Below are positions 1 to 64,000 of a stretch of 64,000 bases of DNA, piece after piece. Under the pieces are notes generated by a model. The model had not been told where the DNA came from. It ran no database searches and saw nothing but the letters and a program-made list of their open reading frames with translations. The stretch is taken from the IMG/VR virus record IMGVR_UViG_3300002054_000060. One strand, 5' to 3'. Both the position numbers and the translations under genes were made by a program. Numbering within the stretch: position 1 is the stretch's first letter; every line of letters starts with the position of its first letter. This DNA is from a virus.

Positions 1-2
1 GC

Positions 3-170
3 CTGAACACAGCGCAGGCGGTTGCCGGCAGTGTGCTGCGTGCGTTCGTGATGACAGAGGTGATCACGCCCAAAGACCATGAGGGTGTCTATCGACTGAA
101 TGCGGGGTCTGCAGTGCTGTGGATGATCGACGAGGCGGTGCGCGAAGGCGACTCAACTAAAATCAGATAA
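3..170 (+). CDS. 3' end of hypothetical protein (truncated by window start)
   Basis: Open frame LNTAQAVAG...GDSTKIR ending at TAA 168-170; read by hand. Confidence 0.45.
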   Translation: MNTAQAVAGSVLRAFVMTEVITPKDHEGVYRLNAGSAVLWMIDEAVREGDSTKIR

Positions 171-266
171 CCACACAGATACTAAGTAATTGCACACTTA
201 CCGTGTCTGGCAGCGCACAATAACCATTCCACAGACCAGTGGATCACTCACACGGAGAACAGGTTA

Positions 267-419
267 ATGAACGCAGGAGCCAAGATTGCCGACATCAATG
301 CCCAGCGCCGCAGCGTCATGCGTGCGCTGGGTGCGACGCGCAAAGCTGTTGAGCCAGCGGGCCGTGGCAAGCGCAGCTACAAGCGGCGTGCCAAGCACGC
401 CCGTGGCCGGTGGGAGTAG
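267..419 (+). CDS. arfA: ArfA-like (alternative ribosome rescue factor) 50-aa basic protein; not in ORF track
   Basis: Hand translation MNAGAKIADINAQRRSVMRALGATRKAVEPAGRGKRSYKRRAKHARGRWE. C-half resembles the ArfA core VExxxxGKxSYxRxxKHxxRGxWE. GGAG SD upstream. Confidence 0.6.
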   Translation: MNAGAKIADINAQRRSVMRALGATRKAVEPAGRGKRSYKRRAKHARGRWE

Positions 420-422
420 AGC

Positions 423-998
423 ATGAGCGATATTGAAGAGATTGACCTGCATGAGACGTTCATCGACGACCACACAGCTAGCCTGGCTCGTGCAATAAGC
501 GAGCACCAGTTTGTGTCAGTCGCAGATGGCTTCAGGCGCATCAGGCAAGCCCATGCAGAGGGCCAGACGCTCTACCTGCGGCTAAGCCAAGATGGATTTG
601 GTAGTTGCGCCTCTGTGCCGAGTGTCAGGCCCCAATGGAAGGTGCTGCAAGAGTTCAGCGTGGATTCGGCGAAGTTGAAGTTCCCCGGCCAGTCCGTGAG
701 TGCGCTGCCCGCCAAGGATCGCAAAGTCAGGGCGAACTTTGATGTACACGACATTCTGGTGCCGATCGATGCGCTGACTCCGACCATTACGCGGGCCAAG
801 ATGCTCAAGGTGCGCCCAGATCATTTCACTTTCGAGCCATCTGATGTGGGCCAGGCTGAGCATAGAGCCATGATGGGCCGCGTGGATCAGGCCGCACTTG
901 ATGCGATGGAGCACATGGAAACCTATAGGCAACAGAGAGCACTCGATGAGCGAGTGCGTGCGTTCGAGGGCTACGAAAACGCGGGCACATTCGCGTGA
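423..998 (+). CDS. hypothetical protein
   Basis: 191-aa ORF starting 4 nt after the previous stop. Confidence 0.75.
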   Translation: MSDIEEIDLHETFIDDHTASLARAISEHQFVSVADGFRRIRQAHAEGQTLYLRLSQDGFGSCASVPSVRPQWKVLQEFSVDSAKLKFPGQSVSALPAKDRKVRANFDVHDILVPIDALTPTITRAKMLKVRPDHFTFEPSDVGQAEHRAMMGRVDQAALDAMEHMETYRQQRALDERVRAFEGYENAGTFA

Positions 999-1894
999 CC
1001 GCAGACCTGCGCTATCAAGCTCGCCAAAAGATAGATCACTTTGAGGGGTACGCGGCCAGAATCCTCCAAAAGGGCAGTCGTGAGCACGAGTGGTGGCGAG
1101 ACACCGTGTTCGTACTGGCGACAGAACTAATGGATGCAGAGGCGCTTGCTCGCATACTGGCATTGCCGAGCGACCAAGAACTCCAGGCTGATCAACATAC
1201 TTGGATTGTCGAGCTATCAGAGCGGCTGCTGGAGCAAGTCGCCTTGTTTTTGATTACTTATGGGTGTTTGCGCAAAGACCAGGGCGATGAACGCATGAGC
1301 CTTGATCTGCGTGAACTGCACAGCGACATGAGCCCCTCAGAGCTGCCGACCTGGTGGCACCAGTTGCGAGCCAGGCCAAAAGCCCTTGAAGGGCTCACCA
1401 AGACCAGCTTGGTTGATCACACAGGCAAGTTGAAGCGCAGATCCCTACTGTTACGCACCTGTGATTACGACATCGAGTACATGCTAGGCGCTCAAATAGA
1501 TGACGTAGACATCAGGCAGTGTGCCGAAACTCAGACAAGCGACAAACTCGGGTACCGGCGTGTTCATCTGCTGAACGCAACGCAGGTGAGCCACGCACAG
1601 CTTCTGCACGGTTACATGTTTGAACCTGCAGTGGCTTTGGTTAAGGCTTCGCTCTCTGAATCGTCGTGCGCAGCTTGGTGTAACTACATGGCAAACCTGA
1701 TTGTTGAGCTCATCACCGCGTTTTCAGAGTCGTCGCCTGATAGCGACATTTCTATCACCACTATGCACAGCAAGATACAAATAAGTAAGGGAAAGTCAAC
1801 TGTCAAAAGTGGCATCATGCGAACGCATCAGCCGCAAGACTTCTCGCACTATCTCGACGACGCTAAGAACCACTTAGCGGGGCAATATGCCTAG
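995..1894 (+). CDS. hypothetical protein
   Basis: 299-aa ORF; GTGA start/stop overlap with the upstream gene. Confidence 0.75.
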   Translation: MTADLRYQARQKIDHFEGYAARILQKGSREHEWWRDTVFVLATELMDAEALARILALPSDQELQADQHTWIVELSERLLEQVALFLITYGCLRKDQGDERMSLDLRELHSDMSPSELPTWWHQLRARPKALEGLTKTSLVDHTGKLKRRSLLLRTCDYDIEYMLGAQIDDVDIRQCAETQTSDKLGYRRVHLLNATQVSHAQLLHGYMFEPAVALVKASLSESSCAAWCNYMANLIVELITAFSESSPDSDISITTMHSKIQISKGKSTVKSGIMRTHQPQDFSHYLDDAKNHLAGQYA

Positions 1895-1924
1895 CAGCAC
1901 TCACCACAAAGCAGGAGGAAAACG

Positions 1925-2776
1925 ATGGGTAGTACCGCAGAGTCAGGCGACGATATGAAGGCTGTCTACATCAGGATGTCAGACATAGATCACAAAAAAC
2001 CCGATGGGTGGACAGAAGAGCGCCACCAGTCGGAAATTTCACGGCACGTCAAAGTCATTTGCTACGCAATGATCGAGGACGCAGAGGCGGGGAGAGACCC
2101 AATGGGTTTCAGCACCGTTTACGACATGGCACTTACCGGAAAATTGCACCCGGAGATCACTGAATCAGTTGTGCAAGCAATACTGAAAAACCAAGGAAAA
2201 GAAATGAGTGATTTACCGGCGAGTGTTCAAAACGATGTTTTGGCGGCACAGAAAGCAGGCAAAGGCGTGCTGAGAGTGGTCGAGCGCAGAGAGGGCGCTG
2301 ATCGCCGCGATGGCAACGAAGGCGTTATTACTAAAGATAAGTTGCTCGTTGAGATTGACCTGCTGCACAAAGATGTCTCAAAACATCACTCAGAGGTAAC
2401 TGAGACGCTCAACCATGTGACCGAACAACACGACTCCCAGTGGAACTTCATTAGCGTAGTGCAGGCTCAAACAGAAGCTACGCAACGCGGGGCGCTAAAG
2501 ATCGCAGAGGGAGTACGGCTGCATATCAACTCAGCCATGTGGACAGGCTTTGCTGCCGGCGCCGCGATGATGTTGGGTGTCGCGACCGCCTTCACAGCCG
2601 GGCCACAAATGTGGTGGCTGGGTGCCTTCCTTGGCTTGCTGGGGTGCGGCTACATGGCCTCGCACTTTGCGCAAGCAAGCATACTCAAGCACGAGCTTGA
2701 AACCGCCAAGGAATCTCTATTGCAAGTTCAGAAAATGACAGGCAATTCGAGCCCTGTTGAGCCTGATAGCGCGTAG
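1925..2776 (+). CDS. hypothetical membrane protein (coiled coil plus two TM segments)
   Basis: AGGAGG SD; hydrophobic AMWTGFAAGAAMMLGVATAF and WWLGAFLGLLGCGYMA segments. Confidence 0.75.
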   Translation: MGSTAESGDDMKAVYIRMSDIDHKKPDGWTEERHQSEISRHVKVICYAMIEDAEAGRDPMGFSTVYDMALTGKLHPEITESVVQAILKNQGKEMSDLPASVQNDVLAAQKAGKGVLRVVERREGADRRDGNEGVITKDKLLVEIDLLHKDVSKHHSEVTETLNHVTEQHDSQWNFISVVQAQTEATQRGALKIAEGVRLHINSAMWTGFAAGAAMMLGVATAFTAGPQMWWLGAFLGLLGCGYMASHFAQASILKHELETAKESLLQVQKMTGNSSPVEPDSA

Positions 2777-2978
2777 ATTTCGCGCCGAAAATTTGTCTGT
2801 TTTTCACCAGCCCTTATAGTGAAAATACTTGCAGACATGCTGCATATTCCCGCACTGCAGAGTGCATGATGTACTCAGTGGCGCAACGCGAGCCACGCTC
2901 AACAATGTTGGCGCGCACAAGTGCTGCGCCGACACTGTGTAGTGAGTGAAGATAGCTGCGCGGGAGCGTGCAGCCTTT

Positions 2979-3018
2979 AACGCCAGATGAGCAGCAATGC
3001 CGTCTGGCGTTTTTTTTT
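2979..3018 (+). terminator. Rho-independent terminator
   Basis: Stem AACGCCAGA/TCTGGCGTT followed by a T run. Confidence 0.7.
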
Positions 3019-3087
3019 GGATTGGTGAGCACCTCGGTTAATCGCGCTCAGGATTGAGCCAACACAAGCCGCGTGGCAGCTCTTATA

Positions 3088-3099
3088 GTAAGCACTCAC
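3088..3099 (+). promoter_or_regulatory. 12-bp box (GTAAGCACTCAC)
   Basis: Overlaps TATAGT; 31 bp before ATG 3119. Confidence 0.8.
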
Positions 3100-3118
3100 T
3101 CACTACAGGAATTTCACC

Positions 3119-3508
3119 ATGAAGCTCATGACCGCGGAAATTGGAAAAGCGCTGCACGAGGCAGATGCAATGGTTCTTGCCACAGGCAAAACGCCAGACC
3201 CGATCGTTGTCAAATACTTCAACCCAATGGGTGCTGGGACGTGGCACATCGCCAGCGGCACGCCAATGGATGACCACGGCGACCCAACCACGCCAGACAA
3301 GGCGCTTGATTGGTGCCTGTACGGACTGTGTGACCTGGGGTTTGGCGCTGATTGCACAGAACTCGGCTACGTAATGCTCTCGGAGCTTGAGAACGTCGGC
3401 AAGTACCAGATACTGCCCATCGAGCGCGACATTCACTTTGAGGGGCTTATGTCAGAGCTGCTGGCTGATCTTGAGAGCCAGCGGGCCAGAGCAAGCGTGG
3501 CGCGATGA
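3119..3508 (+). CDS. DUF2958 family protein
   Basis: VKYFNPMGAGTW...YGLCDLGFG..ELGYVMLSEL...IERDIHF pattern typical of DUF2958. Confidence 0.75.
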   Translation: MKLMTAEIGKALHEADAMVLATGKTPDPIVVKYFNPMGAGTWHIASGTPMDDHGDPTTPDKALDWCLYGLCDLGFGADCTELGYVMLSELENVGKYQILPIERDIHFEGLMSELLADLESQRARASVAR

Positions 3509-3714
3509 GCATGGCGTACCCCGTCTGCAAAACATGCGGCGGCACTGACACGCTAGCCACTAACTCCACGGCACGCTGGCATGACAGTGGTGGCGCCGGT
3601 TACTTCGTCATCACGAGTGACCCGCACAACGAGATAGATCATTGCGACACCTGCGGTGAGAACCCATCAGTGGAGTGGCGAGACTATCCAGCCAAGGAGA
3701 CAAACAGTGGGTAG
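3505..3714 (+). CDS. small CxxC...CxxC zinc-finger-like protein
   Basis: CKTCG and CDTCG motifs; ATGA coupling. Confidence 0.65.
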   Translation: MSMAYPVCKTCGGTDTLATNSTARWHDSGGAGYFVITSDPHNEIDHCDTCGENPSVEWRDYPAKETNSG

Positions 3715-3988
3715 CTACCGCTGTATCGAAGAGCGCTACCTCGGGCGCGACAAGCTGTGGGTAACAATCAATAACGCTGTTAGCCCGCAAGAGGCTGCAC
3801 AAAGCTACTGCGAATTGTACTTGACCCACTTTGTCGGCAGCTCTGGCTTCAAGCGATCTCAAGTGATTATTGTTCAACCCATCGACAAGGCAGATCGCTA
3901 TCAGGCGACATTCACAATTGACGAGCTGAGAGGCTGGATGCTTGAGAGCTACAAACCCATTTCATCTGAATTAGGCAAAACCGCATGA
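3707..3988 (+). CDS. hypothetical protein, paralog family A (1 of 3)
   Basis: GTG start after AGGAG; motif YxC-x11-W-x8-PxxAAxxY. Confidence 0.65.
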   Translation: MGSYRCIEERYLGRDKLWVTINNAVSPQEAAQSYCELYLTHFVGSSGFKRSQVIIVQPIDKADRYQATFTIDELRGWMLESYKPISSELGKTA

Positions 3989-4236
3989 GTGATTTCTACT
4001 GCAAAGGGGTGTGGGGCCATGCGCAGCATGACGAGGGCTGGCTTCGATTCAAAGAGAGCTTGACGCCAGAAGAGGCCGCAGTGGCCTACGCCCAGTGGGA
4101 TTTGGAAGGCAGCGACATGGCCTATGTCGATGGCATGGGCGTGGCGGTAAAGCTCGGACTGGACGGCGAGGAGCAAGTGTTGAAGGTCAACGTCGCCGTT
4201 ACCTACGAATACAACTGCACGGCAGCAAAAATATGA
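3985..4236 (+). CDS. hypothetical protein, paralog family A (2 of 3)
   Basis: ATGA overlap; FYC...W...PEEAAVAY. Confidence 0.7.
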   Translation: MSDFYCKGVWGHAQHDEGWLRFKESLTPEEAAVAYAQWDLEGSDMAYVDGMGVAVKLGLDGEEQVLKVNVAVTYEYNCTAAKI

Positions 4237-4517
4237 GCAATAAAAAACACTACTACTGCATCAAGGCAAGCGATGCGGTGCTCGAGCGCGGCAAGTGGAT
4301 AGATATGGGTCCGTGTGATAACCCGATCACCGCCGCTGGGCGGTTTTGCAATGATCGGATACACCCCTTCAACGATATAGACCAGAGCTGCACGGTGCGC
4401 GTCAGAGAGGGGATCGATGGCCCGCAGTACGAGGTGGATCTCGAGGCCGAGATTGACGTGCAGTGGACCTGTTTCAGTTGCAACGTGGTGGAGGATGAAA
4501 ATGCCAAGCAGCCTTAG
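4233..4517 (+). CDS. hypothetical protein, paralog family A (3 of 3)
   Basis: Start moved to ATGA overlap at 4233; YYC...W...PITAAGRF. Confidence 0.7.
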   Translation: MSNKKHYYCIKASDAVLERGKWIDMGPCDNPITAAGRFCNDRIHPFNDIDQSCTVRVREGIDGPQYEVDLEAEIDVQWTCFSCNVVEDENAKQP

Positions 4518-5049
4518 ACTCGATGACCTTGCTGAGTTAGTGAAGCGAACAGTCTACAAAGAGCTGGAGCGGCAAGACAAAGAGAATCAATCACCTTATG
4601 TGTACATCAGAGGGGCGCATTTAAGCTCGCTGCTGGTTGATGGGAAGGTGAACATGAATCAGCTCGCCGAGGCGATCTTGAGCGCTCTGCCGGCGCCCAT
4701 TCGTGAACGCGCAGAGCGTGGCTTTTTTGACAGAGAGACAACAAGGTATGGCGGTTGGGTCCCGTGGCTTGACTCGGACGGTCAGGTGATTTGCTGGACT
4801 GACCCTGATGGGCGTACATTCAAGTGTGACAAGCATGGGTGGATAGACCCCAATGAACATCTGCCGCCACTCACAGACAGGGCAGAGTTTAGCGGCATCA
4901 TCACGTTGCTGGTGTCTTGCGACGAGGGAGTAGAAAGCGCGTCGGGTAACTTCACTCACAAGGGTTGGATCAGTGGGCTTGAGTGTCTGCCGCTCCAAGA
5001 GAGTGAAACCGTTGTGGGTTGGCAGCCATCGCCAGTAGATACAACCTGA
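4501..5049 (+). CDS. hypothetical protein
   Basis: ATG 4501 after GGAGG, in frame with track ORF 4417..5049. Confidence 0.65.
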   Translation: MPSSLRLDDLAELVKRTVYKELERQDKENQSPYVYIRGAHLSSLLVDGKVNMNQLAEAILSALPAPIRERAERGFFDRETTRYGGWVPWLDSDGQVICWTDPDGRTFKCDKHGWIDPNEHLPPLTDRAEFSGIITLLVSCDEGVESASGNFTHKGWISGLECLPLQESETVVGWQPSPVDTT

Positions 5050-5063
5050 GCCCAGCGCTTACA

Positions 5064-5075
5064 GTAACCACTCAC
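5064..5075 (+). promoter_or_regulatory. 12-bp box (GTAACCACTCAC)
   Basis: 36 bp before ATG 5100, with CACTACAGAGGAAA leader. Confidence 0.8.
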
Positions 5076-5099
5076 TTACGCACTACAGAGGAAACGACG

Positions 5100-5471
5100 A
5101 TGGCCCGGATACATTTCAAGCACGCTGATGCCAAGCGCATCTTTGACCTGGCGGTAGAACACAAGCAGGAAGTCTGTTTCGTCAAGGATGACGGCATCTA
5201 CTTGATGGTGCCCAACATGAAGGGCATTGACCCCGACGCCAATGACCACGGCATCAGCGTGGTCTACGCACACGGCGCTGACCCCAAGCAGGACGAGGAT
5301 TGTTGGGAGACTGCCCGGTTTCTCGCTGGCGGCGACGATTTCGGCGAGACTTTTGATGAAACCCTGGTTGCGAAGCTGCAAAAACAGATCGCAGATGATG
5401 CCCTTAAGTATTTCGTGGTTGATTTGAAGCCGGAAACTATGCAATTCGTCAGCAGCGATCGGCTTGTCTAA
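5100..5471 (+). CDS. DUF3085 family protein
   Basis: FVKDDGIYLM...VVYAHGADP...GGDDFGE motifs; start reset to ATG 5100 after AGAGGAAA. Confidence 0.75.
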   Translation: MARIHFKHADAKRIFDLAVEHKQEVCFVKDDGIYLMVPNMKGIDPDANDHGISVVYAHGADPKQDEDCWETARFLAGGDDFGETFDETLVAKLQKQIADDALKYFVVDLKPETMQFVSSDRLV

Positions 5472-5571
5472 ATTCCCCTGCAATGCGGCGGGGTACGGCT
5501 GGCTTTCCATGTACAGCAGCCCCGCTGCGCTGCCCTTTGTATCACTCACCTGACCTGGAGACACCGCACCG

Positions 5572-5913
5572 ATGAGAACCTCACCTGACAAGCCCTTGCC
5601 GAGTATGCCCGTGCCGGATAACCCCGTGCTTGAGCCGTACTCGATAGAGCCGTACACCGTGTTGCTGCTGTACCCGGATTACATGGCCTCAGATTTCGGC
5701 CACGAGACGTATTTGGCCTGGGTTGAAGCGCCTGACGCTGGAAAGGCAATACGAGTCGCGCAAGAAGAGGTCATGCAGAGCAGTGACAGCGAATCCGATA
5801 CGGAGCGCGACCCCGATGACTTTCATTGCCTAGCGTGCTTTAAGGGCCATCACAACGACTACAGCAGCGAGCAGAGCATAGCCACACCAGCCGGACTCCT
5901 GAGCGTACAGTAA
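5572..5913 (+). CDS. hypothetical phage protein
   Basis: YTVLLLYPDY...ETYLAWVEA pattern; start uncertain. Confidence 0.65.
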   Translation: MRTSPDKPLPSMPVPDNPVLEPYSIEPYTVLLLYPDYMASDFGHETYLAWVEAPDAGKAIRVAQEEVMQSSDSESDTERDPDDFHCLACFKGHHNDYSSEQSIATPAGLLSVQ

Positions 5914-5921
5914 TCACTCAC
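5910..5921 (+). promoter_or_regulatory. 12-bp box (GTAATCACTCAC)
   Basis: 35 bp before ATG 5945. Confidence 0.8.
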
Positions 5922-5944
5922 TTACATCACAGAGGAAAACAACG

Positions 5945-6316
5945 ATGGGCCTTGACCAAAACGCATTTGCACACAAGGGCGCACTGCCGCAGCCAACCGA
6001 CTTTGAGCCCAAACCGGAAGAAATATCTGAGCTTTTCTACTGGCGCAAACACGCTGACCTGGAGGGCTGGATGGAGAAGCTCTACCGGGAGAAAGGCGGC
6101 AAAGAAGAGGTGTTCAACGTCGCCACGGTCGAGCTGACCATGCAAGACATCGACCGGCTTGAGCGCGACGTGCTGGCAGATTCACTGCCGCACACGGAAG
6201 GGTTCTTCTTCGGAAAAAGCCACCCAGAGGACAAAGAGGCAACGCTGAAGTTCATCGGGCTAGCACGCGAGACGCTTAGAGGCGGCGACTCGGTGTTCTA
6301 CACAAGCTGGTGGTAA
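5945..6316 (+). CDS. hypothetical phage protein, MGLD...WRK family (paralog of 12628..12987)
   Basis: MGLDQNAF...FYWRKHADLEGWMEKLY...VFYTSWW. Confidence 0.8.
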   Translation: MGLDQNAFAHKGALPQPTDFEPKPEEISELFYWRKHADLEGWMEKLYREKGGKEEVFNVATVELTMQDIDRLERDVLADSLPHTEGFFFGKSHPEDKEATLKFIGLARETLRGGDSVFYTSWW

Positions 6317-6380
6317 CACGCTGAAAACGGGACTGTGGGCTGGTGATCACGCTAACGCCACCCGCAGTCCTGCGCTTATA

Positions 6381-6392
6381 GTAAGCACTCAC
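6381..6392 (+). promoter_or_regulatory. 12-bp box (GTAAGCACTCAC)
   Basis: 35 bp before ATG 6416; preceded by GGACTGTGGG/CCCGCAGTCC hairpin. Confidence 0.8.
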
Positions 6393-6415
6393 TCACGCAC
6401 TAGAGGAAATTCACC

Positions 6416-6721
6416 ATGAAGCCCGAACATCTATTGGCGCGCCTAGCTTGCGATGTGATCGAACAGGTCGATTCTCTCGGGTACAGGCTCGACACGCATC
6501 GCCAGCAGATCGAGGGGCTCATTGAGCTTGTTGAAATGGTGGCCGATGCCGTCTGGGACCAGCAGGGCGAGCGCTTCTGTGTCGATATGAACCAGAACGG
6601 CACTTGTATGCGCTACTTCGACCCGATCAATTCTCACGTCTACGATCCAGCGCAGTACAGCCACCGGCTGTATTCCTACTTTCACTGGCAGTTGACAGCA
6701 GCAGAGGTAGAAGCTGCATAA
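6416..6721 (+). CDS. hypothetical protein
   Basis: Leader plus AGAGGA SD; 101 aa. Confidence 0.75.
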   Translation: MKPEHLLARLACDVIEQVDSLGYRLDTHRQQIEGLIELVEMVADAVWDQQGERFCVDMNQNGTCMRYFDPINSHVYDPAQYSHRLYSYFHWQLTAAEVEAA

Positions 6722-6733
6722 GCAAGGAGTCAA

Positions 6734-6909
6734 ATGCCCCTTGGTTCACCAACTACTATTGTCACGATGACTGCGCGGTACAACCCGGCGTGGCGTGGCA
6801 AGACGAATGGGACTGCATGTGTAATGACCGCTGCCCAGCATGCAACCACGAGATAGAGCCCTACCAATCCACTGAGCGCCCCTCAGAAGAGCCAACAAAC
6901 ACAAAGTAA
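6734..6909 (+). pseudogene. small Cys-rich protein with apparent frameshift near its start
   Basis: SD AAGGAG then ATG 6734 is out of frame with the WFTNYYCH..C...CNDRCPAC body by one base at a CCCC run. Confidence 0.45.
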
Positions 6910-6937
6910 GTACATGCTAACTTCAACAGGCAAAACA

Positions 6938-7219
6938 ATGAACTCACCAAACCTACAACTGGTCGTTGACAACAACGGCTTCGAGCACTTGTCTCGCATG
7001 GAGCAAGACGCGGTGATCTTCCAAGCCATAGAAAAAAGCGGGGTAGCTGTAGCGATGCTCGATGACCTTGGCCCCGATGAAATCATCCATGCGCACAAGA
7101 TGCTTGACCGGGGTCAGCTACGATTGATTAGCTATGCCGCCAAAAACGATGCGGTAGCCATTGATGATGCGTGGCGTGACCATGACAAGCGCGGAAAACT
7201 GTACTTGGCTGTTAACTGA
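6938..7219 (+). CDS. hypothetical protein
   Basis: Track ORF 6914..7219; likely start ATG 6938. Confidence 0.7.
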   Translation: MNSPNLQLVVDNNGFEHLSRMEQDAVIFQAIEKSGVAVAMLDDLGPDEIIHAHKMLDRGQLRLISYAAKNDAVAIDDAWRDHDKRGKLYLAVN

Positions 7220-7233
7220 ATAGAAAACCCTTT

Positions 7234-7614
7234 ATGCCAACGAAGCTGATCAAACACGGCGTTATGGAGATGTGGCGCACCCGTGCATCATCTGACGAGG
7301 ACATTTTGCCCGCCAGGCAAAAGAACGGTGTCCAGTACGCCGGCCACAGCTACACGCTGACAGCGGACCTGGGCCGTGTTGACATTGAGTTCACCAGCGG
7401 AATCTGGCGGCAAAACAGCATCACGGTGACGTTCATCCATGATGCTATCAGCAGGTTGTGGCACCCCGTCGTTGAGATGCACACAGCAGCGGGCAGCATT
7501 GCCCTGATGGACATCGCAGAGGAGCTGCCGGAAGTGGTGGAGTTTGCCCTTGAGGAGTTCGACCAGGTAAAGAACCGGTTTGTATTGCCACGGCAACAGC
7601 CGCGCACTGCTTAA
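7234..7614 (+). CDS. hypothetical protein
   Basis: 126-aa ORF in the co-directional array. Confidence 0.7.
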   Translation: MPTKLIKHGVMEMWRTRASSDEDILPARQKNGVQYAGHSYTLTADLGRVDIEFTSGIWRQNSITVTFIHDAISRLWHPVVEMHTAAGSIALMDIAEELPEVVEFALEEFDQVKNRFVLPRQQPRTA

Positions 7615-7639
7615 CAACCCCCTCAGTATTGGCTTCATA

Positions 7640-7651
7640 GTAAACACTCAC
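7640..7651 (+). promoter_or_regulatory. 12-bp box (GTAAACACTCAC)
   Basis: 37 bp before ATG 7677. Confidence 0.75.
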
Positions 7652-7676
7652 TTACACACTACACATGGAAAAAATA

Positions 7677-7943
7677 ATGAAGCACTGGATACCGGTGGGC
7701 GATGCGATGCCACACCCGTTCAAACTCTGCCACGTCACCATAGCCAACCGAATTGGTGAGCGCTGGGTCGAGCGGCACCACTACATTCTGCGCGACAAGG
7801 ACTGGCGTAAAACCTATGACCCAAGTGTGCGGGCCAACGTTAATACCCCTGAAAATGACGGGGATATGATCGTGAGCTGGCGCTACATGGAAGAGGTGGG
7901 CATCGACGTGGATAGCCCACTGCCTGCGGAGATTGCGGCATGA
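7677..7943 (+). CDS. hypothetical protein
   Basis: MKHWIPVGDAMP... after the leader. Confidence 0.7.
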   Translation: MKHWIPVGDAMPHPFKLCHVTIANRIGERWVERHHYILRDKDWRKTYDPSVRANVNTPENDGDMIVSWRYMEEVGIDVDSPLPAEIAA

Positions 7944-8200
7944 CCTTCTGGCCCTCGCACTTGTCGTGGCCTGAAACCATCGTGGTGGGCTTGCTGGCCT
8001 TGCTTTGGCTGTCAATCATCTTGCGGCTACTGCTCACACCACAAGCACGGCAGTTTCTGCTGGGTGTCGAGGTGACAGTGGAAGGCAGGACGCGAGATGG
8101 GCAAATTCGCCGTCAAAAATTTCAGGTACGGGGAGCAAAAGCATTACGGCTGGCCCGCTCTGCAAAGCGACAAGGTATTTACTCTGATGGCCGCTCGTAA
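7940..8200 (+). CDS. small membrane protein
   Basis: ATGA overlap; TM segment IVVGLLALLWLSIILRLLL. Confidence 0.65.
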   Translation: MTFWPSHLSWPETIVVGLLALLWLSIILRLLLTPQARQFLLGVEVTVEGRTRDGQIRRQKFQVRGAKALRLARSAKRQGIYSDGRS

Positions 8201-8435
8201 GCGCAAGGGGATCCCAATAAAGGGCGTCGATGGCGAGCCGCTCGATGACCTGGTTACGCGGGAGTTTCGGAACGCCGCACGAGAAATCTCCCAAAAATTC
8301 ATGCACCACATCGTTGTGCACGATAGATCCCTGCAGGAGACGCTCACAGCCGTTTACATGCACGGCTTTATACACGGGCACCAGTTGACCCGTGAAAATG
8401 ACTCAGCGGTCACTGGGGCTGACGACGCGAACTGA
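8187..8435 (+). CDS. hypothetical protein
   Basis: Track ORF 8097..8435; start moved to ATG 8187 to reduce the overlap. Confidence 0.6.
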   Translation: MAARKRKGIPIKGVDGEPLDDLVTREFRNAAREISQKFMHHIVVHDRSLQETLTAVYMHGFIHGHQLTRENDSAVTGADDAN

Positions 8436-8460
8436 CAAAGCCCTTGTTGTGGCACATACA

Positions 8461-8472
8461 GTAACTAATCAC
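8461..8472 (+). promoter_or_regulatory. degenerate 12-bp box (GTAACTAATCAC)
   Basis: Followed by the TTACACACTACAGAGGAAA leader; 35 bp before ATG 8496. Confidence 0.7.
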
Positions 8473-8495
8473 TTACACACTACAGAGGAAACGCA

Positions 8496-9089
8496 ATGGA
8501 CATTCAGGGCTTTATCGACAGCGCTCCGAAAGCAGTCCGCTTTACAGATCAACCGCCACTGAGCGTGGAGCAATTTCAAGCAATTCAGTCACCGGATGAT
8601 TTGGTGGCAATTGCCAAAGAGCTAATTCTCGTGCCGGGAAACATCGCCTGCATTGAAAACGCCAGCGCTGGCTCAGAGGAAACAAGGGCGGTGCTTATCA
8701 ACTTTGCCGTGAACTATATATCCTTCCAAAGCGCTGGCGTCAGGGGTGAGGACGCGGATTACAACGTGAGTCGGGAATGGCTCAGAGTCTTGAGGATGGC
8801 ATTTGAGGGAATCAAGGGTAGTGGGCACACCATGTCCATTGATGTAGAAGGCGACTACAACTTTCATGGATCGCCGTACAACATCAAAGTCAAATCGGCA
8901 GAAGAGCACGTACTGTGGGGAATGTGGTTCGAGGCTCTACAAACAGAGTTCTCTGGAGAGCCCTTTCCAAACAGCAGAGACTGGGATGATTATCTTGCCG
9001 ATTGTGACGCAGATGAGAAGGCTCAATTGTTGGCGGCCAGAGATCGCTTTTTGAACATGCTAAGGGAAGAGGATCGGCTGGCGTTCTAA
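8496..9089 (+). CDS. hypothetical protein, MDIQGFIDS family (1 of 2)
   Basis: N-terminus shared with the next gene. Confidence 0.8.
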   Translation: MDIQGFIDSAPKAVRFTDQPPLSVEQFQAIQSPDDLVAIAKELILVPGNIACIENASAGSEETRAVLINFAVNYISFQSAGVRGEDADYNVSREWLRVLRMAFEGIKGSGHTMSIDVEGDYNFHGSPYNIKVKSAEEHVLWGMWFEALQTEFSGEPFPNSRDWDDYLADCDADEKAQLLAARDRFLNMLREEDRLAF

Positions 9090-9127
9090 AATCCAGCGCC
9101 AACACTAACCGCACACGGACGTGCATA

Positions 9128-9139
9128 GTAACCACTCAC
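9128..9139 (+). promoter_or_regulatory. 12-bp box (GTAACCACTCAC)
   Basis: 29 bp before ATG 9157; preceded by CCGCACACGGACGTGCATA. Confidence 0.8.
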
Positions 9140-9156
9140 TCAATAGAGGAAACGTA

Positions 9157-9756
9157 ATGGACATTCAAGGCTTTATCGACAGCATTCCCAAAGATGAGAG
9201 CCTTACGTGCAACCACCCGTCACTGACGGTCGAGCAAATGCAAGCCATAAATTCGCCCGACGACTTGATACTGATTGCCAACACCTTTTGTCTGCATGAA
9301 GATGACCAGATCTTGAAAAAATACGAGCCCGAGTACCAGTTATTTCTTCGCATCAACCTCGCTCTTAATTATCTGTCAGAAGTTCGTGAGGGCGATCTGA
9401 CTGCCCCCTACATAAGCCACACCAGCGTGGGTACTCCCGCATGGCGTCGTGTTGCCAAGATTGCGTTCGACGCTATCGCGGATTTGCCCTTTGTGATGTC
9501 CACGGACGTATCCGGGCAGCATGGCTTTTGTGGCTCGCCGTGGGATGAGCCAGTTCGCACAGTGGACGATTACGTGAGAGAGGTGCTGTGGCAACGCTCT
9601 CAGGAAAACGAGCCCTGTTTTTGTGGCCCGTGGGATTCTGAGTGGAGCGGTCAGCTTGCCCACGCTGATGATGAGGAACGCAAGGCAATACTCGATAGCG
9701 AGCAAACTTATTTGGCCGCGTTGGCTGCGCAAGAGGCCATCGCACAATCAGCTTGA
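9157..9756 (+). CDS. hypothetical protein, MDIQGFIDS family (2 of 2)
   Basis: Start reset to ATG 9157 after AGAGGAAA. Confidence 0.8.
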   Translation: MDIQGFIDSIPKDESLTCNHPSLTVEQMQAINSPDDLILIANTFCLHEDDQILKKYEPEYQLFLRINLALNYLSEVREGDLTAPYISHTSVGTPAWRRVAKIAFDAIADLPFVMSTDVSGQHGFCGSPWDEPVRTVDDYVREVLWQRSQENEPCFCGPWDSEWSGQLAHADDEERKAILDSEQTYLAALAAQEAIAQSA

Positions 9757-9781
9757 CACTTACCGCACACGGACGTGCATA

Positions 9782-9793
9782 GTAATCACTCAC
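9782..9793 (+). promoter_or_regulatory. 12-bp box (GTAATCACTCAC)
   Basis: 31 bp before ATG 9813; same upstream 19-mer as the 9128 copy. Confidence 0.8.
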
Positions 9794-9812
9794 TCACATT
9801 AGGAGCAAAACA

Positions 9813-10196
9813 ATGTCACACGGCGATATTTACATTGGCGGGGCTCGCTCGCTCAAGATCACGGACGGCACCATGATCGAGCAGTGGCTCACCGACGTGC
9901 TGTATTTCGGCATGTACAAGAACTCGGGCTACCCCCACTACGACGACGGCAGCTTCGACATAACGCTGTCGATGCACCACGCACGGGAACTTACCAAAGA
10001 CTTGCGCAGCCACCAGCAATTCGAGCAATCCCGATTCGCGCTCAACGCGACAAAGGAACGACGCGAACGGTGGGCTGCACTCAACGCTGATGCGGCATGG
10101 CTGATCGAGAAGATCGAGCTTTGCAACAGGACCGGCAAGCCCGTGCGCTACGTCGGTTTCGTGGGCGCAGAGGAGCTTGAGGAGGACGCGGCATGA
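9813..10196 (+). CDS. hypothetical protein
   Basis: AGGAG SD; 127 aa. Confidence 0.75.
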   Translation: MSHGDIYIGGARSLKITDGTMIEQWLTDVLYFGMYKNSGYPHYDDGSFDITLSMHHARELTKDLRSHQQFEQSRFALNATKERRERWAALNADAAWLIEKIELCNRTGKPVRYVGFVGAEELEEDAA

Positions 10197-10471
10197 GCAC
10201 GTTGAAACCCACAATGACAAGGCTCAACTGCATCGGCGTCAACAGCAACGACTTCCCGGATGAGTTCATCGAGTCGCTGCGCGGCACTGCAGAAGAGGTG
10301 ATGGAGCGCACGCATCTACTGGTACGGGTCATGGTGGATGACCACCCGAACGTGGTCATCAACACCGACGATGCTGCGCACCACCTGGAGAAAGAGCACC
10401 CCTACGTGGCGGAGTGGTTCCGCAGCATCGAAAGGACGGTGCAGTACGTCTTTATCTCGATTGATTTCTAA
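10193..10471 (+). CDS. hypothetical protein
   Basis: ATGA overlap, GAGGAGG SD. Confidence 0.75.
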   Translation: MSTLKPTMTRLNCIGVNSNDFPDEFIESLRGTAEEVMERTHLLVRVMVDDHPNVVINTDDAAHHLEKEHPYVAEWFRSIERTVQYVFISIDF

Positions 10472-10475
10472 GGCG

Positions 10476-10700
10476 ATGACTCACTATCTCATATCGGTGC
10501 TTGCGCGCATCGTTTTGCTGCCGGCTTACTCGAGAGAGGGGCTCTGGACTATCACTCAGGCGGAATCCAAGGACGTTTACAGACCTTGGTTCTATGTCGG
10601 CAGCGTCAGCATTGAACGGCGTGGCATCGAAGTCACCGGCTTCGTCGTGATCCTATGGCGCCGCAAGGTGTCAATCGGCTGGATTGGGCGCATCGAATAA
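10476..10700 (+). CDS. hypothetical protein
   Basis: ATG 10476 just after the previous stop. Confidence 0.5.
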   Translation: MTHYLISVLARIVLLPAYSREGLWTITQAESKDVYRPWFYVGSVSIERRGIEVTGFVVILWRRKVSIGWIGRIE

Positions 10701-10730
10701 CACAACACCACCCGCGCCCCAACGCATACA

Positions 10731-10742
10731 GTAAGCACTCAC
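10731..10742 (+). promoter_or_regulatory. 12-bp box (GTAAGCACTCAC)
   Basis: 37 bp before ATG 10768. Confidence 0.8.
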
Positions 10743-10767
10743 TCACACACTATGGATCAACAAGCAA

Positions 10768-11229
10768 ATGACGGTCAAACTCACAGACGCAGAGCGCAAG
10801 GTACTTGATCGCGCCGCACGCATCATGGATAAAGCGGTGCGCGAAGCGCCACAGGAATACGTAACCAACCCAGACGCGGTGCGTGAATACTTCAAGACCC
10901 GGCTTTTTGGCAAAGAAGCAGAAGGGTTCTACATGATGATGCTGAACAACAGGCACGCTGTCATTGATATGCAACTGATGTTCCACGGCACAATAGACAG
11001 CAGTGCGGTGTACCCACGCGAGATAGTCAAGCGTGTGCTCGAATGCAACGCAGCGGCAGTCATATTTGCGCACAATCACCCAAGCGGCGTGACCATTGCG
11101 TCCGATGCGGATATCAGGATCACGCGCAAGCTCACCGATGCTCTGGCGTTGATTGACGTGCGCGTGCTGGACCACCTAATCGCTGGCAACGGCACCATCA
11201 CTTCAATGGCAGAGCAGGGGCTAATGTAA
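10768..11229 (+). CDS. radC: RadC-family JAB domain protein
   Basis: AVYPREIVKR...AHNHPSG...SDADIRITRKL..AL.LIDVRVLDHLI signature. Confidence 0.95.
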   Translation: MTVKLTDAERKVLDRAARIMDKAVREAPQEYVTNPDAVREYFKTRLFGKEAEGFYMMMLNNRHAVIDMQLMFHGTIDSSAVYPREIVKRVLECNAAAVIFAHNHPSGVTIASDADIRITRKLTDALALIDVRVLDHLIAGNGTITSMAEQGLM

Positions 11230-11537
11230 TGCAACAGGCAGCTACAGCACGCAAAACTAGAGGGCGCGTCTCCGCGGGACCCATCCCGACACATTGGGTG
11301 ATCACCGTGGACGAACAGCCCAAGAGCGCGCAGGCGTTCGGTGACTGGTCAAGCTCGCCGATCGCTATTTTCGATGACGAGCAGATAGCGGAGCGTTACC
11401 TGTATCGGATGCGCTCAACGATGAAAGCCTGGATACACGAATGGTCCGGGCAATGCCCCAAGAACTACCGGTACAAGCTAAGCAAAGTACCTATGTCAGT
11501 CGGGACGTGTCGAGCCACAGGGGGGCGTTTTTTGTAA
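11229..11537 (+). CDS. hypothetical protein
   Basis: TAATG coupling to radC. Confidence 0.6.
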   Translation: MQQAATARKTRGRVSAGPIPTHWVITVDEQPKSAQAFGDWSSSPIAIFDDEQIAERYLYRMRSTMKAWIHEWSGQCPKNYRYKLSKVPMSVGTCRATGGRFL

Positions 11538-11562
11538 CAACGCCCTTGGTGTGGCTCGTATA

Positions 11563-11574
11563 GTAACCACTCAC
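11563..11574 (+). promoter_or_regulatory. 12-bp box (GTAACCACTCAC)
   Basis: 36 bp before ATG 11599. Confidence 0.8.
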
Positions 11575-11598
11575 TTACACACTACAGAGGAAATTCAC

Positions 11599-12105
11599 AT
11601 GTCGGCATGGATGTGCAACAACAGCACGATCTCCGCGGTTGCTTATGCGATTGTTGAGGAGAGGCTCCACACAGCCGGTGGTTTTGTAGCCGTCAGCGAC
11701 GTACATGAGTCACTGGTGTTCGAGAATATCCGGTCACTTAAGCATCGCTACGGCGACAGAGCTGACGGCATGATCGAAGAGTACGATCACGTCACTGCGG
11801 CAGAAGCGCTACCAGCGCTTGAGCCACACGATATTCGGTCACTCGCCAATTGCTTGTACTACCAGAGCTGTGAACACCCGGAGTACGAGAGCAGCCCCGG
11901 GTGCGAAGTCACCAAGGCGCTGATTGACCTCATTGAAAAGCGCTTTGCTGACAAGGGCATTGACAAGGACCGGATCCCTGATGGCCCTTGGGGGTTGACT
12001 GAATTGACTGCGGTATCAAAGCGCAGCTTTTTTGACCTGACAAAGCCAGAGAACCGGGAAACCAAAGCTGCGCTCAAGTCGATCGGCTTGACGCTCGCTT
12101 ACTAG
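11599..12105 (+). CDS. hypothetical phage protein
   Basis: MSAWMCNN...ENIRSLKHRY...CLYYQSCEHPEY; start after AGAGGAAA. Confidence 0.8.
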   Translation: MSAWMCNNSTISAVAYAIVEERLHTAGGFVAVSDVHESLVFENIRSLKHRYGDRADGMIEEYDHVTAAEALPALEPHDIRSLANCLYYQSCEHPEYESSPGCEVTKALIDLIEKRFADKGIDKDRIPDGPWGLTELTAVSKRSFFDLTKPENRETKAALKSIGLTLAY

Positions 12106-12182
12106 CAGTACCCCACTATCCCCACGTTGCTACCGACAGCAGCGTGGGGCTTACAGCCACCCACACAACAAAGGGAAATATC

Positions 12183-12593
12183 ATGCCAGACAACAGCACA
12201 GTTACTCACGGGGCTTTGCGTGAGCAGATTCAAAAGCATCTTGATGTCACCGTCAACGACATCATCACGCAGTACGGTCACGACGACCTTGAGGACGATG
12301 AGGAGCGCGAACCGCTAATACGCAGAGTCAAGCACGAAGAGCTAATCGTGCAGGGCATGATAGACCTGCTGGGCAGCATCAATGGCGACACCTCGTTCGA
12401 TATTGGACTGGTCGCAATGGGTGAAAGTGTCGAGAAAGAGCTGCACTTCAAAGGCGTTGTGTTGATTAACTCCGGCGACCAGTTCGGACGCGCCCTTGTT
12501 GAGCACCTGCTGGTGGTGCGCCTGAAAGCAATGGAGCTGGAAATAAAAGAGATGTTAAGGCTCATTCCTGATGATTTCAGTGACCGAGATTGA
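12183..12593 (+). CDS. hypothetical protein
   Basis: Start reset to ATG 12183 after AAGGGAAA. Confidence 0.7.
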   Translation: MPDNSTVTHGALREQIQKHLDVTVNDIITQYGHDDLEDDEEREPLIRRVKHEELIVQGMIDLLGSINGDTSFDIGLVAMGESVEKELHFKGVVLINSGDQFGRALVEHLLVVRLKAMELEIKEMLRLIPDDFSDRD

Positions 12594-12627
12594 CGCCCAC
12601 CCACACACTAACGGGAGACACACTCAC

Positions 12628-12987
12628 ATGGGACTGGACGCATTTGTACACACGCGAAATGAGCCGATCGAAGATGATGTTGATTTTGAAGCCATGAAGG
12701 GCGACGAACAATTCTTTCACTGGAAGAACCACTACGCCTTGGATTCGTGGTTGGTTAACCTCTACAACAAGCGTTGCGGCACTGGCAGTTGGAACGGCGA
12801 TCTGTTGCAGCTACGCCTGGGTGACATCAATCAGCTTGAAAGGGCGCTCGATTTCGGTGATCTAGCCAAGATCCCGGAATTTGGCGAATGGGCTGCCGAG
12901 TATGCAGATCAAGACAGGGAGTTCATCAAACTGGCACGCGATGCGATCAAGTCGGGTCTTTCGCTCTACTACTTCAACTGGTATTGA
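12628..12987 (+). CDS. hypothetical phage protein, MGLD...W family (paralog of 5945..6316)
   Basis: MGLDAF...FFHWKNHYALDSWLVNLY...LYYFNWY. Confidence 0.75.
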   Translation: MGLDAFVHTRNEPIEDDVDFEAMKGDEQFFHWKNHYALDSWLVNLYNKRCGTGSWNGDLLQLRLGDINQLERALDFGDLAKIPEFGEWAAEYADQDREFIKLARDAIKSGLSLYYFNWY

Positions 12988-12995
12988 GGCCGACC

Positions 12996-13400
12996 ATGAG
13001 CCATATCAAACTGTACGCCACCACGCGGTCGCTCATAGAGGGCCAGGTGGTTGAGCCAAGCGCCGCTGACAAGCTAGTGTTGGAGTTGCCCTACGACATC
13101 ATGCTGCACTTTACAGCGGTGGCTTTTCACATAGAACAGTTCACTGAGAGCGAATCACTGCCGGAAGCTCACGCAATACGGCTATGCGTCGCTCGCGCCT
13201 TCATTGATTTTATGGAAGAGCGCATGAACGCGGCCAGTGACAAAGCCTTGGAGATATTTTCCGATGACGAGAAGTTCTCGAAAAAGGCGATCACCGAGCA
13301 AATTGATTTCATCAAGCGCGGCGTCAAGCTCGAAAGCTCAATGAAGTCCACGCCGGTGCTGGGCTTGTGCCTGTACCTGGACGTAGCAGCGCCTGATTAA
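12996..13400 (+). CDS. hypothetical protein
   Basis: ATG 12996 after GAGG. Confidence 0.7.
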   Translation: MSHIKLYATTRSLIEGQVVEPSAADKLVLELPYDIMLHFTAVAFHIEQFTESESLPEAHAIRLCVARAFIDFMEERMNAASDKALEIFSDDEKFSKKAITEQIDFIKRGVKLESSMKSTPVLGLCLYLDVAAPD

Positions 13401-13427
13401 AACCAACAACACTGACCGGAGAAAACC

Positions 13428-13895
13428 ATGAGCGAAGCAGAAGATCGATTCACGGCAGAGAACCTGGAGACACTTGCTGACTTCATTGAAAAGCACGCAC
13501 CGCAAGAGCAGATCGACATGGAAGCCTACGTGTCACGCGAGGGAGAAGTTCTTGATTCAGACGTGGTCCCGAGCAATCTGCATTGTCTGGTCGATATAGG
13601 CGACACAACGCCGCCGACACTGGGGGACATACACGAGTGCGGCACTTGCTTCTGCGCTGTTGGCTGGGAGGCTGTGCGCTCTCCAGAAGCGGCTGCCAAG
13701 TGCAATAACTGGGAAGATTTGCAAGTAATGCAGTTCCCGGGCACTGAAGAGGTAGTGCTGCACGACAGTAAGCGCGGTATGGCTTTGTCCGGGGACGACT
13801 ACTGCTTCGGTGGCGAGCAAAGCAGAGACAAGGCAGACGTAATTAGCCGACTACGCGAGGTGGCCCAAGTGCTGCGGGGCAGATTGCCAGCGTAA
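13428..13895 (+). CDS. hypothetical protein, family B (NLE.LADFIE) 1 of 3
   Basis: ENLETLADFIE; CGTCFCAVGWEA; YCFGGEQS. Confidence 0.8.
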   Translation: MSEAEDRFTAENLETLADFIEKHAPQEQIDMEAYVSREGEVLDSDVVPSNLHCLVDIGDTTPPTLGDIHECGTCFCAVGWEAVRSPEAAAKCNNWEDLQVMQFPGTEEVVLHDSKRGMALSGDDYCFGGEQSRDKADVISRLREVAQVLRGRLPA

Positions 13896-13931
13896 CAATT
13901 CATTACCCACACTTACACACCGGAGAAACCC

Positions 13932-14195
13932 ATGAACACAAGAGAGCGAGGAGCACTAACCGCGCAGAATTTGATCGACCTGGCGGATTTCATCGAGCTG
14001 CAGTTTCAGAACCTGGATGGGTTCCACATGCGCAACGAGTATGAGGACGGCGATCTTACAGACGCCTACCACTACTGCTTCGGTGGCGCTCAGACAAGCA
14101 CCAAGTCGGCAGTCATCGGGCGCTTGCGCAGAACCGCTGATTTGATTAAGGAAGAGCTCGAGACAGAGCGTGCCGCGGAGCTTGCTGCTAGCTAG
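13932..14195 (+). CDS. hypothetical protein, family B 2 of 3 (central domain missing)
   Basis: QNLIDLADFIE and YCFGGAQT present; CGT.FCA core absent. Confidence 0.7.
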   Translation: MNTRERGALTAQNLIDLADFIELQFQNLDGFHMRNEYEDGDLTDAYHYCFGGAQTSTKSAVIGRLRRTADLIKEELETERAAELAAS

Positions 14196-14226
14196 CACCA
14201 ACACTGACCGCATCCTGTGGCACATA

Positions 14227-14238
14227 GTAACCACTCAC
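14227..14238 (+). promoter_or_regulatory. 12-bp box (GTAACCACTCAC)
   Basis: 35 bp before ATG 14262. Confidence 0.8.
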
Positions 14239-14261
14239 TCACTTGTTGCAGGATATTTGGC

Positions 14262-14642
14262 ATGGCTACCCCACGACGGCATTCCGCAGTGTTCTACTTT
14301 GAAGGAGCAGAGCAGGACGGTGCCCACCCCACGCTTCACACAATGAGCCACAACGATCCGGTGGCTTACTTTGAGTGGTTGCGTGCGCTGAACGCATACG
14401 TGACAGACAAGAGCGACACGCCAGAGTCCAGGGTCAAGGGACTCATTCGCAAGATCAGAAAGGACGGTGACTGGTTCGTGGGCGAGTCCGGTGACTCCTA
14501 CGCTGACCAGTCACTCGCCATCGTGAAAGGGCGTGCCAAACCCCATGCACGGTTCGTCTACTGCTTGCACGAGAACGGGGACGTTTCCGTGTGCCACGTT
14601 CGCAAGCAAGCGCGGCATCGCGCAATGGTTGGCGAGCAGTAA
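14262..14642 (+). CDS. hypothetical protein
   Basis: Start reset to ATG 14262 after CAGGA. Confidence 0.7.
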   Translation: MATPRRHSAVFYFEGAEQDGAHPTLHTMSHNDPVAYFEWLRALNAYVTDKSDTPESRVKGLIRKIRKDGDWFVGESGDSYADQSLAIVKGRAKPHARFVYCLHENGDVSVCHVRKQARHRAMVGEQ

Positions 14643-14671
14643 TCACCCACATACTTACCGGAGAAAACACC

Positions 14672-15148
14672 ATGCAAGACTCACTGATGCTGAAAACGGC
14701 AGATAACCTGGAGTTGCTAGCCGACTTCATAGAAGAGCACGCTGAGCCGGAATCGATTGACATGAGTTGGTACGTCACAGGCTATTACGGCAGCTCGATG
14801 CCAACTCAGCCTCTTCAAACTCGTGAACTCATCGAAAAGCTTACCAAGGTGCAGCTAGACAAAAAAGCACCCATTACTAGCGAGCACATGAATAATTGCG
14901 GTACATCCTTCTGCGCACTCGGGTGGGAAGCGCTGCGTGCGCCCAAGGTCGCAAGTTGGTACAGCGATTGGGTAAAGTTCCGGCAGCAGCAGTTCCCTGC
15001 GCTGGACGAGCTGGATATCAACGACGAGTTTGCCGTTGACTACTGTTTTGGCGCCGAGCAAAGCAGTAACAAAGAAGATGTGCTGGCTCGGTTGCGCCAC
15101 GCTGCCGGGGTGGTGCGCGGCAACGTTGGAATGGAAGCAACGCCCTGA
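14672..15148 (+). CDS. hypothetical protein, family B 3 of 3
   Basis: DNLELLADFIE; CGTSFCALGWEA; YCFGAEQS. Confidence 0.8.
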   Translation: MQDSLMLKTADNLELLADFIEEHAEPESIDMSWYVTGYYGSSMPTQPLQTRELIEKLTKVQLDKKAPITSEHMNNCGTSFCALGWEALRAPKVASWYSDWVKFRQQQFPALDELDINDEFAVDYCFGAEQSSNKEDVLARLRHAAGVVRGNVGMEATP

Positions 15149-15162
15149 CACCAGCTCTTATA

Positions 15163-15174
15163 GTAAACACTCAC
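15163..15174 (+). promoter_or_regulatory. 12-bp box (GTAAACACTCAC)
   Basis: 34 bp before ATG 15197. Confidence 0.8.
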
Positions 15175-15196
15175 TCGCATTACACAGGAAAATCAA

Positions 15197-15418
15197 ATGG
15201 CTAGGGTCAGCAACGAAAGAATACGAGCGGTCTTTCTGGAGAACATCACCAGCACCACTGAATCGGTGAGTTGGCAGGATATTGTCGTATCAATGAAAGC
15301 AGCAGGATTCTCCGGTAATTGGTTGCGAGTCCGCGGCGTGCTGCAAGGACTCAAAGATGAGGGCATCGTCAGGCGCATCGACAGCATTCACGTTGAAGAG
15401 TTCGTACTTACCGAGTAA
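15197..15418 (+). CDS. small protein, possible winged helix
   Basis: Leader plus 73-aa ORF; VRGVLQGLKDEGIV-like helix. Confidence 0.65.
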   Translation: MARVSNERIRAVFLENITSTTESVSWQDIVVSMKAAGFSGNWLRVRGVLQGLKDEGIVRRIDSIHVEEFVLTE

Positions 15419-15457
15419 AGAAACAGAACCAGCACCACCCGCACATGGAAGTGCATA

Positions 15458-15469
15458 GTAACAACTCAC
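15458..15469 (+). promoter_or_regulatory. 12-bp box (GTAACAACTCAC)
   Basis: 36 bp before ATG 15494; preceded by CCGCACATGGAAGTGCATA. Confidence 0.75.
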
Positions 15470-15493
15470 TCGCACTACAAAGGAATCCAAGAC

Positions 15494-15808
15494 ATGAAAA
15501 AGGCCAAGATCATCAAAGCGATCGCCGCAGACTTAAAGCATTACGCGAGAGTTCACATCAACTACGAGGTAACGCTATCGCAGGGCGAACCGCACTCTTA
15601 CGAGTGGCTTGAAAACATGCAGGATGTAGCCAAGTACCGGGACATCCTGCTGGGACGCGCAGAGGGCATTTGGACGGTGCTCTACGCTTTGGACGCGCAG
15701 GCCATTGGGCTTGACGGACGCATTCTGAGGGGTCCGGACGATTACGTGCATTACGTGATCGCCCAGTGCGTCAAACCGGTTGAGGCAAACAGAGCAGCAA
15801 GGGCGTAA
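15494..15808 (+). CDS. hypothetical protein
   Basis: Leader, AAGGA SD. Confidence 0.75.
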   Translation: MKKAKIIKAIAADLKHYARVHINYEVTLSQGEPHSYEWLENMQDVAKYRDILLGRAEGIWTVLYALDAQAIGLDGRILRGPDDYVHYVIAQCVKPVEANRAARA

Positions 15809-15833
15809 CTCTTACCTGAGTCCAGCTCTTATA

Positions 15834-15845
15834 GTAACCACTCAC
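15834..15845 (+). promoter_or_regulatory. 12-bp box (GTAACCACTCAC)
   Basis: 38 bp before ATG 15872. Confidence 0.8.
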
Positions 15846-15871
15846 TCACTCGCACTACACAGGAAATCACC

Positions 15872-16498
15872 ATGAGCACCGACACCGCCACAGAAATGAC
15901 CGACATCCGCGTTGCGTTCCTCAAGGAGAACGCCACATGGTCCGGGTTCTACCACTCACTCAAAGAACAGTTCGATCGCAAGGGGTATCTGTCCCCGAAG
16001 CAAATCGCGTGCATCGACAAGGGCATTGCCAAAGCCCAAACCAAAGACAAGGCAAACGACAAGGTTGCCAACAGCTTTGATGGCACCCAACTCGCCCAGG
16101 CGTTCGAGACCGCGATGCTGGGTGGCCTCAAAAGACCCAAGATCGCTGTGCGCGGTTACACGTTCTCCATTGCCAGCCAGCAGTCACGCAACGCAGGGAT
16201 GATCTACGTGAAGCGCCAAGACGACGAGGCTTATCTCGGCAAGATGACAGCGGATGGCACATCGTTTTATCCGACCCGAGCGTGTAGCGAGCACGACACA
16301 GCGCAGATCAACTTCCAACTCCGGGATCCCATCCAATCAGCGCTTGCCTACGCGCACGAGACCGGCAGTTGCTTTGCGTGCCACCGGGAGCTCACCCAGC
16401 CGGCCAGCATCGCTGCTGGGTGCGGCGCAACGTGCGCCAGTCGCTACGGTATCGAGTACGATGCCAGCTTGAACGACACTCAGAGGAGCGCGGCATGA
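15872..16498 (+). CDS. DUF6011-like zinc-finger protein
   Basis: C-terminal CFACHRELT...SIAAGCGATCA and N-terminal SLKEQF..KGYLSPKQ. Confidence 0.7.
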   Translation: MSTDTATEMTDIRVAFLKENATWSGFYHSLKEQFDRKGYLSPKQIACIDKGIAKAQTKDKANDKVANSFDGTQLAQAFETAMLGGLKRPKIAVRGYTFSIASQQSRNAGMIYVKRQDDEAYLGKMTADGTSFYPTRACSEHDTAQINFQLRDPIQSALAYAHETGSCFACHRELTQPASIAAGCGATCASRYGIEYDASLNDTQRSAA

Positions 16499-17112
16499 AT
16501 CTCTTCAAGGCACTCAGTAAGGACTTACTCAACATGGCTGGCAATCGGTATCACTCAAACCAGGGGTCCAACCGTAAGCCCTTGGTGAATCCCCCTCTGA
16601 GACGCACCGCGCCGCTTGACGATGGGCGTTATCGCACCGTGCATGTGCTGTCACCGTTGGGGCAACCGTTGAGCTGGCATGTGGCGCCGCTCGAGAAGCT
16701 GCAGGGTGCCACCTACGCCCAGTATTGGATCCAGGGCATGAGCTGGGTACCGCAAGCTGGGGATCATCTCAGTCCGTTTGGGAGTGTGTACCGGATAATG
16801 GTGGACAAGCTCGACCCTATTTCCCACGGAGGCGAATCCCCCGCGTTGCGCGTCATGGTTTACGAGTTACCGATGACGACCCCACAGGGGGAACCCAGCA
16901 CCGTCGCTGTAATGGACATGCCACGTTGGGCCCGGCAGTGCATCACCACAAACCAGGCAGAGCAGCTCGCTTACGCCGCCATGCACTTCGCGGGGCACAC
17001 CGAGCGTTACCAAGCCACGAAACACAACGGGGGTCACCCCCACACGGTACACACGCTGGGTCGCCGGGCTGTGAACCTGAACCTGCGTAGCGACAAGCCA
17101 GCAAAACAGTAA
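16495..17112 (+). CDS. hypothetical protein
   Basis: ATGA overlap, GAGGAG SD; start reset to 16495. Confidence 0.65.
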   Translation: MNLFKALSKDLLNMAGNRYHSNQGSNRKPLVNPPLRRTAPLDDGRYRTVHVLSPLGQPLSWHVAPLEKLQGATYAQYWIQGMSWVPQAGDHLSPFGSVYRIMVDKLDPISHGGESPALRVMVYELPMTTPQGEPSTVAVMDMPRWARQCITTNQAEQLAYAAMHFAGHTERYQATKHNGGHPHTVHTLGRRAVNLNLRSDKPAKQ

Positions 17113-17120
17113 GCACTTAC
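17109..17120. promoter_or_regulatory. 12-bp box, symmetric form GTAAGCACTTAC
   Basis: Closes the early array at the edge of the non-coding region. Confidence 0.75.
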
Positions 17121-17646
17121 CAACCATGCCGGCGTTGTAAACTCCAGTATCAGGGCATGGCCCGGGGGTTCGCGCTTGGCACGAGCCGGAACAATAGGCT
17201 CAAGGGCTCACGCGCTTGGGCCTTTTTTCTGCCCACGGCAACCACCCAAGCAAGCGCCAGCCCAAGCAAAACCCAGCGCCAAGGTGCCCACAAAAACGCG
17301 CTGTAAGCCCCCACAAGCGCACGGCGACACCCAAGCAATCCCAAACTCGCTGTAAAGCGATACAAAGCCCCACAGCGCCAGGCAACGCTTTGGCATAAAA
17401 CCGGGCCACAAATCAGTAACAAACCAAAATGTTAGCGTTAACACGGGGGTAACAAGCAGTGCGTCACCTTGCCAGGATCAGTGGGGCAAACTCTTTGAAA
17501 GCGTATAAGTTTTGCCCATAATGGGGCTATGAAAGGGGTACCAAAAGCCTCTTAAATACCGGCTGCAATGGCCCAAAACACCCCTTATTTTGGTCAGTTT
17601 TTGACCAATAAAGCCGCCAATTTTGGCCCAAAAAGGCGGAGTATGC

Positions 17647-17749
17647 CATTCCGCAGCAGGCAAACATCAACCCAAAACTGTGCGCTGCCTCCCATTCCGC
17701 AGCCTCAAAAGACCCACTCAGAAATGTGCGTTACCTCTCATTCCGCAGC
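17647..17749 (+). repeat. 3 x CATTCCGCAGC at exact 46-bp period
   Basis: Copies at 17647, 17693 and 17739. Confidence 0.85.
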
Positions 17750-17846
17750 TTTCTATCGCCCCAAAACAAGCCCAATTCCGCCTGAAATGGTGCTAATTTT
17801 TCAATCTTGCGCATAAACTCATAACGCAAAAAATATAACCTAGCAA

Positions 17847-17859
17847 TATCAACAACTTA
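17847..17859 (+). promoter_or_regulatory. IHF consensus site
   Basis: TATCAACAACTTA matches WATCAANNNNTTR. Confidence 0.55.
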
Positions 17860-18387
17860 CCGAGCCTTTCTTAGTTTGTTTCGACTGTGTTGCCTTGCAT
17901 AGTTAATATATAATTATTAGTTCTTGATCTTGGACCTAATGGTGCAAGGCACTCGCATCAGAAACTACTTTAAGTTTGCGCCGTAAGTTGCAAAACCACT
18001 AAAACCACACAAACAGCAAGGAAATACCCCACCAAGGCATCCGGAATTGAAATAACCCCACCGGAATTGTGGATACCCCCAAAACCCAAACCAAAACCAA
18101 CAGCGGCCAGCAAAACCAAAACCCAGCACACCACGGATGGACACCGCGGAATGGGAGACAAGCCCAAAGCGCTGCACAAGCCACGGCACCACCCAAGCCA
18201 AGCCCAAACCCCAGCGGAATAAAAAACAAGTCACATCGCAAGGCAAAGCCAACCCCATAACCCCCCACGCAAGGCTTCTCACAAGCCCACCACGCCACGC
18301 AAACCCCCAAACCCATGCCAGTGCATAGGGCACCCCCATAAAATCGCTTAAATCAGCTTAGGAGGGCCCAACCAAACCAAAACCAGC

Positions 18388-18420
18388 AAAACCCAAACCA
18401 AAACCCAAACCAAAACCCAA
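18388..18420 (+). repeat. tandem 12-bp repeat AAAACCCAAACC (about 2.7 copies)
   Basis: Read directly. Confidence 0.85.
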
Positions 18421-19331
18421 GGTTCTCCCCACCCCGGCAAGGCAAATCCAAAAAACAAGCATGAACATCCACACAGGCAAAACCAAACCCAACCAAAACT
18501 ACCAAGGCAACCCATAAAACGCACAGGCAACCCCACCACGCCACGAACACACCCAACCCCATAGGCAACTACCACCCAAGCCACAAAATCGCTTAGAGGG
18601 CGTTAGGTTGACCAAAGCCCAAAAATAAACAGGAAGGGGGAACTACCTAGCCAAATTCCCAAGAGAACTCCGGCAAGAGCAAAACCAATACAGGGATCCA
18701 CACAGGAGCAGCAGGGCAGGAGCTAATACCCCCGGAATAGAGCAAGCCCAACCCCAAGCACCAGCGGAATAGCGAAAGCCAGCCACAACGCACGGCAAAC
18801 CCCACAACAGCCATGCTCCCACCCACAGGCAAAACCAACATGCTTGCCCCCACAGGCAAAACCACAAGCCCACCACGGCACGCAAACCCCCAAAGTGATA
18901 CCAATGCACCACTAAGCCCACAAAAACGCTTAGAAGCGATTACAGAGGGCCCCAATCCCAAAATAAACAGGAAAGGGGAACTACCCAGCCAAATCCCCAA
19001 AAACAGCAAAGGAAAACTCTCAGAGAACTCCGGCAAGAGCAAACCCAACACACGGGGACCCACGGAGAAACAGGCAGGAAGAGGGGAAACTACCCAGGCC
19101 TCTACACGAGCAGCTTCCGGAAGAGGCAACACGCCAAGCAAGCAGCTTCCCAACAAGCACTCGACTCACAGAGGCAATACCAAAGCCCCACGGAGTTCTC
19201 AGCCGCAACGCAGCAAAGGGCGAAGAAGCTAGCAAGCTCCAAGGGAACTACAGCCCATGCTCTGTGCTGCCGGTGAGGGCCAGTACGCAGCGAATCCATA
19301 ACTCGAAGGCAGGAGTTTGGAAACTCTCCGG

Positions 19332-19433
19332 CATAAGGCTAATGCTCAATCCATAAGGCTAAGAAAATCCGTAAGGCTAAGGCCCATGTAAGACCCATTC
19401 TTGCCATAAGACTAAGCAAATCCGTAAGGCTAA
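19332..19433 (+). repeat. iteron-like array C(A/G)TAAG(G/A)CTAA, about 18-20 bp period
   Basis: Copies at 19332, 19352, 19370, 19405 and 19423, plus a degenerate one near 19388. Confidence 0.8.
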
Positions 19434-19910
19434 GGCAGGATTTTGGAAAACCCGCTTTCTGCTCTCTCAGCCCCAATCCCGTGCCTTGCCCAGCCGGCTT
19501 GCCTTTGCTCTCTCAGCCCCACACGCCGCGCCTTCCAGAGAAAATCAGCAGGCAAACCTAGCGCCAAATTCACCGTGTTTCCCGCCAGGTACGGCCAGCT
19601 TCGCCGTGTACGCACTCCCTCGGTTTACCCAAGGCACCCCGGAAGCCTGCAGGAGCCGCTCAGAGCCTCTGTGGGCCGTTAAACCCCCAAAGGCATGGCT
19701 AAGTACCACCTAACCGCCAAAAAGCCGCTGTACCGCGCCAGGTACGGTTGGGTGCTGCCCGCTACGGCTTTTCAGGTACGGCCAGCTTTTCCGCCTGGGA
19801 TTTGAAGGGGTACGGCTGGGCCCCGGTTCGTTGAGGTAGCCCGGAATGGCGCGGCGCAAGGCACCCCTTGTTTTTCATCACGGGGAGCCGATTTGGCCCA
19901 GATTTGCCTG

Positions 19911-20350
19911 TTTGCTTTGACCCCTTACACTTTGAAGCCAATTTTGGTTACCCCTCCCCGGAAGCGGGGAATCTTAAATTGTTGATTTTGTTGGAAATCC
20001 CAAAAAAGGGGTTTTTGGCTGAAAACCCCTGAATTACTACAAGACTTATACCAAAAACACGCTTTTTGAGAGGGTTTTGGGTGTAAACTATAAGGGTATG
20101 GCGTTTTCTGCCAGGCAAGCCGCCAGCGTGGCGAGAGGGAAATGGCAGGGTTACCGCGGCGTCGAAAGAAAAAACAGCGCAAAACGGCACTTTTGGTGAC
20201 AAACCCCGAGAAATGGGGGTTTTGCTTTGACCCCGCTTTTTGAGAGGGAAATTCTGGTTACCCCTCCCCGGAAGCGGGGAATCTTAAGTTGTTGATTTTG
20301 TTGGAAATCCCAAAAACGGGCTTTTTTGAAAAAACGCCCTGAAATACTGC
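19911..20350 (+). repeat. two copies of a about 130-bp repeat (offset 310 bp), each with hairpin, IHF box and hairpin
   Basis: 19945-20006 versus 20255-20316 differ at one base; TCCCCG-GAAG-CGGGGA stem; IHF consensus on - strand at 19975-19987 and 20285-20297. Confidence 0.9.
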
Positions 20351-20397
20351 AATTTCACCCCAAAACGGGCCCACAAAAAAGCACATGAATGCCCTGT

Positions 20398-20448
20398 AGT
20401 GAGTGCTTACTATGGAATCTCACTCACTCATAGCAGGAAACGAACATG
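20398..20448 (+). promoter_or_regulatory. 51-bp leader with the 12-bp box in inverted orientation (copy 1)
   Basis: AGTGAGTGCTTACTATGGAATCTCACTCACTCATAGCAGGAAACGAACATG. Confidence 0.85.
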
Positions 20449-20853
20449 GCCCAGGTAACGATCGAGCACATCGAGCACCTCGTCACCCAGCAGATTTTGG
20501 AAGGTGTTTACGCTTTTCTTGACGAGGTGGGCTGTCTGGACCTCTCCCACGACGGAGACCACGAACTAGCCCTGGGGCACATGCGTGATTTCCACGAACG
20601 CGCCAAGAGTGCATTCGAGGTACTGCACGCGATCTCCGAGCACGCCAGTGTGTACCTGTATCAATCTCGATACTTCAGCGATGACGAAAAGTTACAAAAC
20701 AGACTCCTGACCCCTCGTGCTGAGTCTGCGGATCACGCCAGAGCCTTTCTCTGGGAATATGCGCTCACTCGACAGATGAACGCATCGCACCGAGAAGCTG
20801 CTGAATTGAACGACAAGCTCGACAAGGTTGAGCAACTCGCCAACAAAGGATAG
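20446..20853 (+). CDS. hypothetical protein
   Basis: 135 aa, CAGGA SD. Confidence 0.75.
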   Translation: MAQVTIEHIEHLVTQQILEGVYAFLDEVGCLDLSHDGDHELALGHMRDFHERAKSAFEVLHAISEHASVYLYQSRYFSDDEKLQNRLLTPRAESADHARAFLWEYALTRQMNASHREAAELNDKLDKVEQLANKG

Positions 20854-20864
20854 CTAGGTAAAAG

Positions 20865-20892
20865 CAACCCCCACTCACCTGGGGGTTGTTTC
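20865..20892 (+). terminator. probable terminator hairpin
   Basis: CAACCCCC/GGGGGTTG stem then TTT. Confidence 0.5.
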
Positions 20893-20940
20893 AAGCCAAA
20901 AACAAGGCTCACCGGAAACAAGCAATAAAAAACACCCTTC

Positions 20941-20991
20941 AGTGAGTGCTTACTATGGAATTTCACTCACTCACAGCAGGAAACGAACATG
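20941..20991 (+). promoter_or_regulatory. 51-bp leader with inverted box (copy 2; 2 mismatches to copy 1)
   Basis: AGTGAGTGCTTACTATGGAATTTCACTCACTCACAGCAGGAAACGAACATG. Confidence 0.85.
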
Positions 20992-21306
20992 ATCGAATAC
21001 ACCAAGAACGAAAGCGGGTACACGTTCGAGTTCGACATGAACCGGGACGAACGCTTCCAGGGGCGCGTCAACAATTTTCTGGAACACCTGAAGAACCATC
21101 CGGAGGAGCGCGGGGTGGGCTGCAACACGTATGAGCTGGTCTGGCAAGACGCCCTGAAGCACGCCCAAGCCACTTACGGGGCCATGCCCACTATTGTTAT
21201 CCCGCACTTTGACGAAGTGGCGGACGGCCCGGAGGACTCCCGGCGTGGGCTGCCCATCGAGGGAGAGGATCTGGCGGAAATCATCAAGGACTACGGGCCC
21301 CAGTAA
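20989..21306 (+). CDS. hypothetical protein
   Basis: 105 aa after the leader. Confidence 0.75.
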   Translation: MIEYTKNESGYTFEFDMNRDERFQGRVNNFLEHLKNHPEERGVGCNTYELVWQDALKHAQATYGAMPTIVIPHFDEVADGPEDSRRGLPIEGEDLAEIIKDYGPQ

Positions 21307-21477
21307 GCCCCAACACGCCACGGACGGCGTGTTTTTGCCCCATGCAAGGCTCACCGCGGCAAAACGCCATGCGCCCAGCCCCAGGCAAGCCAATAGCGCG
21401 AAATACCACGCACGATGCCCTGGTGTGGTGCGCCATTATAGACACATGGCAGCGAAACACAGTGTTCGCGTCATTAG

Positions 21478-21489
21478 GTAAGCACTCAC
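21478..21489 (+). promoter_or_regulatory. 12-bp box (GTAAGCACTCAC)
   Basis: 34 bp before ATG 21512. Confidence 0.8.
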
Positions 21490-21511
21490 TCACACTACGG
21501 GAATACCCACT

Positions 21512-21706
21512 ATGGACCACATCGACCTGCACCTGGACCTCGAGCCCTCTGACGCAGAGCTGGAAACTATCGAAGCCCTGGAGACCATCAGCTTCGAGGA
21601 ATACCTCGCCCAGCGCGAGGACTACCTCAGCGATATCAACGACATCATCGGGGACATCGACGCAGTGCTGGAGAACCACGCTGACTACCTGGACGTGGTG
21701 CTGTAG
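21512..21706 (+). CDS. small, very acidic protein
   Basis: 64 aa, D/E-rich; follows the leader. Confidence 0.7.
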   Translation: MDHIDLHLDLEPSDAELETIEALETISFEEYLAQREDYLSDINDIIGDIDAVLENHADYLDVVL

Positions 21707-22161
21707 GAGCCACACAGCGCCCAGGGAGCGACTCTCTGGGCGCTACCCAACCCCAAAGCCCCACCGTGGGCTTAAAGCAGCCCACACACGCCCCACCGGA
21801 GAGACCCACCGCCATGAATGCCCCTCGACAAGAAGTGCCTGATCTTGACCACACTCTCGCAGACATCAGGGCAGACCCTCGCTTCACCGAACTACTCATG
21901 GGCGAGCTGCTGGCCCTGACAGCGGAACCTGAGCGTGTCTGCCAGCGCCTGCGCCCGGTAATGGCAAAGCACGCCGCGCTGCCTTCATGGGTGTGTGGGA
22001 GGACTGCCACCGACAGATGGCTGCGGTGCTGGACGAGGATTGGGTCCACAGCCAGCCCTAGCGCGCAGCAGGGAGCACGACGCCACAGAGACCCCCACGC
22101 CGGGGGCTGTTGGTCTACCAGCGGAGCAGGGGCCCCGCCAAATCGCTGCTGTACGAGGCTG

Positions 22162-22333
22162 GGTACGGCTGGCTCCCGCCCCTGGGATTGCTGCCCTCGG
22201 GGGTACACAAACGGGGCGCCGCCAAATCACTGACCTACGGCTTCAGGTACGGCTGGGCCCCGCGCCTCGACAAATTCCCCTCGGGTTTTTTCAGGTACGG
22301 CTGGCTCCCGCCCCTGGCAAGGCTGCCCTCGGG
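22162..22333 (+). repeat. GGTACGGCTGG array with a 40-bp direct repeat (offset 132 bp)
   Basis: Copies at 22162, 22246 and 22294; the same core occurs four times at 19586-19824 and once at 5491. Confidence 0.8.
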
Positions 22334-22389
22334 TTGCGCCAAGGTAAGTGACACGTCAGGTAAGTGACGCCACTCGCTTGACGCTGTGT

Positions 22390-22615
22390 CCAGGAGTCAC
22401 GAATGCGCTTCATTCGTGCCATAGCATCACTTATTCCTACACATCACATAATTTCATGATTCGTGACCCAGGATAACTAATGATCTAACGTCATGAATAA
22501 TGCAAATTCGTGACTTATGGGCACTTATTTCTGAATGTCACAAAATACACACTATTTGTTACCCAGAGTCACTTATTCTTATGCATCACGTATTAGCTTG
22601 ATTCGTGACTCCTGG
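22390..22615. repeat. AT-rich 226-bp segment bounded by a perfect 15-bp inverted repeat, with internal ATTCGTGAC copies
   Basis: CCAGGAGTCACGAAT (22390) / ATTCGTGACTCCTGG (22601). Confidence 0.8.
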
Positions 22616-22862
22616 GAACAGTGCCATTCTTGCATTGTCGCATATCGTCCTGGGTGATTCCGTGACGTGGGCATAGATGAACGCGCGTATACGCTTGAGC
22701 ATTACTCTTGTCAATAGTGCGAACATTACATTTTTGTAATGATTATTTTCGCAAATAATGCGCACAAGCGATGCGATGCGTGTACACTTTAGTCACTGGA
22801 GCAAACAACGCAACGCAGCGAAAACGCTCCAGTTCACTCGCTCACTTATAGGAATTTATCTC

Positions 22863-23447
22863 ATGACCACATCTAACACTGAATTTTTCTCATCTGTTAT
22901 CGCTGACGTTACGGAGCGCGTGAGCGCAACTGCTGCGCAATTCGCGCAGACTGGCTCTGCCAGTGATCGCTTGAGTCACTGCAATGCAGTGCTGCGCAAC
23001 AAAGTAGCTAACAAGCTTGTTAATGCGGATGGTGTCGCTGATTTCCTGTACAGCGCTGTACAGGACGATACAGGACGAAAGTACATTGACCCCAATACTA
23101 CGCCCAATGCGTACAGCTTGGAGGATCTCGCATCATACGCGGATGCGATCCTAGCGCAGGATAGCGCTCGAATAGCTGCGCATCGCGCTGGCACGCTGGA
23201 AGCGTTCAAAAACACAACGACGTGGCTTAGCGTGGAGCAAGCTCACGCACGCGCTGGCAGCTTCAATATCTCGCAAGTTAGGAACTGCATTCGAGCGCTA
23301 AAGTTTCTGGGAGTTCTCGAAACCAAAGAGGAAACCACGCAATGCGTAGCGCGTCCAGCGAAACACTTGTTCCGTCTGGTGAAATCCGATGGTGCCAAGG
23401 ACGCTAAAAAACTTGCTAAGGAGCGCATGAAAAAACGACTCGCGTAA
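22863..23447 (+). CDS. hypothetical protein with basic C-terminus
   Basis: Start reset to ATG 22863 after TAGGA; followed by two hairpins. Confidence 0.75.
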   Translation: MTTSNTEFFSSVIADVTERVSATAAQFAQTGSASDRLSHCNAVLRNKVANKLVNADGVADFLYSAVQDDTGRKYIDPNTTPNAYSLEDLASYADAILAQDSARIAAHRAGTLEAFKNTTTWLSVEQAHARAGSFNISQVRNCIRALKFLGVLETKEETTQCVARPAKHLFRLVKSDGAKDAKKLAKERMKKRLA

Positions 23448-23459
23448 CGTCAACCCATT

Positions 23460-23518
23460 GGCGGAGCATGGACGCTCCGCCACCACATTGGCGTCAAGTC
23501 TTAGACGCCATTTTTTTT
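23460..23518 (+). terminator. tandem hairpins ending in a Rho-independent terminator
   Basis: GGCGGAGC/GCTCCGCC and TGGCGTC/GACGCCA followed by T8. Confidence 0.8.
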
Positions 23519-23535
23519 GTCCAGGGCGCGACCCC

Positions 23536-23724
23536 GCCTGTGCTCGTTGGTTTTTCGTTAGCCCTTATAGTTTGGGTCAAGCCTAGCCTGTGCTCGTTGG
23601 TTTTTCGTTACCCCTTATAGTTTGAGCTAACCCCCGCCTCTGTAAAGTGGGTTTTCGTTGCCCCTTATAGTTTGGGTCATGCCTAGCCTCTGTAAAGTGG
23701 GTTTTCGTTGCCCCTTATAGTTTG
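23536..23724 (+). repeat. 4 x 50-bp tandem repeat
   Basis: Units start at 23536, 23586, 23636 and 23686; core TGG(T/G)TTTTCGTT..CCCTTATAGTTTG. Confidence 0.95.
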
Positions 23725-23786
23725 TGGTGGCAGAGTGGGGTGGTATGGCATCCCTGCCTACCGGAGCAGACCTGCACCTACTGCCC

Positions 23787-24407
23787 TTATACAGCAGCCA
23801 GACCCAACCGATCGCGCAAGCACTCCGCGTACCGCGCCATGTGCCTGTACTGAGCGCCCATCAGCCGGAGTTGCTCCAAGCCTGGGCCGCCAGCCGTCCC
23901 CAGTGGCTGATCAATCACTTTCTTGAGCCGCACCATGCGCTCCTCAAGCTCTGTGGCCTCTGCCTGGACCCTTAACTGCCAATCTGGTGTCTCAGCCTCA
24001 ACTGGCGCTTGTGTGTCGCCTACGGACTCTGTGGCCTCGCCTGTGGCGTTCATGCCCATCAGCCTTGTCAGCTCACCCCATGCCTGCGCTGCACGCTCTG
24101 GAGTGGAGTGGTAGCCCGTTCTGATGCCGCACGCTGGGCATTCGATGTAGTGAGCTGATCTGGCAGCGTCTGCCCGCTCTACGCACTCTCTGGAGTCGCC
24201 GGAGAGATTGCCCTTGCAGCCGCACTGGGCCAATGGCGGTGGCCCTACAATCTGGGTTACCGCATCGATGGCCTTGGCAAGATCATCGTGCATGGCGCCT
24301 TTGGGGTTGCTTGCCAAGTAGCGCTGCTGCTCATGCCTGAGTGCCTTAATGGCTGTGTTGATATTGCTGGGGATAGCCTCTGCCGGAGTGGGGGTGGGGT
24401 TAGTCAT
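23787..24407 (-). CDS. Lar-like zinc finger plus C-terminal coiled-coil domain protein
   Basis: CGCKG...YIECPACGIRT...AAQAW (Lar-like); DWQLRVQAE..EL.ER...L..Q...M..YAECL..RL tail; start at ATG 24407. Confidence 0.65.
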   Translation of the reverse strand: MTNPTPTPAEAIPSNINTAIKALRHEQQRYLASNPKGAMHDDLAKAIDAVTQIVGPPPLAQCGCKGNLSGDSRECVERADAARSAHYIECPACGIRTGYHSTPERAAQAWGELTRLMGMNATGEATESVGDTQAPVEAETPDWQLRVQAEATELEERMVRLKKVIDQPLGTAGGPGLEQLRLMGAQYRHMARYAECLRDRLGLAAV

Positions 24408-24720
24408 GGTCGCAGAACCTGGGTTCATCTTCTTCTCGCTGCTCGTGAATTTCATCCACTGGGGTTGGGTCAACCTTTGGCCTTTTAACTGGGGGTATTT
24501 TCCCGATGGGTGGTGTCGCTGGGATGGCTTCGCACTCGACGGAGCAGCCCTTGAGTTCTATCCGGCTGACATAAGCGCCCATAAATTGATGGTCGCTTGA
24601 CTGCTCACCGATGTCGTACTGGATGCCGGCAAAACCCGATGGCCTGTAGCCCTTGGTTTTGATGTGGGCCTCGAGCACTTCGTTGATCTCAGCCTTGGTC
24701 AAGCTGATGTTGATTTTCAT
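24400..24720 (-). CDS. hypothetical protein
   Basis: 106 aa, coupled to thyX. Confidence 0.7.
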   Translation of the reverse strand: MKINISLTKAEINEVLEAHIKTKGYRPSGFAGIQYDIGEQSSDHQFMGAYVSRIELKGCSVECEAIPATPPIGKIPPVKRPKVDPTPVDEIHEQREEDEPRFCDHD

Positions 24721-25454
24721 GGGGTTGCCTCTGCTTGCAAGTGGCCTTGTGTTTGGATGAACGCTGCCGTGGCGACTGGCGCTACCTGTTCAGCGAAGCC
24801 CAACAGCACTTGGGCGTATGCGCGGATTTCAGCCTGTGCGTGGGGGTGGGTGCGTTCAGCGATGAACTTGTACAAGTTGTGCAGGTTCGTGGTCACAAAC
24901 GCATGGGAGTAGATACCGGTGCCCAAGACTGACCTGGCGAGCTCCCTGGGGCAGCCTTGCTCGAGCAGCACCTCGTAAAGCTCGTAGCTTTGTTTGTTGT
25001 GCGCTGCGATGGCTGCGCTGATGGCTTGAGCGTTCTCGTTGTGGGAGTGTTCATCCCGCATCTGCTTGTTATCTGAGCTTTGGGTGCCGATAGACTCTGG
25101 GCTGGGGGTGTAGAACTCGTTGGGGAGTGCCTTGTAGCGCGCGCTGATTTCATTGACTGAAATTGTGCGATGTCTGAAAAGCTGCCGGAATACGAAGATG
25201 GGTGCCTTGATTTCGTAAGTGAGCGTCACCGATTCCAGTGGTGTGTTATGAGAGTTACGCACCAAGTAACCGATGAGCCTGGCATCGCTGCCTTTGTCCT
25301 CACCGGCACGCCACGCCGCGTCGTAGGACACCCGGGCGTTACGCACAATCGACAAATCAGACCCCATGCTGTCGATGAGCCTGAGCATTCCGTGGTCAAG
25401 GACTGGGATGGCCTCCCGGAGTGGCGCCATGACTTCTTTGACCTTCCGCATCAC
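24717..25454 (-). CDS. thyX: flavin-dependent thymidylate synthase
   Basis: RHRTISVNEISARY signature; HNTPLES; ELARSVL; HAQAEIR. Confidence 0.97.
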   Translation of the reverse strand: MMRKVKEVMAPLREAIPVLDHGMLRLIDSMGSDLSIVRNARVSYDAAWRAGEDKGSDARLIGYLVRNSHNTPLESVTLTYEIKAPIFVFRQLFRHRTISVNEISARYKALPNEFYTPSPESIGTQSSDNKQMRDEHSHNENAQAISAAIAAHNKQSYELYEVLLEQGCPRELARSVLGTGIYSHAFVTTNLHNLYKFIAERTHPHAQAEIRAYAQVLLGFAEQVAPVATAAFIQTQGHLQAEATP

Positions 25455-25870
25455 GCTGCGTCTCCGGAGTGGGGGCCACCGTCTTCGTCATCGATGTCGA
25501 GTTGGCCTACCTCGATGTTGGAGTCATCACCTGGGGTGCGTTGGTTGATGCCGACGACGTTGACGCCGCGCTTGAGCTTTTGGGGCGCTCCTTTTGGCTC
25601 TACCGCTGTTGGCACGCCAGTTAGCGCTAGTTGCTGTTCACCTGATGGCAACGCCGGCACCGGCGCTTGGGCAGCACGCCACCGTTCCCACGCGATGATC
25701 CGGGTCATGGCTGCTTTTTGGCCCCGTTCAGTGGGCAGGTCAGCCGCCTGGGCGACGTAACGCTCAATAAGCGCCTTGGCGCTTGATTCCGCCTCGTAGG
25801 CGAGCACCTGTGCGGGGTCTGCGTGTTGGAACTGGTTGTCGTCAGAAACGTAGAAGGTGGCTTTTCTCAT
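25451..25870 (-). CDS. hypothetical protein
   Basis: Start reset to ATG 25870 (MRKATFYV); TGAT coupling to thyX. Confidence 0.65.
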   Translation of the reverse strand: MRKATFYVSDDNQFQHADPAQVLAYEAESSAKALIERYVAQAADLPTERGQKAAMTRIIAWERWRAAQAPVPALPSGEQQLALTGVPTAVEPKGAPQKLKRGVNVVGINQRTPGDDSNIEVGQLDIDDEDGGPHSGDAA

Positions 25871-26021
25871 AGTGGTTTGGCAGTGCCTCTGGGTTGGGGT
25901 GTTTTGAAACTGCAATGGGAGTTACGCGCCACGCAGGCGCAGCCGTGCCGTGCATGGCGGTGAGCTTTTTGGGGCGCTTTTTGGGGAGCAGGGGCTCTTT
26001 GCCCTCCGCTGTCGGGTATGC

Positions 26022-26063
26022 AAAAAAAAGAGCGGGCCCACTTGGAGAAGTCAGGGGCGCTCT
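26022..26063 (-). terminator. probable terminator on - strand
   Basis: Imperfect AGAGCG..CCC stem followed by a T run on the - strand. Confidence 0.55.
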
Positions 26064-26142
26064 GGAGTAGTGCGCCCGACCCGCTGTTGGCAATTCCCGA
26101 AGAAAGACAGAACAACGTACTGAGTGCCCGCACCAATACTAG

Positions 26143-26154
26143 GTAATCACTTAC
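26143..26154. promoter_or_regulatory. 12-bp box (GTAATCACTTAC)
   Basis: Intergenic, upstream of the thyX operon; 11/12 match. Confidence 0.65.
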
Positions 26155-26211
26155 GTAGCTGCACGGGCCCACGCACTTTGCCATAACGACGCCGGCAAGC
26201 ACAAGCGCGCC

Positions 26212-26505
26212 TTACTCCGTGTCTTTTTTCAACAGACTCGCGATATACCTGTCGTTGAGCAGCATGGCCTGGTTGATGGTGGCTTGCAGAGCGCGCAGCA
26301 TGGCGCCGTTGTCCTGCGCGTCCTCTATGTCCATCGCCATGAGAGACACCGCGCACGAGCGCTGTGAGTTATCGCTGATGATGATTTCACCGACCAGGAT
26401 GGGCGGCGATTCAGTCTTCTGCGGGGGCTCATCAAACTCCATATCGAGTTGCACCGCTGCGATGCCGTGCTCGCGGAGAAACTGCCGGGTGTGGATACTT
26501 TTCAT
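26212..26505 (-). CDS. hypothetical protein
   Basis: Start reset to ATG 26505 (MKSIHTRQF). Confidence 0.6.
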   Translation of the reverse strand: MKSIHTRQFLREHGIAAVQLDMEFDEPPQKTESPPILVGEIIISDNSQRSCAVSLMAMDIEDAQDNGAMLRALQATINQAMLLNDRYIASLLKKDTE

Positions 26506-26522
26506 GAGAGTTTTGCTCGCTG

Positions 26523-26666
26523 TTATTCGCCAGAGGCAGCCTTGCGCTTGCTGCGCTTTTTGGATTTCGCCTTGGCCTTGGCCTTGCTTTTGGCTTTTTT
26601 CTTGGGCTTGGGGGCCTGCGCAGCAACCGGCTCCGCGTCCTGCCTGAATGTGTATTTCTCGCTCAT
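26523..26666 (-). CDS. 47-aa Lys/Ala-rich basic mini-protein
   Basis: MSEKYTFRQDAEPVAAQAPKPKKKAKSKAKAKAKSKKRSKRKAASGE. Confidence 0.55.
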   Translation of the reverse strand: MSEKYTFRQDAEPVAAQAPKPKKKAKSKAKAKAKSKKRSKRKAASGE

Positions 26667-26713
26667 GGCTCTGGCGTGGCAACTCTGACTATAAGGGGAG
26701 CAATCAGTGTAAA

Positions 26714-26725
26714 GTAAGTGCTTAC
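26714..26725. promoter_or_regulatory. 12-bp box, symmetric form GTAAGTGCTTAC, in a divergent promoter region
   Basis: Between - strand gene 26666 and + strand gene 26766. Confidence 0.8.
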
Positions 26726-26765
26726 CTAATTGTGTTCGCACTATCAAAACTGGAGCAACCCCTAG

Positions 26766-27353
26766 ATGTCGGAACTTGTCGCAGACCAGTGGCACCAGAT
26801 AGCGTTCACCGCGGAGGCGCTCGCTAGCCAGTGGGCCACGATTTCGTTGGCAACATACAACGATGACGCATCGCTACTGTGCAAGATCACGCTCAACGCG
26901 GCGGAGTACGGCGACCGGTGGCACTTGTGGCGCCTCGTCGAATCTGGTGAATACCAGCTTTTGCCGCTGGGGAGCGATGTGCCGCCAGCAGCAGGAATGT
27001 GGATGCGCCACAAATCTCCAACGCCGGAATGTGTGACAGAGGAGGAACCGGCGCGCAAGCGCTTTGAGACCGATGTAGAGCTGGAATTGTTTGTGGGCTG
27101 GCAAATGGCGGGCAACCCCTTCCACCTGCAAGACGTTGACGTAAACAGCCTGAAAATTACTGGGCCCGGTTGCGCAGCAGGGTGCCCAATAAGCCGTGCC
27201 GCGAAGGTGGGTCTTGTCAGCGATAACCTCTGGCGCTGGAATGGCGACAACTACGTAGACTTGCTTGCAGCAGAAGGGGAGCTGGCCCCAGGCGCTGCCT
27301 TCTGGATACGCGCCTATGAGTCAGTCACGATTGAGTTCCCACTGCCCGATTAA
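26766..27353 (+). CDS. two-repeat beta-domain protein of extracellular type
   Basis: Internal repeat L..(DQ/GW)W......W....Y..L....(V/L)xPxA(G/A)xWxR. Confidence 0.65.
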   Translation: MSELVADQWHQIAFTAEALASQWATISLATYNDDASLLCKITLNAAEYGDRWHLWRLVESGEYQLLPLGSDVPPAAGMWMRHKSPTPECVTEEEPARKRFETDVELELFVGWQMAGNPFHLQDVDVNSLKITGPGCAAGCPISRAAKVGLVSDNLWRWNGDNYVDLLAAEGELAPGAAFWIRAYESVTIEFPLPD

Positions 27354-27398
27354 CCAATTGCATAATGCAACTCCACCCAACGTAGAGCACTAACTTAA

Positions 27399-28475
27399 AT
27401 GAAAATGTACGCACTACTTGCTGCACCCTTGCTGGCGTTTGCGCTGGCATCGGGCGCAGCGTCCGACGACGACATGGCTACTGTGGCTCCTATGTCACCA
27501 ACCAACTTAGCTGTGCAGAGTAACGATGCCGGGGTACTACTCACATGGGACGCAGTAGATGCTGCGCTCTCTTATGATGTATATCGCTCCGACACTGGCG
27601 AGAGCATCACTGAGGTCATGGGCACTGAGTTCATAGACACCGCGATGCCATCAGCCACGGGATACTTTGTCACTGCCTGTGATGCTTTCCGCGTCTGCTC
27701 TGTTCCGAGCGAGAGTGTGAGATTGCCGGACGCGCCCATCATCGACGCTGGCGTAGCGGATGACCCTGCTGTGCCATCTAACGTGACCTATGTACTCAAC
27801 GTCTCAGGGGGCGCCACTATCAACTTTGATGCTGTCGTGGGGGCTGTGGGTTACCTGCTGCATATCAATGGCGAGTTCAGCTCTTTCACCATTGCAGGCA
27901 CCAGCTTCATGGTCGATGCGTTCGATGTGACCGCGATTTACCAAGTGAGTGCTTACTTGCCTATGGCGATGATCACACACCCGGGGAAGTCCGTCGCAGC
28001 GATTGCTTTCGACGACACCGGTACCGGGGGTGGCACTGACGACCTTGCGGTGGCACTGAATCGCATCGCAGAGCTTGAACTGGCGCTAGCCACAGCGACC
28101 GGGGATCTCACCGCAGCGAATGCGACGATCGCCGAGCGTGACGCGACCATTGTGGAGCTTAGATTGGTTATCGACACCGACGCTGACGGCGCGGAATTGC
28201 AGCTTGCGCTCAACGAAGCCTCTGTGCTGATTGCGGATCAAACGACGCTCATAGCAGATCAAGCCGATGTGATATCAGAGCTTGAGACGCGAGCCGGTAC
28301 AGACGCTGGCACGATTGCGCAACTCGAGGCCGATCTGCGCCTTTGCTTGGCTAGCGACACACCAGCGGACGATACGCCCACGGATGAAGCGCCTGTAGAC
28401 GAGACTCCAGTGGATGAAGCGCCTGCGGAAGAGACACCAGTGGGGGACATGCCGCCTCCGCCGCCTGGTGGTTAA
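27399..28475 (+). CDS. secreted FN3-like protein with coiled coil and acidic/Pro-rich tail
   Basis: Signal peptide MKMYALLAAPLLAFALASG; PTNLAV....VLLTWDAV....YDVYRS FN3 pattern; 5-aa DE(A/T)PV repeats. Confidence 0.75.
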   Translation: MKMYALLAAPLLAFALASGAASDDDMATVAPMSPTNLAVQSNDAGVLLTWDAVDAALSYDVYRSDTGESITEVMGTEFIDTAMPSATGYFVTACDAFRVCSVPSESVRLPDAPIIDAGVADDPAVPSNVTYVLNVSGGATINFDAVVGAVGYLLHINGEFSSFTIAGTSFMVDAFDVTAIYQVSAYLPMAMITHPGKSVAAIAFDDTGTGGGTDDLAVALNRIAELELALATATGDLTAANATIAERDATIVELRLVIDTDADGAELQLALNEASVLIADQTTLIADQADVISELETRAGTDAGTIAQLEADLRLCLASDTPADDTPTDEAPVDETPVDEAPAEETPVGDMPPPPPGG

Positions 28476-28596
28476 TCCATCAGCGCCTAGTGCGCTGATT
28501 CAGTAGCAACAGAGGCCGCGTTCCTTGATACAGGAGCGTGGCCTTTTCTCGTTTTGCACGCCACACAATTGATTGATCCAAGAGAGCTTCTGAATC

Positions 28597-29367
28597 ATGA
28601 GCACGCAGCGACTCAAGGCCAGCCCACTCTTTCACACAGACTTCAATGGACCGAAGCTCGACCTGCCCAAACACCTGATTAAGCGCAGCAGTGGCGCGCT
28701 GGAGCTGCGCGGTGGCGCCGGTGTAAAGCAAGGCGGCATGTGGCTGGTCGGGTGGCCTGAGACAACGTTCGCCCCGCAGTGCAGAATCAGAGTGCGGCTC
28801 GACTACTCCAACATGCGACCCAACGGCCAAAGCGCCTTGATATGGACGATGCCTGCTCCGCTTGGCAAGGCGCTGAACTACAGCGATCAGCAAAGCATAG
28901 ATGTCGAGGTCAACATGGGTTTCAACCCTGCGCGGCCCGAGCTACTGAGCTGTTACCTGGTTGCCGGCAGCGCCGTTCGATTCGGAGAGGTCATCAACGT
29001 CACTCACAAGCACGGTATAGACATACAGCAGGGTGAGCACGACCTTTGGATTGACTGGGGACTGGATCACGTCGCTTGGGGCATTGATGCCGTGGAGCTA
29101 CAGCGCAGCACGGAGCTTGTGCCCACGATGCCTGCCAAGCTGGTGCTGTCACGTGAGATGAATGGCAACAGCACAACAGCGTCACCAGATGACGTGGCGA
29201 AGTTTCTGAGCGTCACAGTGCAGGAATACGACGACGGGATATCCTTGGCAGAGCGCAGAGCACAATTGCGCACGCGCTCCGCAGCGATGCAGGCTCACAT
29301 CCGGCAACTAACCACTCGCAAAGCAGAGCTTGCTGAGCGCGCCCGTAAGTTCGAGCGCTACACCTGA
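28597..29367 (+). CDS. GH16/ConA-fold-like protein with C-terminal coiled coil
   Basis: FHTDFNGPKLD; SIDVE; HDLWIDWGLDHVAWGIDA match GH16 landmarks. Confidence 0.6.
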   Translation: MSTQRLKASPLFHTDFNGPKLDLPKHLIKRSSGALELRGGAGVKQGGMWLVGWPETTFAPQCRIRVRLDYSNMRPNGQSALIWTMPAPLGKALNYSDQQSIDVEVNMGFNPARPELLSCYLVAGSAVRFGEVINVTHKHGIDIQQGEHDLWIDWGLDHVAWGIDAVELQRSTELVPTMPAKLVLSREMNGNSTTASPDDVAKFLSVTVQEYDDGISLAERRAQLRTRSAAMQAHIRQLTTRKAELAERARKFERYT

Positions 29368-30176
29368 TGAACACACGCATCGCTTGCCTGTGCTCTTTAC
29401 TGGGCGCAGCTTTGTTCTCCCTCTCTTCGGAAGGGGCAGTAGTGAACCCCAAGCACTCCGATGCGCGGTGTCTCGAGATGCCTGACACCGGAGTGTCAGT
29501 GCTTGATCGCGCCGTCTGGCATGAGTGGTTTGGCGACTCGCTGCGCTGGGCCTCCGGCAATGAGCATCTCTCGTTTATCGGTGGCGAGTTACGTCAGCGC
29601 TTTGTGCCTGCGGACAATGGCACCGATCGTGTCACTGCTGCCATCGACATCGCCCCGCACAAGGTCTACCAGATCACGCAGCGCATCACGCTCGAGCCCG
29701 GTTGGTCATGGGGCATTCGACACCAGGGTGGCAAAATGGGTTTCTCCGTCGCTGGCGGTTCCACTCCCACCGGTGGTGAGATCAAGCCAGACGGCTTCAC
29801 AGCGCGAATTGGATTTAGGGGCAACAATGACGGCACAGGCCGCTTAATGCTCTACAGCTACGCCGCGGATAGAAACACCGACATCGGTGTGGATTACGTC
29901 ATATACCCCGGCACCATAACCCCGGGCATTCCACTCGATGTCACCACAGAGGTGGGCGTCAACAGCGCCGCTCATTTGTCGGATGGATGGGTGAAGGTTT
30001 GGTACAGCGAAAAACTCGTGCTGAGTCGTAAAGGCATTCAGTGGCAGAGCAAAGGGGAGCCCATCATCGACGTGCTGATGTACTCCACCTTCTTTGGGGG
30101 CAACACTGCTGAGTGGGCCCCTGAGCACACGAGCTACGCACGCATCAGTCGCGTGTGCTGGAAACCGGTGTTGTAG
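29367..30176 (+). CDS. polysaccharide lyase family 14-like (alginate lyase-like), secreted
   Basis: Signal peptide; GGKM..GG, DGFTARIGF, DGWVKVW and STFFGG..EWAP motifs of PL14. Confidence 0.7.
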   Translation: MNTRIACLCSLLGAALFSLSSEGAVVNPKHSDARCLEMPDTGVSVLDRAVWHEWFGDSLRWASGNEHLSFIGGELRQRFVPADNGTDRVTAAIDIAPHKVYQITQRITLEPGWSWGIRHQGGKMGFSVAGGSTPTGGEIKPDGFTARIGFRGNNDGTGRLMLYSYAADRNTDIGVDYVIYPGTITPGIPLDVTTEVGVNSAAHLSDGWVKVWYSEKLVLSRKGIQWQSKGEPIIDVLMYSTFFGGNTAEWAPEHTSYARISRVCWKPVL

Positions 30177-30552
30177 GAAATGTTATCCCAAGCAGTTTTG
30201 CTACTGCATTCCAGTCCACGTAGGGCCTGTTTTTGCCCAGCACGAGAGGGCAGCCCAGCGCTGCGTCGTCAATGTAGGTGTGCGCATACGCCTTGGGGCT
30301 TTGTGTCCAGCTCTTCTGAATAGGGTTTTCGTTGACGCCAAACAGCGGTATGTTGTGACTGTCGAACCACGCTTTTGCTTCACTCAGAGGTTCGCCCGAT
30401 CTCATGGTCCAGAGAATAAGCTGATCGCCTCGCGCTGCCAGGGCCTTGAGTGTTTCTGCAGCCCCTGGAACATCTGGCCCAACGTCGGGGTATTCATGTT
30501 CGACACAGGTGCCGTCAAAATCGATTGCGTAAATTGTCATGGCTTTAGTCAA
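30145..30552 (-). CDS. HAD-superfamily phosphatase (BT0820-like)
   Basis: IAIDFDGT motif I; LILWTMR; VNENP; YIDD. Confidence 0.9.
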   Translation of the reverse strand: MTKAMTIYAIDFDGTCVEHEYPDVGPDVPGAAETLKALAARGDQLILWTMRSGEPLSEAKAWFDSHNIPLFGVNENPIQKSWTQSPKAYAHTYIDDAALGCPLVLGKNRPYVDWNAVAKLLGITFPTTPVSSTRD

Positions 30553-31105
30553 TTGGCGTCTTGAGGTGTAGCGCTGCTATCGCTGTCAAAATGTCATCGA
30601 TGGATCCCGCGTTCTCCAGCACGAAATCAACGTCATCTTCGTGCAAGCCTGCTTCGCTGCTGTGTGATCCGTTGGCGCACGCGCTGGCGTTGTACCCCTC
30701 GTAGGAGGGCTTTATCTGCACGATCACGCCACCGAGCTCGCGTATAGCAGTGGCCTCATTTGCGTAGCGCACGTCGTCGCAGACCAAGCACTTGCCGGCG
30801 TGCAGCAAAGGCATCGCATTCATTCGCAGATGTTCCACCCAGAGATCCGGGTGTATAGAGCGACCCCAATCCCCCAGTGTCTGCATCCCGTAGCGTGCAG
30901 AGCGCCCCAGGAGCTCAGGGCACGACTCATTCTTTTCGTTGCCATACAGTGCGGATGGACTTACCCCCAAAGCGCCTATCATGGTCTTAATAGGGCTGGC
31001 AAAGCTGACCTTTTGCCACTTGTGATCATGAATAAGGTGCTTCGCCACCGTGGACTTACCACTGTGAGCTGGGCCTGAGAGCCCTATGATTGCGTGACCA
31101 CTCAT
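30545..31105 (-). CDS. deoxynucleoside monophosphate kinase
   Basis: IIGLSGPAHSGKST; FASPIK; MQTLG.WGR; DDVRYANEA; HSSE. Confidence 0.9.
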   Translation of the reverse strand: MSGHAIIGLSGPAHSGKSTVAKHLIHDHKWQKVSFASPIKTMIGALGVSPSALYGNEKNESCPELLGRSARYGMQTLGDWGRSIHPDLWVEHLRMNAMPLLHAGKCLVCDDVRYANEATAIRELGGVIVQIKPSYEGYNASACANGSHSSEAGLHEDDVDFVLENAGSIDDILTAIAALHLKTPID

Positions 31106-31455
31106 GTGTTTTTCTCCGCTCGATTGGCCTGCTCACTTAGGTCAACCGCTTGGCCCTCAACAAAAAGCGTTTCGCAGTCACGCCGGTAAACCTGATGCTC
31201 TGCATCTTCGACCAGGTTCTGCTGATCGTCGCGGGCAACAAGGCAGTATTTTTCTTGGTTGATCGGCTTTACCAGCACGGTCTCCCCCAGTAAGTGCCCG
31301 TACCAAATCTGGTCATACGCCAGGGAGATGATCTTGACTAGCCTTGCTGACATGCTGTTCTCGTGCAGTGGGGTGAATCGATCGGGTTCTATCTCGCTCA
31401 CCGCGGCGTCACTCCAGACGAGCACCTGGGCGGGGCGAGGGGGTTGTTCAGTCAC
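31102..31455 (-). CDS. hypothetical protein
   Basis: GTG start, coupled to the dNMP kinase. Confidence 0.65.
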   Translation of the reverse strand: MTEQPPRPAQVLVWSDAAVSEIEPDRFTPLHENSMSARLVKIISLAYDQIWYGHLLGETVLVKPINQEKYCLVARDDQQNLVEDAEHQVYRRDCETLFVEGQAVDLSEQANRAEKNT

Positions 31456-31462
31456 AATATCA

Positions 31463-31474
31463 GTATGTGCTTAC
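31463..31474 (-). promoter_or_regulatory. 12-bp box variant (ATA-GTAAGCACATAC on - strand)
   Basis: Directly upstream of GTG 31455; 11/12 match with the ATAGT context. Confidence 0.65.
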
Positions 31475-31521
31475 TATTTTGCTTACGCAAAGCAGGACGC
31501 AGTGCGCGCTGCTAGTGCTGC

Positions 31522-31854
31522 TCACTCTAACTCGCCGTTTTCCATCTTGGCTTTGAGCGCGAGCAGCTCTTCGACCTCTTCGGTGGTCATGTTGGAGACC
31601 AGCTTTTTCTTCTTGGACCGGTGCTTGCGAATCTCTTGGCGCTCAGCCCGCAGTTTCTCAAGCTCTTCTCGGAATCGATCACTTAGAGACTCGGTGGAAA
31701 GAATCATAGCGCCGACAAAATCCTCCTGCGTCACCTGATTTTCACTGGTCAGGCGCTTGAGTTGTTCAAGCGCGGCTTCGGTAAGATAGAACGTGCGTCT
31801 GGCGCCGGGTCGAGCCTCTGAAATGGGCCTGAGTGCCGCTGATTTGGTGCTCAT
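31522..31854 (-). CDS. putative ribbon-helix-helix DNA-binding protein
   Basis: RRTFYLTEAALEQLKRL..E..VTQEDFV beta-alpha-alpha pattern followed by a coiled coil. Confidence 0.55.
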   Translation of the reverse strand: MSTKSAALRPISEARPGARRTFYLTEAALEQLKRLTSENQVTQEDFVGAMILSTESLSDRFREELEKLRAERQEIRKHRSKKKKLVSNMTTEEVEELLALKAKMENGELE

Positions 31855-31934
31855 TTTCTACGCCTCTTTGGTGGAATTTTTGTATTAAGTTAAATAATAG
31901 TCTTGCATCTAGTAATTATGACATGTATTCGCAG

Positions 31935-31946
31935 GTAAGCGCTCAC
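31935..31946. promoter_or_regulatory. 12-bp box variant (GTAAGCGCTCAC)
   Basis: In the AT-rich gap upstream of 31854. Confidence 0.6.
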
Positions 31947-34621
31947 TCATTGCCAAAAACAGCGTAGTCAAAATCACCAGCGAGAATCCCCTCACGGAAC
32001 CCAGGGGTTTGCTCCACAATGGCCCGGCGCAGCTTGGCGTGCTTTTTCAGGTGCTGGTGGAAGGGGTCTGAGAAGTCGATGATGTAGCAGATGTTCGGGC
32101 CGCTTTTCTTGGCTCGCAAAGCTCGTCCGATACGCTGGCGCAGGCCCGTCTCAGCTTTGCCCCCGCCACCGATTGCGAGAAATCCCACGCTGGGCACATC
32201 GACGCCGACATCCAGAATGGTGGTGCCGATGAGGATACCACCGCGCTTGATGACCTCAATGCCGGCCTTGCGCTGCGCCTTGGAGCTCGACCCCTGGATG
32301 TAGTCCACATCGATGTCAGGGGCTGCCGCCTGCATCATGCGCTTGAGAATCTCCCCGTGTGCTCGCTGCTGCACCAATATGAGCCCCGAGAGGCCATGCC
32401 GGTTGGCACGAATCGTCTCGGTGACAATCTGCCGGTTGCGATCCTCGTTCTCCGTGATGCCCATCTTGACCGCCTTCTGGTACGTCGCTGTGCGCGATAG
32501 CAACAAAGGGGCGCGTGCTGTCAGGTAGCGAAAGTAGGGGCGAGCCAGAATGCCGTTCTCAATAAGCTCTTGCTCACTGACCTGAATGGCGATCTCACCG
32601 GCAGTTGCCATCAGTCGCATGTTCGCCTCCATGTCATCGTTCATGAAGGGTGTTGCTGTCAGTGCCAGCCGGTAGTGCGCGTTCCTGCAGCCGTTCATCA
32701 CGCGAAAATAGGAATCAGAGGACGCTTCGTGTGCCTCCTCCATGATCACGCACTCAAACTTCAACAGCATTTCACGCACGTACACCGCACGCTGGTTGTG
32801 TGCTGCGACCTTGGCCTTGACGCGCTCCTCCACTTCGCGCTCAGGCTCGCGCTTGGCAACCAGTGCTGCTTTGAAGCTCTTGAGCCTCTCGAGCCGCTGG
32901 TGAGCGGATAGCCCGCCCAGGTGATCCCTTGTGAACGCCTTGATTTCCTTCTGCTCCTTGGCGTACTGCGCATCAAGCGTTGACATCAGCTCATCACTCA
33001 CCGATTTCTCCACCATTTGCTGCGCGATGGTCTGCACCATGCCGACGTTGAAGCCCTCGATCACGTTGATGTCGCCTTCGCCGACCATGCCGACCGGGAT
33101 GTTCATCGTCTCCATGATCGAGTCGCGCATCTGGTGCATCAGCACCTTGCGTGTCGTGAGAAATAGGGTGGTGCGACCCAAGTGTTTGAAGGCGATTTTA
33201 CAAACTCGGCTGTTATGCACCACGGTGAAATCAGCCAGCAGGAAGCGATGGTTGCCATCGACCTCAATACCAACGTATTCGCCGTCCTCCGAATCCACAC
33301 TGACCTCAAAACTGGTGTGCGTTGCCACCTTGTTTCTGCTTTGCGAAGTGACCCGCTTGCGTGGCACGCGAGTCGGAATCTCACTCAGCTCGCCCGAAAT
33401 GTGCATACGCTGATAGGGTGCGCCCATTGCCCACTTTTCACTGCGCGAGACGCGATAGCCTAAGCTGCGCCCTAGAAACTGAATAGCGTCAGCGAGCCGC
33501 TTAGACTTCTGGATGATCTCCAAGCTGTTTTTGTGCAGGTAGCCATCGGTGTCAATCAATCCCGCTAGCAGTTGCAGGCGCTGCTGACGACTGCTGGTGA
33601 GGTACTTCATAGGAATGGTCTTGAGCCACTTGCCATCTGGCGTTTCGTAGCGAAAACCGTGCAGCGCTCGACGCAGATGATTGAGCTTGCCGCGTTGTGT
33701 TGAAAGTGCAAGCGTCGGGCACACCCCCTCTTTTTTTCTGGCGTAGTCATTCAGCGACATGCCGTGCCTTATCGACATTCGCTCCAGATACTCTCGAATC
33801 TCAGGCTCTGGGTTGGTAATCTCAACCCCATGAACGGAGCCGTCGCCAAGCCACAGTCCAATCAAATAGGGATCGTGCGGAAAATCCACGGCATCCCATC
33901 CGTCATAACCGACTGAGAATTGCTTGGCGCAGTGCTTGAAGGTCTTGTTTTCTGCCAGGTAGTCCTCGATGTCGATGTCTACCACATCCTTGTCACGATA
34001 CGCCTTGGCTCTGCCGCAGTATTTGAGCGAGAGCGTGTGTCGGTCGTTACAGACCCACTCATCGTAGGAGGTGGCTGCTGTGGGCTTGATCCGGTACATT
34101 TTGGAGCGTCCAGAGTGAGTGCCCGTCACCGTCCTGAGCGTGTTGTCATCGCCAAGTAACTGGTCGCCCACGCGCACATCCTCGATCTTGCGGCGAGTGC
34201 CATCTGACATCAGCACTTCTGTGCCGGGCCGAAAACACTTACCTCCGCCCGTGGCGACCTGCGCAATGATCTGTCGGTGACGCGCCAGCAGCTCCCCTGT
34301 GCGAAACTGATAGTCGTACCGCGGATCATTGCCAAAGGAGTCCACCACGCACTCACGCACGGGCGGTCCCAGTGGGGGTGGCGCCTCGTGGCGTATCACT
34401 GTGACGTGATACTTCGCCGCAGTTAGCGCTTTGTACACCGTGGTGAGAAAGCCTGTGGGGAACTGCCCCTCGCCCCACTTAAAGAACGTCGATTGGCGGA
34501 TCGTGCCGTTGTATTCGGAGGTGTAGCCCAACCGCCCGGAAATCAGTTTCTTCACCTCTCCGTCCACATCCCCGTCAAGTTGTGTGGTGACAGGATTCGA
34601 GAGTAGGCGTATCGACTTCAT
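31943..34621 (-). CDS. SF2 (DEAD/DEAH-like) helicase containing an intein
   Basis: ATGGGK|S Walker A; EEAH; LTATP; TTILDVGVDVP; QRIGRALR. Confidence 0.92.
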   Translation of the reverse strand: MKSIRLLSNPVTTQLDGDVDGEVKKLISGRLGYTSEYNGTIRQSTFFKWGEGQFPTGFLTTVYKALTAAKYHVTVIRHEAPPPLGPPVRECVVDSFGNDPRYDYQFRTGELLARHRQIIAQVATGGGKCFRPGTEVLMSDGTRRKIEDVRVGDQLLGDDNTLRTVTGTHSGRSKMYRIKPTAATSYDEWVCNDRHTLSLKYCGRAKAYRDKDVVDIDIEDYLAENKTFKHCAKQFSVGYDGWDAVDFPHDPYLIGLWLGDGSVHGVEITNPEPEIREYLERMSIRHGMSLNDYARKKEGVCPTLALSTQRGKLNHLRRALHGFRYETPDGKWLKTIPMKYLTSSRQQRLQLLAGLIDTDGYLHKNSLEIIQKSKRLADAIQFLGRSLGYRVSRSEKWAMGAPYQRMHISGELSEIPTRVPRKRVTSQSRNKVATHTSFEVSVDSEDGEYVGIEVDGNHRFLLADFTVVHNSRVCKIAFKHLGRTTLFLTTRKVLMHQMRDSIMETMNIPVGMVGEGDINVIEGFNVGMVQTIAQQMVEKSVSDELMSTLDAQYAKEQKEIKAFTRDHLGGLSAHQRLERLKSFKAALVAKREPEREVEERVKAKVAAHNQRAVYVREMLLKFECVIMEEAHEASSDSYFRVMNGCRNAHYRLALTATPFMNDDMEANMRLMATAGEIAIQVSEQELIENGILARPYFRYLTARAPLLLSRTATYQKAVKMGITENEDRNRQIVTETIRANRHGLSGLILVQQRAHGEILKRMMQAAAPDIDVDYIQGSSSKAQRKAGIEVIKRGGILIGTTILDVGVDVPSVGFLAIGGGGKAETGLRQRIGRALRAKKSGPNICYIIDFSDPFHQHLKKHAKLRRAIVEQTPGFREGILAGDFDYAVFGNE
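33212..34237 (-). mobile_element. intein 1 with LAGLIDADG homing endonuclease (342 aa)
   Basis: CFRPGTEVLMSDG...VVHN|S; LIGLWLGDG and LLAGLIDTDG. Confidence 0.95.
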
Positions 34622-34658
34622 GCAGTTTCTAGTGAATGGGGTCAGGGTTGGTAACTAA

Positions 34659-34670
34659 GTAAGTGCTTAT
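34659..34670. promoter_or_regulatory. 12-bp box (GTAAGTGCTTAT) in the divergent helicase/ParB promoter
   Basis: 11/12 match; TATACT 4 bp downstream. Confidence 0.75.
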
Positions 34671-34726
34671 ACAGTATACTCGCACTGTAAGGCTTATATA
34701 TAAGTTTCACCCAACGACAAAGGCAC

Positions 34727-35428
34727 ATGGGCAAACCTGATCGATCAACGCTCCAAATAGAGCATCTGGATCCCCGCACGCTCAAAGCGAACGGGTGGAA
34801 CACCAATGTGCTCGGTCCCGATGAAGAGGAGAAGCTGGAGGCCTCGCTACGCCGATTCGATTTGTTCGATGCGATCAAGGTGCGCACGCTACCCAACGGT
34901 GACCTGGAGGTGATCGGAGGCAAGCACCGCGCAGAGGCGGCGATCCGTATTGGTTACGAAACCGTGCCGGTGCTGAACCTGGGGCCGCTCGATGACATCA
35001 CCGCACGCGAGATTTCCGCGGTAGATAACGGACGCTATGGCAAGGACGACCCGGTGAAGTTGCTTGCACTCATCGAGGAGCTCGGTGAGGCAGACGTTGA
35101 CCTCTCTGACTACATGATCTACGACCAGGTAGCGATCGACGCAGCACTGGCTTACAAGGGCGTAGACCTATCAGCGCTCGGAGCGGAAGAAGATTCAAAC
35201 CCTGAGCTGTCCGGTGACGACGCCAGAGGGGATGCCAGTGACGATGAGCCGGCACGCACGCGCACCACTCAGCAGACCCTGAAGTTTCAGATGGAGCCGA
35301 CTGAGGCGGAAGCAGTCATGCGCCGCATCAACGACACCATCACCGAACAGGGCATTGCAGAGGGTTCACAGCGAGCCAACGCCGGCGCGGCGCTGCTGTT
35401 TCTGGTACTGGGGGAGGACGCCCTGTGA
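34727..35428 (+). CDS. ParB/Srx-domain protein 1
   Basis: L.ANGWNTN...L..SL.RF...I.VR...VIGGKHR. Confidence 0.85.
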   Translation: MGKPDRSTLQIEHLDPRTLKANGWNTNVLGPDEEEKLEASLRRFDLFDAIKVRTLPNGDLEVIGGKHRAEAAIRIGYETVPVLNLGPLDDITAREISAVDNGRYGKDDPVKLLALIEELGEADVDLSDYMIYDQVAIDAALAYKGVDLSALGAEEDSNPELSGDDARGDASDDEPARTRTTQQTLKFQMEPTEAEAVMRRINDTITEQGIAEGSQRANAGAALLFLVLGEDAL

Positions 35429-36051
35429 ACGACTCAAAGCAGACACTCAAGGTTGAGCAATTTCCCGTTGCAGACCTTGTGCCTTATGAAAAGAACGCCA
35501 AGCATCACCCGCAGCAGCAGGTCGAAGAGCTGGCCGAACGCATAGCCGCTTTCGGATTCGATCAACCCATCGTTATTCGCGGTGATGGCGAGATCATCAA
35601 GGGGCATGGCAGGCGCTTGGCCGTCATGCACTTGGGTTGGGAGAACGTGCCTGTCGTCATCCGCGATGACTTGACAGAGGAGGAGGTACGCCTTGCCAGA
35701 CTCTCAGATAACGCAATGGCGGGCTTAGGCGAATACGACGCCGAGCTGATGGCAGCCGAGATGGCAGAGCTTGCTGATTTGAACCCAGAGATCGATCTAG
35801 CACTCGCCGGCACGCAGTTCTTCGATATCGATTCGGGCAACTTCTCGCTGATGCTTTCGGGCGATCAAGACGACGCGCCTACACCGGAGAAGGATGGCAA
35901 GCCCAATATGGACACGGGCACCGATGTCGAGGACAAGGATTACGTGGCGCAATACCTGATAACGCTGGAGTGCTCTGGCGAAGCCGAACAGGAGGCTGTC
36001 TACGAGCTGCTTACCGGTAAGGGTTACCGACCAAAGGTACAGACGCTATGA
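35425..36051 (+). CDS. ParB/Srx-domain protein 2
   Basis: LVPYEKNAKHH...I..FGFDQPIVI...IIKGHGRRLA...RLSDN. Confidence 0.9.
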   Translation: MNDSKQTLKVEQFPVADLVPYEKNAKHHPQQQVEELAERIAAFGFDQPIVIRGDGEIIKGHGRRLAVMHLGWENVPVVIRDDLTEEEVRLARLSDNAMAGLGEYDAELMAAEMAELADLNPEIDLALAGTQFFDIDSGNFSLMLSGDQDDAPTPEKDGKPNMDTGTDVEDKDYVAQYLITLECSGEAEQEAVYELLTGKGYRPKVQTL

Positions 36052-36659
36052 ACGCCGTGGTGGGTAGAAAATCAATTTCGGCCAAGCGGCGCGAGTTGAT
36101 TCTTGAGCAGGGGTCAACGGGCATTGTTCAGATAGACACCGGCATCGCGTTTGGCTACACCGGTGAAATCATCACCAGTGTCTACGGCCCAAATCACTGG
36201 CTTGTGCCGGACGCTCTGGTATCAGGCCAGCCATCCCCTGAGCGCATTTTTGCGCACACCGCGGTGACTTACTTAGGGGTTGGCGAAATGACTTCTTTCC
36301 GCAAGGAGCGCATTGCGTTGCAAGCCTGTATGAGATCCCTCACAGCTAGACAAACCTTTGTGGCAACCAACACACTCGATTTGAAGGGTCAGTTGAGTTA
36401 CCTGTTGCGCTCACTGGCTCTTGGACCTATGGGCATCACCAATCGAGAGGGGTTGGTCCTGGAGGTATCGAGAACGAACCTGGCGGCAATGCTCGGTTGC
36501 AGTCGAGAAATGGTGGGACGCATCATTAGGGAGCTAACCGTCTCCGGCGTTATTCATTGCCTTGGCGGCTGCAAAAGTATCACCGTGCTTGGGGTTTATC
36601 GAGACCCTCCAGAGCCACTAATGCCATTGCCCCTTTCTTCAATGGGGCACGCATCATGA
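36048..36659 (+). CDS. Crp/Fnr-family transcriptional regulator
   Basis: SRTNLAAMLGCSREMVGRIIREL...G.I is the Crp HTH signature. Confidence 0.85.
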   Translation: MNAVVGRKSISAKRRELILEQGSTGIVQIDTGIAFGYTGEIITSVYGPNHWLVPDALVSGQPSPERIFAHTAVTYLGVGEMTSFRKERIALQACMRSLTARQTFVATNTLDLKGQLSYLLRSLALGPMGITNREGLVLEVSRTNLAAMLGCSREMVGRIIRELTVSGVIHCLGGCKSITVLGVYRDPPEPLMPLPLSSMGHAS

Positions 36660-38803
36660 AGTTTGAACACAGTGTTCGGGTTGACTACCAACACTCGTTT
36701 CGCGCCGACCGCGTGGCGGGCATGTTCGACATCGACCCGGCTGAGTACGAGCTTGAGAAAACCTGGTCAGTGGACATGCCTTTTGAGGACATTCCTGACT
36801 GGCGCGTGGGCCTGATCGTTGGTCCAAGCGGATCCGGTAAGTGCCTTGGCCCCGAGACAGAGATCATCATGTATGACGGCAGCTTCAAGCGCGTTGACCA
36901 GATCAAAGTGGGCGACAAGCTGCTCGGCGATGACAACAAGCCTCGCAGGGTCACCGCGATAACTCGAGGTAGATCCAAGATGTACAAGATTGAGCCTGGT
37001 CGCGGTTACGATACATGGCGCTGCAATGACAAGCACATCATGACCTTGGTAAGTGGCTCCAAGACCGCTCTTGCCGAACGCGACGAGGTGGTGGACATTG
37101 GCATCGACGAATATCTGAAGCTGAACAAGGGTCAAAAACCACCTCTCAAGCAATTTTCAGTTGGATTTGACGGGTGGACTCGCACAGACTTTCCGTTTGA
37201 CCCTTACTTGATGGGGCTGTGGCTGGGTGACGGAAGCCGAGGTGATGTGAGAATACACAACCCGGATCAGGAGATTATTGATTACCTGCACGAGTTTGTT
37301 GACGAGAATCCTGAGTACAGGCTGGTCAGCAGAGAGGATGAGGAACAGTGCCCATGTCACTCGTTGAGAACAAAGGGCAAGGGAATGTATGCCAAGAACC
37401 CCTTTCTTGATTTTGTTAGGACTTTGATTGATGTCGATGGCAATAAGTATGTACCTACTGAGTATCTGACATCAGCCATTGATCAGCGAGCCCGCTTGCT
37501 GGCCGGCTTGATTGACACAGATGGCTATAACGGCAATGGCTCTATTGAGATCATTCAGCGATCCAAGCCGCTGGCTGATGCGGTTCAGTTTTTGGCTCGA
37601 TCTCTCGGGCTGCGAGTGAAGCGCTGTGTAAAGCGCGTCGAGGGTTACGACCATGATTACCACCGCATGTCGATCTCGGGCGATTTTTCACACATACCCA
37701 TTCGCATCGAGCGCAAAAAGCCGGGCGAGTTCAAGGGAAACAGAAATCCGCTGCGCGCTGGTTTTGAGGTTATTGAGGAGGAAAGCGAGGGCGATTACGT
37801 CGGCATCATGGTTGACGGCAACCAGCGCTTCCTGAAGTCTGATTTTGTCGTGGTGCATAACACCACCGTGGCACGCAGAGCCTTTGGTGACGCCTACCAC
37901 GAGGGGTTTGAATGGGACGGTCGCTCGCTTATCGACAACTTCCCCAAAGAGATGAGTTCTGACGAGGTGGTGGCGTGTCTCTCCAGTGTCGGGCTGTCGT
38001 CACCCCCTTCGTGGTTGAAGCCGCATCACGTCCTATCCAACGGAGAGAAGTTCCGTGCTGACATGGCAAGGCTCATCGCAGAGGCGCCGGATGACAAGCC
38101 GATCGTGGTGGATGAGTTCACCTCTGTGGTGGATCGACAGGTGGCAAAGATCGCCTCGCATTGTGTGGCGAAGAACGTCAGAAAGAAGAACAAGCGTTTT
38201 GTGGCTGTTTCCTGCCATGACGACATCGCGGAGTGGCTCGAGCCGGACTGGATATACCAGGTCGATTCGGGCGAGTTCCGCAGGGGGTCTCTTCGGCGGC
38301 CTCAACTTGTACTCCAGGTCGAAAGAAGAGACAACAAAGTATGGCGACTCTTCGCTGGTCATCACTATTTAGACGCCTCAAACCACAAGTCGAGTCACTG
38401 CTACGTCGCCTCGCTAGAGGGCAAACCGGTTGGCTTTTGCAGCGTACTGAAATTCCCCCACGCGCACCCGAACATGGCGAATATGTGGCGTGCGAGTCGT
38501 TCTGTTTGCCTGCCTGACTATCAAGGGCTCGGCATTGGGGTAAAGCTGATCGATGCGGTCGGAGGTATATACGTAGCTGACGGTAAGCGCTTTAGAGCCA
38601 CAGCCAGCCACCCGGCAATGATTCATCACTTCAATAACACTCCGAACTGGTTGATGGTGCGAGCCCCGGGTCGCGCACCGCGCCCAGGCAAGAACTCCAA
38701 GATAACGAGTCAGTCGCACGCACGCCTGACGGCAAGCTACGAATACGTCAGCGACGAGCATCTCGCCGAACGACAACAAAAAGAGGTCATAGACCCAAAA
38801 TGA
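36656..38803 (+). CDS. ABC-ATPase / GNAT acyltransferase fusion containing an intein
   Basis: GPSGSGK|T; LSNGE; VVDEFTS; SCH; C-terminal VCLPDYQGLGIG acetyl-CoA motif; start reset to ATG 36656. Confidence 0.9.
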   Translation: MKFEHSVRVDYQHSFRADRVAGMFDIDPAEYELEKTWSVDMPFEDIPDWRVGLIVGPSGSGKCLGPETEIIMYDGSFKRVDQIKVGDKLLGDDNKPRRVTAITRGRSKMYKIEPGRGYDTWRCNDKHIMTLVSGSKTALAERDEVVDIGIDEYLKLNKGQKPPLKQFSVGFDGWTRTDFPFDPYLMGLWLGDGSRGDVRIHNPDQEIIDYLHEFVDENPEYRLVSREDEEQCPCHSLRTKGKGMYAKNPFLDFVRTLIDVDGNKYVPTEYLTSAIDQRARLLAGLIDTDGYNGNGSIEIIQRSKPLADAVQFLARSLGLRVKRCVKRVEGYDHDYHRMSISGDFSHIPIRIERKKPGEFKGNRNPLRAGFEVIEEESEGDYVGIMVDGNQRFLKSDFVVVHNTTVARRAFGDAYHEGFEWDGRSLIDNFPKEMSSDEVVACLSSVGLSSPPSWLKPHHVLSNGEKFRADMARLIAEAPDDKPIVVDEFTSVVDRQVAKIASHCVAKNVRKKNKRFVAVSCHDDIAEWLEPDWIYQVDSGEFRRGSLRRPQLVLQVERRDNKVWRLFAGHHYLDASNHKSSHCYVASLEGKPVGFCSVLKFPHAHPNMANMWRASRSVCLPDYQGLGIGVKLIDAVGGIYVADGKRFRATASHPAMIHHFNNTPNWLMVRAPGRAPRPGKNSKITSQSHARLTASYEYVSDEHLAERQQKEVIDPK
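36842..37861 (+). mobile_element. intein 2 with LAGLIDADG homing endonuclease (340 aa)
   Basis: CLGPETEIIMYDG...VVHN|T; LMGLWLGDG and LLAGLIDTDG. Confidence 0.95.
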
Positions 38804-39090
38804 GCCGCGGATTTTCCGAAAAACAGAAGTCCATTCTCAAGGTCATCATGGTGGGCAATGAGGACGGCACCGACGTTGACATGGATCAGTTGATCAACAG
38901 GGTCAACTACAAGACCACTAAGGAGTCAATGCAGTTTAGCCTGCGTGCGCTCATCAAGCGCGGGTACGTTGAGAAGCTCGGCTGCGAGAAGCGCCGCGGC
39001 CACTCACGTCGTTTGATCAGGTGCACAGAAGAGGCGCGCTTGGCGTTTGAAAACTACTTGCCCTTCGTGCCGGACAAAGAGCCTTCGTGA
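38800..39090 (+). CDS. winged-helix DNA-binding protein
   Basis: SEKQKSILKVI...SMQFSLRALIKRGYVEK pattern. Confidence 0.7.
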   Translation: MSRGFSEKQKSILKVIMVGNEDGTDVDMDQLINRVNYKTTKESMQFSLRALIKRGYVEKLGCEKRRGHSRRLIRCTEEARLAFENYLPFVPDKEPS

Positions 39091-39842
39091 GCGACATGGG
39101 TGCTTCCGCTGCTGACATCAGGGCGGAAGAAAAAACGAAGCGAGGCCCACGTCGAAACTGGACTCCGAGTGAGTGGCTCAAGGCTCGCACCATGTACGAG
39201 ACTGGCGACTACACCGTTAAGGAAATTGCCGATAAATTTGGTCGCAACAAGACCTCACTCTCCCAAAGGTTCAAGCGCTTTGGTGTCAAGAAAGGCACCA
39301 ACTTCACTGAGGCATCCACCAAGGTCGAGCGAGATCTGCGGCGCGAGCAGCGTGAGAAGGCTGACGAGACCGTAAAGCGAGCCAAGGAAACCAAGGAGGA
39401 ACACTACAAGTGGGCCCGCTCTCTGTCGCAAATGGCCGTATCGATACTCGCCAAGGCTCAGAGCGAGAGCCGACCGATCGGTATGGTCAAGCCGGACATT
39501 CTGGCCGTCAAGGCGGCAATGGAGGCGCTACAAAAGGGGCAGGACATGCGCAACATCGCGCTGGGGTTAGATAAAGGCGACATCCTCGACACCGATGAGA
39601 TCCCCGAATTTGGCATCGTCGAGATGACCGAGGACGAGCGACTGGAGGTAATACGCAAAGCGGATTCTCTGCTTGAACTCTCCGAGGACATGGACATCAC
39701 TACAACAGGTGAAGGGGAGCGAGAAGAAGCCGTCGCGCAGCAAGAGTCCGAGGTGCGCTCAAATATGGAGCGCCTGAAGTCAGAGTATGTCGATGATGGC
39801 GGTGTCGATGGCGCTGCTCGCATACCGGGTCACGACGCCTGA
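39087..39842 (+). CDS. terS: terminase small subunit (putative)
   Basis: N-terminal HTH (YETGDYTVKEIADKFG); directly upstream of TerL. Confidence 0.7.
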   Translation: MSDMGASAADIRAEEKTKRGPRRNWTPSEWLKARTMYETGDYTVKEIADKFGRNKTSLSQRFKRFGVKKGTNFTEASTKVERDLRREQREKADETVKRAKETKEEHYKWARSLSQMAVSILAKAQSESRPIGMVKPDILAVKAAMEALQKGQDMRNIALGLDKGDILDTDEIPEFGIVEMTEDERLEVIRKADSLLELSEDMDITTTGEGEREEAVAQQESEVRSNMERLKSEYVDDGGVDGAARIPGHDA

Positions 39843-39846
39843 GCTC

Positions 39847-41718
39847 ATGAATGATTTGCAGTTGCCAGCCGATGCGATGCGGCTGCACAGTAAACAGTTT
39901 GAGGTGTTCCGTAACCGCTCGCGTTTCCGCTGTGTGGTGGCTGGGCGCAGATTTGGTAAGTGCCAGAGTTTTGACACTTTGGTGGCAATGCAGGACGGAT
40001 CGTACCAGAAACTCGGCACCATCAAGGCCGGGGATCAGGTACTGGCGCTCAACGAAGCGACCTGCGAGCTTGAGCCGCGCACGGTGCAGCACGTCCATGA
40101 CAATGGCGTGCGTGAGGTCATCACGCTGACATTGACCAACGGGCGTGAAATCACCGCAACGCCCAATCACCCTTTCCTCGTGGATGGGCAGTGGATGGAG
40201 CTACAGGACGTGGAGCCTGGGCAGTTGATGGCGGTATCTAAACGTGAAACTTCGGGCAAGGAGTGCAGTAAGTACATACCGATTCGCTTTGAAGATTTTG
40301 TTGCTCATTTGCGACCTCACTCCAGCAGGGATACCGCGGAACTGCGTGAGCTGTTGAAAAGCTGGCGCAAGCAATCTACCAGCCGCATCAGCACTCGGCG
40401 CTATGAGCAGCTCAGGAAATTCTCAGACGGGCACTTCGATGCGCTGCTGTACGGCGATCTGCAGTTTTGCGAAGTCGAGTCGGTCAAGCACGAGCCAGAG
40501 CCGCAACAGACGTATGACCTGACCGTTGAGGGGCACCACAACTTTGTGGCGAACTCGATGATTACGCACAACACCGTTTTGTCTCAAGCCGAAATCATCA
40601 AGGCCGCCTCCAAGCCCAACAAACAGGTTTGGTACATAGCGCCGACCTACCGCATGGCGAAGCAAATCATGTGGCGAGAAATAAGAGATGTGATACCTCG
40701 CAGGTGGGTGCGCAAGACAAACCAGACCGCCATGAGCATCGACCTGGTTAACGGGTCGCGGATCGAGCTCAAGGGGTCAGATGACCCTGACAAGCTGCGA
40801 GGTGTGGCTCTCGATTTTGTAGTGCTGGACGAGTTCCAAGCTATGCGAAAGGAGACCTGGAGCGAGGCCATCCGGCCAACTCTTGCTACCACAGGGGGTC
40901 AGGCTTTGTTTATTGGGACGCCACTTTTGCGTAACCACCTCTACGACATGTACATGCAGGGCCAGAACCCCGTCAACATCAAAGAGGGCACATTTCGCTC
41001 GTGGCAGTTCGTCACCGCAGACAGTCCGTTTATTCCGCCGCGTGAAATTGAGATGGCGAAGCGCGAACTTGACCCCAAAACTTTCGGGCAAGAGTTCTTA
41101 GCCTCGTTTAATCTAATGTCCGGCAGGGTCTATTACGCCTTCAACCGCGACACCCATGTGGCAGATCTGCCGTTCAATCCCAACTTGCCTCTCTGGGTGG
41201 GTCAGGATTTCAACGTCGATCCGATGGCAGCCTCTGTGATGCAGTGGCACCCTGACCTGAACCAGCTCTGGGTCATCGACGAGATTGTGCTGCCGAACTC
41301 CAACACCCAAGAGGCGGTCGAGGAGCTGGAGCGCCGGTACTGGCGCAACAAGCGCAACACGAATATCTACCCGGATGCGACCGGTGCGAATCGCTCCACC
41401 TCGAGTTTCAAATCCGACATCGACATCATCCGGGACAGTGGCTACAACCGTATCAAGATGCGCAAGGTCAACCCGCCCGTTGCCGATCGAATCGCTGCGG
41501 TCAATAGAATGCTGCTGTCGGCTTCCGGGGCCGTCAGGATGCGTGTTGACCGTAAATGTACGCATCACATTCGCGCCTTTGAGCAGGTGGTCTACAAGCC
41601 CGGCTCTCGCGATGTGGACAAATCAGACGACATCGAGCACATCCTGGATGCCTGCGGTTACACGGTCCACGCTGAGTTCCCCACACGCAAGATACACATC
41701 CTTGGTGTCAACATTTGA
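39847..41718 (+). CDS. terL: terminase large subunit containing a mini-intein
   Basis: VAGRRFGK|T; IAPTYRMAK; LRG..LD.VVLDE; GQDFNVDPM; EHILDACGY; start ATG 39847. Confidence 0.95.
   Translation: MNDLQLPADAMRLHSKQFEVFRNRSRFRCVVAGRRFGKCQSFDTLVAMQDGSYQKLGTIKAGDQVLALNEATCELEPRTVQHVHDNGVREVITLTLTNGREITATPNHPFLVDGQWMELQDVEPGQLMAVSKRETSGKECSKYIPIRFEDFVAHLRPHSSRDTAELRELLKSWRKQSTSRISTRRYEQLRKFSDGHFDALLYGDLQFCEVESVKHEPEPQQTYDLTVEGHHNFVANSMITHNTVLSQAEIIKAASKPNKQVWYIAPTYRMAKQIMWREIRDVIPRRWVRKTNQTAMSIDLVNGSRIELKGSDDPDKLRGVALDFVVLDEFQAMRKETWSEAIRPTLATTGGQALFIGTPLLRNHLYDMYMQGQNPVNIKEGTFRSWQFVTADSPFIPPREIEMAKRELDPKTFGQEFLASFNLMSGRVYYAFNRDTHVADLPFNPNLPLWVGQDFNVDPMAASVMQWHPDLNQLWVIDEIVLPNSNTQEAVEELERRYWRNKRNTNIYPDATGANRSTSSFKSDIDIIRDSGYNRIKMRKVNPPVADRIAAVNRMLLSASGAVRMRVDRKCTHHIRAFEQVVYKPGSRDVDKSDDIEHILDACGYTVHAEFPTRKIHILGVNI
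39961..40572 (+). mobile_element. intein 3, mini-intein without LAGLIDADG motifs (204 aa)
   Basis: CQSFDTLV...ITATPNHPFL...TYDLTVEGHHNFVAN...THN|T. Confidence 0.92.
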
Positions 41719-41771
41719 ACACTGCGGTTGTGCATTACTGATAAAGTGCTATCATTTCAAGCAATTACACC

Positions 41772-41783
41772 GTAAGCACTTAC
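41772..41783. promoter_or_regulatory. 12-bp box GTAAGCACTTAC upstream of portal
   Basis: Symmetric form; 16 bp downstream of a TTGTGC-16-TATCAT promoter-like pair. Confidence 0.8.
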
Positions 41784-41833
41784 TTAGTTTCAACGTGCGT
41801 GAGCAAGCGTGATGCACACCGCCTGACCTTTCG

Positions 41834-43513
41834 ATGCTATTCGCTGACTCCCCAACACCTGATAAGCAAGCGCTGCTACGCCTTATCAACCGACGCCACC
41901 CGGCTTATCGTGAGAACGAAAGTCACTGGCGTTTCTGCCTGTCCAGCTATGAGGCACGCAGGAGTTGGTTCGGGAAGAATATCCACCCCTATTACAAGGA
42001 AGGGGATGAGAACTACGCAAAGCGCATAGAGCGCGCCTACCGGTTCAATCACACCCGTGAGGTGGTGGACCTGGTTAACAAGTATCTGTTTCGCGGCACC
42101 GTTATTCGCAATAGCGATGATGCGCCCAAGTGCTTGACAGACTTCTGGAGTGACGCCACCGGGCGTGGTCAGGACATCGATCAGTTTTCCAAAAAGGCGG
42201 CTAATCGATCCTCAATCATGGGCCGTGTTTGGGTTGTTGTTGACTCAACGCGCACCGAGGCTGTGCTCTCCAAGGCTGATGAGCAGGCCAACGGTGACCA
42301 GGTGTACGCCTACATTGTGCTGCCGCAGGACGTGCTCGATATGTCTTTTGACAGTCGAGGCCGCCTTAACTGGATTTTCATTCGAGAGGCGTTCCGTGAC
42401 GATGAAAACCCATTTACGGGCGAAGCCACCGAGCACAACAATCGCTACCGCTACAGGCTGTGGACGCGCACGGGATGGCTGTTGATCGAGACCGCTCGTG
42501 AGGATGCTGCAGCCGCAGAATCGACCACCACCAGCAGTATGACGAGCAAGGTGCGTATCACCAAGGAAACAAAGGGCGAACACGGACTGGGTGAAGTGCC
42601 GGTGACCTGGTGTGACCACATGGAGGAGGCGGATGAAGCCTACACAACCTCCGGTCTGGTGGCCGACATTGCCTACCTGGATCGCGCCGTGGCGAACTAC
42701 TTGTCAAACCTGGATGTGATCATTCAGGACCAGACCTTCAGCCAGCTTGCCATGCCAGCACAGGGTTTGCTGCCCGGTAAAGAAGGCCACGAGGCGCTTA
42801 TAGAGGCCGGCACCAAGTCCATTTTCACTTACGACGGTGAATCGGGCCAAAAGCCGTTCTATCTTTCGCCCGATGTGGATCAGTCGATGCTGCTGCTGGA
42901 CGTGATCAAGCAGGTCATCAATGAGATTTACCACACCGTTGGCCTATCTGGTGAGCGCACCAAGCAGGACAACGCCCTAGGGGTGGATAACTCCTCGGGT
43001 GTCGCAAAAGCCTATGACTTTGACCGCATCAACGCGATGCTGGTCAACAAAGCGTATGCGTTAGATAAGTTCGAGCAGCGCCTGGCTCGCCTGGTGTGTG
43101 CGTACCACGGCGAAAAAATTGACGCTAAAGCCGAGGACTTCATCAAGTACCCCGAAGACTTTGATGTTCGAGGGCTTGCCGATGAATTTGACATCGCTGC
43201 CAACCTGCAAGTGTTGGGTATGCCTGATGTGGTGCGCCGCGAACAAGCCAGGGGCTTGACCAAGAAGATTTTTCCCCGCGCCTCGAAGTCGCTGCAAAGC
43301 GAGATCGATGACGCACTTGAAGAATGGCCTGTGGATCCGGTTGTGCAGGCCAAGGCGCTTGCGGAGGCTGCGATTCCCAATGCCAATGACGACGGACTCT
43401 CATCTCGACCTACAAAGTCAGATGGCGAGACCGGTATTAAGAAGCCGAGCAGACAAGGCCAGGTCACCGATGACGGTGCCCGGGTCAGCTCACCGAAACC
43501 TGACGAAGATTAA
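41834..43513 (+). CDS. portal protein
   Basis: Position after TerL; 559 aa; RFNHTREVVDL and SGVAKAYDF motifs. Confidence 0.85.
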   Translation: MLFADSPTPDKQALLRLINRRHPAYRENESHWRFCLSSYEARRSWFGKNIHPYYKEGDENYAKRIERAYRFNHTREVVDLVNKYLFRGTVIRNSDDAPKCLTDFWSDATGRGQDIDQFSKKAANRSSIMGRVWVVVDSTRTEAVLSKADEQANGDQVYAYIVLPQDVLDMSFDSRGRLNWIFIREAFRDDENPFTGEATEHNNRYRYRLWTRTGWLLIETAREDAAAAESTTTSSMTSKVRITKETKGEHGLGEVPVTWCDHMEEADEAYTTSGLVADIAYLDRAVANYLSNLDVIIQDQTFSQLAMPAQGLLPGKEGHEALIEAGTKSIFTYDGESGQKPFYLSPDVDQSMLLLDVIKQVINEIYHTVGLSGERTKQDNALGVDNSSGVAKAYDFDRINAMLVNKAYALDKFEQRLARLVCAYHGEKIDAKAEDFIKYPEDFDVRGLADEFDIAANLQVLGMPDVVRREQARGLTKKIFPRASKSLQSEIDDALEEWPVDPVVQAKALAEAAIPNANDDGLSSRPTKSDGETGIKKPSRQGQVTDDGARVSSPKPDED

Positions 43514-43534
43514 CCGTCACAGAGACCCTATCCG

Positions 43535-44452
43535 ATGAAAACCCCTTTCCAGTACGAACTCGACAAGCCCGCTCCGCTGGCTCACCTGAACTACGTGGCC
43601 GATGACGGCAGCGACGGCGGTGAAACACCCAAGGACGCGCCTGCGGCTGATCCCAAACCGAAAGAAGCACCGGCTGCCGATCCTGCGCCCAAAGATCCGC
43701 CTGCTGCTGACCCCAAACCGAAAGAAGAGCCGCCTGCGGACAACAGCCTCGATGACAGCGCAAAGGCTTTGCTGCGCGAAGTCATGGAGAAGAAGGCTCG
43801 CATCAAGGATCTGGAGTCCAAGGGAGTACAGCAGGACGAGAAACGGATAGCCCTTGAGAAAGAGCTGCAAGAGTTCCGCGAGGCCAAGCAAGCCGCCGAG
43901 CTCAAAGCGCTGGAGGAATCCAATGACTTTGAGGGCGTCAAGCAACGCATGGCCGAACAGCACAAGCAAGAGATGGCGAACGCCGTCACTGAGGCCACTC
44001 AGACCCTTCAGGAAAAGATCGACAACCTGGAGCAGATGACCAGCGATTACGAGGGCAACATCGCCCAGCTACTGCGCGGCTCCAGCTTCAAGCAGAGCAA
44101 GTACATCGCAGAGGAGACGGTGCTGCCGGCAGCGCACGCAGAGCGCACCTACGAGGACTTTTTCGATGTCGAAGGTATCGAAATCGTCGGATACAACAAG
44201 CCGCGTGGCGAGAAAGAACGCACGCCGCTGGTAGACGGGCAGGGCAAGCCGCTCAAGTTCGAGGAGGCTATCGCTGAGATCGTCAAGGCAGACCCTGATT
44301 ACAACAACATCGCGCGCTCCAAGCTCAAGCCTGGGGCGCAATCCAACACCGCCAGCGCATCCAGCGATGCGCTCGACGACAACAACGGTTCCGATTCGGT
44401 ACGCGGCCTCAGTCGTATCGAAGCCTCCCTGGCGGCTCAGAAAAGCGCCTAA
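43535..44452 (+). CDS. head scaffolding protein
   Basis: Coiled coil; between portal and MCP; N-terminal 10-aa PAADPKPKE repeats. Confidence 0.75.
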   Translation: MKTPFQYELDKPAPLAHLNYVADDGSDGGETPKDAPAADPKPKEAPAADPAPKDPPAADPKPKEEPPADNSLDDSAKALLREVMEKKARIKDLESKGVQQDEKRIALEKELQEFREAKQAAELKALEESNDFEGVKQRMAEQHKQEMANAVTEATQTLQEKIDNLEQMTSDYEGNIAQLLRGSSFKQSKYIAEETVLPAAHAERTYEDFFDVEGIEIVGYNKPRGEKERTPLVDGQGKPLKFEEAIAEIVKADPDYNNIARSKLKPGAQSNTASASSDALDDNNGSDSVRGLSRIEASLAAQKSA

Positions 44453-44525
44453 ACCTCGTCAGCTCTCTCAGCATTCCGTTGGGTGGCAGACATAACAACA
44501 ATTAACCACCCAAGGGGATATACCC

Positions 44526-45434
44526 ATGCCATTGCTACGAGAAGAGTCCGAAAAGCTATCCAACAACATGCTCGAGCGCGGCATCATCGAGGAAATCATC
44601 GACCATGATGACCTTTTCTCGATTTTGCCGTTCAAGCGCGTTGATGGTAAGGCTTACGTCTACAACCGCGAGAAGGAACTCTCCGAAGGCCAGTTCATCG
44701 ACCCGGTGACGGGCACCGTGCCCGAAGGCGCGGCCAGCTTCGATGAGATCACCACCAAACTGCGCGTGCTCGCAGGTCAGGTGCGGGTTGATTCGTTCTT
44801 GGACACCACACAGTCCGACACCAATCCCCAGAAGGCCATCCAGATCGCCATGAAGGCGAAGGGCTTGGGTCGTAAGTTCCGCCGCACGGTGGCTACTGGC
44901 GACACAGGCGCTACTCCGCAGGAGTTCGACGGCATCTCCATGTTGTCCAGCGCAGGGCAGACCCTGGAAGCAGGTGCTGATGGTGCGCCGATGACGCTCA
45001 CCATGCTCGATGAGCTGATTGACGCGGTGCCCAATGGCGCTGATGTGATCGTGATGCGCGAGGGCACCATCCGTCAGTACAAGAATCTGCTGCGCACCTC
45101 TGCAGGTGGTACAGATGCTTCCATGATGCAGCTTCGCAACTTCAGCCGTCCGATGCTCACGCACAACGGCATTCCGATCATCCGTGACACGTTCCTCCCG
45201 GGTGATGAGGTCCAAGGCGCAGAGGCGGAGACCTGCTCTGTGTATGCGATGCGTCTGAACGAAGTGGATGGCCTGCACGCCATCTATGGCGGATCCACCG
45301 CAGGTATCGTGGTCGAGGATCTCGGCATCGATGATGAGTACGACGCGACCAAGACCCGCTTGAAGTGGTACTGCGGCCTGGCGCTCAAGTCCACCCGTTC
45401 GTTGGCTCGCCTGAAGGGCATCACCAACATTTAA
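44526..45434 (+). CDS. major capsid protein
   Basis: Position and 302-aa HK97-like pattern (LPF..V.GKAYVYNRE; EFDGI; RLKWYCGLAL). Confidence 0.88.
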   Translation: MPLLREESEKLSNNMLERGIIEEIIDHDDLFSILPFKRVDGKAYVYNREKELSEGQFIDPVTGTVPEGAASFDEITTKLRVLAGQVRVDSFLDTTQSDTNPQKAIQIAMKAKGLGRKFRRTVATGDTGATPQEFDGISMLSSAGQTLEAGADGAPMTLTMLDELIDAVPNGADVIVMREGTIRQYKNLLRTSAGGTDASMMQLRNFSRPMLTHNGIPIIRDTFLPGDEVQGAEAETCSVYAMRLNEVDGLHAIYGGSTAGIVVEDLGIDDEYDATKTRLKWYCGLALKSTRSLARLKGITNI

Positions 45435-45446
45435 GGTGTGCAGTAA

Positions 45447-45458
45447 GTAAGCACCTAC
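45447..45458. promoter_or_regulatory. 12-bp box (GTAAGCACCTAC)
   Basis: Right after the MCP stop; 11/12 match. Confidence 0.7.
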
Positions 45459-45528
45459 TGAGCGAGTGGCTGCAAGGTCGCTCGCTCAGTGTTGCCCACC
45501 CCTTCGTGCGTCATTCGGGAGAAAACAG

Positions 45529-46311
45529 ATGCCAAAGCGAGTCAAGATCAACATGCCGGGGTTTCAAGCCGGCGAAATAGAGCTGGACGGTGCCAAGTTC
45601 GTCAAGGGGGTGTCTGTTGATGAACTCTCTGACGCACAGATTGCCCGTATCGGCGGAACCTACCCACTGGTAGACGCAGACGGCGAGGACCACATCGGCC
45701 CCGGTGCCGATCTTGTGGCTCAACGCGCCGAGCGTGTCGAGCGCCAAGAATCACTCAAGAGCCAAGAGGCCAAGCGCAACGCCAAGAAATCACTGGATGC
45801 GCGTGTCAACGAACGTTTGAAAACCACCCTGACAGGCTTGATGAGCAAGGGGCAATTGCTGGAGATCGCTGACGCTCGCGGCATCCAGGGCTTGCACGTT
45901 GTCGCCAAGCAGTTCTCTGTCGAGGGCAACACTATCGAGGAGCTTGTCGAGGTGATTCTCAAAGGGCAGGAGGCCGCTCTTGTTCAGAAACGCGCCGACC
46001 TCGAGAAACAGGTGCGTGAAGAGGACGCAGCTTCTGGTGAAGCCGAAGAGCTTGACGAAGAAGCGGAAGCGGAAACCGCCGCTGCTGAGAAGGAAGCTGC
46101 TGAAGAGCAAGCCGCCGCTGACGCAGAAGCCAAGGCCGAGCAGGACAAGGCCAACAAGGAAGCCCGTGAGAAGAAAGCTGCTGCTGCCAAGAAGGCGGCT
46201 GACAAGAAGAAAGCTGCTGCCAAGAAGGCGGCTGAAAAAAAGGCTGCTGCCGCCAAGAAGTCCGCTGCCAAGAAGAAAGAAGCAGCCTCGAAGAAAAAGG
46301 CTGCCAAGTAA
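45529..46311 (+). CDS. virion-associated protein with histone-H1-like Lys/Ala tail
   Basis: Start ATG 45529 after GGGAGA; tail KKAAAAKKAADKKKAAAKK... Confidence 0.75.
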   Translation: MPKRVKINMPGFQAGEIELDGAKFVKGVSVDELSDAQIARIGGTYPLVDADGEDHIGPGADLVAQRAERVERQESLKSQEAKRNAKKSLDARVNERLKTTLTGLMSKGQLLEIADARGIQGLHVVAKQFSVEGNTIEELVEVILKGQEAALVQKRADLEKQVREEDAASGEAEELDEEAEAETAAAEKEAAEEQAAADAEAKAEQDKANKEAREKKAAAAKKAADKKKAAAKKAAEKKAAAAKKSAAKKKEAASKKKAAK

Positions 46312-46385
46312 TACGCAACACACCGAACCCGCAAGGGGCAAGTGACCCGCAAGAGTCACGTTAGAGCCGGTATTTCCTGCCTCGG

Positions 46386-46973
46386 ATGCCGGCTCTCTTT
46401 TTACATCGAGAGCTGCCTGTAGCCATGCCGACTTTGGATTTGGATGACCCAACAAGCGGGAACTTGACTCTCACTACTGACGATCTTGTGGTGGGCGTGA
46501 ACACCGCGCTCACCCTTGAGCGTGCTCAATTTCTTGCCACAGTAAACACAGAGTTCGCCGCATGGAATGCGTTATCACTGCAAGAACGAATCGCAGGATT
46601 GTTGGGGGCATGGCAACAAATGAAGTTGATACCGCTAAAGGCCGAAGGCTTTGTGTGGCGCAACGTCGAGGACCGAGAGTGCAGAGCTTGCTTCACGCTG
46701 TATGACCTCTCCGTGGAGGACTACGCCGCACTGCCAGAGCAAATGCACGAAGCCCTTGAGTGGGCAGCCATGCAGACTGCTATGACCAACACGGCAGCCG
46801 GAGCTTGTAACGCGGACGAGCAGCGCGAGCAAGGCATTTTGCACTCGCGCAGCAAGGATTCCAGCCACATGTTTCGCCCGGGTATCCCACTGCGGCTACC
46901 CATACCCAGAGGTGCCATCAACCGGTTGGGCCCCTGGCTTTGCATGTGGAACGCACGCACCGCTCGTGTATAA
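46386..46973 (+). CDS. putative head-tail adaptor
   Basis: Synteny only. Confidence 0.5.
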   Translation: MPALFLHRELPVAMPTLDLDDPTSGNLTLTTDDLVVGVNTALTLERAQFLATVNTEFAAWNALSLQERIAGLLGAWQQMKLIPLKAEGFVWRNVEDRECRACFTLYDLSVEDYAALPEQMHEALEWAAMQTAMTNTAAGACNADEQREQGILHSRSKDSSHMFRPGIPLRLPIPRGAINRLGPWLCMWNARTARV

Positions 46974-47634
46974 CCTCAACGCCATAGAAACTGCCGCTGG
47001 ACTGTTGTCGCAGCAGTACATCAGCGCGGTGAAACTACTGCGCGAAGAGGCAAGAATTGTTGCAACAGACCCCGCTGCGAGCAGGCGCCAACTGAGCAAC
47101 GCCCACAAGCTCGTGAAGTCGCAAAGTGATACCAGACGCAAGGAATTGATTGCCGAGACGCTATGGGCTGTCAAGTCGTCCCAGATGATGCCCCCGGACA
47201 GGAAGTGTCTGGCTAACACGCAGGAAGCGCTGGTTAATCAGGTGCGCAGCCAGTTTTTGCTTGAAACAGTGGCCGTTGATAACCAATTGTCGGTTATGCA
47301 AACAGCTCGCCGGATGGGTAGCCTGCAAAGTGTAAGTGCCACGCTGAATCAAATGAAAATGCCGATCACCAGTATTTCTCGAGACGGCAAGAAAATACTG
47401 GCTGAGCGCTATGTCTACCTGGTCGCTCGCGGCGCTTTTATTGCTCTACACAACGACAGTCGTGTGATCGATGCAGAGGGCGCTGATAACGAATTGCATC
47501 TGGAAGTCATCAACACTGACAAAGGCCATCGCCATCACGGGGCGAGATTGACTGTCGAGGAATACTGGCAAGTGCGTGACACCTGGTTTCACCCCAACAC
47601 GCAGTCTTTGTTGCACATCAAGGGGGATGACTGA
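46966..47634 (+). CDS. putative head morphogenesis protein
   Basis: GTG 46966 overlaps the previous stop; synteny only. Confidence 0.45.
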   Translation: MYNLNAIETAAGLLSQQYISAVKLLREEARIVATDPAASRRQLSNAHKLVKSQSDTRRKELIAETLWAVKSSQMMPPDRKCLANTQEALVNQVRSQFLLETVAVDNQLSVMQTARRMGSLQSVSATLNQMKMPITSISRDGKKILAERYVYLVARGAFIALHNDSRVIDAEGADNELHLEVINTDKGHRHHGARLTVEEYWQVRDTWFHPNTQSLLHIKGDD

Positions 47635-47985
47635 GTGTTTTGCCCCTCCAGCGTATGTCGCGTCAGCCGTCGCGCTATTGGCTCTAACATATACGGTGAG
47701 TACGACTACGGTGACTATGAGACGGTGCGTTGCTCCGTGCTTGACCATAATGTTGAGCGGGCTCAGACAACGGTGCGTGCCGATAGCGGCGGATCCCGCG
47801 GCTATGGCTTTGAGAACTCGGGTGACTTGATACTGGGCTTTATGCCAAATGACCCGATCAGGAACAGTGACAGAATCGAGCTGTATAACCAAGAGTACCG
47901 GGTAATCAACGTATTCCCGATCGCCAACAGCTTTGGCAAGGTCACTTATCTCGAGGTGCTTTGCGCTATCTGGCAGAGCAACTAA
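47635..47985 (+). CDS. putative head closure protein
   Basis: Beta-rich 116 aa with D.I....EYRVI.V pattern; synteny. Confidence 0.6.
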   Translation: MFCPSSVCRVSRRAIGSNIYGEYDYGDYETVRCSVLDHNVERAQTTVRADSGGSRGYGFENSGDLILGFMPNDPIRNSDRIELYNQEYRVINVFPIANSFGKVTYLEVLCAIWQSN

Positions 47986-48440
47986 TGGCTACTGTCAAAG
48001 TAAAAGGGCTCAATCGCACGGTATCCAGGCTCAAGCGTCGCAAGTTCCTCGTGCGTGACAACGGCAGCCGAGCTCTGCTGAATGCCGCCGAAGAAATGGC
48101 TTTTACAGCCTCACTCATGGCGCCTCGCGAAAGCGGCACACTTGAGTCAAGTATCAAGGTTGATGACATCGAGGAAAACGGCTCTCGCATTTCCGCTGAT
48201 ATTTACGTAGACGGATCGCTGGTGAACCCCAGCGGCAGAAGCCTTGCCAAGTACGCGCTGCCTGTGCACGATCAGGTTGAGCCGGCTGGGGGTAAAGAGC
48301 TTGGGGCAATCTCCGAGGCCAAGCAGCTCTCAACAGATGAGATTGTCGGGGGTGGGTTCATGAGTCGCGCCTTTGTAGAGCAGCGCGACCAGGCCCGCAC
48401 CGGGATTATTGCCTCCATCCGAAAGGCACTGAGACTCTGA
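47985..48440 (+). CDS. HK97 gp10-like tail completion protein
   Basis: MATVKVKGL...APRESGTLESSI...YAL.VH...FM.RA. Confidence 0.7.
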   Translation: MATVKVKGLNRTVSRLKRRKFLVRDNGSRALLNAAEEMAFTASLMAPRESGTLESSIKVDDIEENGSRISADIYVDGSLVNPSGRSLAKYALPVHDQVEPAGGKELGAISEAKQLSTDEIVGGGFMSRAFVEQRDQARTGIIASIRKALRL

Positions 48441-48847
48441 TGCAATTTCTCGAAGCACTGGCGATAGAGCTCGCCGAACAGGGCGTAGGCAGCATCGCCG
48501 GAGACGATCAGGATATCTACGTTAACCGGTTCAATGAGGAGCAGGACAGCGCGATCCTGCTCCTCAATAGACTGACGGGCTCTAGCCAATACCCTGAAAT
48601 GCCTCGTTACCGCATGACTCGCTTCCGCGCCATCGTGCGTGGCACGCGCTACGCAGATACGATCGCTCGTGCGTGGACGGTTTCCAACACGCTACGCACG
48701 CATCAAGATCGGGAGCTGTCAGGTGTTCTTTTCAAGGAGCTTTGGCCCCTGTCCGACCCCAATCCATTGCCAAAGTCAGGCGGGGACTACCTTGAAGTGC
48801 TGACTACCTTTGAGACTCGATTCATTCTGATGGATCAGGTGTGGTAG
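48440..48847 (+). CDS. putative tail terminator / minor capsid family protein
   Basis: Synteny upstream of the tail tube; F..IVRG..Y pattern. Confidence 0.6.
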   Translation: MQFLEALAIELAEQGVGSIAGDDQDIYVNRFNEEQDSAILLLNRLTGSSQYPEMPRYRMTRFRAIVRGTRYADTIARAWTVSNTLRTHQDRELSGVLFKELWPLSDPNPLPKSGGDYLEVLTTFETRFILMDQVW

Positions 48848-48857
48848 CAATAACCAA

Positions 48858-48869
48858 GTAAGTGCTAAC
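48858..48869. promoter_or_regulatory. 12-bp box (GTAAGTGCTAAC) upstream of tail tube
   Basis: 11/12 match; intergenic. Confidence 0.7.
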
Positions 48870-48968
48870 TAAGTGATAACATTCGGGAAGGTTCGTGCGA
48901 TCTGTAGCCGAGCTTTGTTTTTCTGAAGGCAGTTGTTGCTTTCGACATTCATAAAAACACGCACTTGA

Positions 48969-49526
48969 GTGCGGGAGGGTAAGGCCATCGGCGCAGAAAA
49001 TATCAACATCGGACCATGCAACGTCACCTATAAGGGTGTCGATCTTGGATTGACCAAAGGCGGAGTTAGCCTTGAGGTCTCAACCGACAAGTACGAAACC
49101 ACGGTTGATCAGTTTGGCGACACACCTGTATTTTCAACGATCAACAAGCGGGATGTGATGGTCACAGTGCCAATGGTGGAGACCACCATTGATAACCTGG
49201 CGCTCACCATGCCTGGGTCAAAGATCATCGTAGACGATACTGACCCAACAATACGACGTATCGACATCAGCTCGGGCGTCGGCATCAACCTGCTGGAGAT
49301 TGCAGGGCCCTTGGTGCTGCATCCGATCAGTCAGGCTGATGATGATTTCTCCAAAGATGTAGAAATTCCCTTAGCTACTACAGGAGGTGGTCTGTCGTTC
49401 GCCTACGAAACCAACGAAGAGCGAATCTTCAATGTTGAGTTCATGGGATTTGTGAACACCGACACAGCAAGCGAAAACTACCAGTTGCTGCTTTCGGTGG
49501 GTGATCCCGCAGCCACTGCTGCGTAA
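48969..49526 (+). CDS. major tail tube protein
   Basis: IGPCNVTYKGVDLGLTKGGV; start codon uncertain (see findings). Confidence 0.85.
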   Translation: MREGKAIGAENINIGPCNVTYKGVDLGLTKGGVSLEVSTDKYETTVDQFGDTPVFSTINKRDVMVTVPMVETTIDNLALTMPGSKIIVDDTDPTIRRIDISSGVGINLLEIAGPLVLHPISQADDDFSKDVEIPLATTGGGLSFAYETNEERIFNVEFMGFVNTDTASENYQLLLSVGDPAATAA

Positions 49527-49532
49527 GTAAAA

Positions 49533-49568
49533 CCCCTGACCGGGAGCAAGCAGCCTCCCGGTCAGGGG
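49533..49568. other. 14-bp perfect stem-loop between tail tube and chaperone genes
   Basis: CCCCTGACCGGGAG / CTCCCGGTCAGGGG. Confidence 0.8.
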
Positions 49569-49613
49569 CAATGTTCAATCGCTGTTCAAAACTAGAGGCA
49601 AGTAATACACCGC

Positions 49614-49961
49614 ATGAGTGAGAAGATTTTGAACCTGGACGAGCTTGTTCAGATACAGCCGACCTTGACCTGGAAGGACAAGCAATATCCGATGCGCGAG
49701 ATGACCCTCAAGGGTTTTCTCGAAACGCAAAAGAAGGCTTCTGAGTTGGAGAAGGCTGCCAAGGAAGAAGGCAACGATGAGGATCACTCGGAGAACGAGG
49801 CGATGCGCGAATCGCTGAGTGTAATCAGCTCTTCCTTCCCTGGAATTTCGGAAGATGACTTGATGACAATGACCTTCCGGCAGATACGAGCCATCATGAA
49901 CTTCATCACTGAGGTGTCCACCATGCAGGCCGATGAGGGCAACAAAACAAAAAAGTCGTAG
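49614..49961 (+). CDS. tail assembly chaperone (gpG-like)
   Basis: Between tube and TMP; ends at slippery A AAA AAG (49949-49955). Confidence 0.85.
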   Translation: MSEKILNLDELVQIQPTLTWKDKQYPMREMTLKGFLETQKKASELEKAAKEEGNDEDHSENEAMRESLSVISSSFPGISEDDLMTMTFRQIRAIMNFITEVSTMQADEGNKTKKS

Positions 49962-50272
49962 ACGGTCGTGAAATTGCCGTCATAGACATCGCGTACCTGT
50001 TCTGGCGCGTTGTTTCCGTCTACGGCATGACAGATCAGGAAGTGCTTGCCATGCCTATGTACCGGTTCTGGTCAGCAAGCAAGAACGCAGACCGCATTCG
50101 GGCAGATGAAAAGCTGCTCGATCTACGTGTACAGAACGCAGCAGGTAGTAAGGAAAGTTCAGAGGCGATGTTTGAGGAGCTTGGTAAAGCACGCGGTACT
50201 GTCGTGGTGGTTGACCAGGTGAAGCCAGAAAAAGACGCCTTTGATCGACTGCGAAGGGCACTGGGTGGTTAA
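49955..50272 (+). CDS. tail assembly chaperone -1 frameshift extension (gpGT-like)
   Basis: The -1 frame is open from the slippery site into track ORF 50027..50272. Confidence 0.8.
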   Translation, partial: VVDGREIAVIDIAYLFWRVVSVYGMTDQEVLAMPMYRFWSASKNADRIRADEKLLDLRVQNAAGSKESSEAMFEELGKARGTVVVVDQVKPEKDAFDRLRRALGG

Positions 50273-50286
50273 GAGAGGGTAGAAAA

Positions 50287-53200
50287 GTGTCCGTTGATTC
50301 CATACGCATTAACCTCGATCTCGATGTCAAGGATTTCAACATTGGGGTCGATGCGGCTGGCAATCGACTAGCCACACTTGGCGCTGCCGCTCAAAAAGCG
50401 GGCAATCAGATTGCTAAGGTACAACGAGGGCCCTTTAGGGGCTTCCTTGCCACGTTGCGCGACCTCACTGTGGGCTTCTATGCCGTTCAGCGCGTAGCAA
50501 CGACAGCTTTCAGGGCGCTCAATGGCATAGCCGCCATCAATGGCGAGTTCGAGCGCACACAGACGCTGCTGGCGGGCATGTCCACAGAGGTGGATAGCTT
50601 CCAGCGACAGCTTGCAGCCGGCGAGGAGTTCGAGCACTTCCTGAACCTTGCAACAGAGGCGCCGTTCTCGCTGCAGGCGATCACCAACTCCGCAGTCAAG
50701 CTCAAATCTGCCGGCATCGACCCGCTCGCTGGCGGCTTTGACTCACTGATCGATTCAGTGGCGAGCTTTGGCGGCTCTGGCGATCAGTTACAGCGCGCCT
50801 CTATCGCCATACAACAGATGTCTGGTAAGGGCGTTGTCTCAATGGAGGAACTGCGTCAGCAGCTCGGTGAGGCGGTGCCTAGCGCAATGTTCCTGATGGC
50901 CCGATCGATGGGCCTGGCGATGGATGAGTTCACAGAACTCGTCACCACCGGAGCTGTGGAATCTCAGGCAGCTATTCTCGGCATGACGCAGGAGATGGAG
51001 CGCTCCTTTGGCGGTGCCGCGCAACGCATGACGACCACCTGGGTGGGTGTTACTCAGCGGCTGCAAACGGAATGGCAGAAGTTCATCAAGAACGTTGGTG
51101 ACAACGGCTCTTTTGATCAGATGAAGGATTCGGTTGAGAGTCTCATTGCTGCTATGCAGAGCGATGAGGGCATCTTGCTTGCGCAGGTCATCAATGATGT
51201 AGTTGCCGGCATTATCAGGTTCTCTGAAAAAGTTGTAACGATGACTTTGGAGTACCTGCCGCGCTTTTTCAACGTAATGCAGAAGCTCTCTGATCTTCAC
51301 TCGGGTAAATTTGCTGATGGCCTGGAGACGGTTACTGACATCATAAGCACGCTGGTCGGCTGGTACGAAGAACTGCGCAATGTCATGACCTCCCTCATGG
51401 AGTCGATGAAGGGCAAACTCTCGTTGTTCGATGGCTTGAGAGATCGTCTTGAACTGATAAATGAGTCAGTCAGCTCCACCAGTTTTGGAAAGTGGGCGGC
51501 AGAGCTGAAGAGCCTTGCTGAGTTGACCCCCTTTGGATTTCTCATGACGGCAATTGAGGAAAATGAAGAGCTCGGCGAGGCATTTAATCTCACTTCCGTT
51601 AGCGCCAGGCGCGCCCTTGAGGTCATGGAGCGGGGCGGTAAGCTCACCGCTGCGCAAATAACAGCCGCCACTGGGGAGTTACAGTCTCAATTGGCCGCGT
51701 TGCGCCAAGCTAACTCTGAAATATACGAAGTTGGCGTCACCGTTGACCTTCAGGGAGTGGAGGGCACGATAGCGCAAATAGAAGAAATAAAGAGCAAAAT
51801 AGCTACTCTGGGCGTACTTGCTGAAGAGCGCTTGCAACAACAGGCATCAACAGCCAACCGCATCCTGCGTCGTGACTTTCAGGACCGGCTAGACACCATC
51901 AATGCTGGCTACCGCAAGCAAGCGGAGGCGATGGACGATGCGCTTGAAATCACTGGCGATGAGGATGCCCAGGCAGCCACCTACAAGCGGCTGATCATTG
52001 CGCGTACCGAAGCTGTGGGCGCTCTGATTGATGACCAGATAGCTCAGGCTACAAAATCACGCGATCGCCTGCTGACGCTGCAACAGTCGGGCGATGAGGC
52101 CGCCGCGGACAGGGTGCGCATAGCGAATGCGCAGATCAAGCAGCTCAATGATGAGCGGGTGGAGCTCGGCGAGCAACTTGAAGCCTCCCTCGAACAGCAA
52201 GCTCGACGCAGCGTGGTGCGTGAGGCCGCCGAGGCTAAGTCGCTCACAAGCCAGATCGAAACCTACGTCGAATCCATCGAGCGTAACGCTGCCAAGGCGC
52301 AGGGCGACTTCGAGGGCGCGTCTGGAGCTGCTGCAAGGCTGCGTTACGAGCTTGAGGAAGGTCGCTGGAAGGGCGCCTTTGACTTCGACATCGACCTTGA
52401 CACCTTGATCAGTCGTGTCGAGGTGGCTGACGCCAGAATCAAGCAGCTGGCAGAGGCCACCAAGCTGCGCACTGCGGCAACTCGTGCAGCCACAAGCGCC
52501 GAGAACTTGCTCATCACCAAAACAGAGGCGCTCGCTCAAGCGCAGGCTGCGCTTAACCCTGAGTTGAGTCTGACTAGCGATTCAACCCGAACGCTCAATG
52601 CTCGGCTTGCCAAGCTGCTGGAGACGTACTCGAGGGCGCCAGAGGACATGGCGGCCTTTCAGGAGAAGCTACAGGGCATTCGTGATGTGGCCGCAGAGAC
52701 TGATGCGCTTAACTACTTCGGCGACATGAAGGCGGACCTTGCCGAGCTCAAGAACAGCTCCCTGCCGGAAGCTGAGCGACTGTATGCGGAGTACCGAGAC
52801 ACCATACTGGACATCGCCGGCAAGTCCAGCCAGGCGTTGCAGTCATTGTCAGAAGAGGACGCGCAGGCTTTCAAAGAAGTTCAGGCAGAGACGGTAGAGG
52901 CCATAACAGCCGACTACCAGAAGAGCATGGATGATCTCCGCAAGGACAACCTTTCGTCGTGGGCCACCACGACCGATGAACTCCAGGGCATGACCGAATC
53001 GTGGGGCGATGACTTCATCGACATGCTGCTGGACGGTGAAACAAGCTTCTCGGATTTTGCCGCCAGTATTCTGAAAGACATTGCCAAAATCATGATTAAG
53101 TGGGCAATGTTGAAGGCGCTGGGCATCAACACAGGCGGCGGCGTTGAGAGCTTCCTAGATGGTCTTGCTGGCTCAATAGGTGGGGGCTTAGCGGGTAGCG

Positions 53201-55161
53201 CCTCCGCTGGCTTGACGACGACAACGCCTGCAGATGCGCCTGTGGCGACCACATCGCCCACGGTGAATAACAATGCGCCGCTGTTCAACAAGATCGACCT
53301 GTCGGTATCCAACGACACGGCGGCATTTGATTCAGCGCTTGCCAATGTTCGCTCCTTTAGCAAGGAATTGAAAGGCTCTGTAGCGAGCAGTGACGCCCTG
53401 TTTGCCAGCACAGCGCAGCTTGCAAATTCAGTAGTTAAGGCTCCGATCAGCGCCACGGCAAGTGTCGATCTGCCTGACACAAGCCGCTTCCTGTCGGGCA
53501 TCAACAACGGACTCACTGCGGCGAGCCCAACGCTGCCGGATACAGAAAACTTCATGGCCGCTTTCAGTGCAGCAAAGGGTTTCAGCGTTGATCTGCCTGA
53601 AACCGCGGCGCTACGCACTGACGTTGACGCCGCTTTTGACCAACCCAGCCTTGGCCTACCAGATGCCTCTGCATTGAGGGCGACAATGGCGGCGGCGTTC
53701 AAGCAGCCCTCTGTTGATCTGCCTGACGCTAGTGCATTGCGCAATGATGTAACTGCCGCTTTTAGCCAGTCTGCTATCGAACTGCCTGACACCACGGCGC
53801 TAGCTGCTGACGTAGCGGCATTTGCCAAGACATCCTTCCCGGCTGCTCCAGAAATGACCGGCCCGGAAGGAGAGGTGGTGCTGCCTGACACTGAAGAATT
53901 TGTGACCAACATGAATGCTGCATTCGATCAGCAGCTCACGCTGCCTGATACCGAGTCGTTTCAATCCAATATGAGAGCGGCTTTTGGTCATCAAGTGAAG
54001 CTGCCCGAGACAGATGTATTTCGCGCCGATCTCGACGCTGCGTTTAACCAGCAGGTGAAGTTGCCTGACGCGGGGCCTTTCGCTGCAAGCCTGGTTACAG
54101 CTTTCGATCAGCCGGCGATACAACTGCCCAACTCAGCTCAGTTCTCAGCGGACTTGAGTGCAGCTTTTGCACAGCCGGCAATGCAATTGCCCGACTCGGG
54201 AACCTTTGCAGAGAACATCGGCATCGCTTTTGATACACCTGTGCCCGCGCTGCCTGATGCGCAATCTCTGGTGGGCGACATGAACGATGCGTTTGCTCAA
54301 CCAGAGGTTGCCCTGCCCGACAGCACCAGAGCGGTTAGAGACGCAAACACTGCGCTTTCCAACCTCAACTTCTCACCGGATACTGGCGATTTCGTTGATC
54401 GTATACGGGGCGCCCAGGTAGCTGATCTGCCAGACACGCAGGGATTTGTAAACAGCTTCAGAGAGACACTGCGGTCAGCTACTTTCGAGCTGCCTGACAC
54501 AAGCAGCTTCGCGAGCAATCTCGGTAACTCCGGGGATGCTCTCGCGATCGGGGCGGAGCGAGCCATCAGCCAGATGCAAGAGGGCATCAATGGCGCAGCC
54601 CTGCCTGACATAGCAAACTGGGCCGGTGAGTTTGGCGATGCTTTCGCCATATCATTACCGGACGCCAGCGCCCTCACCGACCAGCTTGGCGCGGCCACCA
54701 TCGGAATCGAGCAGGTTCAGGTGGCAGAGCTGGGCAATTCCATCACGCAGGCCGCAGAGGCCATGTCGCAAGCGCAAACGCAGGTTGCCACACCAGACTT
54801 CGACGAGATGTACAGGGCCATAGAGAGCTTCTCTAGCGTGCCGCCTGATGTAGCCTTGAATCAACAGTCAGCTCTCGCCACCGATAGCTTGCTGAGTGTC
54901 CCTGTGGCAGATGTCGTGGGCATCAATGACACGCCTGCAGTGAGTGACGCACAGACTGCCGGCACAAGCAGACAGGGCGGCGATGACACCCAGGGCAGGA
55001 ATGCACCAGCCCCCACGGTCAATTTGATGAACAAGAGCGGGCAGAACCTCGAGCCCACCTCTTCCTCATTCGACGCATCCAGTCAGGTGTTGGACATCGT
55101 GCTGAGCGCTGCCAGCAGGCCCGGCTCATTCCGCACCGGCATTCGACAGGCAGTGAGATAG
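50287..55161 (+). CDS. tape measure protein with a C-terminal repeat insert
   Basis: N-terminal tape-measure domain (ATEAPFSL; QQMSGKGVVSMEELRQQLGE); 1624 aa. Confidence 0.93.
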   Translation: MSVDSIRINLDLDVKDFNIGVDAAGNRLATLGAAAQKAGNQIAKVQRGPFRGFLATLRDLTVGFYAVQRVATTAFRALNGIAAINGEFERTQTLLAGMSTEVDSFQRQLAAGEEFEHFLNLATEAPFSLQAITNSAVKLKSAGIDPLAGGFDSLIDSVASFGGSGDQLQRASIAIQQMSGKGVVSMEELRQQLGEAVPSAMFLMARSMGLAMDEFTELVTTGAVESQAAILGMTQEMERSFGGAAQRMTTTWVGVTQRLQTEWQKFIKNVGDNGSFDQMKDSVESLIAAMQSDEGILLAQVINDVVAGIIRFSEKVVTMTLEYLPRFFNVMQKLSDLHSGKFADGLETVTDIISTLVGWYEELRNVMTSLMESMKGKLSLFDGLRDRLELINESVSSTSFGKWAAELKSLAELTPFGFLMTAIEENEELGEAFNLTSVSARRALEVMERGGKLTAAQITAATGELQSQLAALRQANSEIYEVGVTVDLQGVEGTIAQIEEIKSKIATLGVLAEERLQQQASTANRILRRDFQDRLDTINAGYRKQAEAMDDALEITGDEDAQAATYKRLIIARTEAVGALIDDQIAQATKSRDRLLTLQQSGDEAAADRVRIANAQIKQLNDERVELGEQLEASLEQQARRSVVREAAEAKSLTSQIETYVESIERNAAKAQGDFEGASGAAARLRYELEEGRWKGAFDFDIDLDTLISRVEVADARIKQLAEATKLRTAATRAATSAENLLITKTEALAQAQAALNPELSLTSDSTRTLNARLAKLLETYSRAPEDMAAFQEKLQGIRDVAAETDALNYFGDMKADLAELKNSSLPEAERLYAEYRDTILDIAGKSSQALQSLSEEDAQAFKEVQAETVEAITADYQKSMDDLRKDNLSSWATTTDELQGMTESWGDDFIDMLLDGETSFSDFAASILKDIAKIMIKWAMLKALGINTGGGVESFLDGLAGSIGGGLAGSASAGLTTTTPADAPVATTSPTVNNNAPLFNKIDLSVSNDTAAFDSALANVRSFSKELKGSVASSDALFASTAQLANSVVKAPISATASVDLPDTSRFLSGINNGLTAASPTLPDTENFMAAFSAAKGFSVDLPETAALRTDVDAAFDQPSLGLPDASALRATMAAAFKQPSVDLPDASALRNDVTAAFSQSAIELPDTTALAADVAAFAKTSFPAAPEMTGPEGEVVLPDTEEFVTNMNAAFDQQLTLPDTESFQSNMRAAFGHQVKLPETDVFRADLDAAFNQQVKLPDAGPFAASLVTAFDQPAIQLPNSAQFSADLSAAFAQPAMQLPDSGTFAENIGIAFDTPVPALPDAQSLVGDMNDAFAQPEVALPDSTRAVRDANTALSNLNFSPDTGDFVDRIRGAQVADLPDTQGFVNSFRETLRSATFELPDTSSFASNLGNSGDALAIGAERAISQMQEGINGAALPDIANWAGEFGDAFAISLPDASALTDQLGAATIGIEQVQVAELGNSITQAAEAMSQAQTQVATPDFDEMYRAIESFSSVPPDVALNQQSALATDSLLSVPVADVVGINDTPAVSDAQTAGTSRQGGDDTQGRNAPAPTVNLMNKSGQNLEPTSSSFDASSQVLDIVLSAASRPGSFRTGIRQAVR

Positions 55162-55167
55162 CAACGC

Positions 55168-55545
55168 ATGGCTGACTTCCCACCGGGGAATCTGAAAGAG
55201 GACTCCCAATATCACTCGATGACCTATGAGGATCGCACGTTGCGCCACCCTACAGAGGGTGGCAATCTAATCACGCGGCCTCGTACCACAGCACGGCCTG
55301 CGCGCATTTGGACTACAGGCTTCAGTCACATCTTCAACGACCAGCGTGAGGCTCTTGAGGCGTTCTATGAATCCGTGGCCTACGGAGCCAGCTCGTTCAC
55401 GTATGATCTGCCGTACACAGAGGTGGGCGGCCCCATTGTGACAGTGGCAGTCAAAGTCATAGCACCTTTCACGTTCACTTACGTAGGTCTTGCTGAGCAG
55501 CGCATCTGGAACGTTACCGACATCCAGCTACGAGAGGAGGTCTAG
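55168..55545 (+). CDS. distal tail protein (gpM-like)
   Basis: After TMP; GN.ITRPR.T.RP.R; FYE.V..G...F. Confidence 0.7.
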   Translation: MADFPPGNLKEDSQYHSMTYEDRTLRHPTEGGNLITRPRTTARPARIWTTGFSHIFNDQREALEAFYESVAYGASSFTYDLPYTEVGGPIVTVAVKVIAPFTFTYVGLAEQRIWNVTDIQLREEV

Positions 55546-55548
55546 GCC

Positions 55549-56166
55549 ATGCCACGCACCTTATCGATCATGGCGGCGATCGACAAAAGCAACGTCTCCA
55601 GCGGCACTGCCTACATCGCGCTTTTGAACATCCGGGTGATAGACCCCACCACCAAGGCTCTGGTGGAGACTATAAGGGTGTGTCACAACAATGAGGACAT
55701 TGTTTTCCAAGGCGAGAACTATGTTCACACCAATTTCGACTTGACCTTCGATGAGGAGGCGGGTGAAGTGGGCGAGGCGTCCTTGTCCATCAACGACTAC
55801 TCGCGCACGATTCGCCAGAAGGAAGATGAAATCGGCGGCGCCATCGGTTCTGAGGTCACCGTGATGATTGTCAGCGCCGACCATCTTGAAGACAATGCAG
55901 AAGTGACACTCAACTACTCGGTTACGCGCAGTTCCGCCAAGGACTTCAAAATCACCTGGTCACTGGGCGGCGAGAACGCACTGGCGATGCCCATGCCGCG
56001 GCACCGCCAGTACAAGGATCGCTGTCGCTGGAAGTACCGGTCTGCTGAATGTGGTTACCTGGGTGATATGCCGACGTGCAACCTAACGCTCGATAGCGGC
56101 ACCAACAGTTGCGCAGATCACAACAACACGGTCAACTTTGGGGGATTCCCGGGCCTGAAATCGTGA
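55549..56166 (+). CDS. minor tail protein (lambda gpL-like)
   Basis: CRWKY...ECGY...TC.......C..H.N..NFGGFPG four-Cys C-terminus. Confidence 0.85.
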   Translation: MPRTLSIMAAIDKSNVSSGTAYIALLNIRVIDPTTKALVETIRVCHNNEDIVFQGENYVHTNFDLTFDEEAGEVGEASLSINDYSRTIRQKEDEIGGAIGSEVTVMIVSADHLEDNAEVTLNYSVTRSSAKDFKITWSLGGENALAMPMPRHRQYKDRCRWKYRSAECGYLGDMPTCNLTLDSGTNSCADHNNTVNFGGFPGLKS

Positions 56167-56546
56167 CTGTCGATGATTGGGTGGCCGAGATGTTGGGCAA
56201 GCCCTTTGAGATGGGTGCTCGTGGTCCCGATGCTTTCGATTGCTATGGTCTGGTGATCGATGCGTACCGGCGACTGCAGGGCACAGAACTGATCGATTAC
56301 ACCGATCCACCGACAATGGGTGCCGAGATTCGTCGAGTCATGACGAACGAAATCGAACAGCTTTGGGAGCCCGACCCCGATGGATCGTTGTTGTTCATGC
56401 GACTCTACGGCAACGCTCACGTAGGATACCGGGTATCGCCATCCTCCTTTGCTCACGTCTGGGAGCAGTCAGGAGGTGTGAGGATAGAACGCAACTACCT
56501 CTGGGCATCACGCATCCAAGGCACCTATCGCTATGCTCCCCGTTGA
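56163..56546 (+). CDS. NlpC/P60 tail tip assembly protein (gpK-like)
   Basis: GKPFEMGARGPDAFDCYGLV...HVG; GTG start 56163. Confidence 0.85.
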   Translation: MTVDDWVAEMLGKPFEMGARGPDAFDCYGLVIDAYRRLQGTELIDYTDPPTMGAEIRRVMTNEIEQLWEPDPDGSLLFMRLYGNAHVGYRVSPSSFAHVWEQSGGVRIERNYLWASRIQGTYRYAPR

Positions 56547-59500
56547 GTCTCGCTGGATACAGCGCATCGAGGTCTACAACCTCTTTGACCTGTCGCAGCG
56601 CAATGTAGAGCTGCTCAACCACACACCCGGGATGACCGTGATGGATGCGGCGCCCAAAGACATAGGCACGCACTGGACTGCCTTCATTGGTGCCGATGAG
56701 ATAACACAGGACGGCTGGGCCGAACATATCGTGCCCTCCGATGTGTCCGTGGTATTCATAGCTGTGCCTGGCAGCGGCGACTCAGGTAAGGATGCGCTCA
56801 GGTTCATTGCCATCATTGCTGTAGCGTTCGCAGCAGCCTACACCGGTGGTCTGGCAACTAGCGCAGCCGCCAGTGCGTTTGGGGCAACAACGGGTACCGT
56901 CGTTGGCGCATCCGTCACCGCTGGTGTGCAAATTGCGGGCTCAATGATTGTCAACGAGCTGTTGCCTGCTACTTCAGCCCGCAGCAACTCCAGTGGCTTT
57001 GACGAAGGCGCCAGCTACGGCATCGATGGCCCGGGTAACACAGCGCAACAAGGTGCTCTCATACCGATCATCTATGGCACCTTTCGCACAGGCGGCAACA
57101 TTGTCGAGTACGTCACGGAGAATGAGGACACGCGCCACCAAAGCCTGACAATGGTGATGTGTCTCGGTGAGGCGCCCATCGAGAGTGTGAGTAACATCGA
57201 ACTGAACGACCAACCGATAGAGAACTACACCGGTTGGTCATACCAGGTGAAAACGTCGAGAGGCGCTGCGCCCAATCCAATTGACTGGGAGCAGTTTGTT
57301 CACTCATGGCGGGGCAGCTTGCCAGTGGGTCACCCAGACCGTGCGAACCGCATGGTGGAGCGCGACGGGGTTTACACGGAGAACTCACGGGGCGACACGC
57401 TTACGCAAGACTGGACGTACCACACAACCTCCGCGACTGTGGACGCGCTGCGTATTGATCTATTGGCACCCGCTGGACTTTACGCTGTTGATAGCGATGG
57501 TGATTACAACGCATCCACCGTATTGCTTGAGATTCAGTACCGCACCGTGGGCGCTTTGGATTGGCGTACAGCGATGCCTGACGCCACGCTCAACAATGAT
57601 GTTGAGGCGCTCTACATCTACGACATTCCCTATCAGGAATACAGCTCGCCCCACGAGCCCTACGACACCGACACTGAGTTTGTACTGCAAGACGTGCCGC
57701 TCGAGTGGAGATCAGCAACGCGGCTTGCTCGCAACGAATACGTGGAGTGGGATTCTGACGGACTGAACGGCATCGTCAAGCGCAGATTCAGCCCGCGCAG
57801 AATAGTGACGTATGTAATTTCCAACCCGGAGGTGACCGCACCTGAGCACACTCAGACGGTGGGCCACGCTTTCCGCGCCGGCGCTGCTGACAGGCCAACA
57901 CTCATATCCGGCCTGTCCAATGACGCCTTGCGTTTCAGTTTCAGAATTTCGCCCTACATCATTGGAGATGAGTCGCGCTACGAGGTCCGTATTCGTCGGC
58001 TGACGGAGCAGCGCTACCTTGGGGGTTCCAGCTCCGTTGTTGACCTGGTGGTGTTGCAAACGATCTGGGAGATCGAAACGGACAAGGTGGGGTATAAGAA
58101 CCTGGCAATGCTGGCATTGCGGGTGGAGCTGAACGACCAGCTCAATTCCATACCGAGTCTGACTTGTGAAGTGAAGGGTCGCAAGTTGAAGGTGTGGGAT
58201 GTCAACTCCTACACAGACTCAGCAAGTCTTAACACTTTCACGGTTGAACACAGCGCCAATCCGGCCTGGATAGCGTTGGATATCCTGACCGACAAGTTTG
58301 TGGGCGCTGACATATCGATGGATTACATTGATGTGCCGAAGTGGTTTGAGTGGGCGGCGTTCTGCGAAGAGAAGGGGCTTGAGTTCAACGGCGTTTTCGA
58401 CTTCAACAGCAACATCTGGGATGCCTTGCAGTACGTGTTGCGAGCTGGCCGCGCTCAGATTGTCAGAGTAGGGCGCACGTACAGCTTGGCGATAGCTCGA
58501 CCAGAGCTGCCCGTCATGATGTTCGGCAATGGGAACATTGTCGAAGGCACCTTTGCTTCTGAGTGGCTTTCGATGGAGGAGCGGGCCAACGAAATAGAGG
58601 TCAGCTACTACGACGAAGAGGACGGGTACCGGCAGCACTCGATCAAGGTCTATGACCCCGATGCCTTCTCTGAGCAGCAGCGCACATCGACCTTCTCAAT
58701 GATGGGCGTGACCAGCAAGGACAAAGCTCAGGAAGAAGCGGCGCTTGCACTGAACATGAACCGGTTGCTACGCCAGACGTGCTCTTTTGAAACGGGGCTG
58801 GATGCACTAGGCATCGTCCCCGGCGATGTCATTCACGTCCAGTCAGATCACCCGCAGTGGGGCTATTCCGGCAGGCTTGCGGCTGGATCCACCGAGGACG
58901 AGCTGTTGCTTGATGGCGAGGTCTACATGGACAGCGCCACCACGATCTACCAGGTTGCTCTCATTTGGCCTCAGTACGTTCTGCCACACGCGGATGGCTT
59001 TACCTCGCCCTTGCTCGCCGTGATAGGCGATGACTGGATAGAGGTCACTACAAGCCCAATTACGCTGCCTGATGACGTACTGCCACTTGGCATCCTCATC
59101 CGCGGCGTGCATTTGCGCGTGCTCGACCAGTTCCCTGTCGTTGGCAGAACGGATCGCCACCGGTTCACTGTTGATCGGCCACCTATAAGCATTCCAGATA
59201 TTGCCGTGGGTGACATTGCCGAGATATACCAGTCTGACAAGATCATCACCTACACGGTGGCCTTTGCTGGCGAGACGGGCGCGCATAATCGCTTGACGAT
59301 CAACAGTGCTATGCACGCACCACCCAAGAGAGGAATGCTCTACCAGTTTGGCGCACTGAATCGCGTTGCCAAGCCCTTCCGTGTTGCCAAGGTGTCTATG
59401 GGCGACGACCCCTATAAGCGATCAATAAAGGCGACGGAATACAACGCCAGTCAGTATGAGCCGTTCGTGGTGGACACGGGTTACCCCGACTACGCGATTC

Positions 59501-62073
59501 GCAGGCCGCCTGTGGGCAATGTATCCGCGCTTTCGATAGTAACGACTTACCAACTTGTTGAGGGTGGGCTGCAGGTCACCGCATCGCTGTACTGGACACC
59601 ACCCACCGGCACGGCCTACTCGGGTGCAAACGTCTATCTATCCAAAAATGGCGGGCCCTTTGAGATGCACGCGGCAGTGGGCGCGCAAACGAGACGGATT
59701 GATCTAGTCACCAAGGTTGGCGCCCATGTCGCCTTCAAAGTCCAGGCGCGTGGCGATGGCTTGGCGATCTACCCCTATTCAGGCTCTGCCACCATAAGTG
59801 CAGTCATCAACTCAAGGGGAGATATAGCTGACACCGTTACGCTGCCGGAGGAGCACCTGACCGGTGGCAGTGGCGATGTGTGGTTCTCACGGCACGACCC
59901 CCTAGAGAACGTCATTGAGCCGATCATAGTGGATCCACCTCTAGCGTATGTGGGTGCCGGCGCTATTCGGATACACGGCAAGAGTTTGCTGCACCCTGAT
60001 GGGGTCCAAAGGGATCTCATTCAGTCTGGCAGTGACGAAGGCGAATCGCTGCCGTATCGCTTTTTGGATACGCCATTCATAGGGCTATTTCAGTACCGCC
60101 CGTTCTACGTCGTGTTCTCGGATACCGACGTGCGTGAGCGATTCCCGGATGCGGATCTCGGCATGACAAGCCAGTTTCAGTTCTTCATTTCCACCTTCGA
60201 TCTGCTGAACGGCCAGTGGCGAATGTTGGACGTGGCACAACAGTTCCACCCTTATGAGGTAGAGCCGACCGATTTGGTGGTGGCTCGTGGCTCCAAGCTC
60301 TACCCCTATGGCGGCATTGATTTGTTGTCGAGCTATCTCTCAACGGACGTAGCACTGCCGGACTATGCCGCGGCGAGCTCTGTGCAACACTTCTTCCAAC
60401 CCGAGCCTCCTACGCTTGAAGAGGATGACCTGCACGATAGGGATGTTTGGCTGGATACCTCAGACGGCAACCACATGTATCGCTGGAATGTCGATCGGTG
60501 GATCTCTGCACGCGACGCCGGCATAAGCGCCGCGCTCGACGAGGTGTTCAACGCCGAGCAAAGCCTTGACCAACAGGTTGTGCTGATCTTTGCTGACAGC
60601 CAGCCTGATGGCTTCTCAGAGCGGCATCAAGTGGGCAACTTCTGGTTCAACACAAGCAATAGCCCGCGCACGATCTCCAAGTGGGACGGTGCATCGTGGC
60701 AGGATGCAAACAGCGACCTGTTGGGCAAGGCGTGCCGCACGCACACCGACGACATTGACGTTTCCGATGGCGTGGTCAATCTGTTCCTGAACAACACAGA
60801 GCCATCGGCTGAAAACAGCGACGGTGGTGATCTTTGGTTTTCAGGCTCCACAAGTGACCTGTCTCAATATCAAGAGGACAGTCAAACCTGGATCGTGGTG
60901 TCCACTATCGGCACGCTCTGGGACGACATCGACGGCGACGGCCGCCCGGATGATTATGTGGGCAACACCGGTGAGCAGATGCTGGTGGATTTCAACTTCC
61001 AGCGAGCGGCTTCTGGCGAGAACACCTGGCAGTCTTTCGTCAAGCCGAACTCTTTGGATATCAGTAATCCACCCCTGACTTACCAACAAAGTGAGCTGGT
61101 GAATTTCGAGACAGCCAACGGAGTAGGTGGCTCATCAAATGCCAGGGTCAACGGCGCAGGGCTGAGTAACTACGTTCACCTGAGAAATCCAATTCTGTTC
61201 CCAGCCAGCCCTGGTGATCTCTTTGTGGTGTCGATGAATGTCATCACCTCTCAGAGCGTGTCTGCGTCAGGTTACGAAGGCTTGGGCGTATACGCCAACT
61301 TCTATGACATCAATTTCAATTGGATTGCGGCCACTGACAACGGGCCTAGCAGCCAGTATGGGGATGTGTACAACTACACCTCAAACCCCAACTGGAATCG
61401 CCAGAACGTCGTGCTGGCAGCGCCGGGCGGCACTACCACCGCTGTGGCTTTCATGACCGTCACTGTTGTGCTGCGCGCCAACTCAAGCGACTTTGTGAGA
61501 ATTAGTGATGTAACCTGCGTTCGCTCACCGTCATCGTTGTCTCAAATGAAGCTGGGCTTTGATGGCAACCACGAGTCCTACGGGCTGTTCACGTTTCCAG
61601 CCAGCGGTGGCAGAACTTTTGGTGGTCAGCAGGCTAGGCTGTTGGGCACCTACAATCAGGCTTTTCCGCGCTTCACTGGGCTTGATATAGCGCCCGGTGA
61701 AATGATGGAAGTGTCTATACAGGGCCAAGTGAAAGTGCCCAATCACGACGGTTATGTGACTGACGAGGATGGTAGTAGCCACTACGCCGAGGGCACCTAT
61801 CACACGTACTTCTATGGCAAGTACAGTCATGAAGATGGATATCTTTCGTTTGCTCGAGGTAGCGTCTCTACGGAAGAGGGTGTTGAGTTTGCCACGCTAT
61901 CTGCGACAGCCTCTGCGGTGGTGGATTCACGCATCGATAGTATGGACACCAACCTTATATTGTCGAACAGCGAGACTTACCCCGGTCTGGGCTTCTCCGG
62001 CATCACTTGGACTTTCAAGGAACTAACCGTCAGTGTGCGTCGCACTGAGGTTGTCTCAAACGGTTTTGTCTGA
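56533..62073 (+). CDS. central tail tip / host-specificity protein (gpI-gpJ-like fusion)
   Basis: 1846 aa; IPIIYG..RTGG; NPAWIALDILT; FNGVFD; FN3-like and C-terminal beta domains. Confidence 0.9.
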   Translation: MLPVESRWIQRIEVYNLFDLSQRNVELLNHTPGMTVMDAAPKDIGTHWTAFIGADEITQDGWAEHIVPSDVSVVFIAVPGSGDSGKDALRFIAIIAVAFAAAYTGGLATSAAASAFGATTGTVVGASVTAGVQIAGSMIVNELLPATSARSNSSGFDEGASYGIDGPGNTAQQGALIPIIYGTFRTGGNIVEYVTENEDTRHQSLTMVMCLGEAPIESVSNIELNDQPIENYTGWSYQVKTSRGAAPNPIDWEQFVHSWRGSLPVGHPDRANRMVERDGVYTENSRGDTLTQDWTYHTTSATVDALRIDLLAPAGLYAVDSDGDYNASTVLLEIQYRTVGALDWRTAMPDATLNNDVEALYIYDIPYQEYSSPHEPYDTDTEFVLQDVPLEWRSATRLARNEYVEWDSDGLNGIVKRRFSPRRIVTYVISNPEVTAPEHTQTVGHAFRAGAADRPTLISGLSNDALRFSFRISPYIIGDESRYEVRIRRLTEQRYLGGSSSVVDLVVLQTIWEIETDKVGYKNLAMLALRVELNDQLNSIPSLTCEVKGRKLKVWDVNSYTDSASLNTFTVEHSANPAWIALDILTDKFVGADISMDYIDVPKWFEWAAFCEEKGLEFNGVFDFNSNIWDALQYVLRAGRAQIVRVGRTYSLAIARPELPVMMFGNGNIVEGTFASEWLSMEERANEIEVSYYDEEDGYRQHSIKVYDPDAFSEQQRTSTFSMMGVTSKDKAQEEAALALNMNRLLRQTCSFETGLDALGIVPGDVIHVQSDHPQWGYSGRLAAGSTEDELLLDGEVYMDSATTIYQVALIWPQYVLPHADGFTSPLLAVIGDDWIEVTTSPITLPDDVLPLGILIRGVHLRVLDQFPVVGRTDRHRFTVDRPPISIPDIAVGDIAEIYQSDKIITYTVAFAGETGAHNRLTINSAMHAPPKRGMLYQFGALNRVAKPFRVAKVSMGDDPYKRSIKATEYNASQYEPFVVDTGYPDYAIRRPPVGNVSALSIVTTYQLVEGGLQVTASLYWTPPTGTAYSGANVYLSKNGGPFEMHAAVGAQTRRIDLVTKVGAHVAFKVQARGDGLAIYPYSGSATISAVINSRGDIADTVTLPEEHLTGGSGDVWFSRHDPLENVIEPIIVDPPLAYVGAGAIRIHGKSLLHPDGVQRDLIQSGSDEGESLPYRFLDTPFIGLFQYRPFYVVFSDTDVRERFPDADLGMTSQFQFFISTFDLLNGQWRMLDVAQQFHPYEVEPTDLVVARGSKLYPYGGIDLLSSYLSTDVALPDYAAASSVQHFFQPEPPTLEEDDLHDRDVWLDTSDGNHMYRWNVDRWISARDAGISAALDEVFNAEQSLDQQVVLIFADSQPDGFSERHQVGNFWFNTSNSPRTISKWDGASWQDANSDLLGKACRTHTDDIDVSDGVVNLFLNNTEPSAENSDGGDLWFSGSTSDLSQYQEDSQTWIVVSTIGTLWDDIDGDGRPDDYVGNTGEQMLVDFNFQRAASGENTWQSFVKPNSLDISNPPLTYQQSELVNFETANGVGGSSNARVNGAGLSNYVHLRNPILFPASPGDLFVVSMNVITSQSVSASGYEGLGVYANFYDINFNWIAATDNGPSSQYGDVYNYTSNPNWNRQNVVLAAPGGTTTAVAFMTVTVVLRANSSDFVRISDVTCVRSPSSLSQMKLGFDGNHESYGLFTFPASGGRTFGGQQARLLGTYNQAFPRFTGLDIAPGEMMEVSIQGQVKVPNHDGYVTDEDGSSHYAEGTYHTYFYGKYSHEDGYLSFARGSVSTEEGVEFATLSATASAVVDSRIDSMDTNLILSNSETYPGLGFSGITWTFKELTVSVRRTEVVSNGFV

Positions 62074-62522
62074 TGAAACTCTACTATCTCAACTTCAAAG
62101 ATGGAGAGCTGCTTAGTCACGGCCCTGACAAAATTCAGGGCGATGGTTTTGTTACCAAGACTTTTCGTGGCAAGCAATCCTATGAAAAGGCGTTAGCTAT
62201 CTACAAACCGCCTGATAATTCTCGTGATCTCATTGACGCGGCAATTGCTAGCGCCAACATTGTTGACCCTTACTTGCTGGCAATAAAAACGCTGGAGGCC
62301 AAGCGTTACCTGAGTGCCCTGCAACGCAGCGAGCCAATAGATGTCGATGAATATCTCATCCTGATCGACGAGGCCAACAGCCAGGGTATAGAGCCGCAGC
62401 TTTTGGCTGAGTCGATCATGAATAGATTTACCGATAGTAAGCTGAGCGAACTGCGACGCCGACGCACCAAGACACGCACGCAGGCTGAAATAGAGCAGGT
62501 AAGGTCCAGAAGCGACTCATAG
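62073..62522 (+). CDS. hypothetical, possible tail fibre assembly protein
   Basis: TGATG coupling to the J-like gene. Confidence 0.55.
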   Translation: MKLYYLNFKDGELLSHGPDKIQGDGFVTKTFRGKQSYEKALAIYKPPDNSRDLIDAAIASANIVDPYLLAIKTLEAKRYLSALQRSEPIDVDEYLILIDEANSQGIEPQLLAESIMNRFTDSKLSELRRRRTKTRTQAEIEQVRSRSDS

Positions 62523-62527
62523 CATAA

Positions 62528-62539
62528 GTAACCGCTTAC
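62528..62539. promoter_or_regulatory. degenerate 12-bp box (GTAACCGCTTAC)
   Basis: Intergenic; 10/12 match. Confidence 0.5.
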
Positions 62540-62590
62540 AGCATCACATGCTAGACTCGGATTTATAAAAAGAGCGCCACAGAGGTCGCC

Positions 62591-62875
62591 ATGAGCAATG
62601 TCGCCGGAAAAACTTATCTTGTAGCGGCCAAAGACGAAACCGGTGAGCCTTTCAATGCACCCTCCAACGTCACCTACGTATTCATCTCGGGAGACATGGC
62701 AGGAGGCAACGTCTTTCTTGAGCGCAGAGCGCTCGATGGGCAGTGGCGGCGATACCCCGCGATGAGTTGGGACACCGCTGACGCGCATGTAGTAAGTACG
62801 CTACCAGGTTCCTATGTACGTCTTGTTGTCGAGAGTGTAGGAGGCGCTGGAGTTAATGTAGAGGTTGCATTTTGA
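62591..62875 (+). CDS. hypothetical protein
   Basis: AGAGG SD; 94 aa. Confidence 0.7.
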   Translation: MSNVAGKTYLVAAKDETGEPFNAPSNVTYVFISGDMAGGNVFLERRALDGQWRRYPAMSWDTADAHVVSTLPGSYVRLVVESVGGAGVNVEVAF

Positions 62876-63078
62876 GCGCCCTTACTCGGTACGTCTCTGC
62901 GAAGCTGTCGAGGTCGGTCACGAAGTTTGTATCCAGCGGTGGTTTTCAGGGCGTGATTATCGACCCTGATGACGATGGCGCAGGCCTCGAACCAAGCGTG
63001 AGTGTGATACCCCCGGGTGCAGGCGTCACTTGGTTGGACGCCTCTGCATGGAATGACACACAAATATGGGTATCGTAA
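62872..63078 (+). CDS. hypothetical protein
   Basis: TTGA overlap; 68 aa. Confidence 0.55.
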   Translation: MSALTRYVSAKLSRSVTKFVSSGGFQGVIIDPDDDGAGLEPSVSVIPPGAGVTWLDASAWNDTQIWVS

Positions 63079-63081
63079 TTC

Positions 63082-63453
63082 ATGGCTGGACAACTACAAG
63101 ACTTTAACTTTGATGGCAAGACTGGCCTACAGATAGAGGCTGAACTACAGACTCTGCTTGAGTCAGTGCGCGGCTCTGTACGTCAATGGGAGTCGGATTT
63201 CGATGGAAGCGCCTGCCATATAGGCGGTGTCGTTTACATGCTGGGCACGGGTGGCGACTCGACGGTATCCCCCACAGCCGAAACGACGCCCTGGGTAGCT
63301 GTTGACAGAGCTAGCTCCATGATCGGGTTCGGCAGTTACGACGACTTGCTGAACACAGCAACTAAGCCCTGGTTTTTCGTGCTGGACTCATCCCAGCCAG
63401 AAAAGGTTGGTGTCTACTTGAAGGTAGATGGCAGTTACCACAGAGCAACCTGA
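63082..63453 (+). CDS. hypothetical protein
   Basis: 123 aa, follows the previous stop closely. Confidence 0.65.
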   Translation: MAGQLQDFNFDGKTGLQIEAELQTLLESVRGSVRQWESDFDGSACHIGGVVYMLGTGGDSTVSPTAETTPWVAVDRASSMIGFGSYDDLLNTATKPWFFVLDSSQPEKVGVYLKVDGSYHRAT

Positions 63454-63910
63454 AAAATTGAATAAGCAAGCTGATTCGGAGGTAGTTTCTCTCGTCGCGG
63501 TGCCTCACAGAGCGAGCTGGCTTCTGGCTCTGCTGACGGGTGTAGCTCTGAGCGCAGTCGCCGCGTGGTTACTATCGGTCCCGACCAAAATAAAGCATGG
63601 CGGCTTGACTACCCAACAGCGTATGTTTGAGGTCGAAAAGAAGGTCGATCACAACGACGCTGAAATCATAGGCATGCGGGAAGTAGTGCAGCGCCTTGAA
63701 GAGAATGCTGCAAATGAAGTCTCTCGCGAAGAGTTTGACCGCCGCATGGCGTTGATCAATCAACGCCTTGATCTCTCGCAGCAAGAGAAAAGTAGGTTGA
63801 ATGATCGATTCGGTCACCTTGTTGACAGGCTGATAGATCTCAAGACCGACAGCGCGGGTGTCAATGGCGATCTCGAAGAGGACGCGCCTGAAAGCACCAT
63901 AGGCCGGTAG
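63428..63910 (+). CDS. membrane-anchored coiled-coil protein (possible lysis-cassette gene)
   Basis: TM segment WLLALLTGVALSAVAAWLL followed by a coiled coil; position after tail genes. Confidence 0.55.
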   Translation: MAVTTEQPEKLNKQADSEVVSLVAVPHRASWLLALLTGVALSAVAAWLLSVPTKIKHGGLTTQQRMFEVEKKVDHNDAEIIGMREVVQRLEENAANEVSREEFDRRMALINQRLDLSQQEKSRLNDRFGHLVDRLIDLKTDSAGVNGDLEEDAPESTIGR

Positions 63911-64000
63911 TGAGGCGGCCAAGTGATGTCGCCACCCTTTGAGTTCAGCCACTGATGGGCCTGCCCGCCGCGGGAGCGTCTGTTGGGGACGTATATACGC

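What the first reader, a model, noticed from the sequence alone, without database searches (positions are those of the whole stretch)
267..419. Unannotated 50-aa ArfA-like gene that ends where the active, truncated host form ends
Seen: MNAGAKIADINAQRRSVMRALGATRKAVEPAGRGKRSYKRRAKHARGRWE*, below the ORF-track size cutoff, with an SD. Known (E. coli sequence recalled from memory, needs checking): the ArfA core reads [24 protein letters not shown], and V,E,G,K,S,Y,R,K,H,R,G,W,E line up. Host ArfA is made from a nonstop mRNA, is suppressed by tmRNA, and has a destabilising hydrophobic C-terminus. This copy has a true stop right after WE. Inference: a constitutive phage ribosome-rescue factor, possibly useful when host toxins or defences cleave mRNA.
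Basis: partly seen in the sequence, partly recalled or inferred. Interest (0 to 1): 0.7.

Follow-up and report, generated by a model that had tools for sequence, protein, structure and literature searches.

The report
Divergent phage ArfA-like ribosome-rescue peptide
A temperate 104-kb phage of an alga-associated gammaproteobacterium carries a real 50-residue gene that looks like a stripped-down, always-on copy of ArfA, the bacterial factor that frees ribosomes stuck on broken mRNAs; similar phage genes are already in the databases, and none, including this one, has been tested.

Summary
Window 267-419 (+) is an ATG-started 50-codon frame with a GGAG 9 nt upstream, a true TAG stop, phage-like codon usage, and a downstream gene starting 4 nt later.

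Residues 24-50 are the only part that matches anything. In Pfam, the PDB and PHROGs the sole hits are ArfA or an ArfA-linked phage family, all below curated thresholds: Pfam 13 bits against a cut-off of 25.5, BLASTP to E. coli ArfA 14/27 identical, hhalign local probability 91%. The score is reached by 14 of 200,000 composition-matched shuffles. It is by far the best of 2,024 six-frame ORFs in the phage.

The N-terminal half cannot be aligned by sequence. A controlled complex prediction nevertheless places it on E. coli RF2 at the published ArfA contact sites and in register (ipSAE 0.68; best control 0.02).

There is no internal hairpin or terminator and no hydrophobic extension, so the non-stop regulation of arfA is absent.

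My reading, at about 0.68: a divergent ArfA-like, RF2-recruiting rescue peptide made constitutively. This is not new in kind. At least ten GenBank phages carry stop-terminated ArfA mini-genes, two papers mention such genes, and this scan has flagged phage ArfA-like peptides many times before on other DNA. No function has been tested.

The parts
171..266 (+). 96-nt leader between the upstream gene's stop (168-170) and the ORF. No sigma-70-like promoter was scored. It holds only a loose look-alike (185-202) of the phage's recurrent 14-bp box.
254..257 (+). Shine-Dalgarno-like GGAG, 9 nt before the ATG.
   Evidence: read directly
267..419 (+). 50-codon gene (P0001) plus its TAG stop: the ArfA-like peptide.
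267..335 (+). Residues 1-23, the N-terminal half. It cannot be aligned to ArfA by sequence. In the predicted complex V17, M18, A20 and L21 pack on RF2 V198, F217 and 219-221, next to switch-loop residues 319-322.
   Evidence: contact sites of ArfA from PMC5378476
336..353 (+). Residues 24-29 (TRKAVE), aligned to ArfA F25-E30. Predicted to extend the beta-sheet of RF2 domain 2 (residues 27-28 against RF2 214-215, residue 24 against 217).
354..416 (+). Residues 30-50, the basic tail PAGRGKRSYKRRAKHARGRWE. It carries G-K-x-S-Y, the KH motif and RG-x-WE, and aligns to the mRNA-channel tail of ArfA (31-52).
   Evidence: KH motif and tunnel residues from PMC8012679 and PMC5378476
417..419 (+). True TAG stop directly after WE. 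No terminator or exceptional hairpin spans it (fold z-score -1.1).
423..998 (+). Next gene (191 aa, no family hit). It starts 4 nt after the stop, so the peptide gene is the first cistron of a tightly packed operon.

Best explanation
P0001 is a highly diverged, phage-borne ArfA-type ribosome-rescue peptide.

Inferred mechanism, by analogy with E. coli ArfA:
- The basic tail (residues ~30-50, with G-K-x-S-Y, KH and RG-x-WE) enters the 30S mRNA channel only when the channel is empty, that is, on ribosomes stalled at the 3' end of a cut or stop-less mRNA.
- Residues 24-28 add a strand to the beta-sheet of RF2 domain 2.
- N-terminal hydrophobic residues (V17, M18, L21) hold RF2 at V198, F217 and the W319 switch loop, so that RF2 hydrolyses the peptidyl-tRNA without a stop codon.

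The phage gene has its own stop codon right after the tail, no internal hairpin or terminator, and no hydrophobic extension. The peptide should therefore be made whenever its operon is transcribed, outside tmRNA control. That would give the infected or lysogenic cell extra rescue capacity.

Shown: the gene, the tail similarity, and the absence of the non-stop design. Predicted in silico: RF2 docking. Inferred: ribosome binding, rescue activity and the benefit to the phage.
For: 1. Exclusive hits. ArfA is the only Pfam hit (PF03889, E 0.073; profile 24-44 of 44 matches protein 25-45). All four PDB sequence hits are ArfA chains. The only PHROG hit is phrog_37108, which is also the top PHROG for E. 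coli ArfA and for the pf16 ArfA-like ORF, and which hits those of RXM and Arash, always through the same tail region.

2. My own HMM, built from 37 diverse bacterial ArfAs drawn from 401 genomes, gives 15.7 bits (p 4.5e-7). hhalign local gives probability 90.8%, P 1.2e-6. BLASTP gives 14/27 identities, E 2e-6.

3. Empirical nulls. 0 of 20,000 full shuffles reach the score, and 14 of 200,000 half-wise shuffles do. It is the best of 2,024 six-frame ORFs, with the next at 6.0 bits. Five related ~105-116 kb phages gave no PF03889 match at E<=10.

4. Register. The match sits at the same distance from the N-terminus as in ArfA (residue n corresponds to ArfA n+1) and runs to the last residue. 'W-E(-A-S)' after the tail is conserved in both enterobacterial-type and Pseudomonas-type ArfAs.

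5. Complex prediction with RF2_ECOLI: ipSAE 0.68 (three runs 0.67-0.68), best of three controls 0.02. That mark was reached by 51 of 78 solved complexes and 2 of 108 mismatched pairs. The runs share at least 79% of contacts and the partner's pLDDT is at least 63. The contacts (RF2 196-198, 212-221, 319-322 with peptide 13-31) coincide with the published ArfA-RF2 interface: ArfA 25-29 on RF2 213-217, and the hydrophobic patch on V198, F217 and W319 (PMC5378476). ArfA-RF2 complexes are solved, so this pass may come from the model's memory. It shows likeness to ArfA, not binding.

6. Precedent. Ten GenBank phages carry 36-51 aa ArfA ORFs with their own stop codons, scoring 27-70 bits on the same HMM.

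7. The host is a gammaproteobacterium, the class in which ArfA/RF2 rescue operates (PMC8012679).
Against: - The Pfam score is half the gathering threshold.
- Adding the phage ArfAs to the profile lowers the score (12.7 bits), and a phage-only profile gives 5.8 bits. The match therefore rests on enterobacterial-type details in 27 residues and is not bridged by intermediates.
- The conserved N-terminal motif (I-K-D-N-A...A-L-L-x-D-P-L-F) is not recognisable. A18, L19, L24 and F25 have no clear counterparts.
- KGKGSY reads RGKRSY here.
- The peptide is a singleton with no relatives in about 15 billion proteins, so there is no conservation or covariation evidence.
- At about 1e-3 to 1e-2 expected false hits per 100-kb genome, a scan of some 250,000 windows will throw up chance cases of this strength.
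- The complex prediction used E. coli RF2, not the host's. There was no ribosome, no positive control and no shuffled control.
- The language-model neighbour list is only a lead: an ArfA-bearing viral cluster ranks 8th among named clusters at 0.88, below the 0.9 bar.
Confidence: 0.68

Rival explanations
1. Chance resemblance. P0001 is a small, very basic phage protein of some other function, such as a nucleic-acid binder or a regulator of the downstream operon. Its arginine/lysine-rich C-terminus happens to resemble the ArfA tail.
For: All library matches are below curated thresholds. Only 27 residues align. The score drops when phage ArfAs are added to the profile. There are no relatives to show conservation. 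The first-stage scan searched very many windows, so weak ArfA look-alikes are expected by chance. Fourteen of 200,000 composition-matched shuffles do reach the score.
Against: The hits are exclusive to ArfA in three independent libraries. The match is in register with ArfA from both ends of a protein of the right size. Specific non-basic landmarks are shared (V-E, S-Y, H, W-E). The RF2 docking prediction places the unaligned N-half on the published ArfA site, with controls at 0.00-0.02.
Confidence: 0.2
2. ArfA-derived ribosome and RF2 binder that does not rescue. The peptide keeps the channel-probing tail and the RF2 docking strand, but its altered N-terminal minidomain fails to open RF2 (as in the ArfA A18T mutant). 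It would then sequester RF2 or block vacant A sites, acting as a host-shutoff or regulatory factor.
For: The N-terminal minidomain that activates RF2 is the part that has diverged beyond recognition. ArfA A18T binds RF2 without triggering release (PMC5378476). An earlier scan note describes phage peptides that join an ArfA-type tail to a different front half (unchecked).
Against: The predicted complex has confident N-terminal contacts with RF2 V198, F217, 219-221 and 319-322, the surfaces used in the active state. Clear phage ArfA homologues with conserved N-halves and their own stops exist, which suggests that phages select for rescue itself. A temperate phage gains little from poisoning translation termination.
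Confidence: 0.09
3. Not a gene: an open frame in an untranslated leader upstream of the 191-aa gene.
For: The frame is short and has no homologues. No promoter was scored upstream. No RNA data are available.
Against: The codon-usage score is the best of six frames and typical of real genes; 0.85% of off-frame windows reach it. GGAG sits at the right spacing. The frame packs tightly against the next gene. It was called by gene finders on 6 contigs. Without it, a 250-nt non-coding gap would be unusual in this densely packed operon.
Confidence: 0.03

Closest known systems
E. coli ArfA (YhdL; Pfam PF03889; PDB 5U4I, 5MDV, 5H5U), the RF2-dependent alternative ribosome-rescue factor
   Same: It matches the active form in size (50 aa against 54-55). 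The basic C-terminal tail shares G-K-x-S-Y, KH and RG-x-WE, 14/27 identical and in register. The R-x-x-V-E mid-segment aligns to the strand that pairs with RF2 213-217. It is predicted to dock on the same RF2 surfaces. The host is a gammaproteobacterium.
   Different: The Pfam score is below threshold. The N-terminal minidomain motif (IKDNA...ALLxDPLF) is not recognisable. KGKGSY reads RGKRSY. The gene has a true stop codon, no RNase III or terminator hairpin and no hydrophobic C-terminal extension, so tmRNA-coupled regulation is absent. It is encoded by a phage operon.
Stop-terminated ArfA mini-genes of cultured phages: Pseudoalteromonas J2-1, Citromicrobium RXM g10, Brevundimonas Kikimora and Bajun, Pseudomonas pf16, Salmonella Arash gp99c, Roseobacter CRP-212, Erythrobacter XM05, Caulobacter Cr30, Ralstonia RsoM2USA. 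Pelagiphage HTVC027P gp30 belongs here according to PMC12753301.
   Same: They are phage-borne, 36-51 aa, and have an ordinary stop codon soon after the basic tail with no hydrophobic extension. XM05 ends ...KHKGRGE, much like ...KHARGRWE here. phrog_37108 is shared as a weak hit.
   Different: Those score 27-70 bits on a bacterial ArfA HMM and keep the N-x-x-A-x-x-L...[FY]-R-x-[RK]-V front half. P0001 scores 15.7 bits and scores worse against a phage-only profile. None of them belongs to the SSU5-like phage group. Five SSU5-like relatives have no ArfA-like ORF.
BrfA (B. subtilis) and ArfT (Francisella), other release-factor-dependent rescue peptides
   Same: They are small peptides with a basic tail that probes the empty mRNA channel and recruits a release factor. 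The KH motif is shared between ArfA and BrfA (PMC8012679) and is present here (K43-H44).
   Different: No sequence match to either was found in the Pfam, NCBIfam or PDB searches. The review describes their N-terminal interactions with RF2 as distinct from ArfA's, whereas P0001 is modelled in the ArfA mode.

Membership tests
ArfA (Pfam PF03889) | Score at or above the Pfam gathering threshold (25.5 bits) | tested here: not met
   13.0 bits, E 0.073, covering only profile positions 24-44. 11.7 bits in the six-frame genome search.
ArfA (Pfam PF03889) | Positively charged C-terminal tail with the K-G-K-G-S-Y core that occupies the mRNA tunnel (ArfA 31-48) | tested here: inconclusive
   R-G-K-R-S-Y keeps G, K, S and Y, but the second glycine is arginine. 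Ten of the 21 tail residues are K or R. Alignments. Tunnel binding itself is not testable here.
ArfA (Pfam PF03889) | KH motif contacting the mRNA entry channel (conserved in ArfA and BrfA) | tested here: met
   K43-H44 align to ArfA K44-H45. The motif is described in PMC8012679.
ArfA (Pfam PF03889) | Tail long enough for activity (ArfA is active when truncated at N47 and inactive when cut after M40) | tested here: met
   The peptide extends to the equivalent of ArfA E52. Truncation data are from PMC5378476.
ArfA (Pfam PF03889) | Mid-region strand (ArfA 25-29) pairing with RF2 213-217 | tested here: inconclusive
   T24-V28 (TRKAV) align to FRQRV. The predicted complex pairs residues 27-28 with RF2 214-215 and residue 24 with 217. 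This is a prediction only and may reflect the model's memory of solved complexes.
ArfA (Pfam PF03889) | Conserved hydrophobic N-terminal minidomain (I11, A18, L19, L24, F25) that binds RF2 W319, V198 and F217 and activates it | tested here: inconclusive
   It cannot be aligned by sequence (hhalign global probability 33%; MAFFT needs two indels). The complex model instead puts V17, M18, A20 and L21 on V198, F217 and 219-221, with 319-322 in the interface.
ArfA (Pfam PF03889) | Non-stop expression design: a hairpin (RNase III site or terminator) inside the ORF and an unstable hydrophobic C-terminal extension, giving repression by tmRNA | tested here: not met
   TAG follows directly after WE. No terminator-like site lies at 330-480, and the fold z-score is -1.1. 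The next gene starts 4 nt later.
ArfA (Pfam PF03889) | RF2-dependent peptidyl-tRNA hydrolysis on non-stop ribosomes; synthetic lethality rescue with ssrA | not testable with these tools
   This needs a biochemical release assay or genetic complementation.
ArfA (Pfam PF03889) | Occurrence in beta- or gammaproteobacterial systems | tested here: met
   The prophage is integrated beside cmk-rpsA-ihfB-lapB-pyrF. The best named relatives of the host's S1 protein are Gammaproteobacteria MAGs (85%) and Granulosicoccaceae (81%).
Phage stop-terminated ArfA mini-proteins (phrog_37108 and neighbours) | Significant match to the phage family profile or to a profile of the phage members | tested here: not met
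   phrog_37108 gives E 0.038, 15.2 bits. My profile of ten phage ArfA ORFs gives 5.8 bits.
Phage stop-terminated ArfA mini-proteins (phrog_37108 and neighbours) | 36-51 aa phage ORF with an ordinary stop codon shortly after the basic tail | tested here: met
   50 aa, with the stop directly after the tail. Comparison set.

The most novel reading that the evidence does not exclude
A temperate phage deploys a deregulated, tmRNA-independent ArfA mimic as a counter-defence. By recruiting host RF2 to every ribosome stranded on cut mRNA, it would keep translation running when abortive-infection nucleases or toxins shred mRNAs or tRNAs. Its front half would have been re-invented, so that it is convergent in RF2 activation and not simply inherited from ArfA.
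Probability: 0.15. Interest if true: 0.7.

Novelty: new member of a known kind. Interest (0 to 1): 0.4.

Why it matters
If active, this peptide shows how far an ArfA-type factor can diverge and still recruit RF2: half the molecule is unrecognisable. It would also add the SSU5-like temperate phages to the growing list of phages that bring their own ribosome-rescue factor stripped of tmRNA control.

As a class, phage ArfAs are untested. A 50-residue synthetic peptide makes a cheap entry point for asking whether phages use ribosome rescue to sustain translation during mRNA decay or nuclease-based defence.

Taken alone, this copy is a weakly supported, singleton member of a kind already visible in public annotation.

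Tried and rejected
- **Relatives of the peptide.** None were found by the word-indexed search of 5.8 billion proteins or by exhaustive phmmer over 1.8 billion representatives. The latter returned only the peptide itself and P0002, a repetitive junk ORF. tblastn against 50,697 phage records found nothing, nor did the pattern scan of IMG/VR. The neighbouring 191-aa gene also has no IMG/VR relatives.
- **ArfA in related phages.** Five SSU5-like relatives (RHph_N1_10, SSU5, nickie, JGB6, ANB28) gave no PF03889 or P0001 match at E<=10.
- **RXM as a relative.** Citromicrobium phage RXM (104 kb, annotated ArfA) shows no portal similarity.
- **Profile bridging through phage ArfAs.** The score fell.
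- **NCBIfam.** No hit.
- **Context.** The flanking genes have no family assignment apart from an RNase T-like exonuclease and DUF2958. The phage has no tRNA or tmRNA and no RF-1 or SmpB domain.
- **Host's own arfA and prfB.** These could not be examined. The host scaffolds are not held as searchable genomes, and the closest genomes in a 401-genome sample share only about 70% S1 identity.
- **Expression.** No RNA holder is listed. Only DNA runs of one 'algae metagenome' study hold the sequence.
- **ESM Atlas neighbours.** All are below the 0.9 bar, so they are leads only.
- **Failed or wasted calls.** The first related-loci run with a five-sequence alignment failed for lack of a conserved stretch. 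The genome-contig scan and one protein search returned only enterobacterial ArfAs. Diversity came instead from the genome search.

Full report
**The sequence.** ATG 267 is the first start codon of its frame. GGAG at 254-257 lies 9 nt upstream. The next gene (423-998) starts 4 nt after the stop.

A codon-usage log-odds trained on the phage's 30 longest ORFs gives +11.7 for this frame. That is the best of six frames and sits at the 23rd percentile of real 50-codon gene windows. Only 0.85% of off-frame windows reach it. Gene finders called the ORF on six metagenome contigs. I take it as a real gene, the first cistron of a tightly packed plus-strand operon.

**The replicon and host.** The window is bases 23,608-87,607 of a 103,961-bp IMG/VR record. 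The record is phage throughout. Within the window it encodes terminase, portal and major head proteins. Outside the window it encodes CobT, Pol III alpha fused to UDG, RecA and DnaB each with an intein, SbcCD-like proteins and primase.

The portal is 42-50% identical to those of the SSU5, nickie and RHEph10 group of ~105-120-kb phages. In one assembly the phage sits behind an integrase next to host cmk-rpsA-ihfB-lapB-pyrF. In another it is a 107-kb circularly permuted contig. It is therefore temperate.

The best named relatives of the host's S1 protein are Gammaproteobacteria MAGs (85%) and Granulosicoccaceae (81%). The only runs that hold the DNA are labelled algae metagenome.

**What the peptide resembles.**
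- Pfam gives a single hit, ArfA PF03889, at E 0.073 and 13 bits against a cut-off of 25.5. Profile positions 24-44 of 44 match residues 25-45.
- The PDB sequence search gives four hits, all ArfA chains (E 0.3-0.6). The alignment extends past the Pfam model through RG-x-WE.
- PHROGs gives a single hit, phrog_37108 (E 0.038). The same family is the top PHROG hit for E. coli ArfA and for the pf16 ArfA-like ORF, and it also hits those of RXM and Arash, always through the tail.
- NCBIfam gives nothing.
BLASTP gives 14/27 identities with one gap, E 2e-6 for that single comparison.

**How much more than chance.** I collected 37 diverse ArfA ORFs from a PF03889 search of 401 Pseudomonadota genomes; 37 genomes scored above the cut-off.

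These show that W-E-A-S after the basic tail is conserved in both enterobacterial-type and Pseudomonas-type ArfAs. The terminal WE of the phage peptide is therefore a family landmark and not an E. coli peculiarity.

An HMM of these sequences scores P0001 at 15.7 bits (p 4.5e-7), aligning residues 25-49. No full shuffle out of 20,000 reaches that score. Of 200,000 shuffles that keep the composition of each half, 14 reach it, giving p of about 7e-5.

Among all 2,024 six-frame ORFs of the phage it is the top hit (14.9 bits as a stop-to-stop frame; next best 6.0). hhalign local gives 90.8% probability over residues 24-50, but the global alignment gives only 33%. The whole-genome six-frame search with the Pfam model gives E 0.024. 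Five related phages gave nothing at E<=10.

Two cautions apply. A scan of a quarter of a million windows will meet chance hits of this strength. And adding ten phage ArfAs to the profile lowers the score to 12.7 bits, while a phage-only profile gives 5.8 bits.

What lifts the case above a bare score is the register. The protein has the size of active ArfA. The match begins at the same distance from the N-terminus (residue n corresponds to ArfA n+1). It runs to the very last residue.

**The unaligned half.** ArfA's N-terminal minidomain (I11, A18, L19, L24, F25) activates RF2 (PMC5378476). It has no recognisable counterpart in P0001 by sequence.

I used the single complex-prediction job on RF2_ECOLI plus P0001. 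The ipSAE was 0.68 (runs 0.67, 0.68, 0.68) and the best of three controls was 0.02. That mark was reached by 51 of 78 solved complexes and 2 of 108 mismatched pairs. The runs agree in at least 79% of contacts and the partner's pLDDT is at least 63.

The interface comprises RF2 122-141, 196-227 and 319-322 with peptide residues 1-31. The tightest pairs are RF2 V198, F217 and 219-221 with V17, M18, A20 and L21, and RF2 214-215 with residues 27-28.

Demo et al. report that ArfA 25-29 pairs with RF2 213-217, and that the ArfA hydrophobic patch binds W319, V198 and F217. The model therefore reproduces the ArfA mode in register with the sequence alignment. ArfA-RF2 structures are solved, so this pass may come from memory. 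It shows that the model treats the whole peptide as ArfA-like, not that it binds.

**What is different from arfA.** Bacterial arfA is expressed from a non-stop mRNA created by a hairpin inside the ORF. It is repressed by tmRNA and encodes an unstable hydrophobic extension. The active product lacks the last 17-18 residues (PMC8012679).

Here a TAG follows WE directly. No terminator-like site or exceptional structure spans the 3' end (z -1.1), and the next cistron follows at once. The peptide ends at the equivalent of ArfA E52, beyond the minimal active truncation at N47. If it is a rescue factor, it is made constitutively with its operon.

**Is this new?** No, not in kind. tblastn with E. coli ArfA and with the RXM protein finds ArfA ORFs in phages of Pseudoalteromonas, Citromicrobium, Brevundimonas, Pseudomonas, Salmonella, Roseobacter, Erythrobacter, Caulobacter and Ralstonia. 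These are 36-51 aa, each has its own stop codon soon after the tail, and they score 27-70 bits on my HMM.

Three are annotated as ArfA. Others are unannotated or misnamed; Arash gp99c, for example, is labelled 'ribosomal protein L2'.

PMC8953757 names RXM g10 as ArfA. PMC12753301 reports that pelagiphage HTVC027P gp30 carries the PF03889 domain and is highly expressed early and late in infection. I found no functional study in the library searched.

This scan's own notes list 123 earlier ArfA-and-phage findings in at least 104 genomes. Those notes are unchecked.

| Reading | Confidence |
|---|---|
| Divergent, stop-terminated, phage-borne ArfA-like RF2 recruiter | 0.68 |
| Chance resemblance | 0.20 |
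| Non-rescuing ArfA-derived binder | 0.09 |
| Not a gene | 0.03 |

Formal membership of PF03889 is not met. The claim is 'works like ArfA, probably derived from it'. I class it as a new member of a known kind, of moderate interest.

Noticed in passing
L135:7841-12124 and L136 (flanks of G000, outside the window): The phage is integrated behind a tyrosine integrase next to host cmk-rpsA-ihfB-lapB-pyrF in a 386-kb scaffold. In another assembly it occurs as a 107-kb circularly permuted contig. This SSU5-like phage is therefore temperate and integrating, not a plasmid-prophage.
   Followed up: partly
L132:10324-12654 and L134:12582-15344 (G000 outside the window): RecA and the DnaB-like helicase each carry an intein (with LAGLIDADG domains). 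The Pol III alpha gene (L132:4293-7763) is fused to a uracil-DNA-glycosylase domain.
   Followed up: no
L008:317-541, L009:395-538, L141:~188-352, L142:~209-400, L138:~236-370: Clear ArfA mini-ORFs in GenBank phages are misnamed or missed. Arash gp99c is labelled 'ribosomal protein L2'. pf16 and RsoM2USA have only an opposite-strand gene annotated there. The Cr30 ORF lies in an unannotated gap. The CRP-212 ORF lies within the range of annotated gp38.
   Followed up: partly
L122-L131 (bacterial arfA loci from the genome search): Pseudomonas-type arfA ORFs end ...NWEAS(S/Y)(L/F)LAA, so the ORF itself encodes an ssrA-tag-like LAA C-terminus. The W-E-A-S element is shared with enterobacterial ArfA.
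   Followed up: no
window 185-202: The phage's recurrent 14-bp box TAGTAAGCACTCAC has 30 hits in the window against 3.7 expected. It is absent from the leader of this gene. Only a loose look-alike, AAGTAATTGCACACTTAC, is present, so this operon may be controlled differently from the box-headed cassettes.
   Followed up: partly
P0002 (hit of the exhaustive protein search): The only non-self hit is a 162-aa protein made of about 54-aa tandem repeats (...SRSYLWRHKHARGK...). It is probably a spurious translation of repetitive DNA. It shares RSY..KHARG with the peptide.
   Followed up: no
window 423-2776: The three genes downstream of the peptide gene (191, 299 and 283 aa) have no Pfam or PHROG family and no IMG/VR relatives by pattern scan. 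Like the peptide, they are orphans.
   Followed up: partly

Follow-up and report, generated by a model that had tools for sequence, protein, structure and literature searches.

A dispersed dyad conserved in SSU5-like phages appears to mark most transcription units and may be read by a single phage-encoded factor

Results

The window, a stretch of 64,000 nucleotides of the 103,961-bp phage record IMGVR_UViG_3300002054_000060 (hereafter G000), contains about 17 paralogous early cassettes bearing a one-sided variant, GTAAnCACTCAC, of a 12-bp box, lying across a TAnAGT hexamer and the probable start site. The early copies are strictly co-oriented (10 co-directional versus 0). Fifteen forward copies were located, all on the plus strand. 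Form GTAAGCACTCAC was found at 3088..3099 (TATAGT, overlapping box positions 1-2; ATG at 3119), 6381..6392 (TATAGT; ATG 6416) and 10731..10742 (TACAGT; ATG 10768), and in a cassette-type box at 21478..21489 (ATG 21512). Form GTAACCACTCAC occupies 5064..5075 (TACAGT; ATG 5100), 9128..9139 (CATAGT; ATG 9157), 11563..11574 (TATAGT; ATG 11599), 14227..14238 (CATAGT; ATG 14262) and 15834..15845 (TATAGT; ATG 15872), form GTAATCACTCAC lies at 5910..5921 (TACAGT; ATG 5945) and 9782..9793 (CATAGT; ATG 9813), and form GTAAACACTCAC at 7640..7651 (CATAGT; ATG 7677) and 15163..15174 (TATAGT; ATG 15197). The boxes at 8461..8472 (GTAACTAATCAC, degenerate; ATG 8496) and 15458..15469 (GTAACAACTCAC, one mismatch; CATAGT; ATG 15494) depart from the core, the former differing from GTAAGCACTCAC at three positions and the latter at one or two, and both still have an otherwise complete cassette.

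In these 15 copies the distance from box start to ATG is 29–38 nt, as a preliminary description of this DNA had proposed, and that from box end to ATG is 17–26 nt. The overlap with the hexamer and the lack of a consensus -35, also part of that description, were confirmed; where a -35 would stand, 17 nt upstream, the early copies show a conserved AACACc. Between the two conserved blocks the spacing differs by 0–10 nt from copy to copy. Position 8 never varies, whereas its mirror position 5 is free, and CTCAC forms the right arm, so the early copies are not dyads. The symmetry attributed earlier to the box thus holds for the non-early copies, which are dyads, and not for the early ones, and the proposed independence of orientation fails for the 15 early copies, all co-directional and asymmetric. 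Small hairpins with 3–5 bp stems of differing sequence are present in the spacers of the cassettes, and may merely reflect cassette subfamilies.

Further copies follow the early array. At its end, a dyad box, GTAAGCACTTAC, borders a 3.3-kb non-coding tract (17109..17120, plus). A box on the minus strand (20399..20410) lies, on the plus strand, directly upstream of TATGGA and a cassette-type leader (ATG 20446), which is a box-upstream-of-hexamer placement; its paralogue at 20942..20953 (minus; ATG 20989) is 93% identical to it over 57 nt. Dyad GTAATCACTTAC (26143..26154, plus) is located between minus-strand genes, with TAGTAT 1 nt past its left end, and a second GTAAGCACTTAC dyad, in minus-strand reading (26714..26725), separates divergent genes starting at 26682 (minus) and 26766 (plus). 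Six sites have one mismatch to the pattern: GTAAGCACATAC upstream of minus-strand genes (31463..31474, minus), GTAAGCGCTCAC at the 3' end of a helicase gene (31935..31946), a dyad between the divergent helicase (ATG 34621, minus) and ParB operon (ATG 34727, plus) at 34659..34670, a box that follows the stop codon of the major capsid gene and precedes the gene's terminator hairpin (45447..45458, plus), a dyad reading GTTAGCACTTAC on the minus strand between head/tail genes (48858..48869), and dyad GTAACCGCTTAC after the block of the 1846-aa tail gene (62528..62539). A third GTAAGCACTTAC copy (41772..41783, plus) lies between the TerL stop and the portal start, followed after 1 nt by TAGTTT. Each site reported previously holds a copy of the box, and the statement that all are intergenic is correct for those copies but not for an additional exact copy of doubtful function, at 27945..27956 (minus), inside ORF 27399-28475. 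Outside the early cassettes no orientation bias was observed (3 versus 2 in G000; 7 versus 2, p = 0.18, in the relative G005).

Enrichment over shuffled controls was pronounced: the exact pattern GTAANCACTYAC occurs 20 times in the window versus 0.08 expected, and at most once in any shuffle. The whole record contains 24 exact copies, and the reversed control none. A 20-nt weight matrix (threshold ≥12 bits; 0–6 matches in shuffles) gave 48 strand-specific matches in the 104-kb genome, representing about 43 distinct sites versus about two expected, and only five sites were in coding DNA. With a looser arm pattern 61 sites were retrieved, 42 of them intergenic; non-coding DNA amounts to only 19% of the genome (binomial p = 4e-17). 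The same bias was found in the relatives G005 (p = 1.5e-14), G009 (p = 8e-13) and SSU5 (p = 3e-8). Unbiased dyad searches ranked the box first among dispersed dyads in each of the four genomes, and in G000 it was the only one. No description of it was found in the literature searched. Judged from its sequence and distribution, the view that the box is a dispersed, selected dyad of the protein-binding type, which would mark most transcription units, is supported.

The GTAAG-NN-CTTAC core is common to G000, two 100-kb relatives (G005 and G009) and the cultured Salmonella phage SSU5. The idea of a genome-wide network in one genome was too narrow in scope, since the whole SSU5-like group has kept the box. 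The relatives carry it as a clean palindrome of 18–32 bp. That of G009 spans 18 bp, with mirror-symmetric variants (A15/C14 at position 3 versus T14/G14 at position 10) and mirrored flanks, and those of SSU5 span 26–32 bp. Such palindromes with mirror-symmetric variants strengthen the argument for a dyad. A 24-bp perfect palindrome is also present in G000, at window coordinate -1438. The outer geometry in G009 is 4-N8-4 (AAGT-N8-ACTT, 14/14 intergenic), which resembles the layout of PadR operators.

Orthologous junctions keep the box. The capsid stop/box/terminator arrangement is found in G000, G005 and G009, the TerL/box/portal junction in G000 and SSU5 (where the copy, at SSU5 2035, is GTAAGTGCTTAC), and the helicase/box/ParB junction in all four genomes. 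More distant relatives have a different dyad at the capsid site, AAGTCAT-TT-ATGACTT, as expected if site and reader co-evolve. The early cassettes of SSU5 have a separate dyad, AAACAA-N-TTGTTT (14/14 intergenic), which by its sequence looks like an immunity-operator set. The hosts differ widely, Salmonella versus a Granulosicoccaceae-like marine gammaproteobacterium, and no box was present in the 7.6 kb of host flank checked; both observations favour a phage-encoded reader. Across the Enterobacteriaceae, SSU5-like phages and phage-plasmids are widespread; plasmid-prophages of Klebsiella and E. coli are examples.

The box was also detected beyond this group. A 13–17-nt form, AGTAAGCACTCACTyAC, makes up single tandem arrays of 3–6 copies, with an 18–55-bp period, adjoining packaging modules in uncultured phages of at least two further groups that are otherwise unrelated. 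A related large terminase is found in one group; otherwise the array phages have no detectable protein in common with G000 in the sequence available. HMMs of 70 ORF clusters from the box-bearing loci matched only terminase and intein parts in G000, G005 and G009. The arrays occupy non-coding DNA and point either way with respect to the genes beside them; genes of the GP88 family flank them, and are uninformative for finding the reader. No box array was found in GenBank phages (chance 24-nt matches only), the box is absent from Caulobacter phage RW and MW202545, both relatives of the array phages, and a tandem-box scan of genome contigs returned two unrelated tandem repeats, in Microbacterium and in a Chloroflexota MAG. 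With such a period, promoters alone are insufficient to explain the arrays, which hint at regulatory cross-talk between phages. One conjecture, to which we attach little probability, is that a second phage or satellite-like element would use them to sense the regulator of an SSU5-like prophage and time its packaging genes, or as a decoy that titrates this regulator.

The surroundings of the box were analyzed for promoter features. A TAnnnT hexamer stands 0–2 nt past the box end at 10/42 (G000), 17/32 (G005) and 14/30 (G009) intergenic sites, versus a background of 5–7%. In G009, G005, SSU5 and part of the G000 sites the box ends 0–1 nt before the hexamer, placing its centre near -20, and a consensus -35 was looked for at the box promoters of these four genomes and not found. 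This fixed spacing in promoters that lack a -35 undoes the choice posed earlier between an operator and a promoter element. Relative to the -10-like hexamer the box thus has two placements, upstream-adjacent or, in the early cassettes of G000, overlapping the start. In SSU5, G005 and G004 some boxes lie upstream of the ATG by only 13–17 nt and immediately adjoin the Shine-Dalgarno sequence. The -10-like flanks of the box are themselves palindromic, and may therefore belong to the protein site rather than being real -10 elements. Canonical sigma-70 promoters were discarded as an explanation, a consensus scan showing no enrichment and failing to call the cassettes. A search for sequencing runs with this DNA returned only DNA runs, from one algae-metagenome study, and no RNA runs.

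That box and hexamer form one unit of fixed geometry, that the early copies are co-oriented, and that an identical 13–17-nt box occurs in other genome types with no common detectable regulator would all fit a promoter-specificity element read by RNA polymerase, equipped with a phage sigma-like or appropriator subunit, or by a conserved host factor. Several results make this improbable. A six-frame HMM search for the single-subunit RNA polymerase family PF00940 was negative in G000 and four box-bearing contigs, the control genomes also lacking the family, and no sigma-family or RNA polymerase match was obtained among about 120 proteins screened. The symmetry of the site, mirrored in its variants, speaks for a dimer, and tandem copies repeating every 18 bp cannot serve as promoters. 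The hosts differ too much to share an unusual specificity, and the relatives of the array phages named above have no box. A T7-type promoter, ACTCACTATAGG, which the early copies resemble, was rejected, given the absence of a PF00940 polymerase and of any polymerase-like large ORF, and the variable spacing between the conserved blocks.

The tight distance to the start codon (13–38 nt), the CA-rich leaders and the copies placed just before terminator hairpins could alternatively suggest an RNA element, acting in a leader or 3'-UTR on processing, stability or translation. Such a role is very hard to credit, because the box is a dyad used on both strands with no orientation bias outside the early cassettes, the arrays are non-coding and indifferent to the direction of neighbouring genes, and no Rfam match was obtained. 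Moreover, as the predicted early-cassette starts fall inside the box, the RNA would hold only part of it.

Proteins that could read the box were then compared across the genomes. Of the three binders proposed in the preliminary description, the 96-aa winged-helix protein (wHTH) encoded at 38800..39090 (plus), directly upstream of a TerS-like gene (39087-39842) and TerL (39787-41718), is conserved; the Crp-like (36048) and RHH-like (31522) proteins were dismissed, being unique to G000, with no homologue in G005, whose box is identical, in G009 or in the other loci compared. The wHTH is present in G005, G009 and SSU5, always before the TerS-like/TerL genes, and its recognition helix, YKTTK.SMQFS[L/I]RAL, hardly varies, just like the GTAAG/CTTAC arms. 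Its AF2 model (pLDDT 80; H1-H2-H3-wing-C-terminal helix) shows a winged-helix fold with a C-terminal dimerisation helix. The top Foldseek matches were AF1382, LmrR, Rv3488, a PadR-operator complex and MarR proteins (E 2e-4 to 4e-3, TMq 0.55–0.71), and the best of these structures are dimeric PadR/MarR regulators that bind inverted repeats. Pfam searches gave HTH_34, LexA_DNA_bind and HTH_27 as best hits at 12–15 bits, below the cut-offs of 22–27, and the homologues scored 18.7–22.6 bits versus the PadR family, below its cut-off of 27. No wHTH homologue was found on the incomplete contigs of the array-bearing phages with an identical box. On the basis of sequence and model, this PadR/MarR-like protein is the most likely candidate reader. 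Genes of late activators, RinA for example, typically lie upstream of terS (PMC3152322), as this one does. The wHTH gene forms, with the terminase genes, the last part of a box-preceded operon that starts with ParB genes, so a role as activator would need basal expression.

The wHTH is co-conserved rather than co-varying with the box, and the TerS-like protein and two ParB-N-domain proteins are equally conserved. The latter, encoded by the first genes of the same operon (34727..36051, plus), are alternative conserved DNA-binding candidates, and the boxes might be parS/OB-like loading sites for them, as for KorB, serving a partition-linked function or long-range silencing. KorB of plasmid RK2 is a ParB-family global regulator with dispersed palindromic operators, the ParB pair is co-conserved with the box in four genomes, the box is always present at the promoter of their operon, and the tandem arrays resemble centromere repeats. 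Nevertheless, Pfam and PHROG match only the N-terminal ParB/Srx domain of these proteins, with no recognised HTH, a fixed spacing to -10 hexamers is unexpected for loading sites, SSU5 has a separate ParA locus elsewhere in its genome, and the phage copy studied here integrates and therefore needs no partition system. Loading sites are consequently a quite improbable explanation.

A tyrosine integrase gene and an XRE-type HTH gene (genome 378-824, minus) adjoin the left end of the record, inside a 386-kb host scaffold, indicating that the phage is temperate. The XRE-type protein was rejected as reader: each of the three genomes encodes different recognition helices, that of G000 being closer to G009 than to G005, opposite to the similarity of the boxes. 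Its sequence makes it more likely a CI-type repressor of the lysogeny module. Homologues of P1 C1 (all ORFs of G000, G005 and G009) and of Lpa were sought with phmmer (E ≤ 10) among the ORFs, and none was found.

Discussion

That one regulator controls most units, as originally suggested, is still the simplest reading and is helped by the dyads in the relatives; the protein binding that it entails is inferred by us from the form of the site. We propose that one phage-encoded, probably dimeric transcription factor, most likely the wHTH, would bind the dyad. Most replication, structural and lysis units have the box directly beside a -10-like hexamer and no -35; there the bound factor would replace -35 recognition and activate middle and late units, in the way that Lpa acts at the -22 inverted repeat of P1 late promoters. 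In the roughly 17 early cassettes, where GTAAnCACTCAC covers the TAnAGT hexamer and the predicted start, the same factor may block RNA polymerase. With the box beside the hexamer in one case and over the start in the other, a single protein could switch early units off and middle and late units on. The ideal form of the site would be TA[A/G]-GTAAG-NN-CTTAC-[C/T]TA, with the box as dyad core, and box and reader would be conserved across SSU5-like siphoviruses. To this reading as a whole, which rests on sequence and analogy, we assign a probability of about 0.45. Two observations sit uneasily with an activator: the two placements of the box relative to the hexamer are more easily tolerated by a repressor, and a promoter role is difficult to reconcile with a box between stop codon and terminator.

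The second of these would be accounted for, as a roadblock, if the boxes formed a pure repressor network, i.e. operators of a prophage-maintenance or lytic-shutoff repressor silencing nearly all units by covering the -10 hexamer and start or by roadblock. This is the model of the preliminary description, and it has parallels in the P1 C1 operators, the L5 stoperators and the KorA operators of RK2. In keeping with repression, the phage is temperate, the box lies over or against core-promoter hexamers in a register that varies, most proteins with PadR/MarR-like folds are repressors, and the tandem arrays in other phages resemble multi-operator regions. However, none of the four genomes shows a -35 at its box promoters, not even the Salmonella phage, whose host has well-known promoter rules, and such promoters should be weak without an activator. 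A repressor also has no need of a fixed 0–1 nt spacing between box and hexamer, SSU5 has its own immunity-operator-like dyad in the early cassettes, the recognition helix of the XRE-type protein does not track the box, and there is no C1 homologue. We therefore regard a pure repressor network as less likely, while giving it serious weight.

No description of the transcriptional programme of SSU5-like phages was found in the literature searched. If the proposed activation by a winged-helix factor is true, one box and one small protein provide a testable regulatory model for the whole SSU5-like group, predicting promoters for most replication, structural and lysis units and suggesting a route to early-gene shutoff; SSU5_130 would be a candidate master regulator in a tractable Salmonella phage; and the system would represent a second, unrelated solution to the problem solved by Lpa in P1.

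Comparison with known systems

Mycobacteriophage L5 stoperators are asymmetric and co-oriented with transcription, and the early-cassette copies described here are likewise. As with these stoperators and the P1 C1 operators, one short site is present in many intergenic copies genome-wide, making control by a single protein possible. By contrast to stoperators, the general site is a dyad, only the early-cassette variant of G000 being asymmetric, and no single orientation prevails outside those cassettes. The C1 operators are 17-bp asymmetric sites over sigma-70 promoters with -35 and -10, unlike the dyads found here in promoters with no -35. The box also differs from both networks in its fixed spacing to -10-like hexamers, and the XRE-type protein does not track it.

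The KorA/KorB regulon of plasmid RK2 likewise has palindromic 12–13-bp operators scattered across a mobile replicon, positioned at or close to -10 regions, and includes ParB-family proteins; here, in contrast, the boxes go with promoters lacking a -35 and the element is a phage. The predicted fold of the wHTH matches the PadR/MarR families (LmrR; B. subtilis PadR on operator DNA, PDB 5X11), yet its sequence similarity is under every Pfam threshold, and most members of these families respond to ligands and repress one or a few cellular operons rather than acting across a phage genome.

To judge by sequence, the box architecture resembles Lpa-dependent late promoters of P1 more than L5 stoperators. 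P1 has 11 late promoters, each with a 9-bp inverted repeat bound by Lpa (PMC10695390); the sequences of the P1 record used for comparison were AAGTTACTT and ATGTGACTT. The P1-type arrangement of a -10 plus a short inverted repeat near -22 that replaces the -35 was found here, except in the early cassettes of G000. Both cases involve a temperate phage of about 100 kb and at least about a dozen dispersed promoters with a -10, an inverted repeat near -20 and no -35, and whereas in P1 one small phage factor, whose gene lies beside packaging genes, serves them all (PMC10695390), the candidate reader with its comparable gene position may do so in the present phage. The repeat, in contrast, is 12–18 bp (GTAAG-NN-CTTAC) and abuts the hexamer, versus 9 bp in P1, the candidate reader is a PadR/MarR-like winged helix with no Lpa homologue present, and a box variant also covers the early-cassette starts. 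By analogy, the system would work like the P1 Lpa family without belonging to it.

Enrichment and placement of the box

The window, bases 23608-87607 of the 103,961-bp virus record, contained 20 exact matches to GTAANCACTYAC against 0.08 expected from dinucleotide-preserving shuffles, and in the whole record (G000) the pattern matched 24 times, its reversed control not once. A 20-nt weight matrix gave 48 strand-specific hits of at least 12 bits in G000, corresponding to ca. 43 distinct sites, versus 0–6 in shuffles, and only five of these fell in coding DNA. A less stringent arm pattern matched 61 sites, of which 42 were intergenic in a genome whose non-coding share is only 19% (p = 4e-17). 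When dispersed dyads were searched without bias in G000, GTAAG-N2-CTTAC was the sole one returned. The shuffle comparison proposed in the preliminary description thus bore out its claim of a dispersed box, and every coordinate that it listed held a copy or near-copy (1–3 mismatches). Its placement of all copies at gene starts or between genes was upheld by the intergenic majority and breached by one unlisted exact copy, on the minus strand at 27945, which falls within a gene. The observation holds, more strongly than the preliminary description could show.

Two kinds of copy

Fifteen copies between 3088 and 15834, plus that at 21478, belong to cassettes of ca. 70 bp preceding small plus-strand genes. 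Each opens with AACACc and, after a spacer of 17 nt, TAyAGT, which shares box positions 1-2; AAnCACTCAC and TyAC come next, then a CA-rich leader, the Shine-Dalgarno region ACTACAGAGGAAA and ATG, with 17-26 nt from box end to ATG. These early-cassette copies are not dyads, since position 5 varies freely but its mirror, position 8, never changes and the right arm reads CTCAC, and all are directed towards the gene (10 versus 0 unambiguous). A consensus scan did not recognize them as sigma-70 promoters, and a -35 resembling TTGACA was absent, in agreement with the earlier remark that a -10-like hexamer accompanies them without a -35. True dyads with right arm CTTAC occur at 17109, 26143, 26714, 31463, 31935, 34659, 41772, 45447, 48858 and 62528, with others outside the window, and lack orientation bias (3 versus 2, the remainder ambiguous). 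The dyad symmetry and orientation independence ascribed to the box therefore apply to the non-cassette copies and fail for the early cassettes.

At 20399 and 20942 the box is inverted (minus strand) with respect to the plus-strand gene that follows each copy; read on the plus strand, it immediately precedes TATGGA and a leader of the cassette type. A bidirectional terminator-like hairpin at 20860-20900 (CCCCCACTCACCTGGGGG, flanked by T-runs on both strands) separates gene 20446-20853 from gene 20989-21306; transcription from the minus-strand box at 20942 would run into it, yielding a transcript of at most ca. 75 nt. Boxes also flank, on both sides, a 3.3-kb non-coding tract (17121-20397) that is probably an origin or partition region. 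Its plus strand is A/C-rich (AT skew +0.43, GC skew -0.22), and its many repeat families include 103-nt repeats 310 bp apart, three copies of the word CCATTCCGCAGC at 46-bp spacing and iteron-like repeats of TCCGTAAGGCTAAGG.

Conservation in related phages

The extended box turned up in many IMG/VR contigs when these were scanned for the exact pattern. G005, a true relative of 109.6 kb (protein identity 30-56%), carries the box genome-wide, in 13 exact copies and in 24 when up to one mismatch is allowed, a count in which some palindromic sites figure on both strands. G009, a complete genome of 102.7 kb and the second relative, has ca. 22 clean intergenic sites (30 intergenic hits with the arm pattern) of the form TAA-GT(A/C)AG-NN-CT(T/G)AC-TTA, in which the centre is free, position 3 (A15/C14) is mirrored by position 10 (T14/G14) and the flanks are mirror-symmetric. 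In the cultured Salmonella phage SSU5, examined as an independent prediction, the core occupies 18 intergenic sites (p = 3e-8), inside longer palindromes that reach 32 bp, for example AAAATGATAg-GTAAGTAyTTAC-cTATCATTTT. Orthologous junctions carry the box: capsid stop codon, box and terminator in G000, G005 and G009 (where more distant relatives carry another dyad instead, AAGTCAT-TT-ATGACTT); TerL stop, box and portal start in G000 and SSU5; and helicase, box and ParB operon in G000, G005, G009 and SSU5. In the openly accessible literature searched, neither the box nor regulatory motifs of the SSU5 group were found described.

SSU5 (NC_018843) has a second dispersed dyad, AAACAA-N-TTGTTT, intergenic in 14 of 14 cases (L159-L161; e.g. 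81, 30449, 42729, 80773-94525). Most copies lie 12-40 nt before start codons of small genes and ca. 13 nt downstream of a GATAAT hexamer, and they look like a separate, immunity-type operator set for the SSU5 early cassettes.

The box thus reaches beyond G000 to G005, G009 and SSU5, and also to phages where it forms arrays. Contigs of uncultured phages in at least two further groups carry the identical box only as one array of 3–6 direct copies with an 18-55-bp period, in non-coding DNA beside packaging genes and in either orientation relative to them. The arrays are interleaved with other palindromes, e.g. TGCACCAA-N2-3-TGGTGCA, similar to an NtrC-type site, and TTGTTGCA..TGCAACAA (IMG/VR contigs L013, L018, L021, L037, L079, L084, L108, L109, L120 and L129). 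No protein shared with G000 was detected in these phages, except a related large terminase in one group, and the box was not found in their annotated relatives. Such tandem arrangement argues that the box is a protein-binding site and not a promoter core.

Between their small and large terminase genes the array phages encode a 330-aa protein (ORF cluster 8; L120:5275-6267 and homologues) that weakly matches the intein/homing-endonuclease parts of the G000 helicase and ABC/GNAT protein (HMM E = 1e-6 and 2e-5) and may be a free-standing homing endonuclease. The exact 12-mer also lies in a 23-bp tandem repeat, GTGCCAC-GTAAGCACTCAC-TAAT, of a Chloroflexota MAG (DAIMXP010000003.1, 66% GC; L131:5806-7861), with dispersed near-copies within 2 kb; this repeat may be a chance occurrence or an unrelated element.

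The phage and its host

G000 is a siphovirus encoding Pol III alpha, DnaB, primase, RecA, SbcCD and CobS/CobT, together with a TerS-like protein, TerL, portal, capsid and a long tail module. Neither a six-frame PF00940 search nor a Pfam screen of ca. 120 proteins found an RNA polymerase or sigma factor. Inteins occur in five genes, for an SF2 helicase, the ABC/GNAT protein, TerL, RecA and DnaB (window 31943-34621, minus; 36557-38803 and 39787-41718, plus; genome 10798-12654 and 100084-102843), all with Hint/intein-splicing domains and most with LAGLIDADG domains.

An identical copy of the phage lies at ca. 245-349 kb of a 386-kb metagenome scaffold (ERZ23497615 scaffold_5). The IMG/VR record breaks off inside the prophage: past its left end are a DUF222/HNH protein, an 80-aa ORF and, just beyond that end and next to an XRE-type HTH gene of 148 aa, a tyrosine integrase (L155:1041-2973, L156:1-11128; scaffold ca. 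339-361 kb). Host chromosome follows (aroA-cmk-rpsA-ihfB-lapB-pyrF), with an S1 protein that shares 81% identity with that of a Granulosicoccaceae isolate; no box was found in 7.6 kb of this flank. From the integrase and the chromosomal flank, G000 is therefore a temperate prophage integrated in a marine gammaproteobacterium, an SSU5-like phage that integrates instead of living as a plasmid.

Candidate readers of the box

Two of the three candidate binders first put forward, the Crp-like and RHH-like proteins, were discarded, both being unique to G000 although the box is common to its relatives. The XRE-type HTH protein beside the integrase was also rejected: its homologues in G005 and G009 all differ in the recognition helix, and it resembles that of G009, where the box is different, more than that of G005, where it is identical. 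A more likely role for it is that of CI-type repressor in the lysogeny module. Upstream of its gene (genome 825-910; L009:825-910), three GTTAC direct repeats with ca. 10-11-bp spacing (AGTTACAATGAGTTACTAATTGTTAC) adjoin a TACAAT hexamer, and may be operators of this repressor.

The third candidate, a 96-aa winged-helix protein (wHTH, 38800-39090), is conserved at 40-49% identity in G005, G009, SSU5 and other SSU5-like phages, always with its gene immediately before those for the TerS-like protein and TerL; no homologue was found on the incomplete contigs of the array phages. Its recognition helix, YKTTK.SMQFS[L/I]RAL, and basic wing are nearly invariant, as are the GTAAG/CTTAC arms. All its Pfam scores were below threshold; the predicted model (pLDDT 80) comprises a winged helix and a C-terminal helix, and among solved structures it lies nearest to dimeric PadR/MarR regulators that bind inverted repeats and to the viral F-93 protein. 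Two ParB-domain proteins or the TerS-like protein, whose conservation equals that of wHTH, are candidates to read the box in its place.

Promoter context and comparison with P1

A TAnnnT hexamer follows the box end by 0-1 nt at 14 of 30 sites in G009, 17 of 32 in G005 and 10 of 42 in G000 (background 5-7%), and likewise far above chance in SSU5, with gene starts 20-70 nt downstream of the hexamers. No -35-like sequence was found at the proper distance in G009, G005 or SSU5, whose host, Salmonella, has well-known promoter rules. Such spacing places the box centre near -20. At some sites just 13-17 nt separate box and ATG, so that transcription must start within the box or upstream of it; the box at the capsid terminator is hard to read as a promoter. 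The -10-like flanks, palindromic themselves, may be part of the protein site.

Combined, these results favour a conserved transcription-factor site, integrated into promoters, that belongs to the SSU5-like group. The proposal that one dimeric regulator controls most units is supported in outline, given the dyads and their presence in relatives; we infer the sign of regulation and wHTH as the reader. The early cassettes of G000 would represent a derived, one-sided use of the box that probably represses. The regulatory logic appears closest to that of the P1 promoters activated by Lpa. Published P1 late promoters have the same layout as box plus hexamer (PMC10695390), and the P1 record annotates '-22 regions' (AAGTTACTT, ATGTGACTT). 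Both systems join a repeat near -20/-22 to a hexamer, but no homologue of Lpa or of the P1 repressor C1 was found in this phage, so the likeness to P1 is one of mode of working and not of family membership.

Follow-up and report, generated by a model that had tools for sequence, protein, structure and literature searches.

The DNA at 17.1–20.4 kb of the window (the whole 64,000-nt stretch of viral sequence analyzed here) is a real, gene-free and strand-skewed stretch, and it is an enlarged form of a non-coding control region common to a widespread group of ~110-kb phages. What function might such a region serve? The answer that we tentatively favor is that it is a packaging and replication control hub adjoining the DNA terminus, comparable to the concatemer junction of T7.

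The phage that carries the tract

The element in question is a ~107-kb temperate siphovirus that is integrated in a proteobacterial chromosome and has also been assembled as a circle. Because its portal is 44–50% identical to those of its relatives and its core genes follow the order seen in them, we placed it in a group with the SSU5-type phage-plasmids, the Rhizobium RHEph10/B1VFA phages and the Pseudomonas Nickieviruses, all of them distant relations. Searches for close relatives with the flanking proteins, or with the promoter-box pattern in viral and genome collections, returned none, and the portal protein retrieved only one 14-kb fragment from viral contigs. The phage encodes a T4-like set of proteins (gp32, a RecA/UvsX-like protein, a UvsW-like helicase and Mre11/Rad50-like proteins) along with DnaB, a primase and Pol III alpha. 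The + strand genes flanking the tract are orphans, and the terminase genes are located 20 kb from it.

At its ends, the circular 107,151-bp contig has an overlap of exactly 119 bases. As this figure equals the assembler word size, the contig is a closed circle with an arbitrary break, and its ends were rejected as physical ends. Fixed ends with a direct terminal repeat would be compatible with assembly as a circle. The presence of attP in the tract was ruled out: the integration site is at the integrase, about 40 kb away.

The tract is authentic, non-coding and skewed

A sequence-only reading of this DNA had raised the prospect that the tract was an assembly artefact. It is not, because independent assemblies, among them the circular 107,151-bp contig from another sample, agree at 100% identity over the tract. 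A JGI variant with about 100 extra bases owes them to a scaffold gap filled with Ns and to a 25-bp duplication and is not a natural variant.

The same reading held that the tract was non-coding and lacked a credible ORF, and every search that we performed agrees. Two public gene callers placed no genes between 17,112 and 20,446. The mechanical ORFs of the tract had no Pfam match and are low-complexity artefacts of composition; a coding role was thus rejected. A structured RNA was rejected as well, since no tRNA was found in the tract and neither of its strands matched an Rfam 15 covariance model at E ≤ 1. The analogous tract of the phage Cyrano also had no Rfam match. No RNA runs containing this stretch were listed. 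In none of the eight tracts tested did stop codons exceed expectation, and a design based on them was rejected.

The extreme strand asymmetry that had been described is evident: A+C makes up 76–80% of the + strand at 18.0–19.2 kb, 6–7 SD above the genome mean. In 500-bp windows, the A+C fraction of the tract was 0.76, compared to a genome mean of 0.512 (sd 0.040), and in 400-bp windows it peaked at 0.80 (z = 6.8). The AT skew ranged from +0.66 to +0.70 and the GC skew from -0.22 to -0.49 (300-bp windows, 18.05–19.1 kb). The proposed switch of the + strand to G/T-rich words at 19.75–20.34 kb was weak by comparison; the skews there (GC, +0.02 to +0.16; AT, -0.19 to +0.06) are inside the normal spread. 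Strong as the local skew is, the cumulative skew has no genome-wide turning point at the tract, and we found nothing to support the suggestion that a directional motor reads the skew.

Anatomy of the region

Six or more repeat classes and three IHF-consensus boxes had been claimed for the tract. Indeed, we found at least seven repeat families, and three of the five IHF-consensus matches in the 64-kb window are inside the tract (about one match is expected for the whole window). The word ATCAACAAYTTA is common to all three boxes.

At the left, an intrinsic terminator (T1; 17,196–17,230, + strand) closes the upstream + strand gene array. It has a 9-bp G+C-rich stem followed by T6 and a minimum free energy of -25.1 kcal/mol (z = -3.2), and none of 200 shuffles matched this fold. 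The left A/C-rich segment follows (17,236–17,440, + strand; A 0.35, C 0.36, G 0.20, T 0.09), sharing CCCAAGCAA-type words with the main tract. The best sigma-70-like promoter match of the region (17,495–17,522, + strand; TTGAAA, 16 nt, CATAAT) points rightward; this candidate promoter agrees with the consensus at 10 of 12 positions and is overlapped by the inverted repeat GGGGCAAA / TTTTGCCC.

Four ATTCCGC boxes (17,646–17,783, + strand), three of them at an exact spacing of 46 bp, precede an AT-rich core (17,793–17,942). This core is the least stable 100–150-bp duplex of the 104-kb record, ranking first at both lengths in a nearest-neighbor stability scan; it contains one of the IHF-consensus boxes (17,847–17,859) and is bracketed by a 9-bp inverted repeat (17,891 / 17,943). 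Sites of the more general form ATTCCGS are concentrated in the tract, which has 11 of the 27 in the 104-kb record compared to 0.9 expected. They are arranged around the least stable 150 bp, with four on the + strand to its left and seven on the - strand to its right. Six of the latter are in the main tract (18,041–18,764), oriented opposite to the left-hand boxes, and the seventh is further right, at 19,841.

The main A/C-rich tract (17,960–19,250, + strand; A 0.39, C 0.35, G 0.19, T 0.08) comprises three or four degenerate units of ~250–345 bp each, with conserved blocks. The tandem units score 111, 91 and 60 bits, compared to 30 ± 4 (maximum 39.7) for composition-matched shuffles. Blocks D2, D4, D5 and D8 are 87–91% identical between units that are about 64% identical overall. 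The + sense RNA is predicted to fold with only -3 to -19 kcal/mol per 100 nt, whereas the genome mean is -27.9 ± 6.4. When 1-kb windows were ranked by the estimated stability of the RNA:DNA hybrid (+ sense RNA) over that of the duplex, positions 18,359–19,358 were second in the genome (z about -3).

To the right of the main tract are five TAAGRCTAA words (19,289–19,449, + strand; 18–35-bp spacing), which are all the copies in the 104-kb record and are bracketed by two copies, 83% identical, of a 35-bp repeat. Two exact copies of TGCTCTCTCAGCCCCA (19,460–19,521, + strand), the only ones in the record, are 46 bp apart. An array of four GGTACGGC words and one GCTACGGC (19,586–19,830, + strand) is the counterpart of the ACGGC-core arrays found downstream of the relatives' tracts, and a second array at 22,162–22,310 shares a 17-nt identical word with it. 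The ATTCCGS, GGTACGGC and TAAGGCTAA arrays are candidate protein-binding sites; the small terminase subunit and ParB-like proteins, whose genes lie upstream of the terminase, are candidates for binding them.

The right-hand portion (19,911–20,352) is occupied by two copies, 310 bp apart, of a 103–134-nt unit. Each has a hairpin, a - strand IHF-consensus box (19,975–19,987 and 20,285–20,297) and a - strand intrinsic terminator (20,030–20,007 and 20,340–20,317); a TATAGT promoter-like site on the - strand (20,114–20,087) is situated between the units. Public assemblies break at these repeats. The terminators on both flanks of the region face inwards. Beyond them, directly before the first gene past the tract (20,446–20,853), is an inverted early promoter/operator box (TAYAGTAAGCACTCAC; 20,394–20,416, - strand). 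Eleven + strand copies of this type of box precede early gene cassettes; the copy at the tract is flipped.

A module shared with distant relatives

Conservation in relatives had been proposed as a check on the function of the tract. The architecture of the module and its synteny are kept, but no nucleotide similarity to the relatives' tracts is detectable: a blastn search of the tract against 50,697 phage records gave no match. Homology with the relatives' tracts therefore rests on synteny and architecture. In Cyrano, SSU5, pJN2-26, BUCTxx99, nickie, N1_10 and B1VFA, the elements follow one another in the same order, which runs from a cluster of inverted boxes and an AT-rich spot through a sense-oriented tract that is T-poor, and often A/C-rich, to an ACGGC-core array. 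By tblastn synteny in five relatives, the tract is located in a variable arm, with the replication block on one side and the block containing the UvsW-like helicase and the terminase on the other. Here, too, the tract is gene-free, T-poor and in the sense of the flanking + strand genes; its T content is 0.08, compared to 0.13–0.16 in the relatives. The cluster of inverted boxes and the AT-rich spot upstream are present both here and in the relatives, where the box sequences are lineage-specific. In a 301-bp region downstream of the tract, the ACGGC core occurs four times (0.5 expected), and ACGGC or CACGGC is enriched in five of six lineages; the regions were picked after the sequence had been viewed, which makes the P values optimistic. 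The tracts of five relatives (N1_10, B1VFA, nickie, BUCTxx99 and Cyrano) contain the word ATAGAGA, which the tract of this phage lacks. We found no paper describing this non-coding module or the skewed tract of the SSU5 type.

The SSU5-type elements (Cyrano, SSU5 and pJN2-26) offer the closest view of this layout. Their tracts also lie in the variable arm in the sense orientation, with an A+C content that reaches 0.75–0.77, an upstream AT-rich spot with inverted boxes and a downstream ACGGC-type array, and they are gene-free, PGAP annotating nothing there. They differ in size (tract of 0.7–0.8 kb vs. 1.3 kb; hub of 1.5–1.8 kb vs. 3.3 kb here) and in their iterated word, GCCATTAC, and have no detectable sequence similarity to the present tract. 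A tract of this type was found in 243 of 5,426 complete E. coli genomes (about 4%). Klebsiella and Salmonella are further hosts of SSU5-type phage-plasmids, which in these genera may bear resistance genes, and the hosts of other relatives include Pseudomonas syringae, Stenotrophomonas and Rhizobium. The SSU5-type elements are plasmid prophages, whereas this phage integrates; the hub thus occurs independently of the plasmid lifestyle and of cargo genes. The window contains its largest and most dissected example.

Evidence on the DNA terminus

Where are the ends of the virion DNA? The published terminal repeats of two Rhizobium relatives have fixed ends and lengths of 3,605 bp (B1VFA) and 3,939 bp (V1VFA-S), and another relative, Nican01, was reported as "DTR (long)". 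We tried 95,154 possible left-boundary positions in B1VFA against the length of the V1VFA-S repeat. A 3,605-bp span corresponded to 3,939 ± 1 bp of V1VFA-S solely for B1VFA positions 39,631–39,809, a solution that is off by one base and presumes homologous boundaries in both phages. From this mapping we infer the position of the terminus in these two relatives. The left end would be 70–250 bp past the T-poor tract of B1VFA, within a CCACGGCAA array, and the right end of the repeat, predicted for positions 43,235–43,413 of record MT770738.1, would be in the next intergenic gap. An array is absent at this right boundary, and the two B1VFA boundaries have no motif in common. The record starts of B1VFA, Nican01 and nickie were also considered as physical ends and were rejected, as the records do not start there.

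In the present phage, a segment of excess depth (20,258–23,665) is found to the right of the tract, extending beyond the interval originally reported, and is a candidate for a ~3.4-kb terminal repeat. In Logan contigs from run X1, its depth was 115.8, compared to 83.4 and 82.0 in the flanks (1.40x), and in run X2 it was 162.5, compared to 142.8 and 140 (1.15x); these are means per contig, not copy numbers, with flanking contigs of 40–70 kb, and we take them as a hint only. The X1 contig ends at attR, and the X2 contig continues into host DNA. The depth excess and the behavior at attR fit a mixture of prophage and free DNA with a ~3.4-kb terminal repeat. The terminus probably coincides with the right-hand limit of the interval originally reported, or falls shortly beyond it, outside the skewed part.

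The sequence-only reading had proposed a functional DNA element: a terminus, an origin or a translocation signal. The relatives' repeats, the length mapping and the depth excess favor a hub beside the terminus, and an origin-like core is present, but an injection stop like that of T5 is without support. T5, a large siphovirus, has a long direct terminal repeat and a non-coding region with the injection stop signal, and the resemblance is that of a repeat-rich, gene-free stretch beside or within the terminal repeat. In T5, however, the stretch is inside the repeat, and here it appears to be outside the left boundary. We know of no strand skew described for T5 and of no two-step DNA transfer in the SSU5, RHEph10/B1VFA and Nickievirus group.

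A possible packaging and replication hub

How might such a hub work? It would be immediately upstream of the left boundary of the long direct terminal repeat of the virion DNA and would act in cis, in the initiation of packaging, in the formation of the ends and probably in the start of replication as well. The terminators on its flanks would keep outside transcription out. The inverted boxes, as putative initiator or regulator sites around the most meltable DNA, which IHF would bend, might open this DNA or fire rightwards. The 1.3-kb A/C-rich arm would be polar, with a sense RNA and a displaced DNA strand that are predicted to be unable to fold, the RNA being poor in U. Because it is unfoldable and U-poor, the arm could feed an unobstructed transcript, R-loop or primer to the arrays and the repeat boundary. 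The ACGGC-type array at this boundary would be bound, and the DNA cut, by the terminase or one of its partners. For this phage, we infer the direction of transcription, the R-loop or priming step, the binding protein and the exact end. As transcription is silent where the corresponding tract of Cyrano begins in a lysogen, a step that depends on RNA could take place only during lytic growth.

A known parallel is the concatemer junction of T7 and T3, which reportedly comprises phiOR, SRL/SRR, pac and the terminal repeat. There, phiOR is a promoter and secondary origin, SRL and SRR are arrays of short repeats, and end formation needs duplication of the terminal repeat. The two would have in common non-coding, short-repeat arrays adjoining a direct terminal repeat and a promoter or origin that reads towards the junction. 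The T7 region differs in that it spans a few hundred base pairs, has a 160-bp repeat, depends on the phage RNA polymerase and has no long skewed arm; the phage studied here has an arm of 1.3 kb and probably a repeat of 3–4 kb, and no phage RNA polymerase was seen in it.

A bolder version holds that the skewed, unfoldable arm is a new kind of cis-element in which a U-poor transcript from the core would yield an R-loop or primer directed at the repeat boundary; this would set off rightward synthesis, leading to duplication of the repeat and licensing of the terminase to cut. We regard this specific proposal as quite improbable. If it were true, the same device would work in SSU5-type phage-plasmids, Nickieviruses and Rhizobium phages. 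A conserved, unannotated DNA-end element would aid the study of packaging specificity and transduction potential and would help in orienting database genomes and in phage engineering.

Alternative explanations

Could the tract instead be a stand-alone lytic origin, unconnected with the DNA ends? The boxes would then flank an unwinding element, the A/C arm would be a non-folding landing strand for a DnaB-type helicase, gp32 and primase, and R-loop priming might start replication, as at oriF and oriG of T4. Eleven inverted ATTCCGS boxes around the least stable DNA of the record, together with an IHF box, are indeed what an iteron-type origin should have, and the phage has a T4-like set of replication and recombination genes. 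Lineage-specific inverted boxes at the same place in the relatives would be expected if they co-evolved with a cognate protein, and the rank of the RNA:DNA hybrid stability also fits. However, no initiator gene was identified beside the tract, where the flanking genes are orphans, the cumulative skew does not turn there, and the box clusters could equally be operators. A cluster of DnaA boxes was rejected, as the one near-consensus box represents no enrichment. The origins oriF and oriG of T4 and the Lactococcus c2-type ori resemble the tract in being non-coding and in combining a promoter with an unwinding element, and the replication and recombination genes of this phage are T4-like, UvsW-like helicase included. 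Those origins, however, are 0.1–0.6 kb long, have no long skewed arm and are unlinked to DNA ends. We consider an origin of this kind rather unlikely.

In another reading, the tract would serve as a barrier or insulator that acts through Rho-dependent termination, in effect an oversized rut site, and would halt read-through from the upstream early cassettes ahead of the next regulatory region unless it is antiterminated. Like rut regions such as lambda tR1, the untranslated transcript would be unstructured, C-rich and G-poor: the + sense RNA has a C/G ratio of about 1.85 and is predicted to be nearly structure-free. The orientation is that of the flanking genes here, in the SSU5 types and in BUCTxx99, and expression in a Cyrano lysogen is about 57 for CYRAN_102 but drops to the floor value, about 5, for CYRAN_103, where the tract starts. 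Yet a strong intrinsic terminator is already present upstream. Moreover, rut-like composition is not a shared property, as the tracts of nickie, N1_10 and B1VFA are T-poor but not C>G, and the 1.3-kb tract exceeds known rut regions in length several times over, and those such as lambda tR1 by an order of magnitude. A rut site also needs no conserved internal blocks, boxes or arrays, and stop codons are not enriched. We do not think that such a barrier is likely.

A third idea is that the tract encodes a trans-acting long non-coding RNA, which might, for example, sequester Hfq, CsrA, Rho, ribosomal protein S1 or a phage protein in the manner of a sponge. An unstructured RNA with repeated motifs is conceivable, and GGA occurs 27 times (about 16 expected, z = 3.7), or once per 48 nt. 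Against this, GGA is not enriched in six relatives and is absent from the N1_10 tract; a CsrB/RsmZ-type sponge for CsrA was rejected, the enrichment being confined to this phage. There is also no Rfam match, the Cyrano analogue is silent in lysogens, and this phage shows no clear pair of promoter and terminator that would delimit an RNA. Such a trans-acting RNA is very unlikely. A cluster of Chi sites for protection from RecBCD was rejected, as the E. coli-type tracts have no Chi enrichment.

Finally, the notion of a functionless spacer, its skew the product of polar mutation bias on unconstrained, slippage-grown DNA, would accommodate the degenerate tandem duplications and a primary sequence that is unconserved past close relatives, but we deem it extremely improbable given that composition, orientation and position have been maintained over deep divergence, that the SSU5-type tract occurs in about 4% of complete E. 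coli genomes, that highly identical islands persist inside otherwise diverged units, and that phage genomes are under packaging-size pressure.

Composition and coding status of the tract

The non-coding tract at about 17.1–20.4 kb is set apart by its base composition. On the + strand, 300-bp windows across 18.05–19.1 kb have an AT skew of +0.66 to +0.70 and a GC skew of −0.22 to −0.49, and A+C in the tract reaches 0.76–0.80 vs. a mean of 0.512 (sd 0.040) for the 103,961-bp phage record, i.e. 6–7 standard deviations above it. The strong strand asymmetry claimed in the sequence-only reading is thereby borne out; the switch to G/T-rich words that it placed at 19.75–20.34 kb did not exceed the normal scatter of skew. 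Its view that the tract holds no credible open reading frame also stands: two public gene-calling pipelines placed zero genes in 17,112–20,446, and the mechanical reading frames are Trp/Gly/Phe- or Pro/Thr/Lys-rich composition artefacts without a Pfam match. A tRNA search of the tract found none, and an Rfam search returned no match at E ≤ 1.

Could such a tract be an assembly artefact? Its sequence is 100% identical among independent assemblies, including a 107,151-bp contig of another sample that is a closed circle, because its end overlap is exactly 119 bases, the word size of the assembler. This agreement among independent assemblies, one of them circular, clears the tract of that suspicion. 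A minor variant contig in sequencing run X2 has two base differences at 18,521–18,573, in the A/C-rich arm (depth 3.4 vs. ~130), so the culture carries more than one version of the tract.

Anatomy of the tract

At the left, a strong intrinsic terminator, T1 (17,196–17,230), ends the upstream gene array. The 41 nt directly 5′ of it (17,150–17,190) recur with 2 mismatches in a 19-kb contig of another element from the same sample (depth 55), which diverges on either side. T1 is followed by a first A/C-rich piece (17,236–17,440) and by a putative rightward promoter, the region's best sigma-70-like match (17,495–17,522). Four + strand ATTCCGC boxes, three of them at exact 46-bp spacing, lie left of an AT-rich core (17,793–17,942) that holds an IHF-consensus box and is the least stable 100–150 bp duplex of the whole record. 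Within the main A/C-rich arm (17,960–19,250) are six ATTCCGS boxes which, like a seventh at 19,841, are oriented opposite to the left-hand boxes; 11 of the record's 27 ATTCCGS sites fall in the tract, where 0.9 would be expected. The arm is composed of degenerate units of ~250–345 bp, with self-similarity of 111, 91 and 60 bits vs. ≤39.7 in composition-matched shuffles; the units are only ~64% identical overall, yet they contain islands at 87–91% identity. To the right of the arm stand three short arrays, made up of five copies of TAAGRCTAA, a pair of exact 16-mers, and GGTACGGC words, of which there are four or five (19,586–19,830). Beyond them come two copies of a 103–134-nt unit, each carrying its own IHF-consensus box as well as an intrinsic terminator on the − strand, and, just ahead of the next gene, an inverted copy of the phage early promoter/operator box. 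The three IHF-consensus boxes and the multiple repeat classes proposed from sequence alone were recovered.

One consequence of this layout is that transcription from outside is kept out of the interior from either side; another is that + sense RNA of the arm would have almost no structure. The values for this RNA are −3 to −19 kcal/mol per 100 nt vs. −27.9 ± 6.4 genome-wide. When the genome was ranked by how far RNA:DNA hybrid stability exceeds that of the duplex, the + sense RNA of the 1-kb window 18,359–19,358 came second.

The early box itself, TAYAGTAA(G/C)CACTCAC, occurs 11 times on the + strand ahead of early gene cassettes, at 3,084–15,830 and at record positions before the window. Each occurrence is followed by a conserved leader, and no conserved −35 element is visible at these boxes. 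The box probably serves the phage as a promoter/operator signal of its own. Other intergenic sites have a related near-palindrome of 12 bp, GTAAGCACTTAC.

A counterpart module in related phages

The window is part of a ~107-kb temperate siphovirus that encodes Pol III alpha, a gp32-like protein, RecA, Mre11/Rad50-like proteins, DnaB, primase and a UvsW-like helicase, several of them with inteins. Across portal, terminase, capsid and replication proteins, it shows 25–58% identity to RHEph10, RHph_N1_10 and B1VFA; Cyrano, SSU5 and Klebsiella pJN2-26; nickie; and BUCTxx99. A core gene order is common to this phage, the Rhizobium phages, the SSU5-type phage-plasmids, Pseudomonas nickie and Stenotrophomonas BUCTxx99. 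A variable arm separates the replication block from the helicase/terminase block, and it is here that the tract is located.

There were no close relatives of the phage in the collections searched, and blastn with the tract returned no similar sequence. A composition scan of five related genomes located a tract of this kind in the corresponding arm of each: Cyrano (0.7 kb; A+C up to 0.75, z = 7), BUCTxx99 (~0.25 kb; A 0.41, C 0.29), and N1_10, B1VFA and nickie (0.25–0.6 kb, T-poor). In every lineage, the order is constant: a box cluster with an AT-rich spot, the T-poor tract, a hairpin/terminator, and an array. The T-poor tract is always oriented in the sense of the flanking genes. The relatives' box clusters consist of lineage-specific words in both orientations, and the final array has an ACGGC or CACGGC core in five of six lineages and is a CCATGG array in N1_10. 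ATAGAGA, a rare word in these genomes, lies inside the tract of the five relatives and is absent from that of this phage. The SSU5-type tract is 67–75% identical among SSU5, Cyrano and Klebsiella elements. Among 5,426 complete E. coli genomes, 243 carry it on plasmids, and PGAP leaves it without annotation; we found no description of it in the literature. The one property common to all lineages is depletion of T on the sense strand, not an excess of C over G. The tract is a much enlarged new form of a conserved phage non-coding module without prior description, whose function is putative. Where the analogous tract begins, a Cyrano lysogen is transcriptionally silent, with normalised expression of ~5 vs. 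~57 for the preceding gene; an RNA step, if there is one, would therefore be confined to the lytic cycle.

A possible DNA end next to the module

B1VFA and V1VFA-S are reported to have fixed ends with direct terminal repeats of 3,605 and 3,939 bp, respectively (PMC12509600), and the ends of Nickievirus Nican01 are reported as “DTR (long)” (PMC11256456). Because these papers give repeat lengths or type without coordinates and the genome records begin away from the ends, we built a base-level map of B1VFA onto V1VFA-S and searched for a left boundary at which a 3,605-bp span in the former has a 3,939-bp counterpart in the latter. Among 95,154 testable positions, none gave the exact fit; with a tolerance of ±1 base, the boundary fits only at B1VFA 39,631–39,809. 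This interval is 70–250 bp past the B1VFA T-poor tract, within a CCACGGCAA array, and the matching right boundary falls in the next intergenic gap. The 334-bp difference in repeat length is almost exactly the extra small gene V1VFAS_038 plus ~12 bp of small indels, which places the repeat at B1VFA about 39.7–43.3 kb. Provided that both phages have homologous boundaries, the module would carry the left end of the packaged DNA.

In our phage, a contig of the public Logan assemblies covers 20,258–23,665, immediately to the right of the tract, and is bounded on the left by the 103-nt repeat and on the right by a 4 × 50-bp tandem repeat. Its depth was 115.8 in run X1 vs. 83.4 and 82.0 in the flanking 41-kb and 58-kb contigs (1.40×), and 162.5 in run X2 vs. 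142.8 and 140 in the flanks (1.15×; flanking contigs of 40–70 kb over both runs); as these are per-contig means, not copy numbers, the excess is a lead rather than a result. It hints at a candidate terminal repeat of ~3.4 kb, a size that agrees with the relatives' terminal repeats.

The prophage form bears on the same data. In a 386-kb scaffold, the prophage sits between host cmk-rpsA-ihfB-lapB-pyrF and queA-tgt-yajC-secDF, with pyrF/comF-like genes on one side, queA on the other and the integrase at the left end (7,300–9,000 of locus L007 and 15,245–15,507 of locus L009). A 107-kb contig from a second sample has the two prophage ends joined, as in an excised or concatemeric form. The right-hand Logan contig continues into host DNA in X2; in X1, it ends in a 262-bp gap where attR must lie, which suggests that integrated and joined forms coexist. 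Together, the depth excess and the attR pattern hint at a mixture of prophage and free DNA with a ~3.4-kb terminal repeat, which would give both.

The segment at 20,258–23,665 has further features. A second GGTACGGC array (22,162–22,310) lies on the same strand as the first, and a 17-nt identical word occurs in both, 2,437 bp apart; between the arrays are three small genes and a G+C-rich stretch of doubtful coding (21.3–22.8 kb). The duplex at 22,432–22,581, second least stable in the record, is 4.6 kb right of the AT-rich core, within a segment (22,343–22,670) for which a perfect inverted repeat of 15 bp and nested sites of the type ATTCGTGAC have been described earlier.

Possible functions

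We tentatively read the tract as a control hub adjoining a DNA terminus, of which the A/C-rich arm would be the polar upstream part. Among described systems, the concatemer junction of T7/T3 comes closest: there, phiOR, a promoter/origin, and arrays of short repeats adjoin the terminal repeat, and the ends are formed with the help of transcription directed at the junction. An origin may coexist with such a hub, as the AT-rich core with its boxes resembles iterons around an unwinding element; the hybrid-stability rank of 18,359–19,358 is in keeping with this. The earlier proposal of a terminus or origin is accordingly upheld in part, through the relatives' ends, the depth hint and the origin-like core; the function itself is putative.

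That the tract is instead a barrier acting through Rho appears less likely, and we rank it below the hub: the shared T depletion, rather than C over G, is easier to reconcile with hybrid stability or with a transcript free of obstruction than with a rut site pure and simple, an intrinsic terminator already precedes the tract, and the internal boxes are conserved. A stop-codon design, a CsrA sponge, Chi clusters, a DnaA-box cluster and a skew turning point were each rejected after testing, as was an attP in the tract, since the integration site is at the integrase, about 40 kb away.

Inteins

Five genes of this one phage bear inteins (UvsW-like helicase, GNAT-domain protein, large terminase, RecA and DnaB). 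They lie at 31,943–34,621, 36,557–38,803 and 39,787–41,718 of the window, and at 10,324–12,654 and 13,082–15,844 of two further loci (L002 and L003, respectively). Several of these inteins contain LAGLIDADG homing-endonuclease domains.
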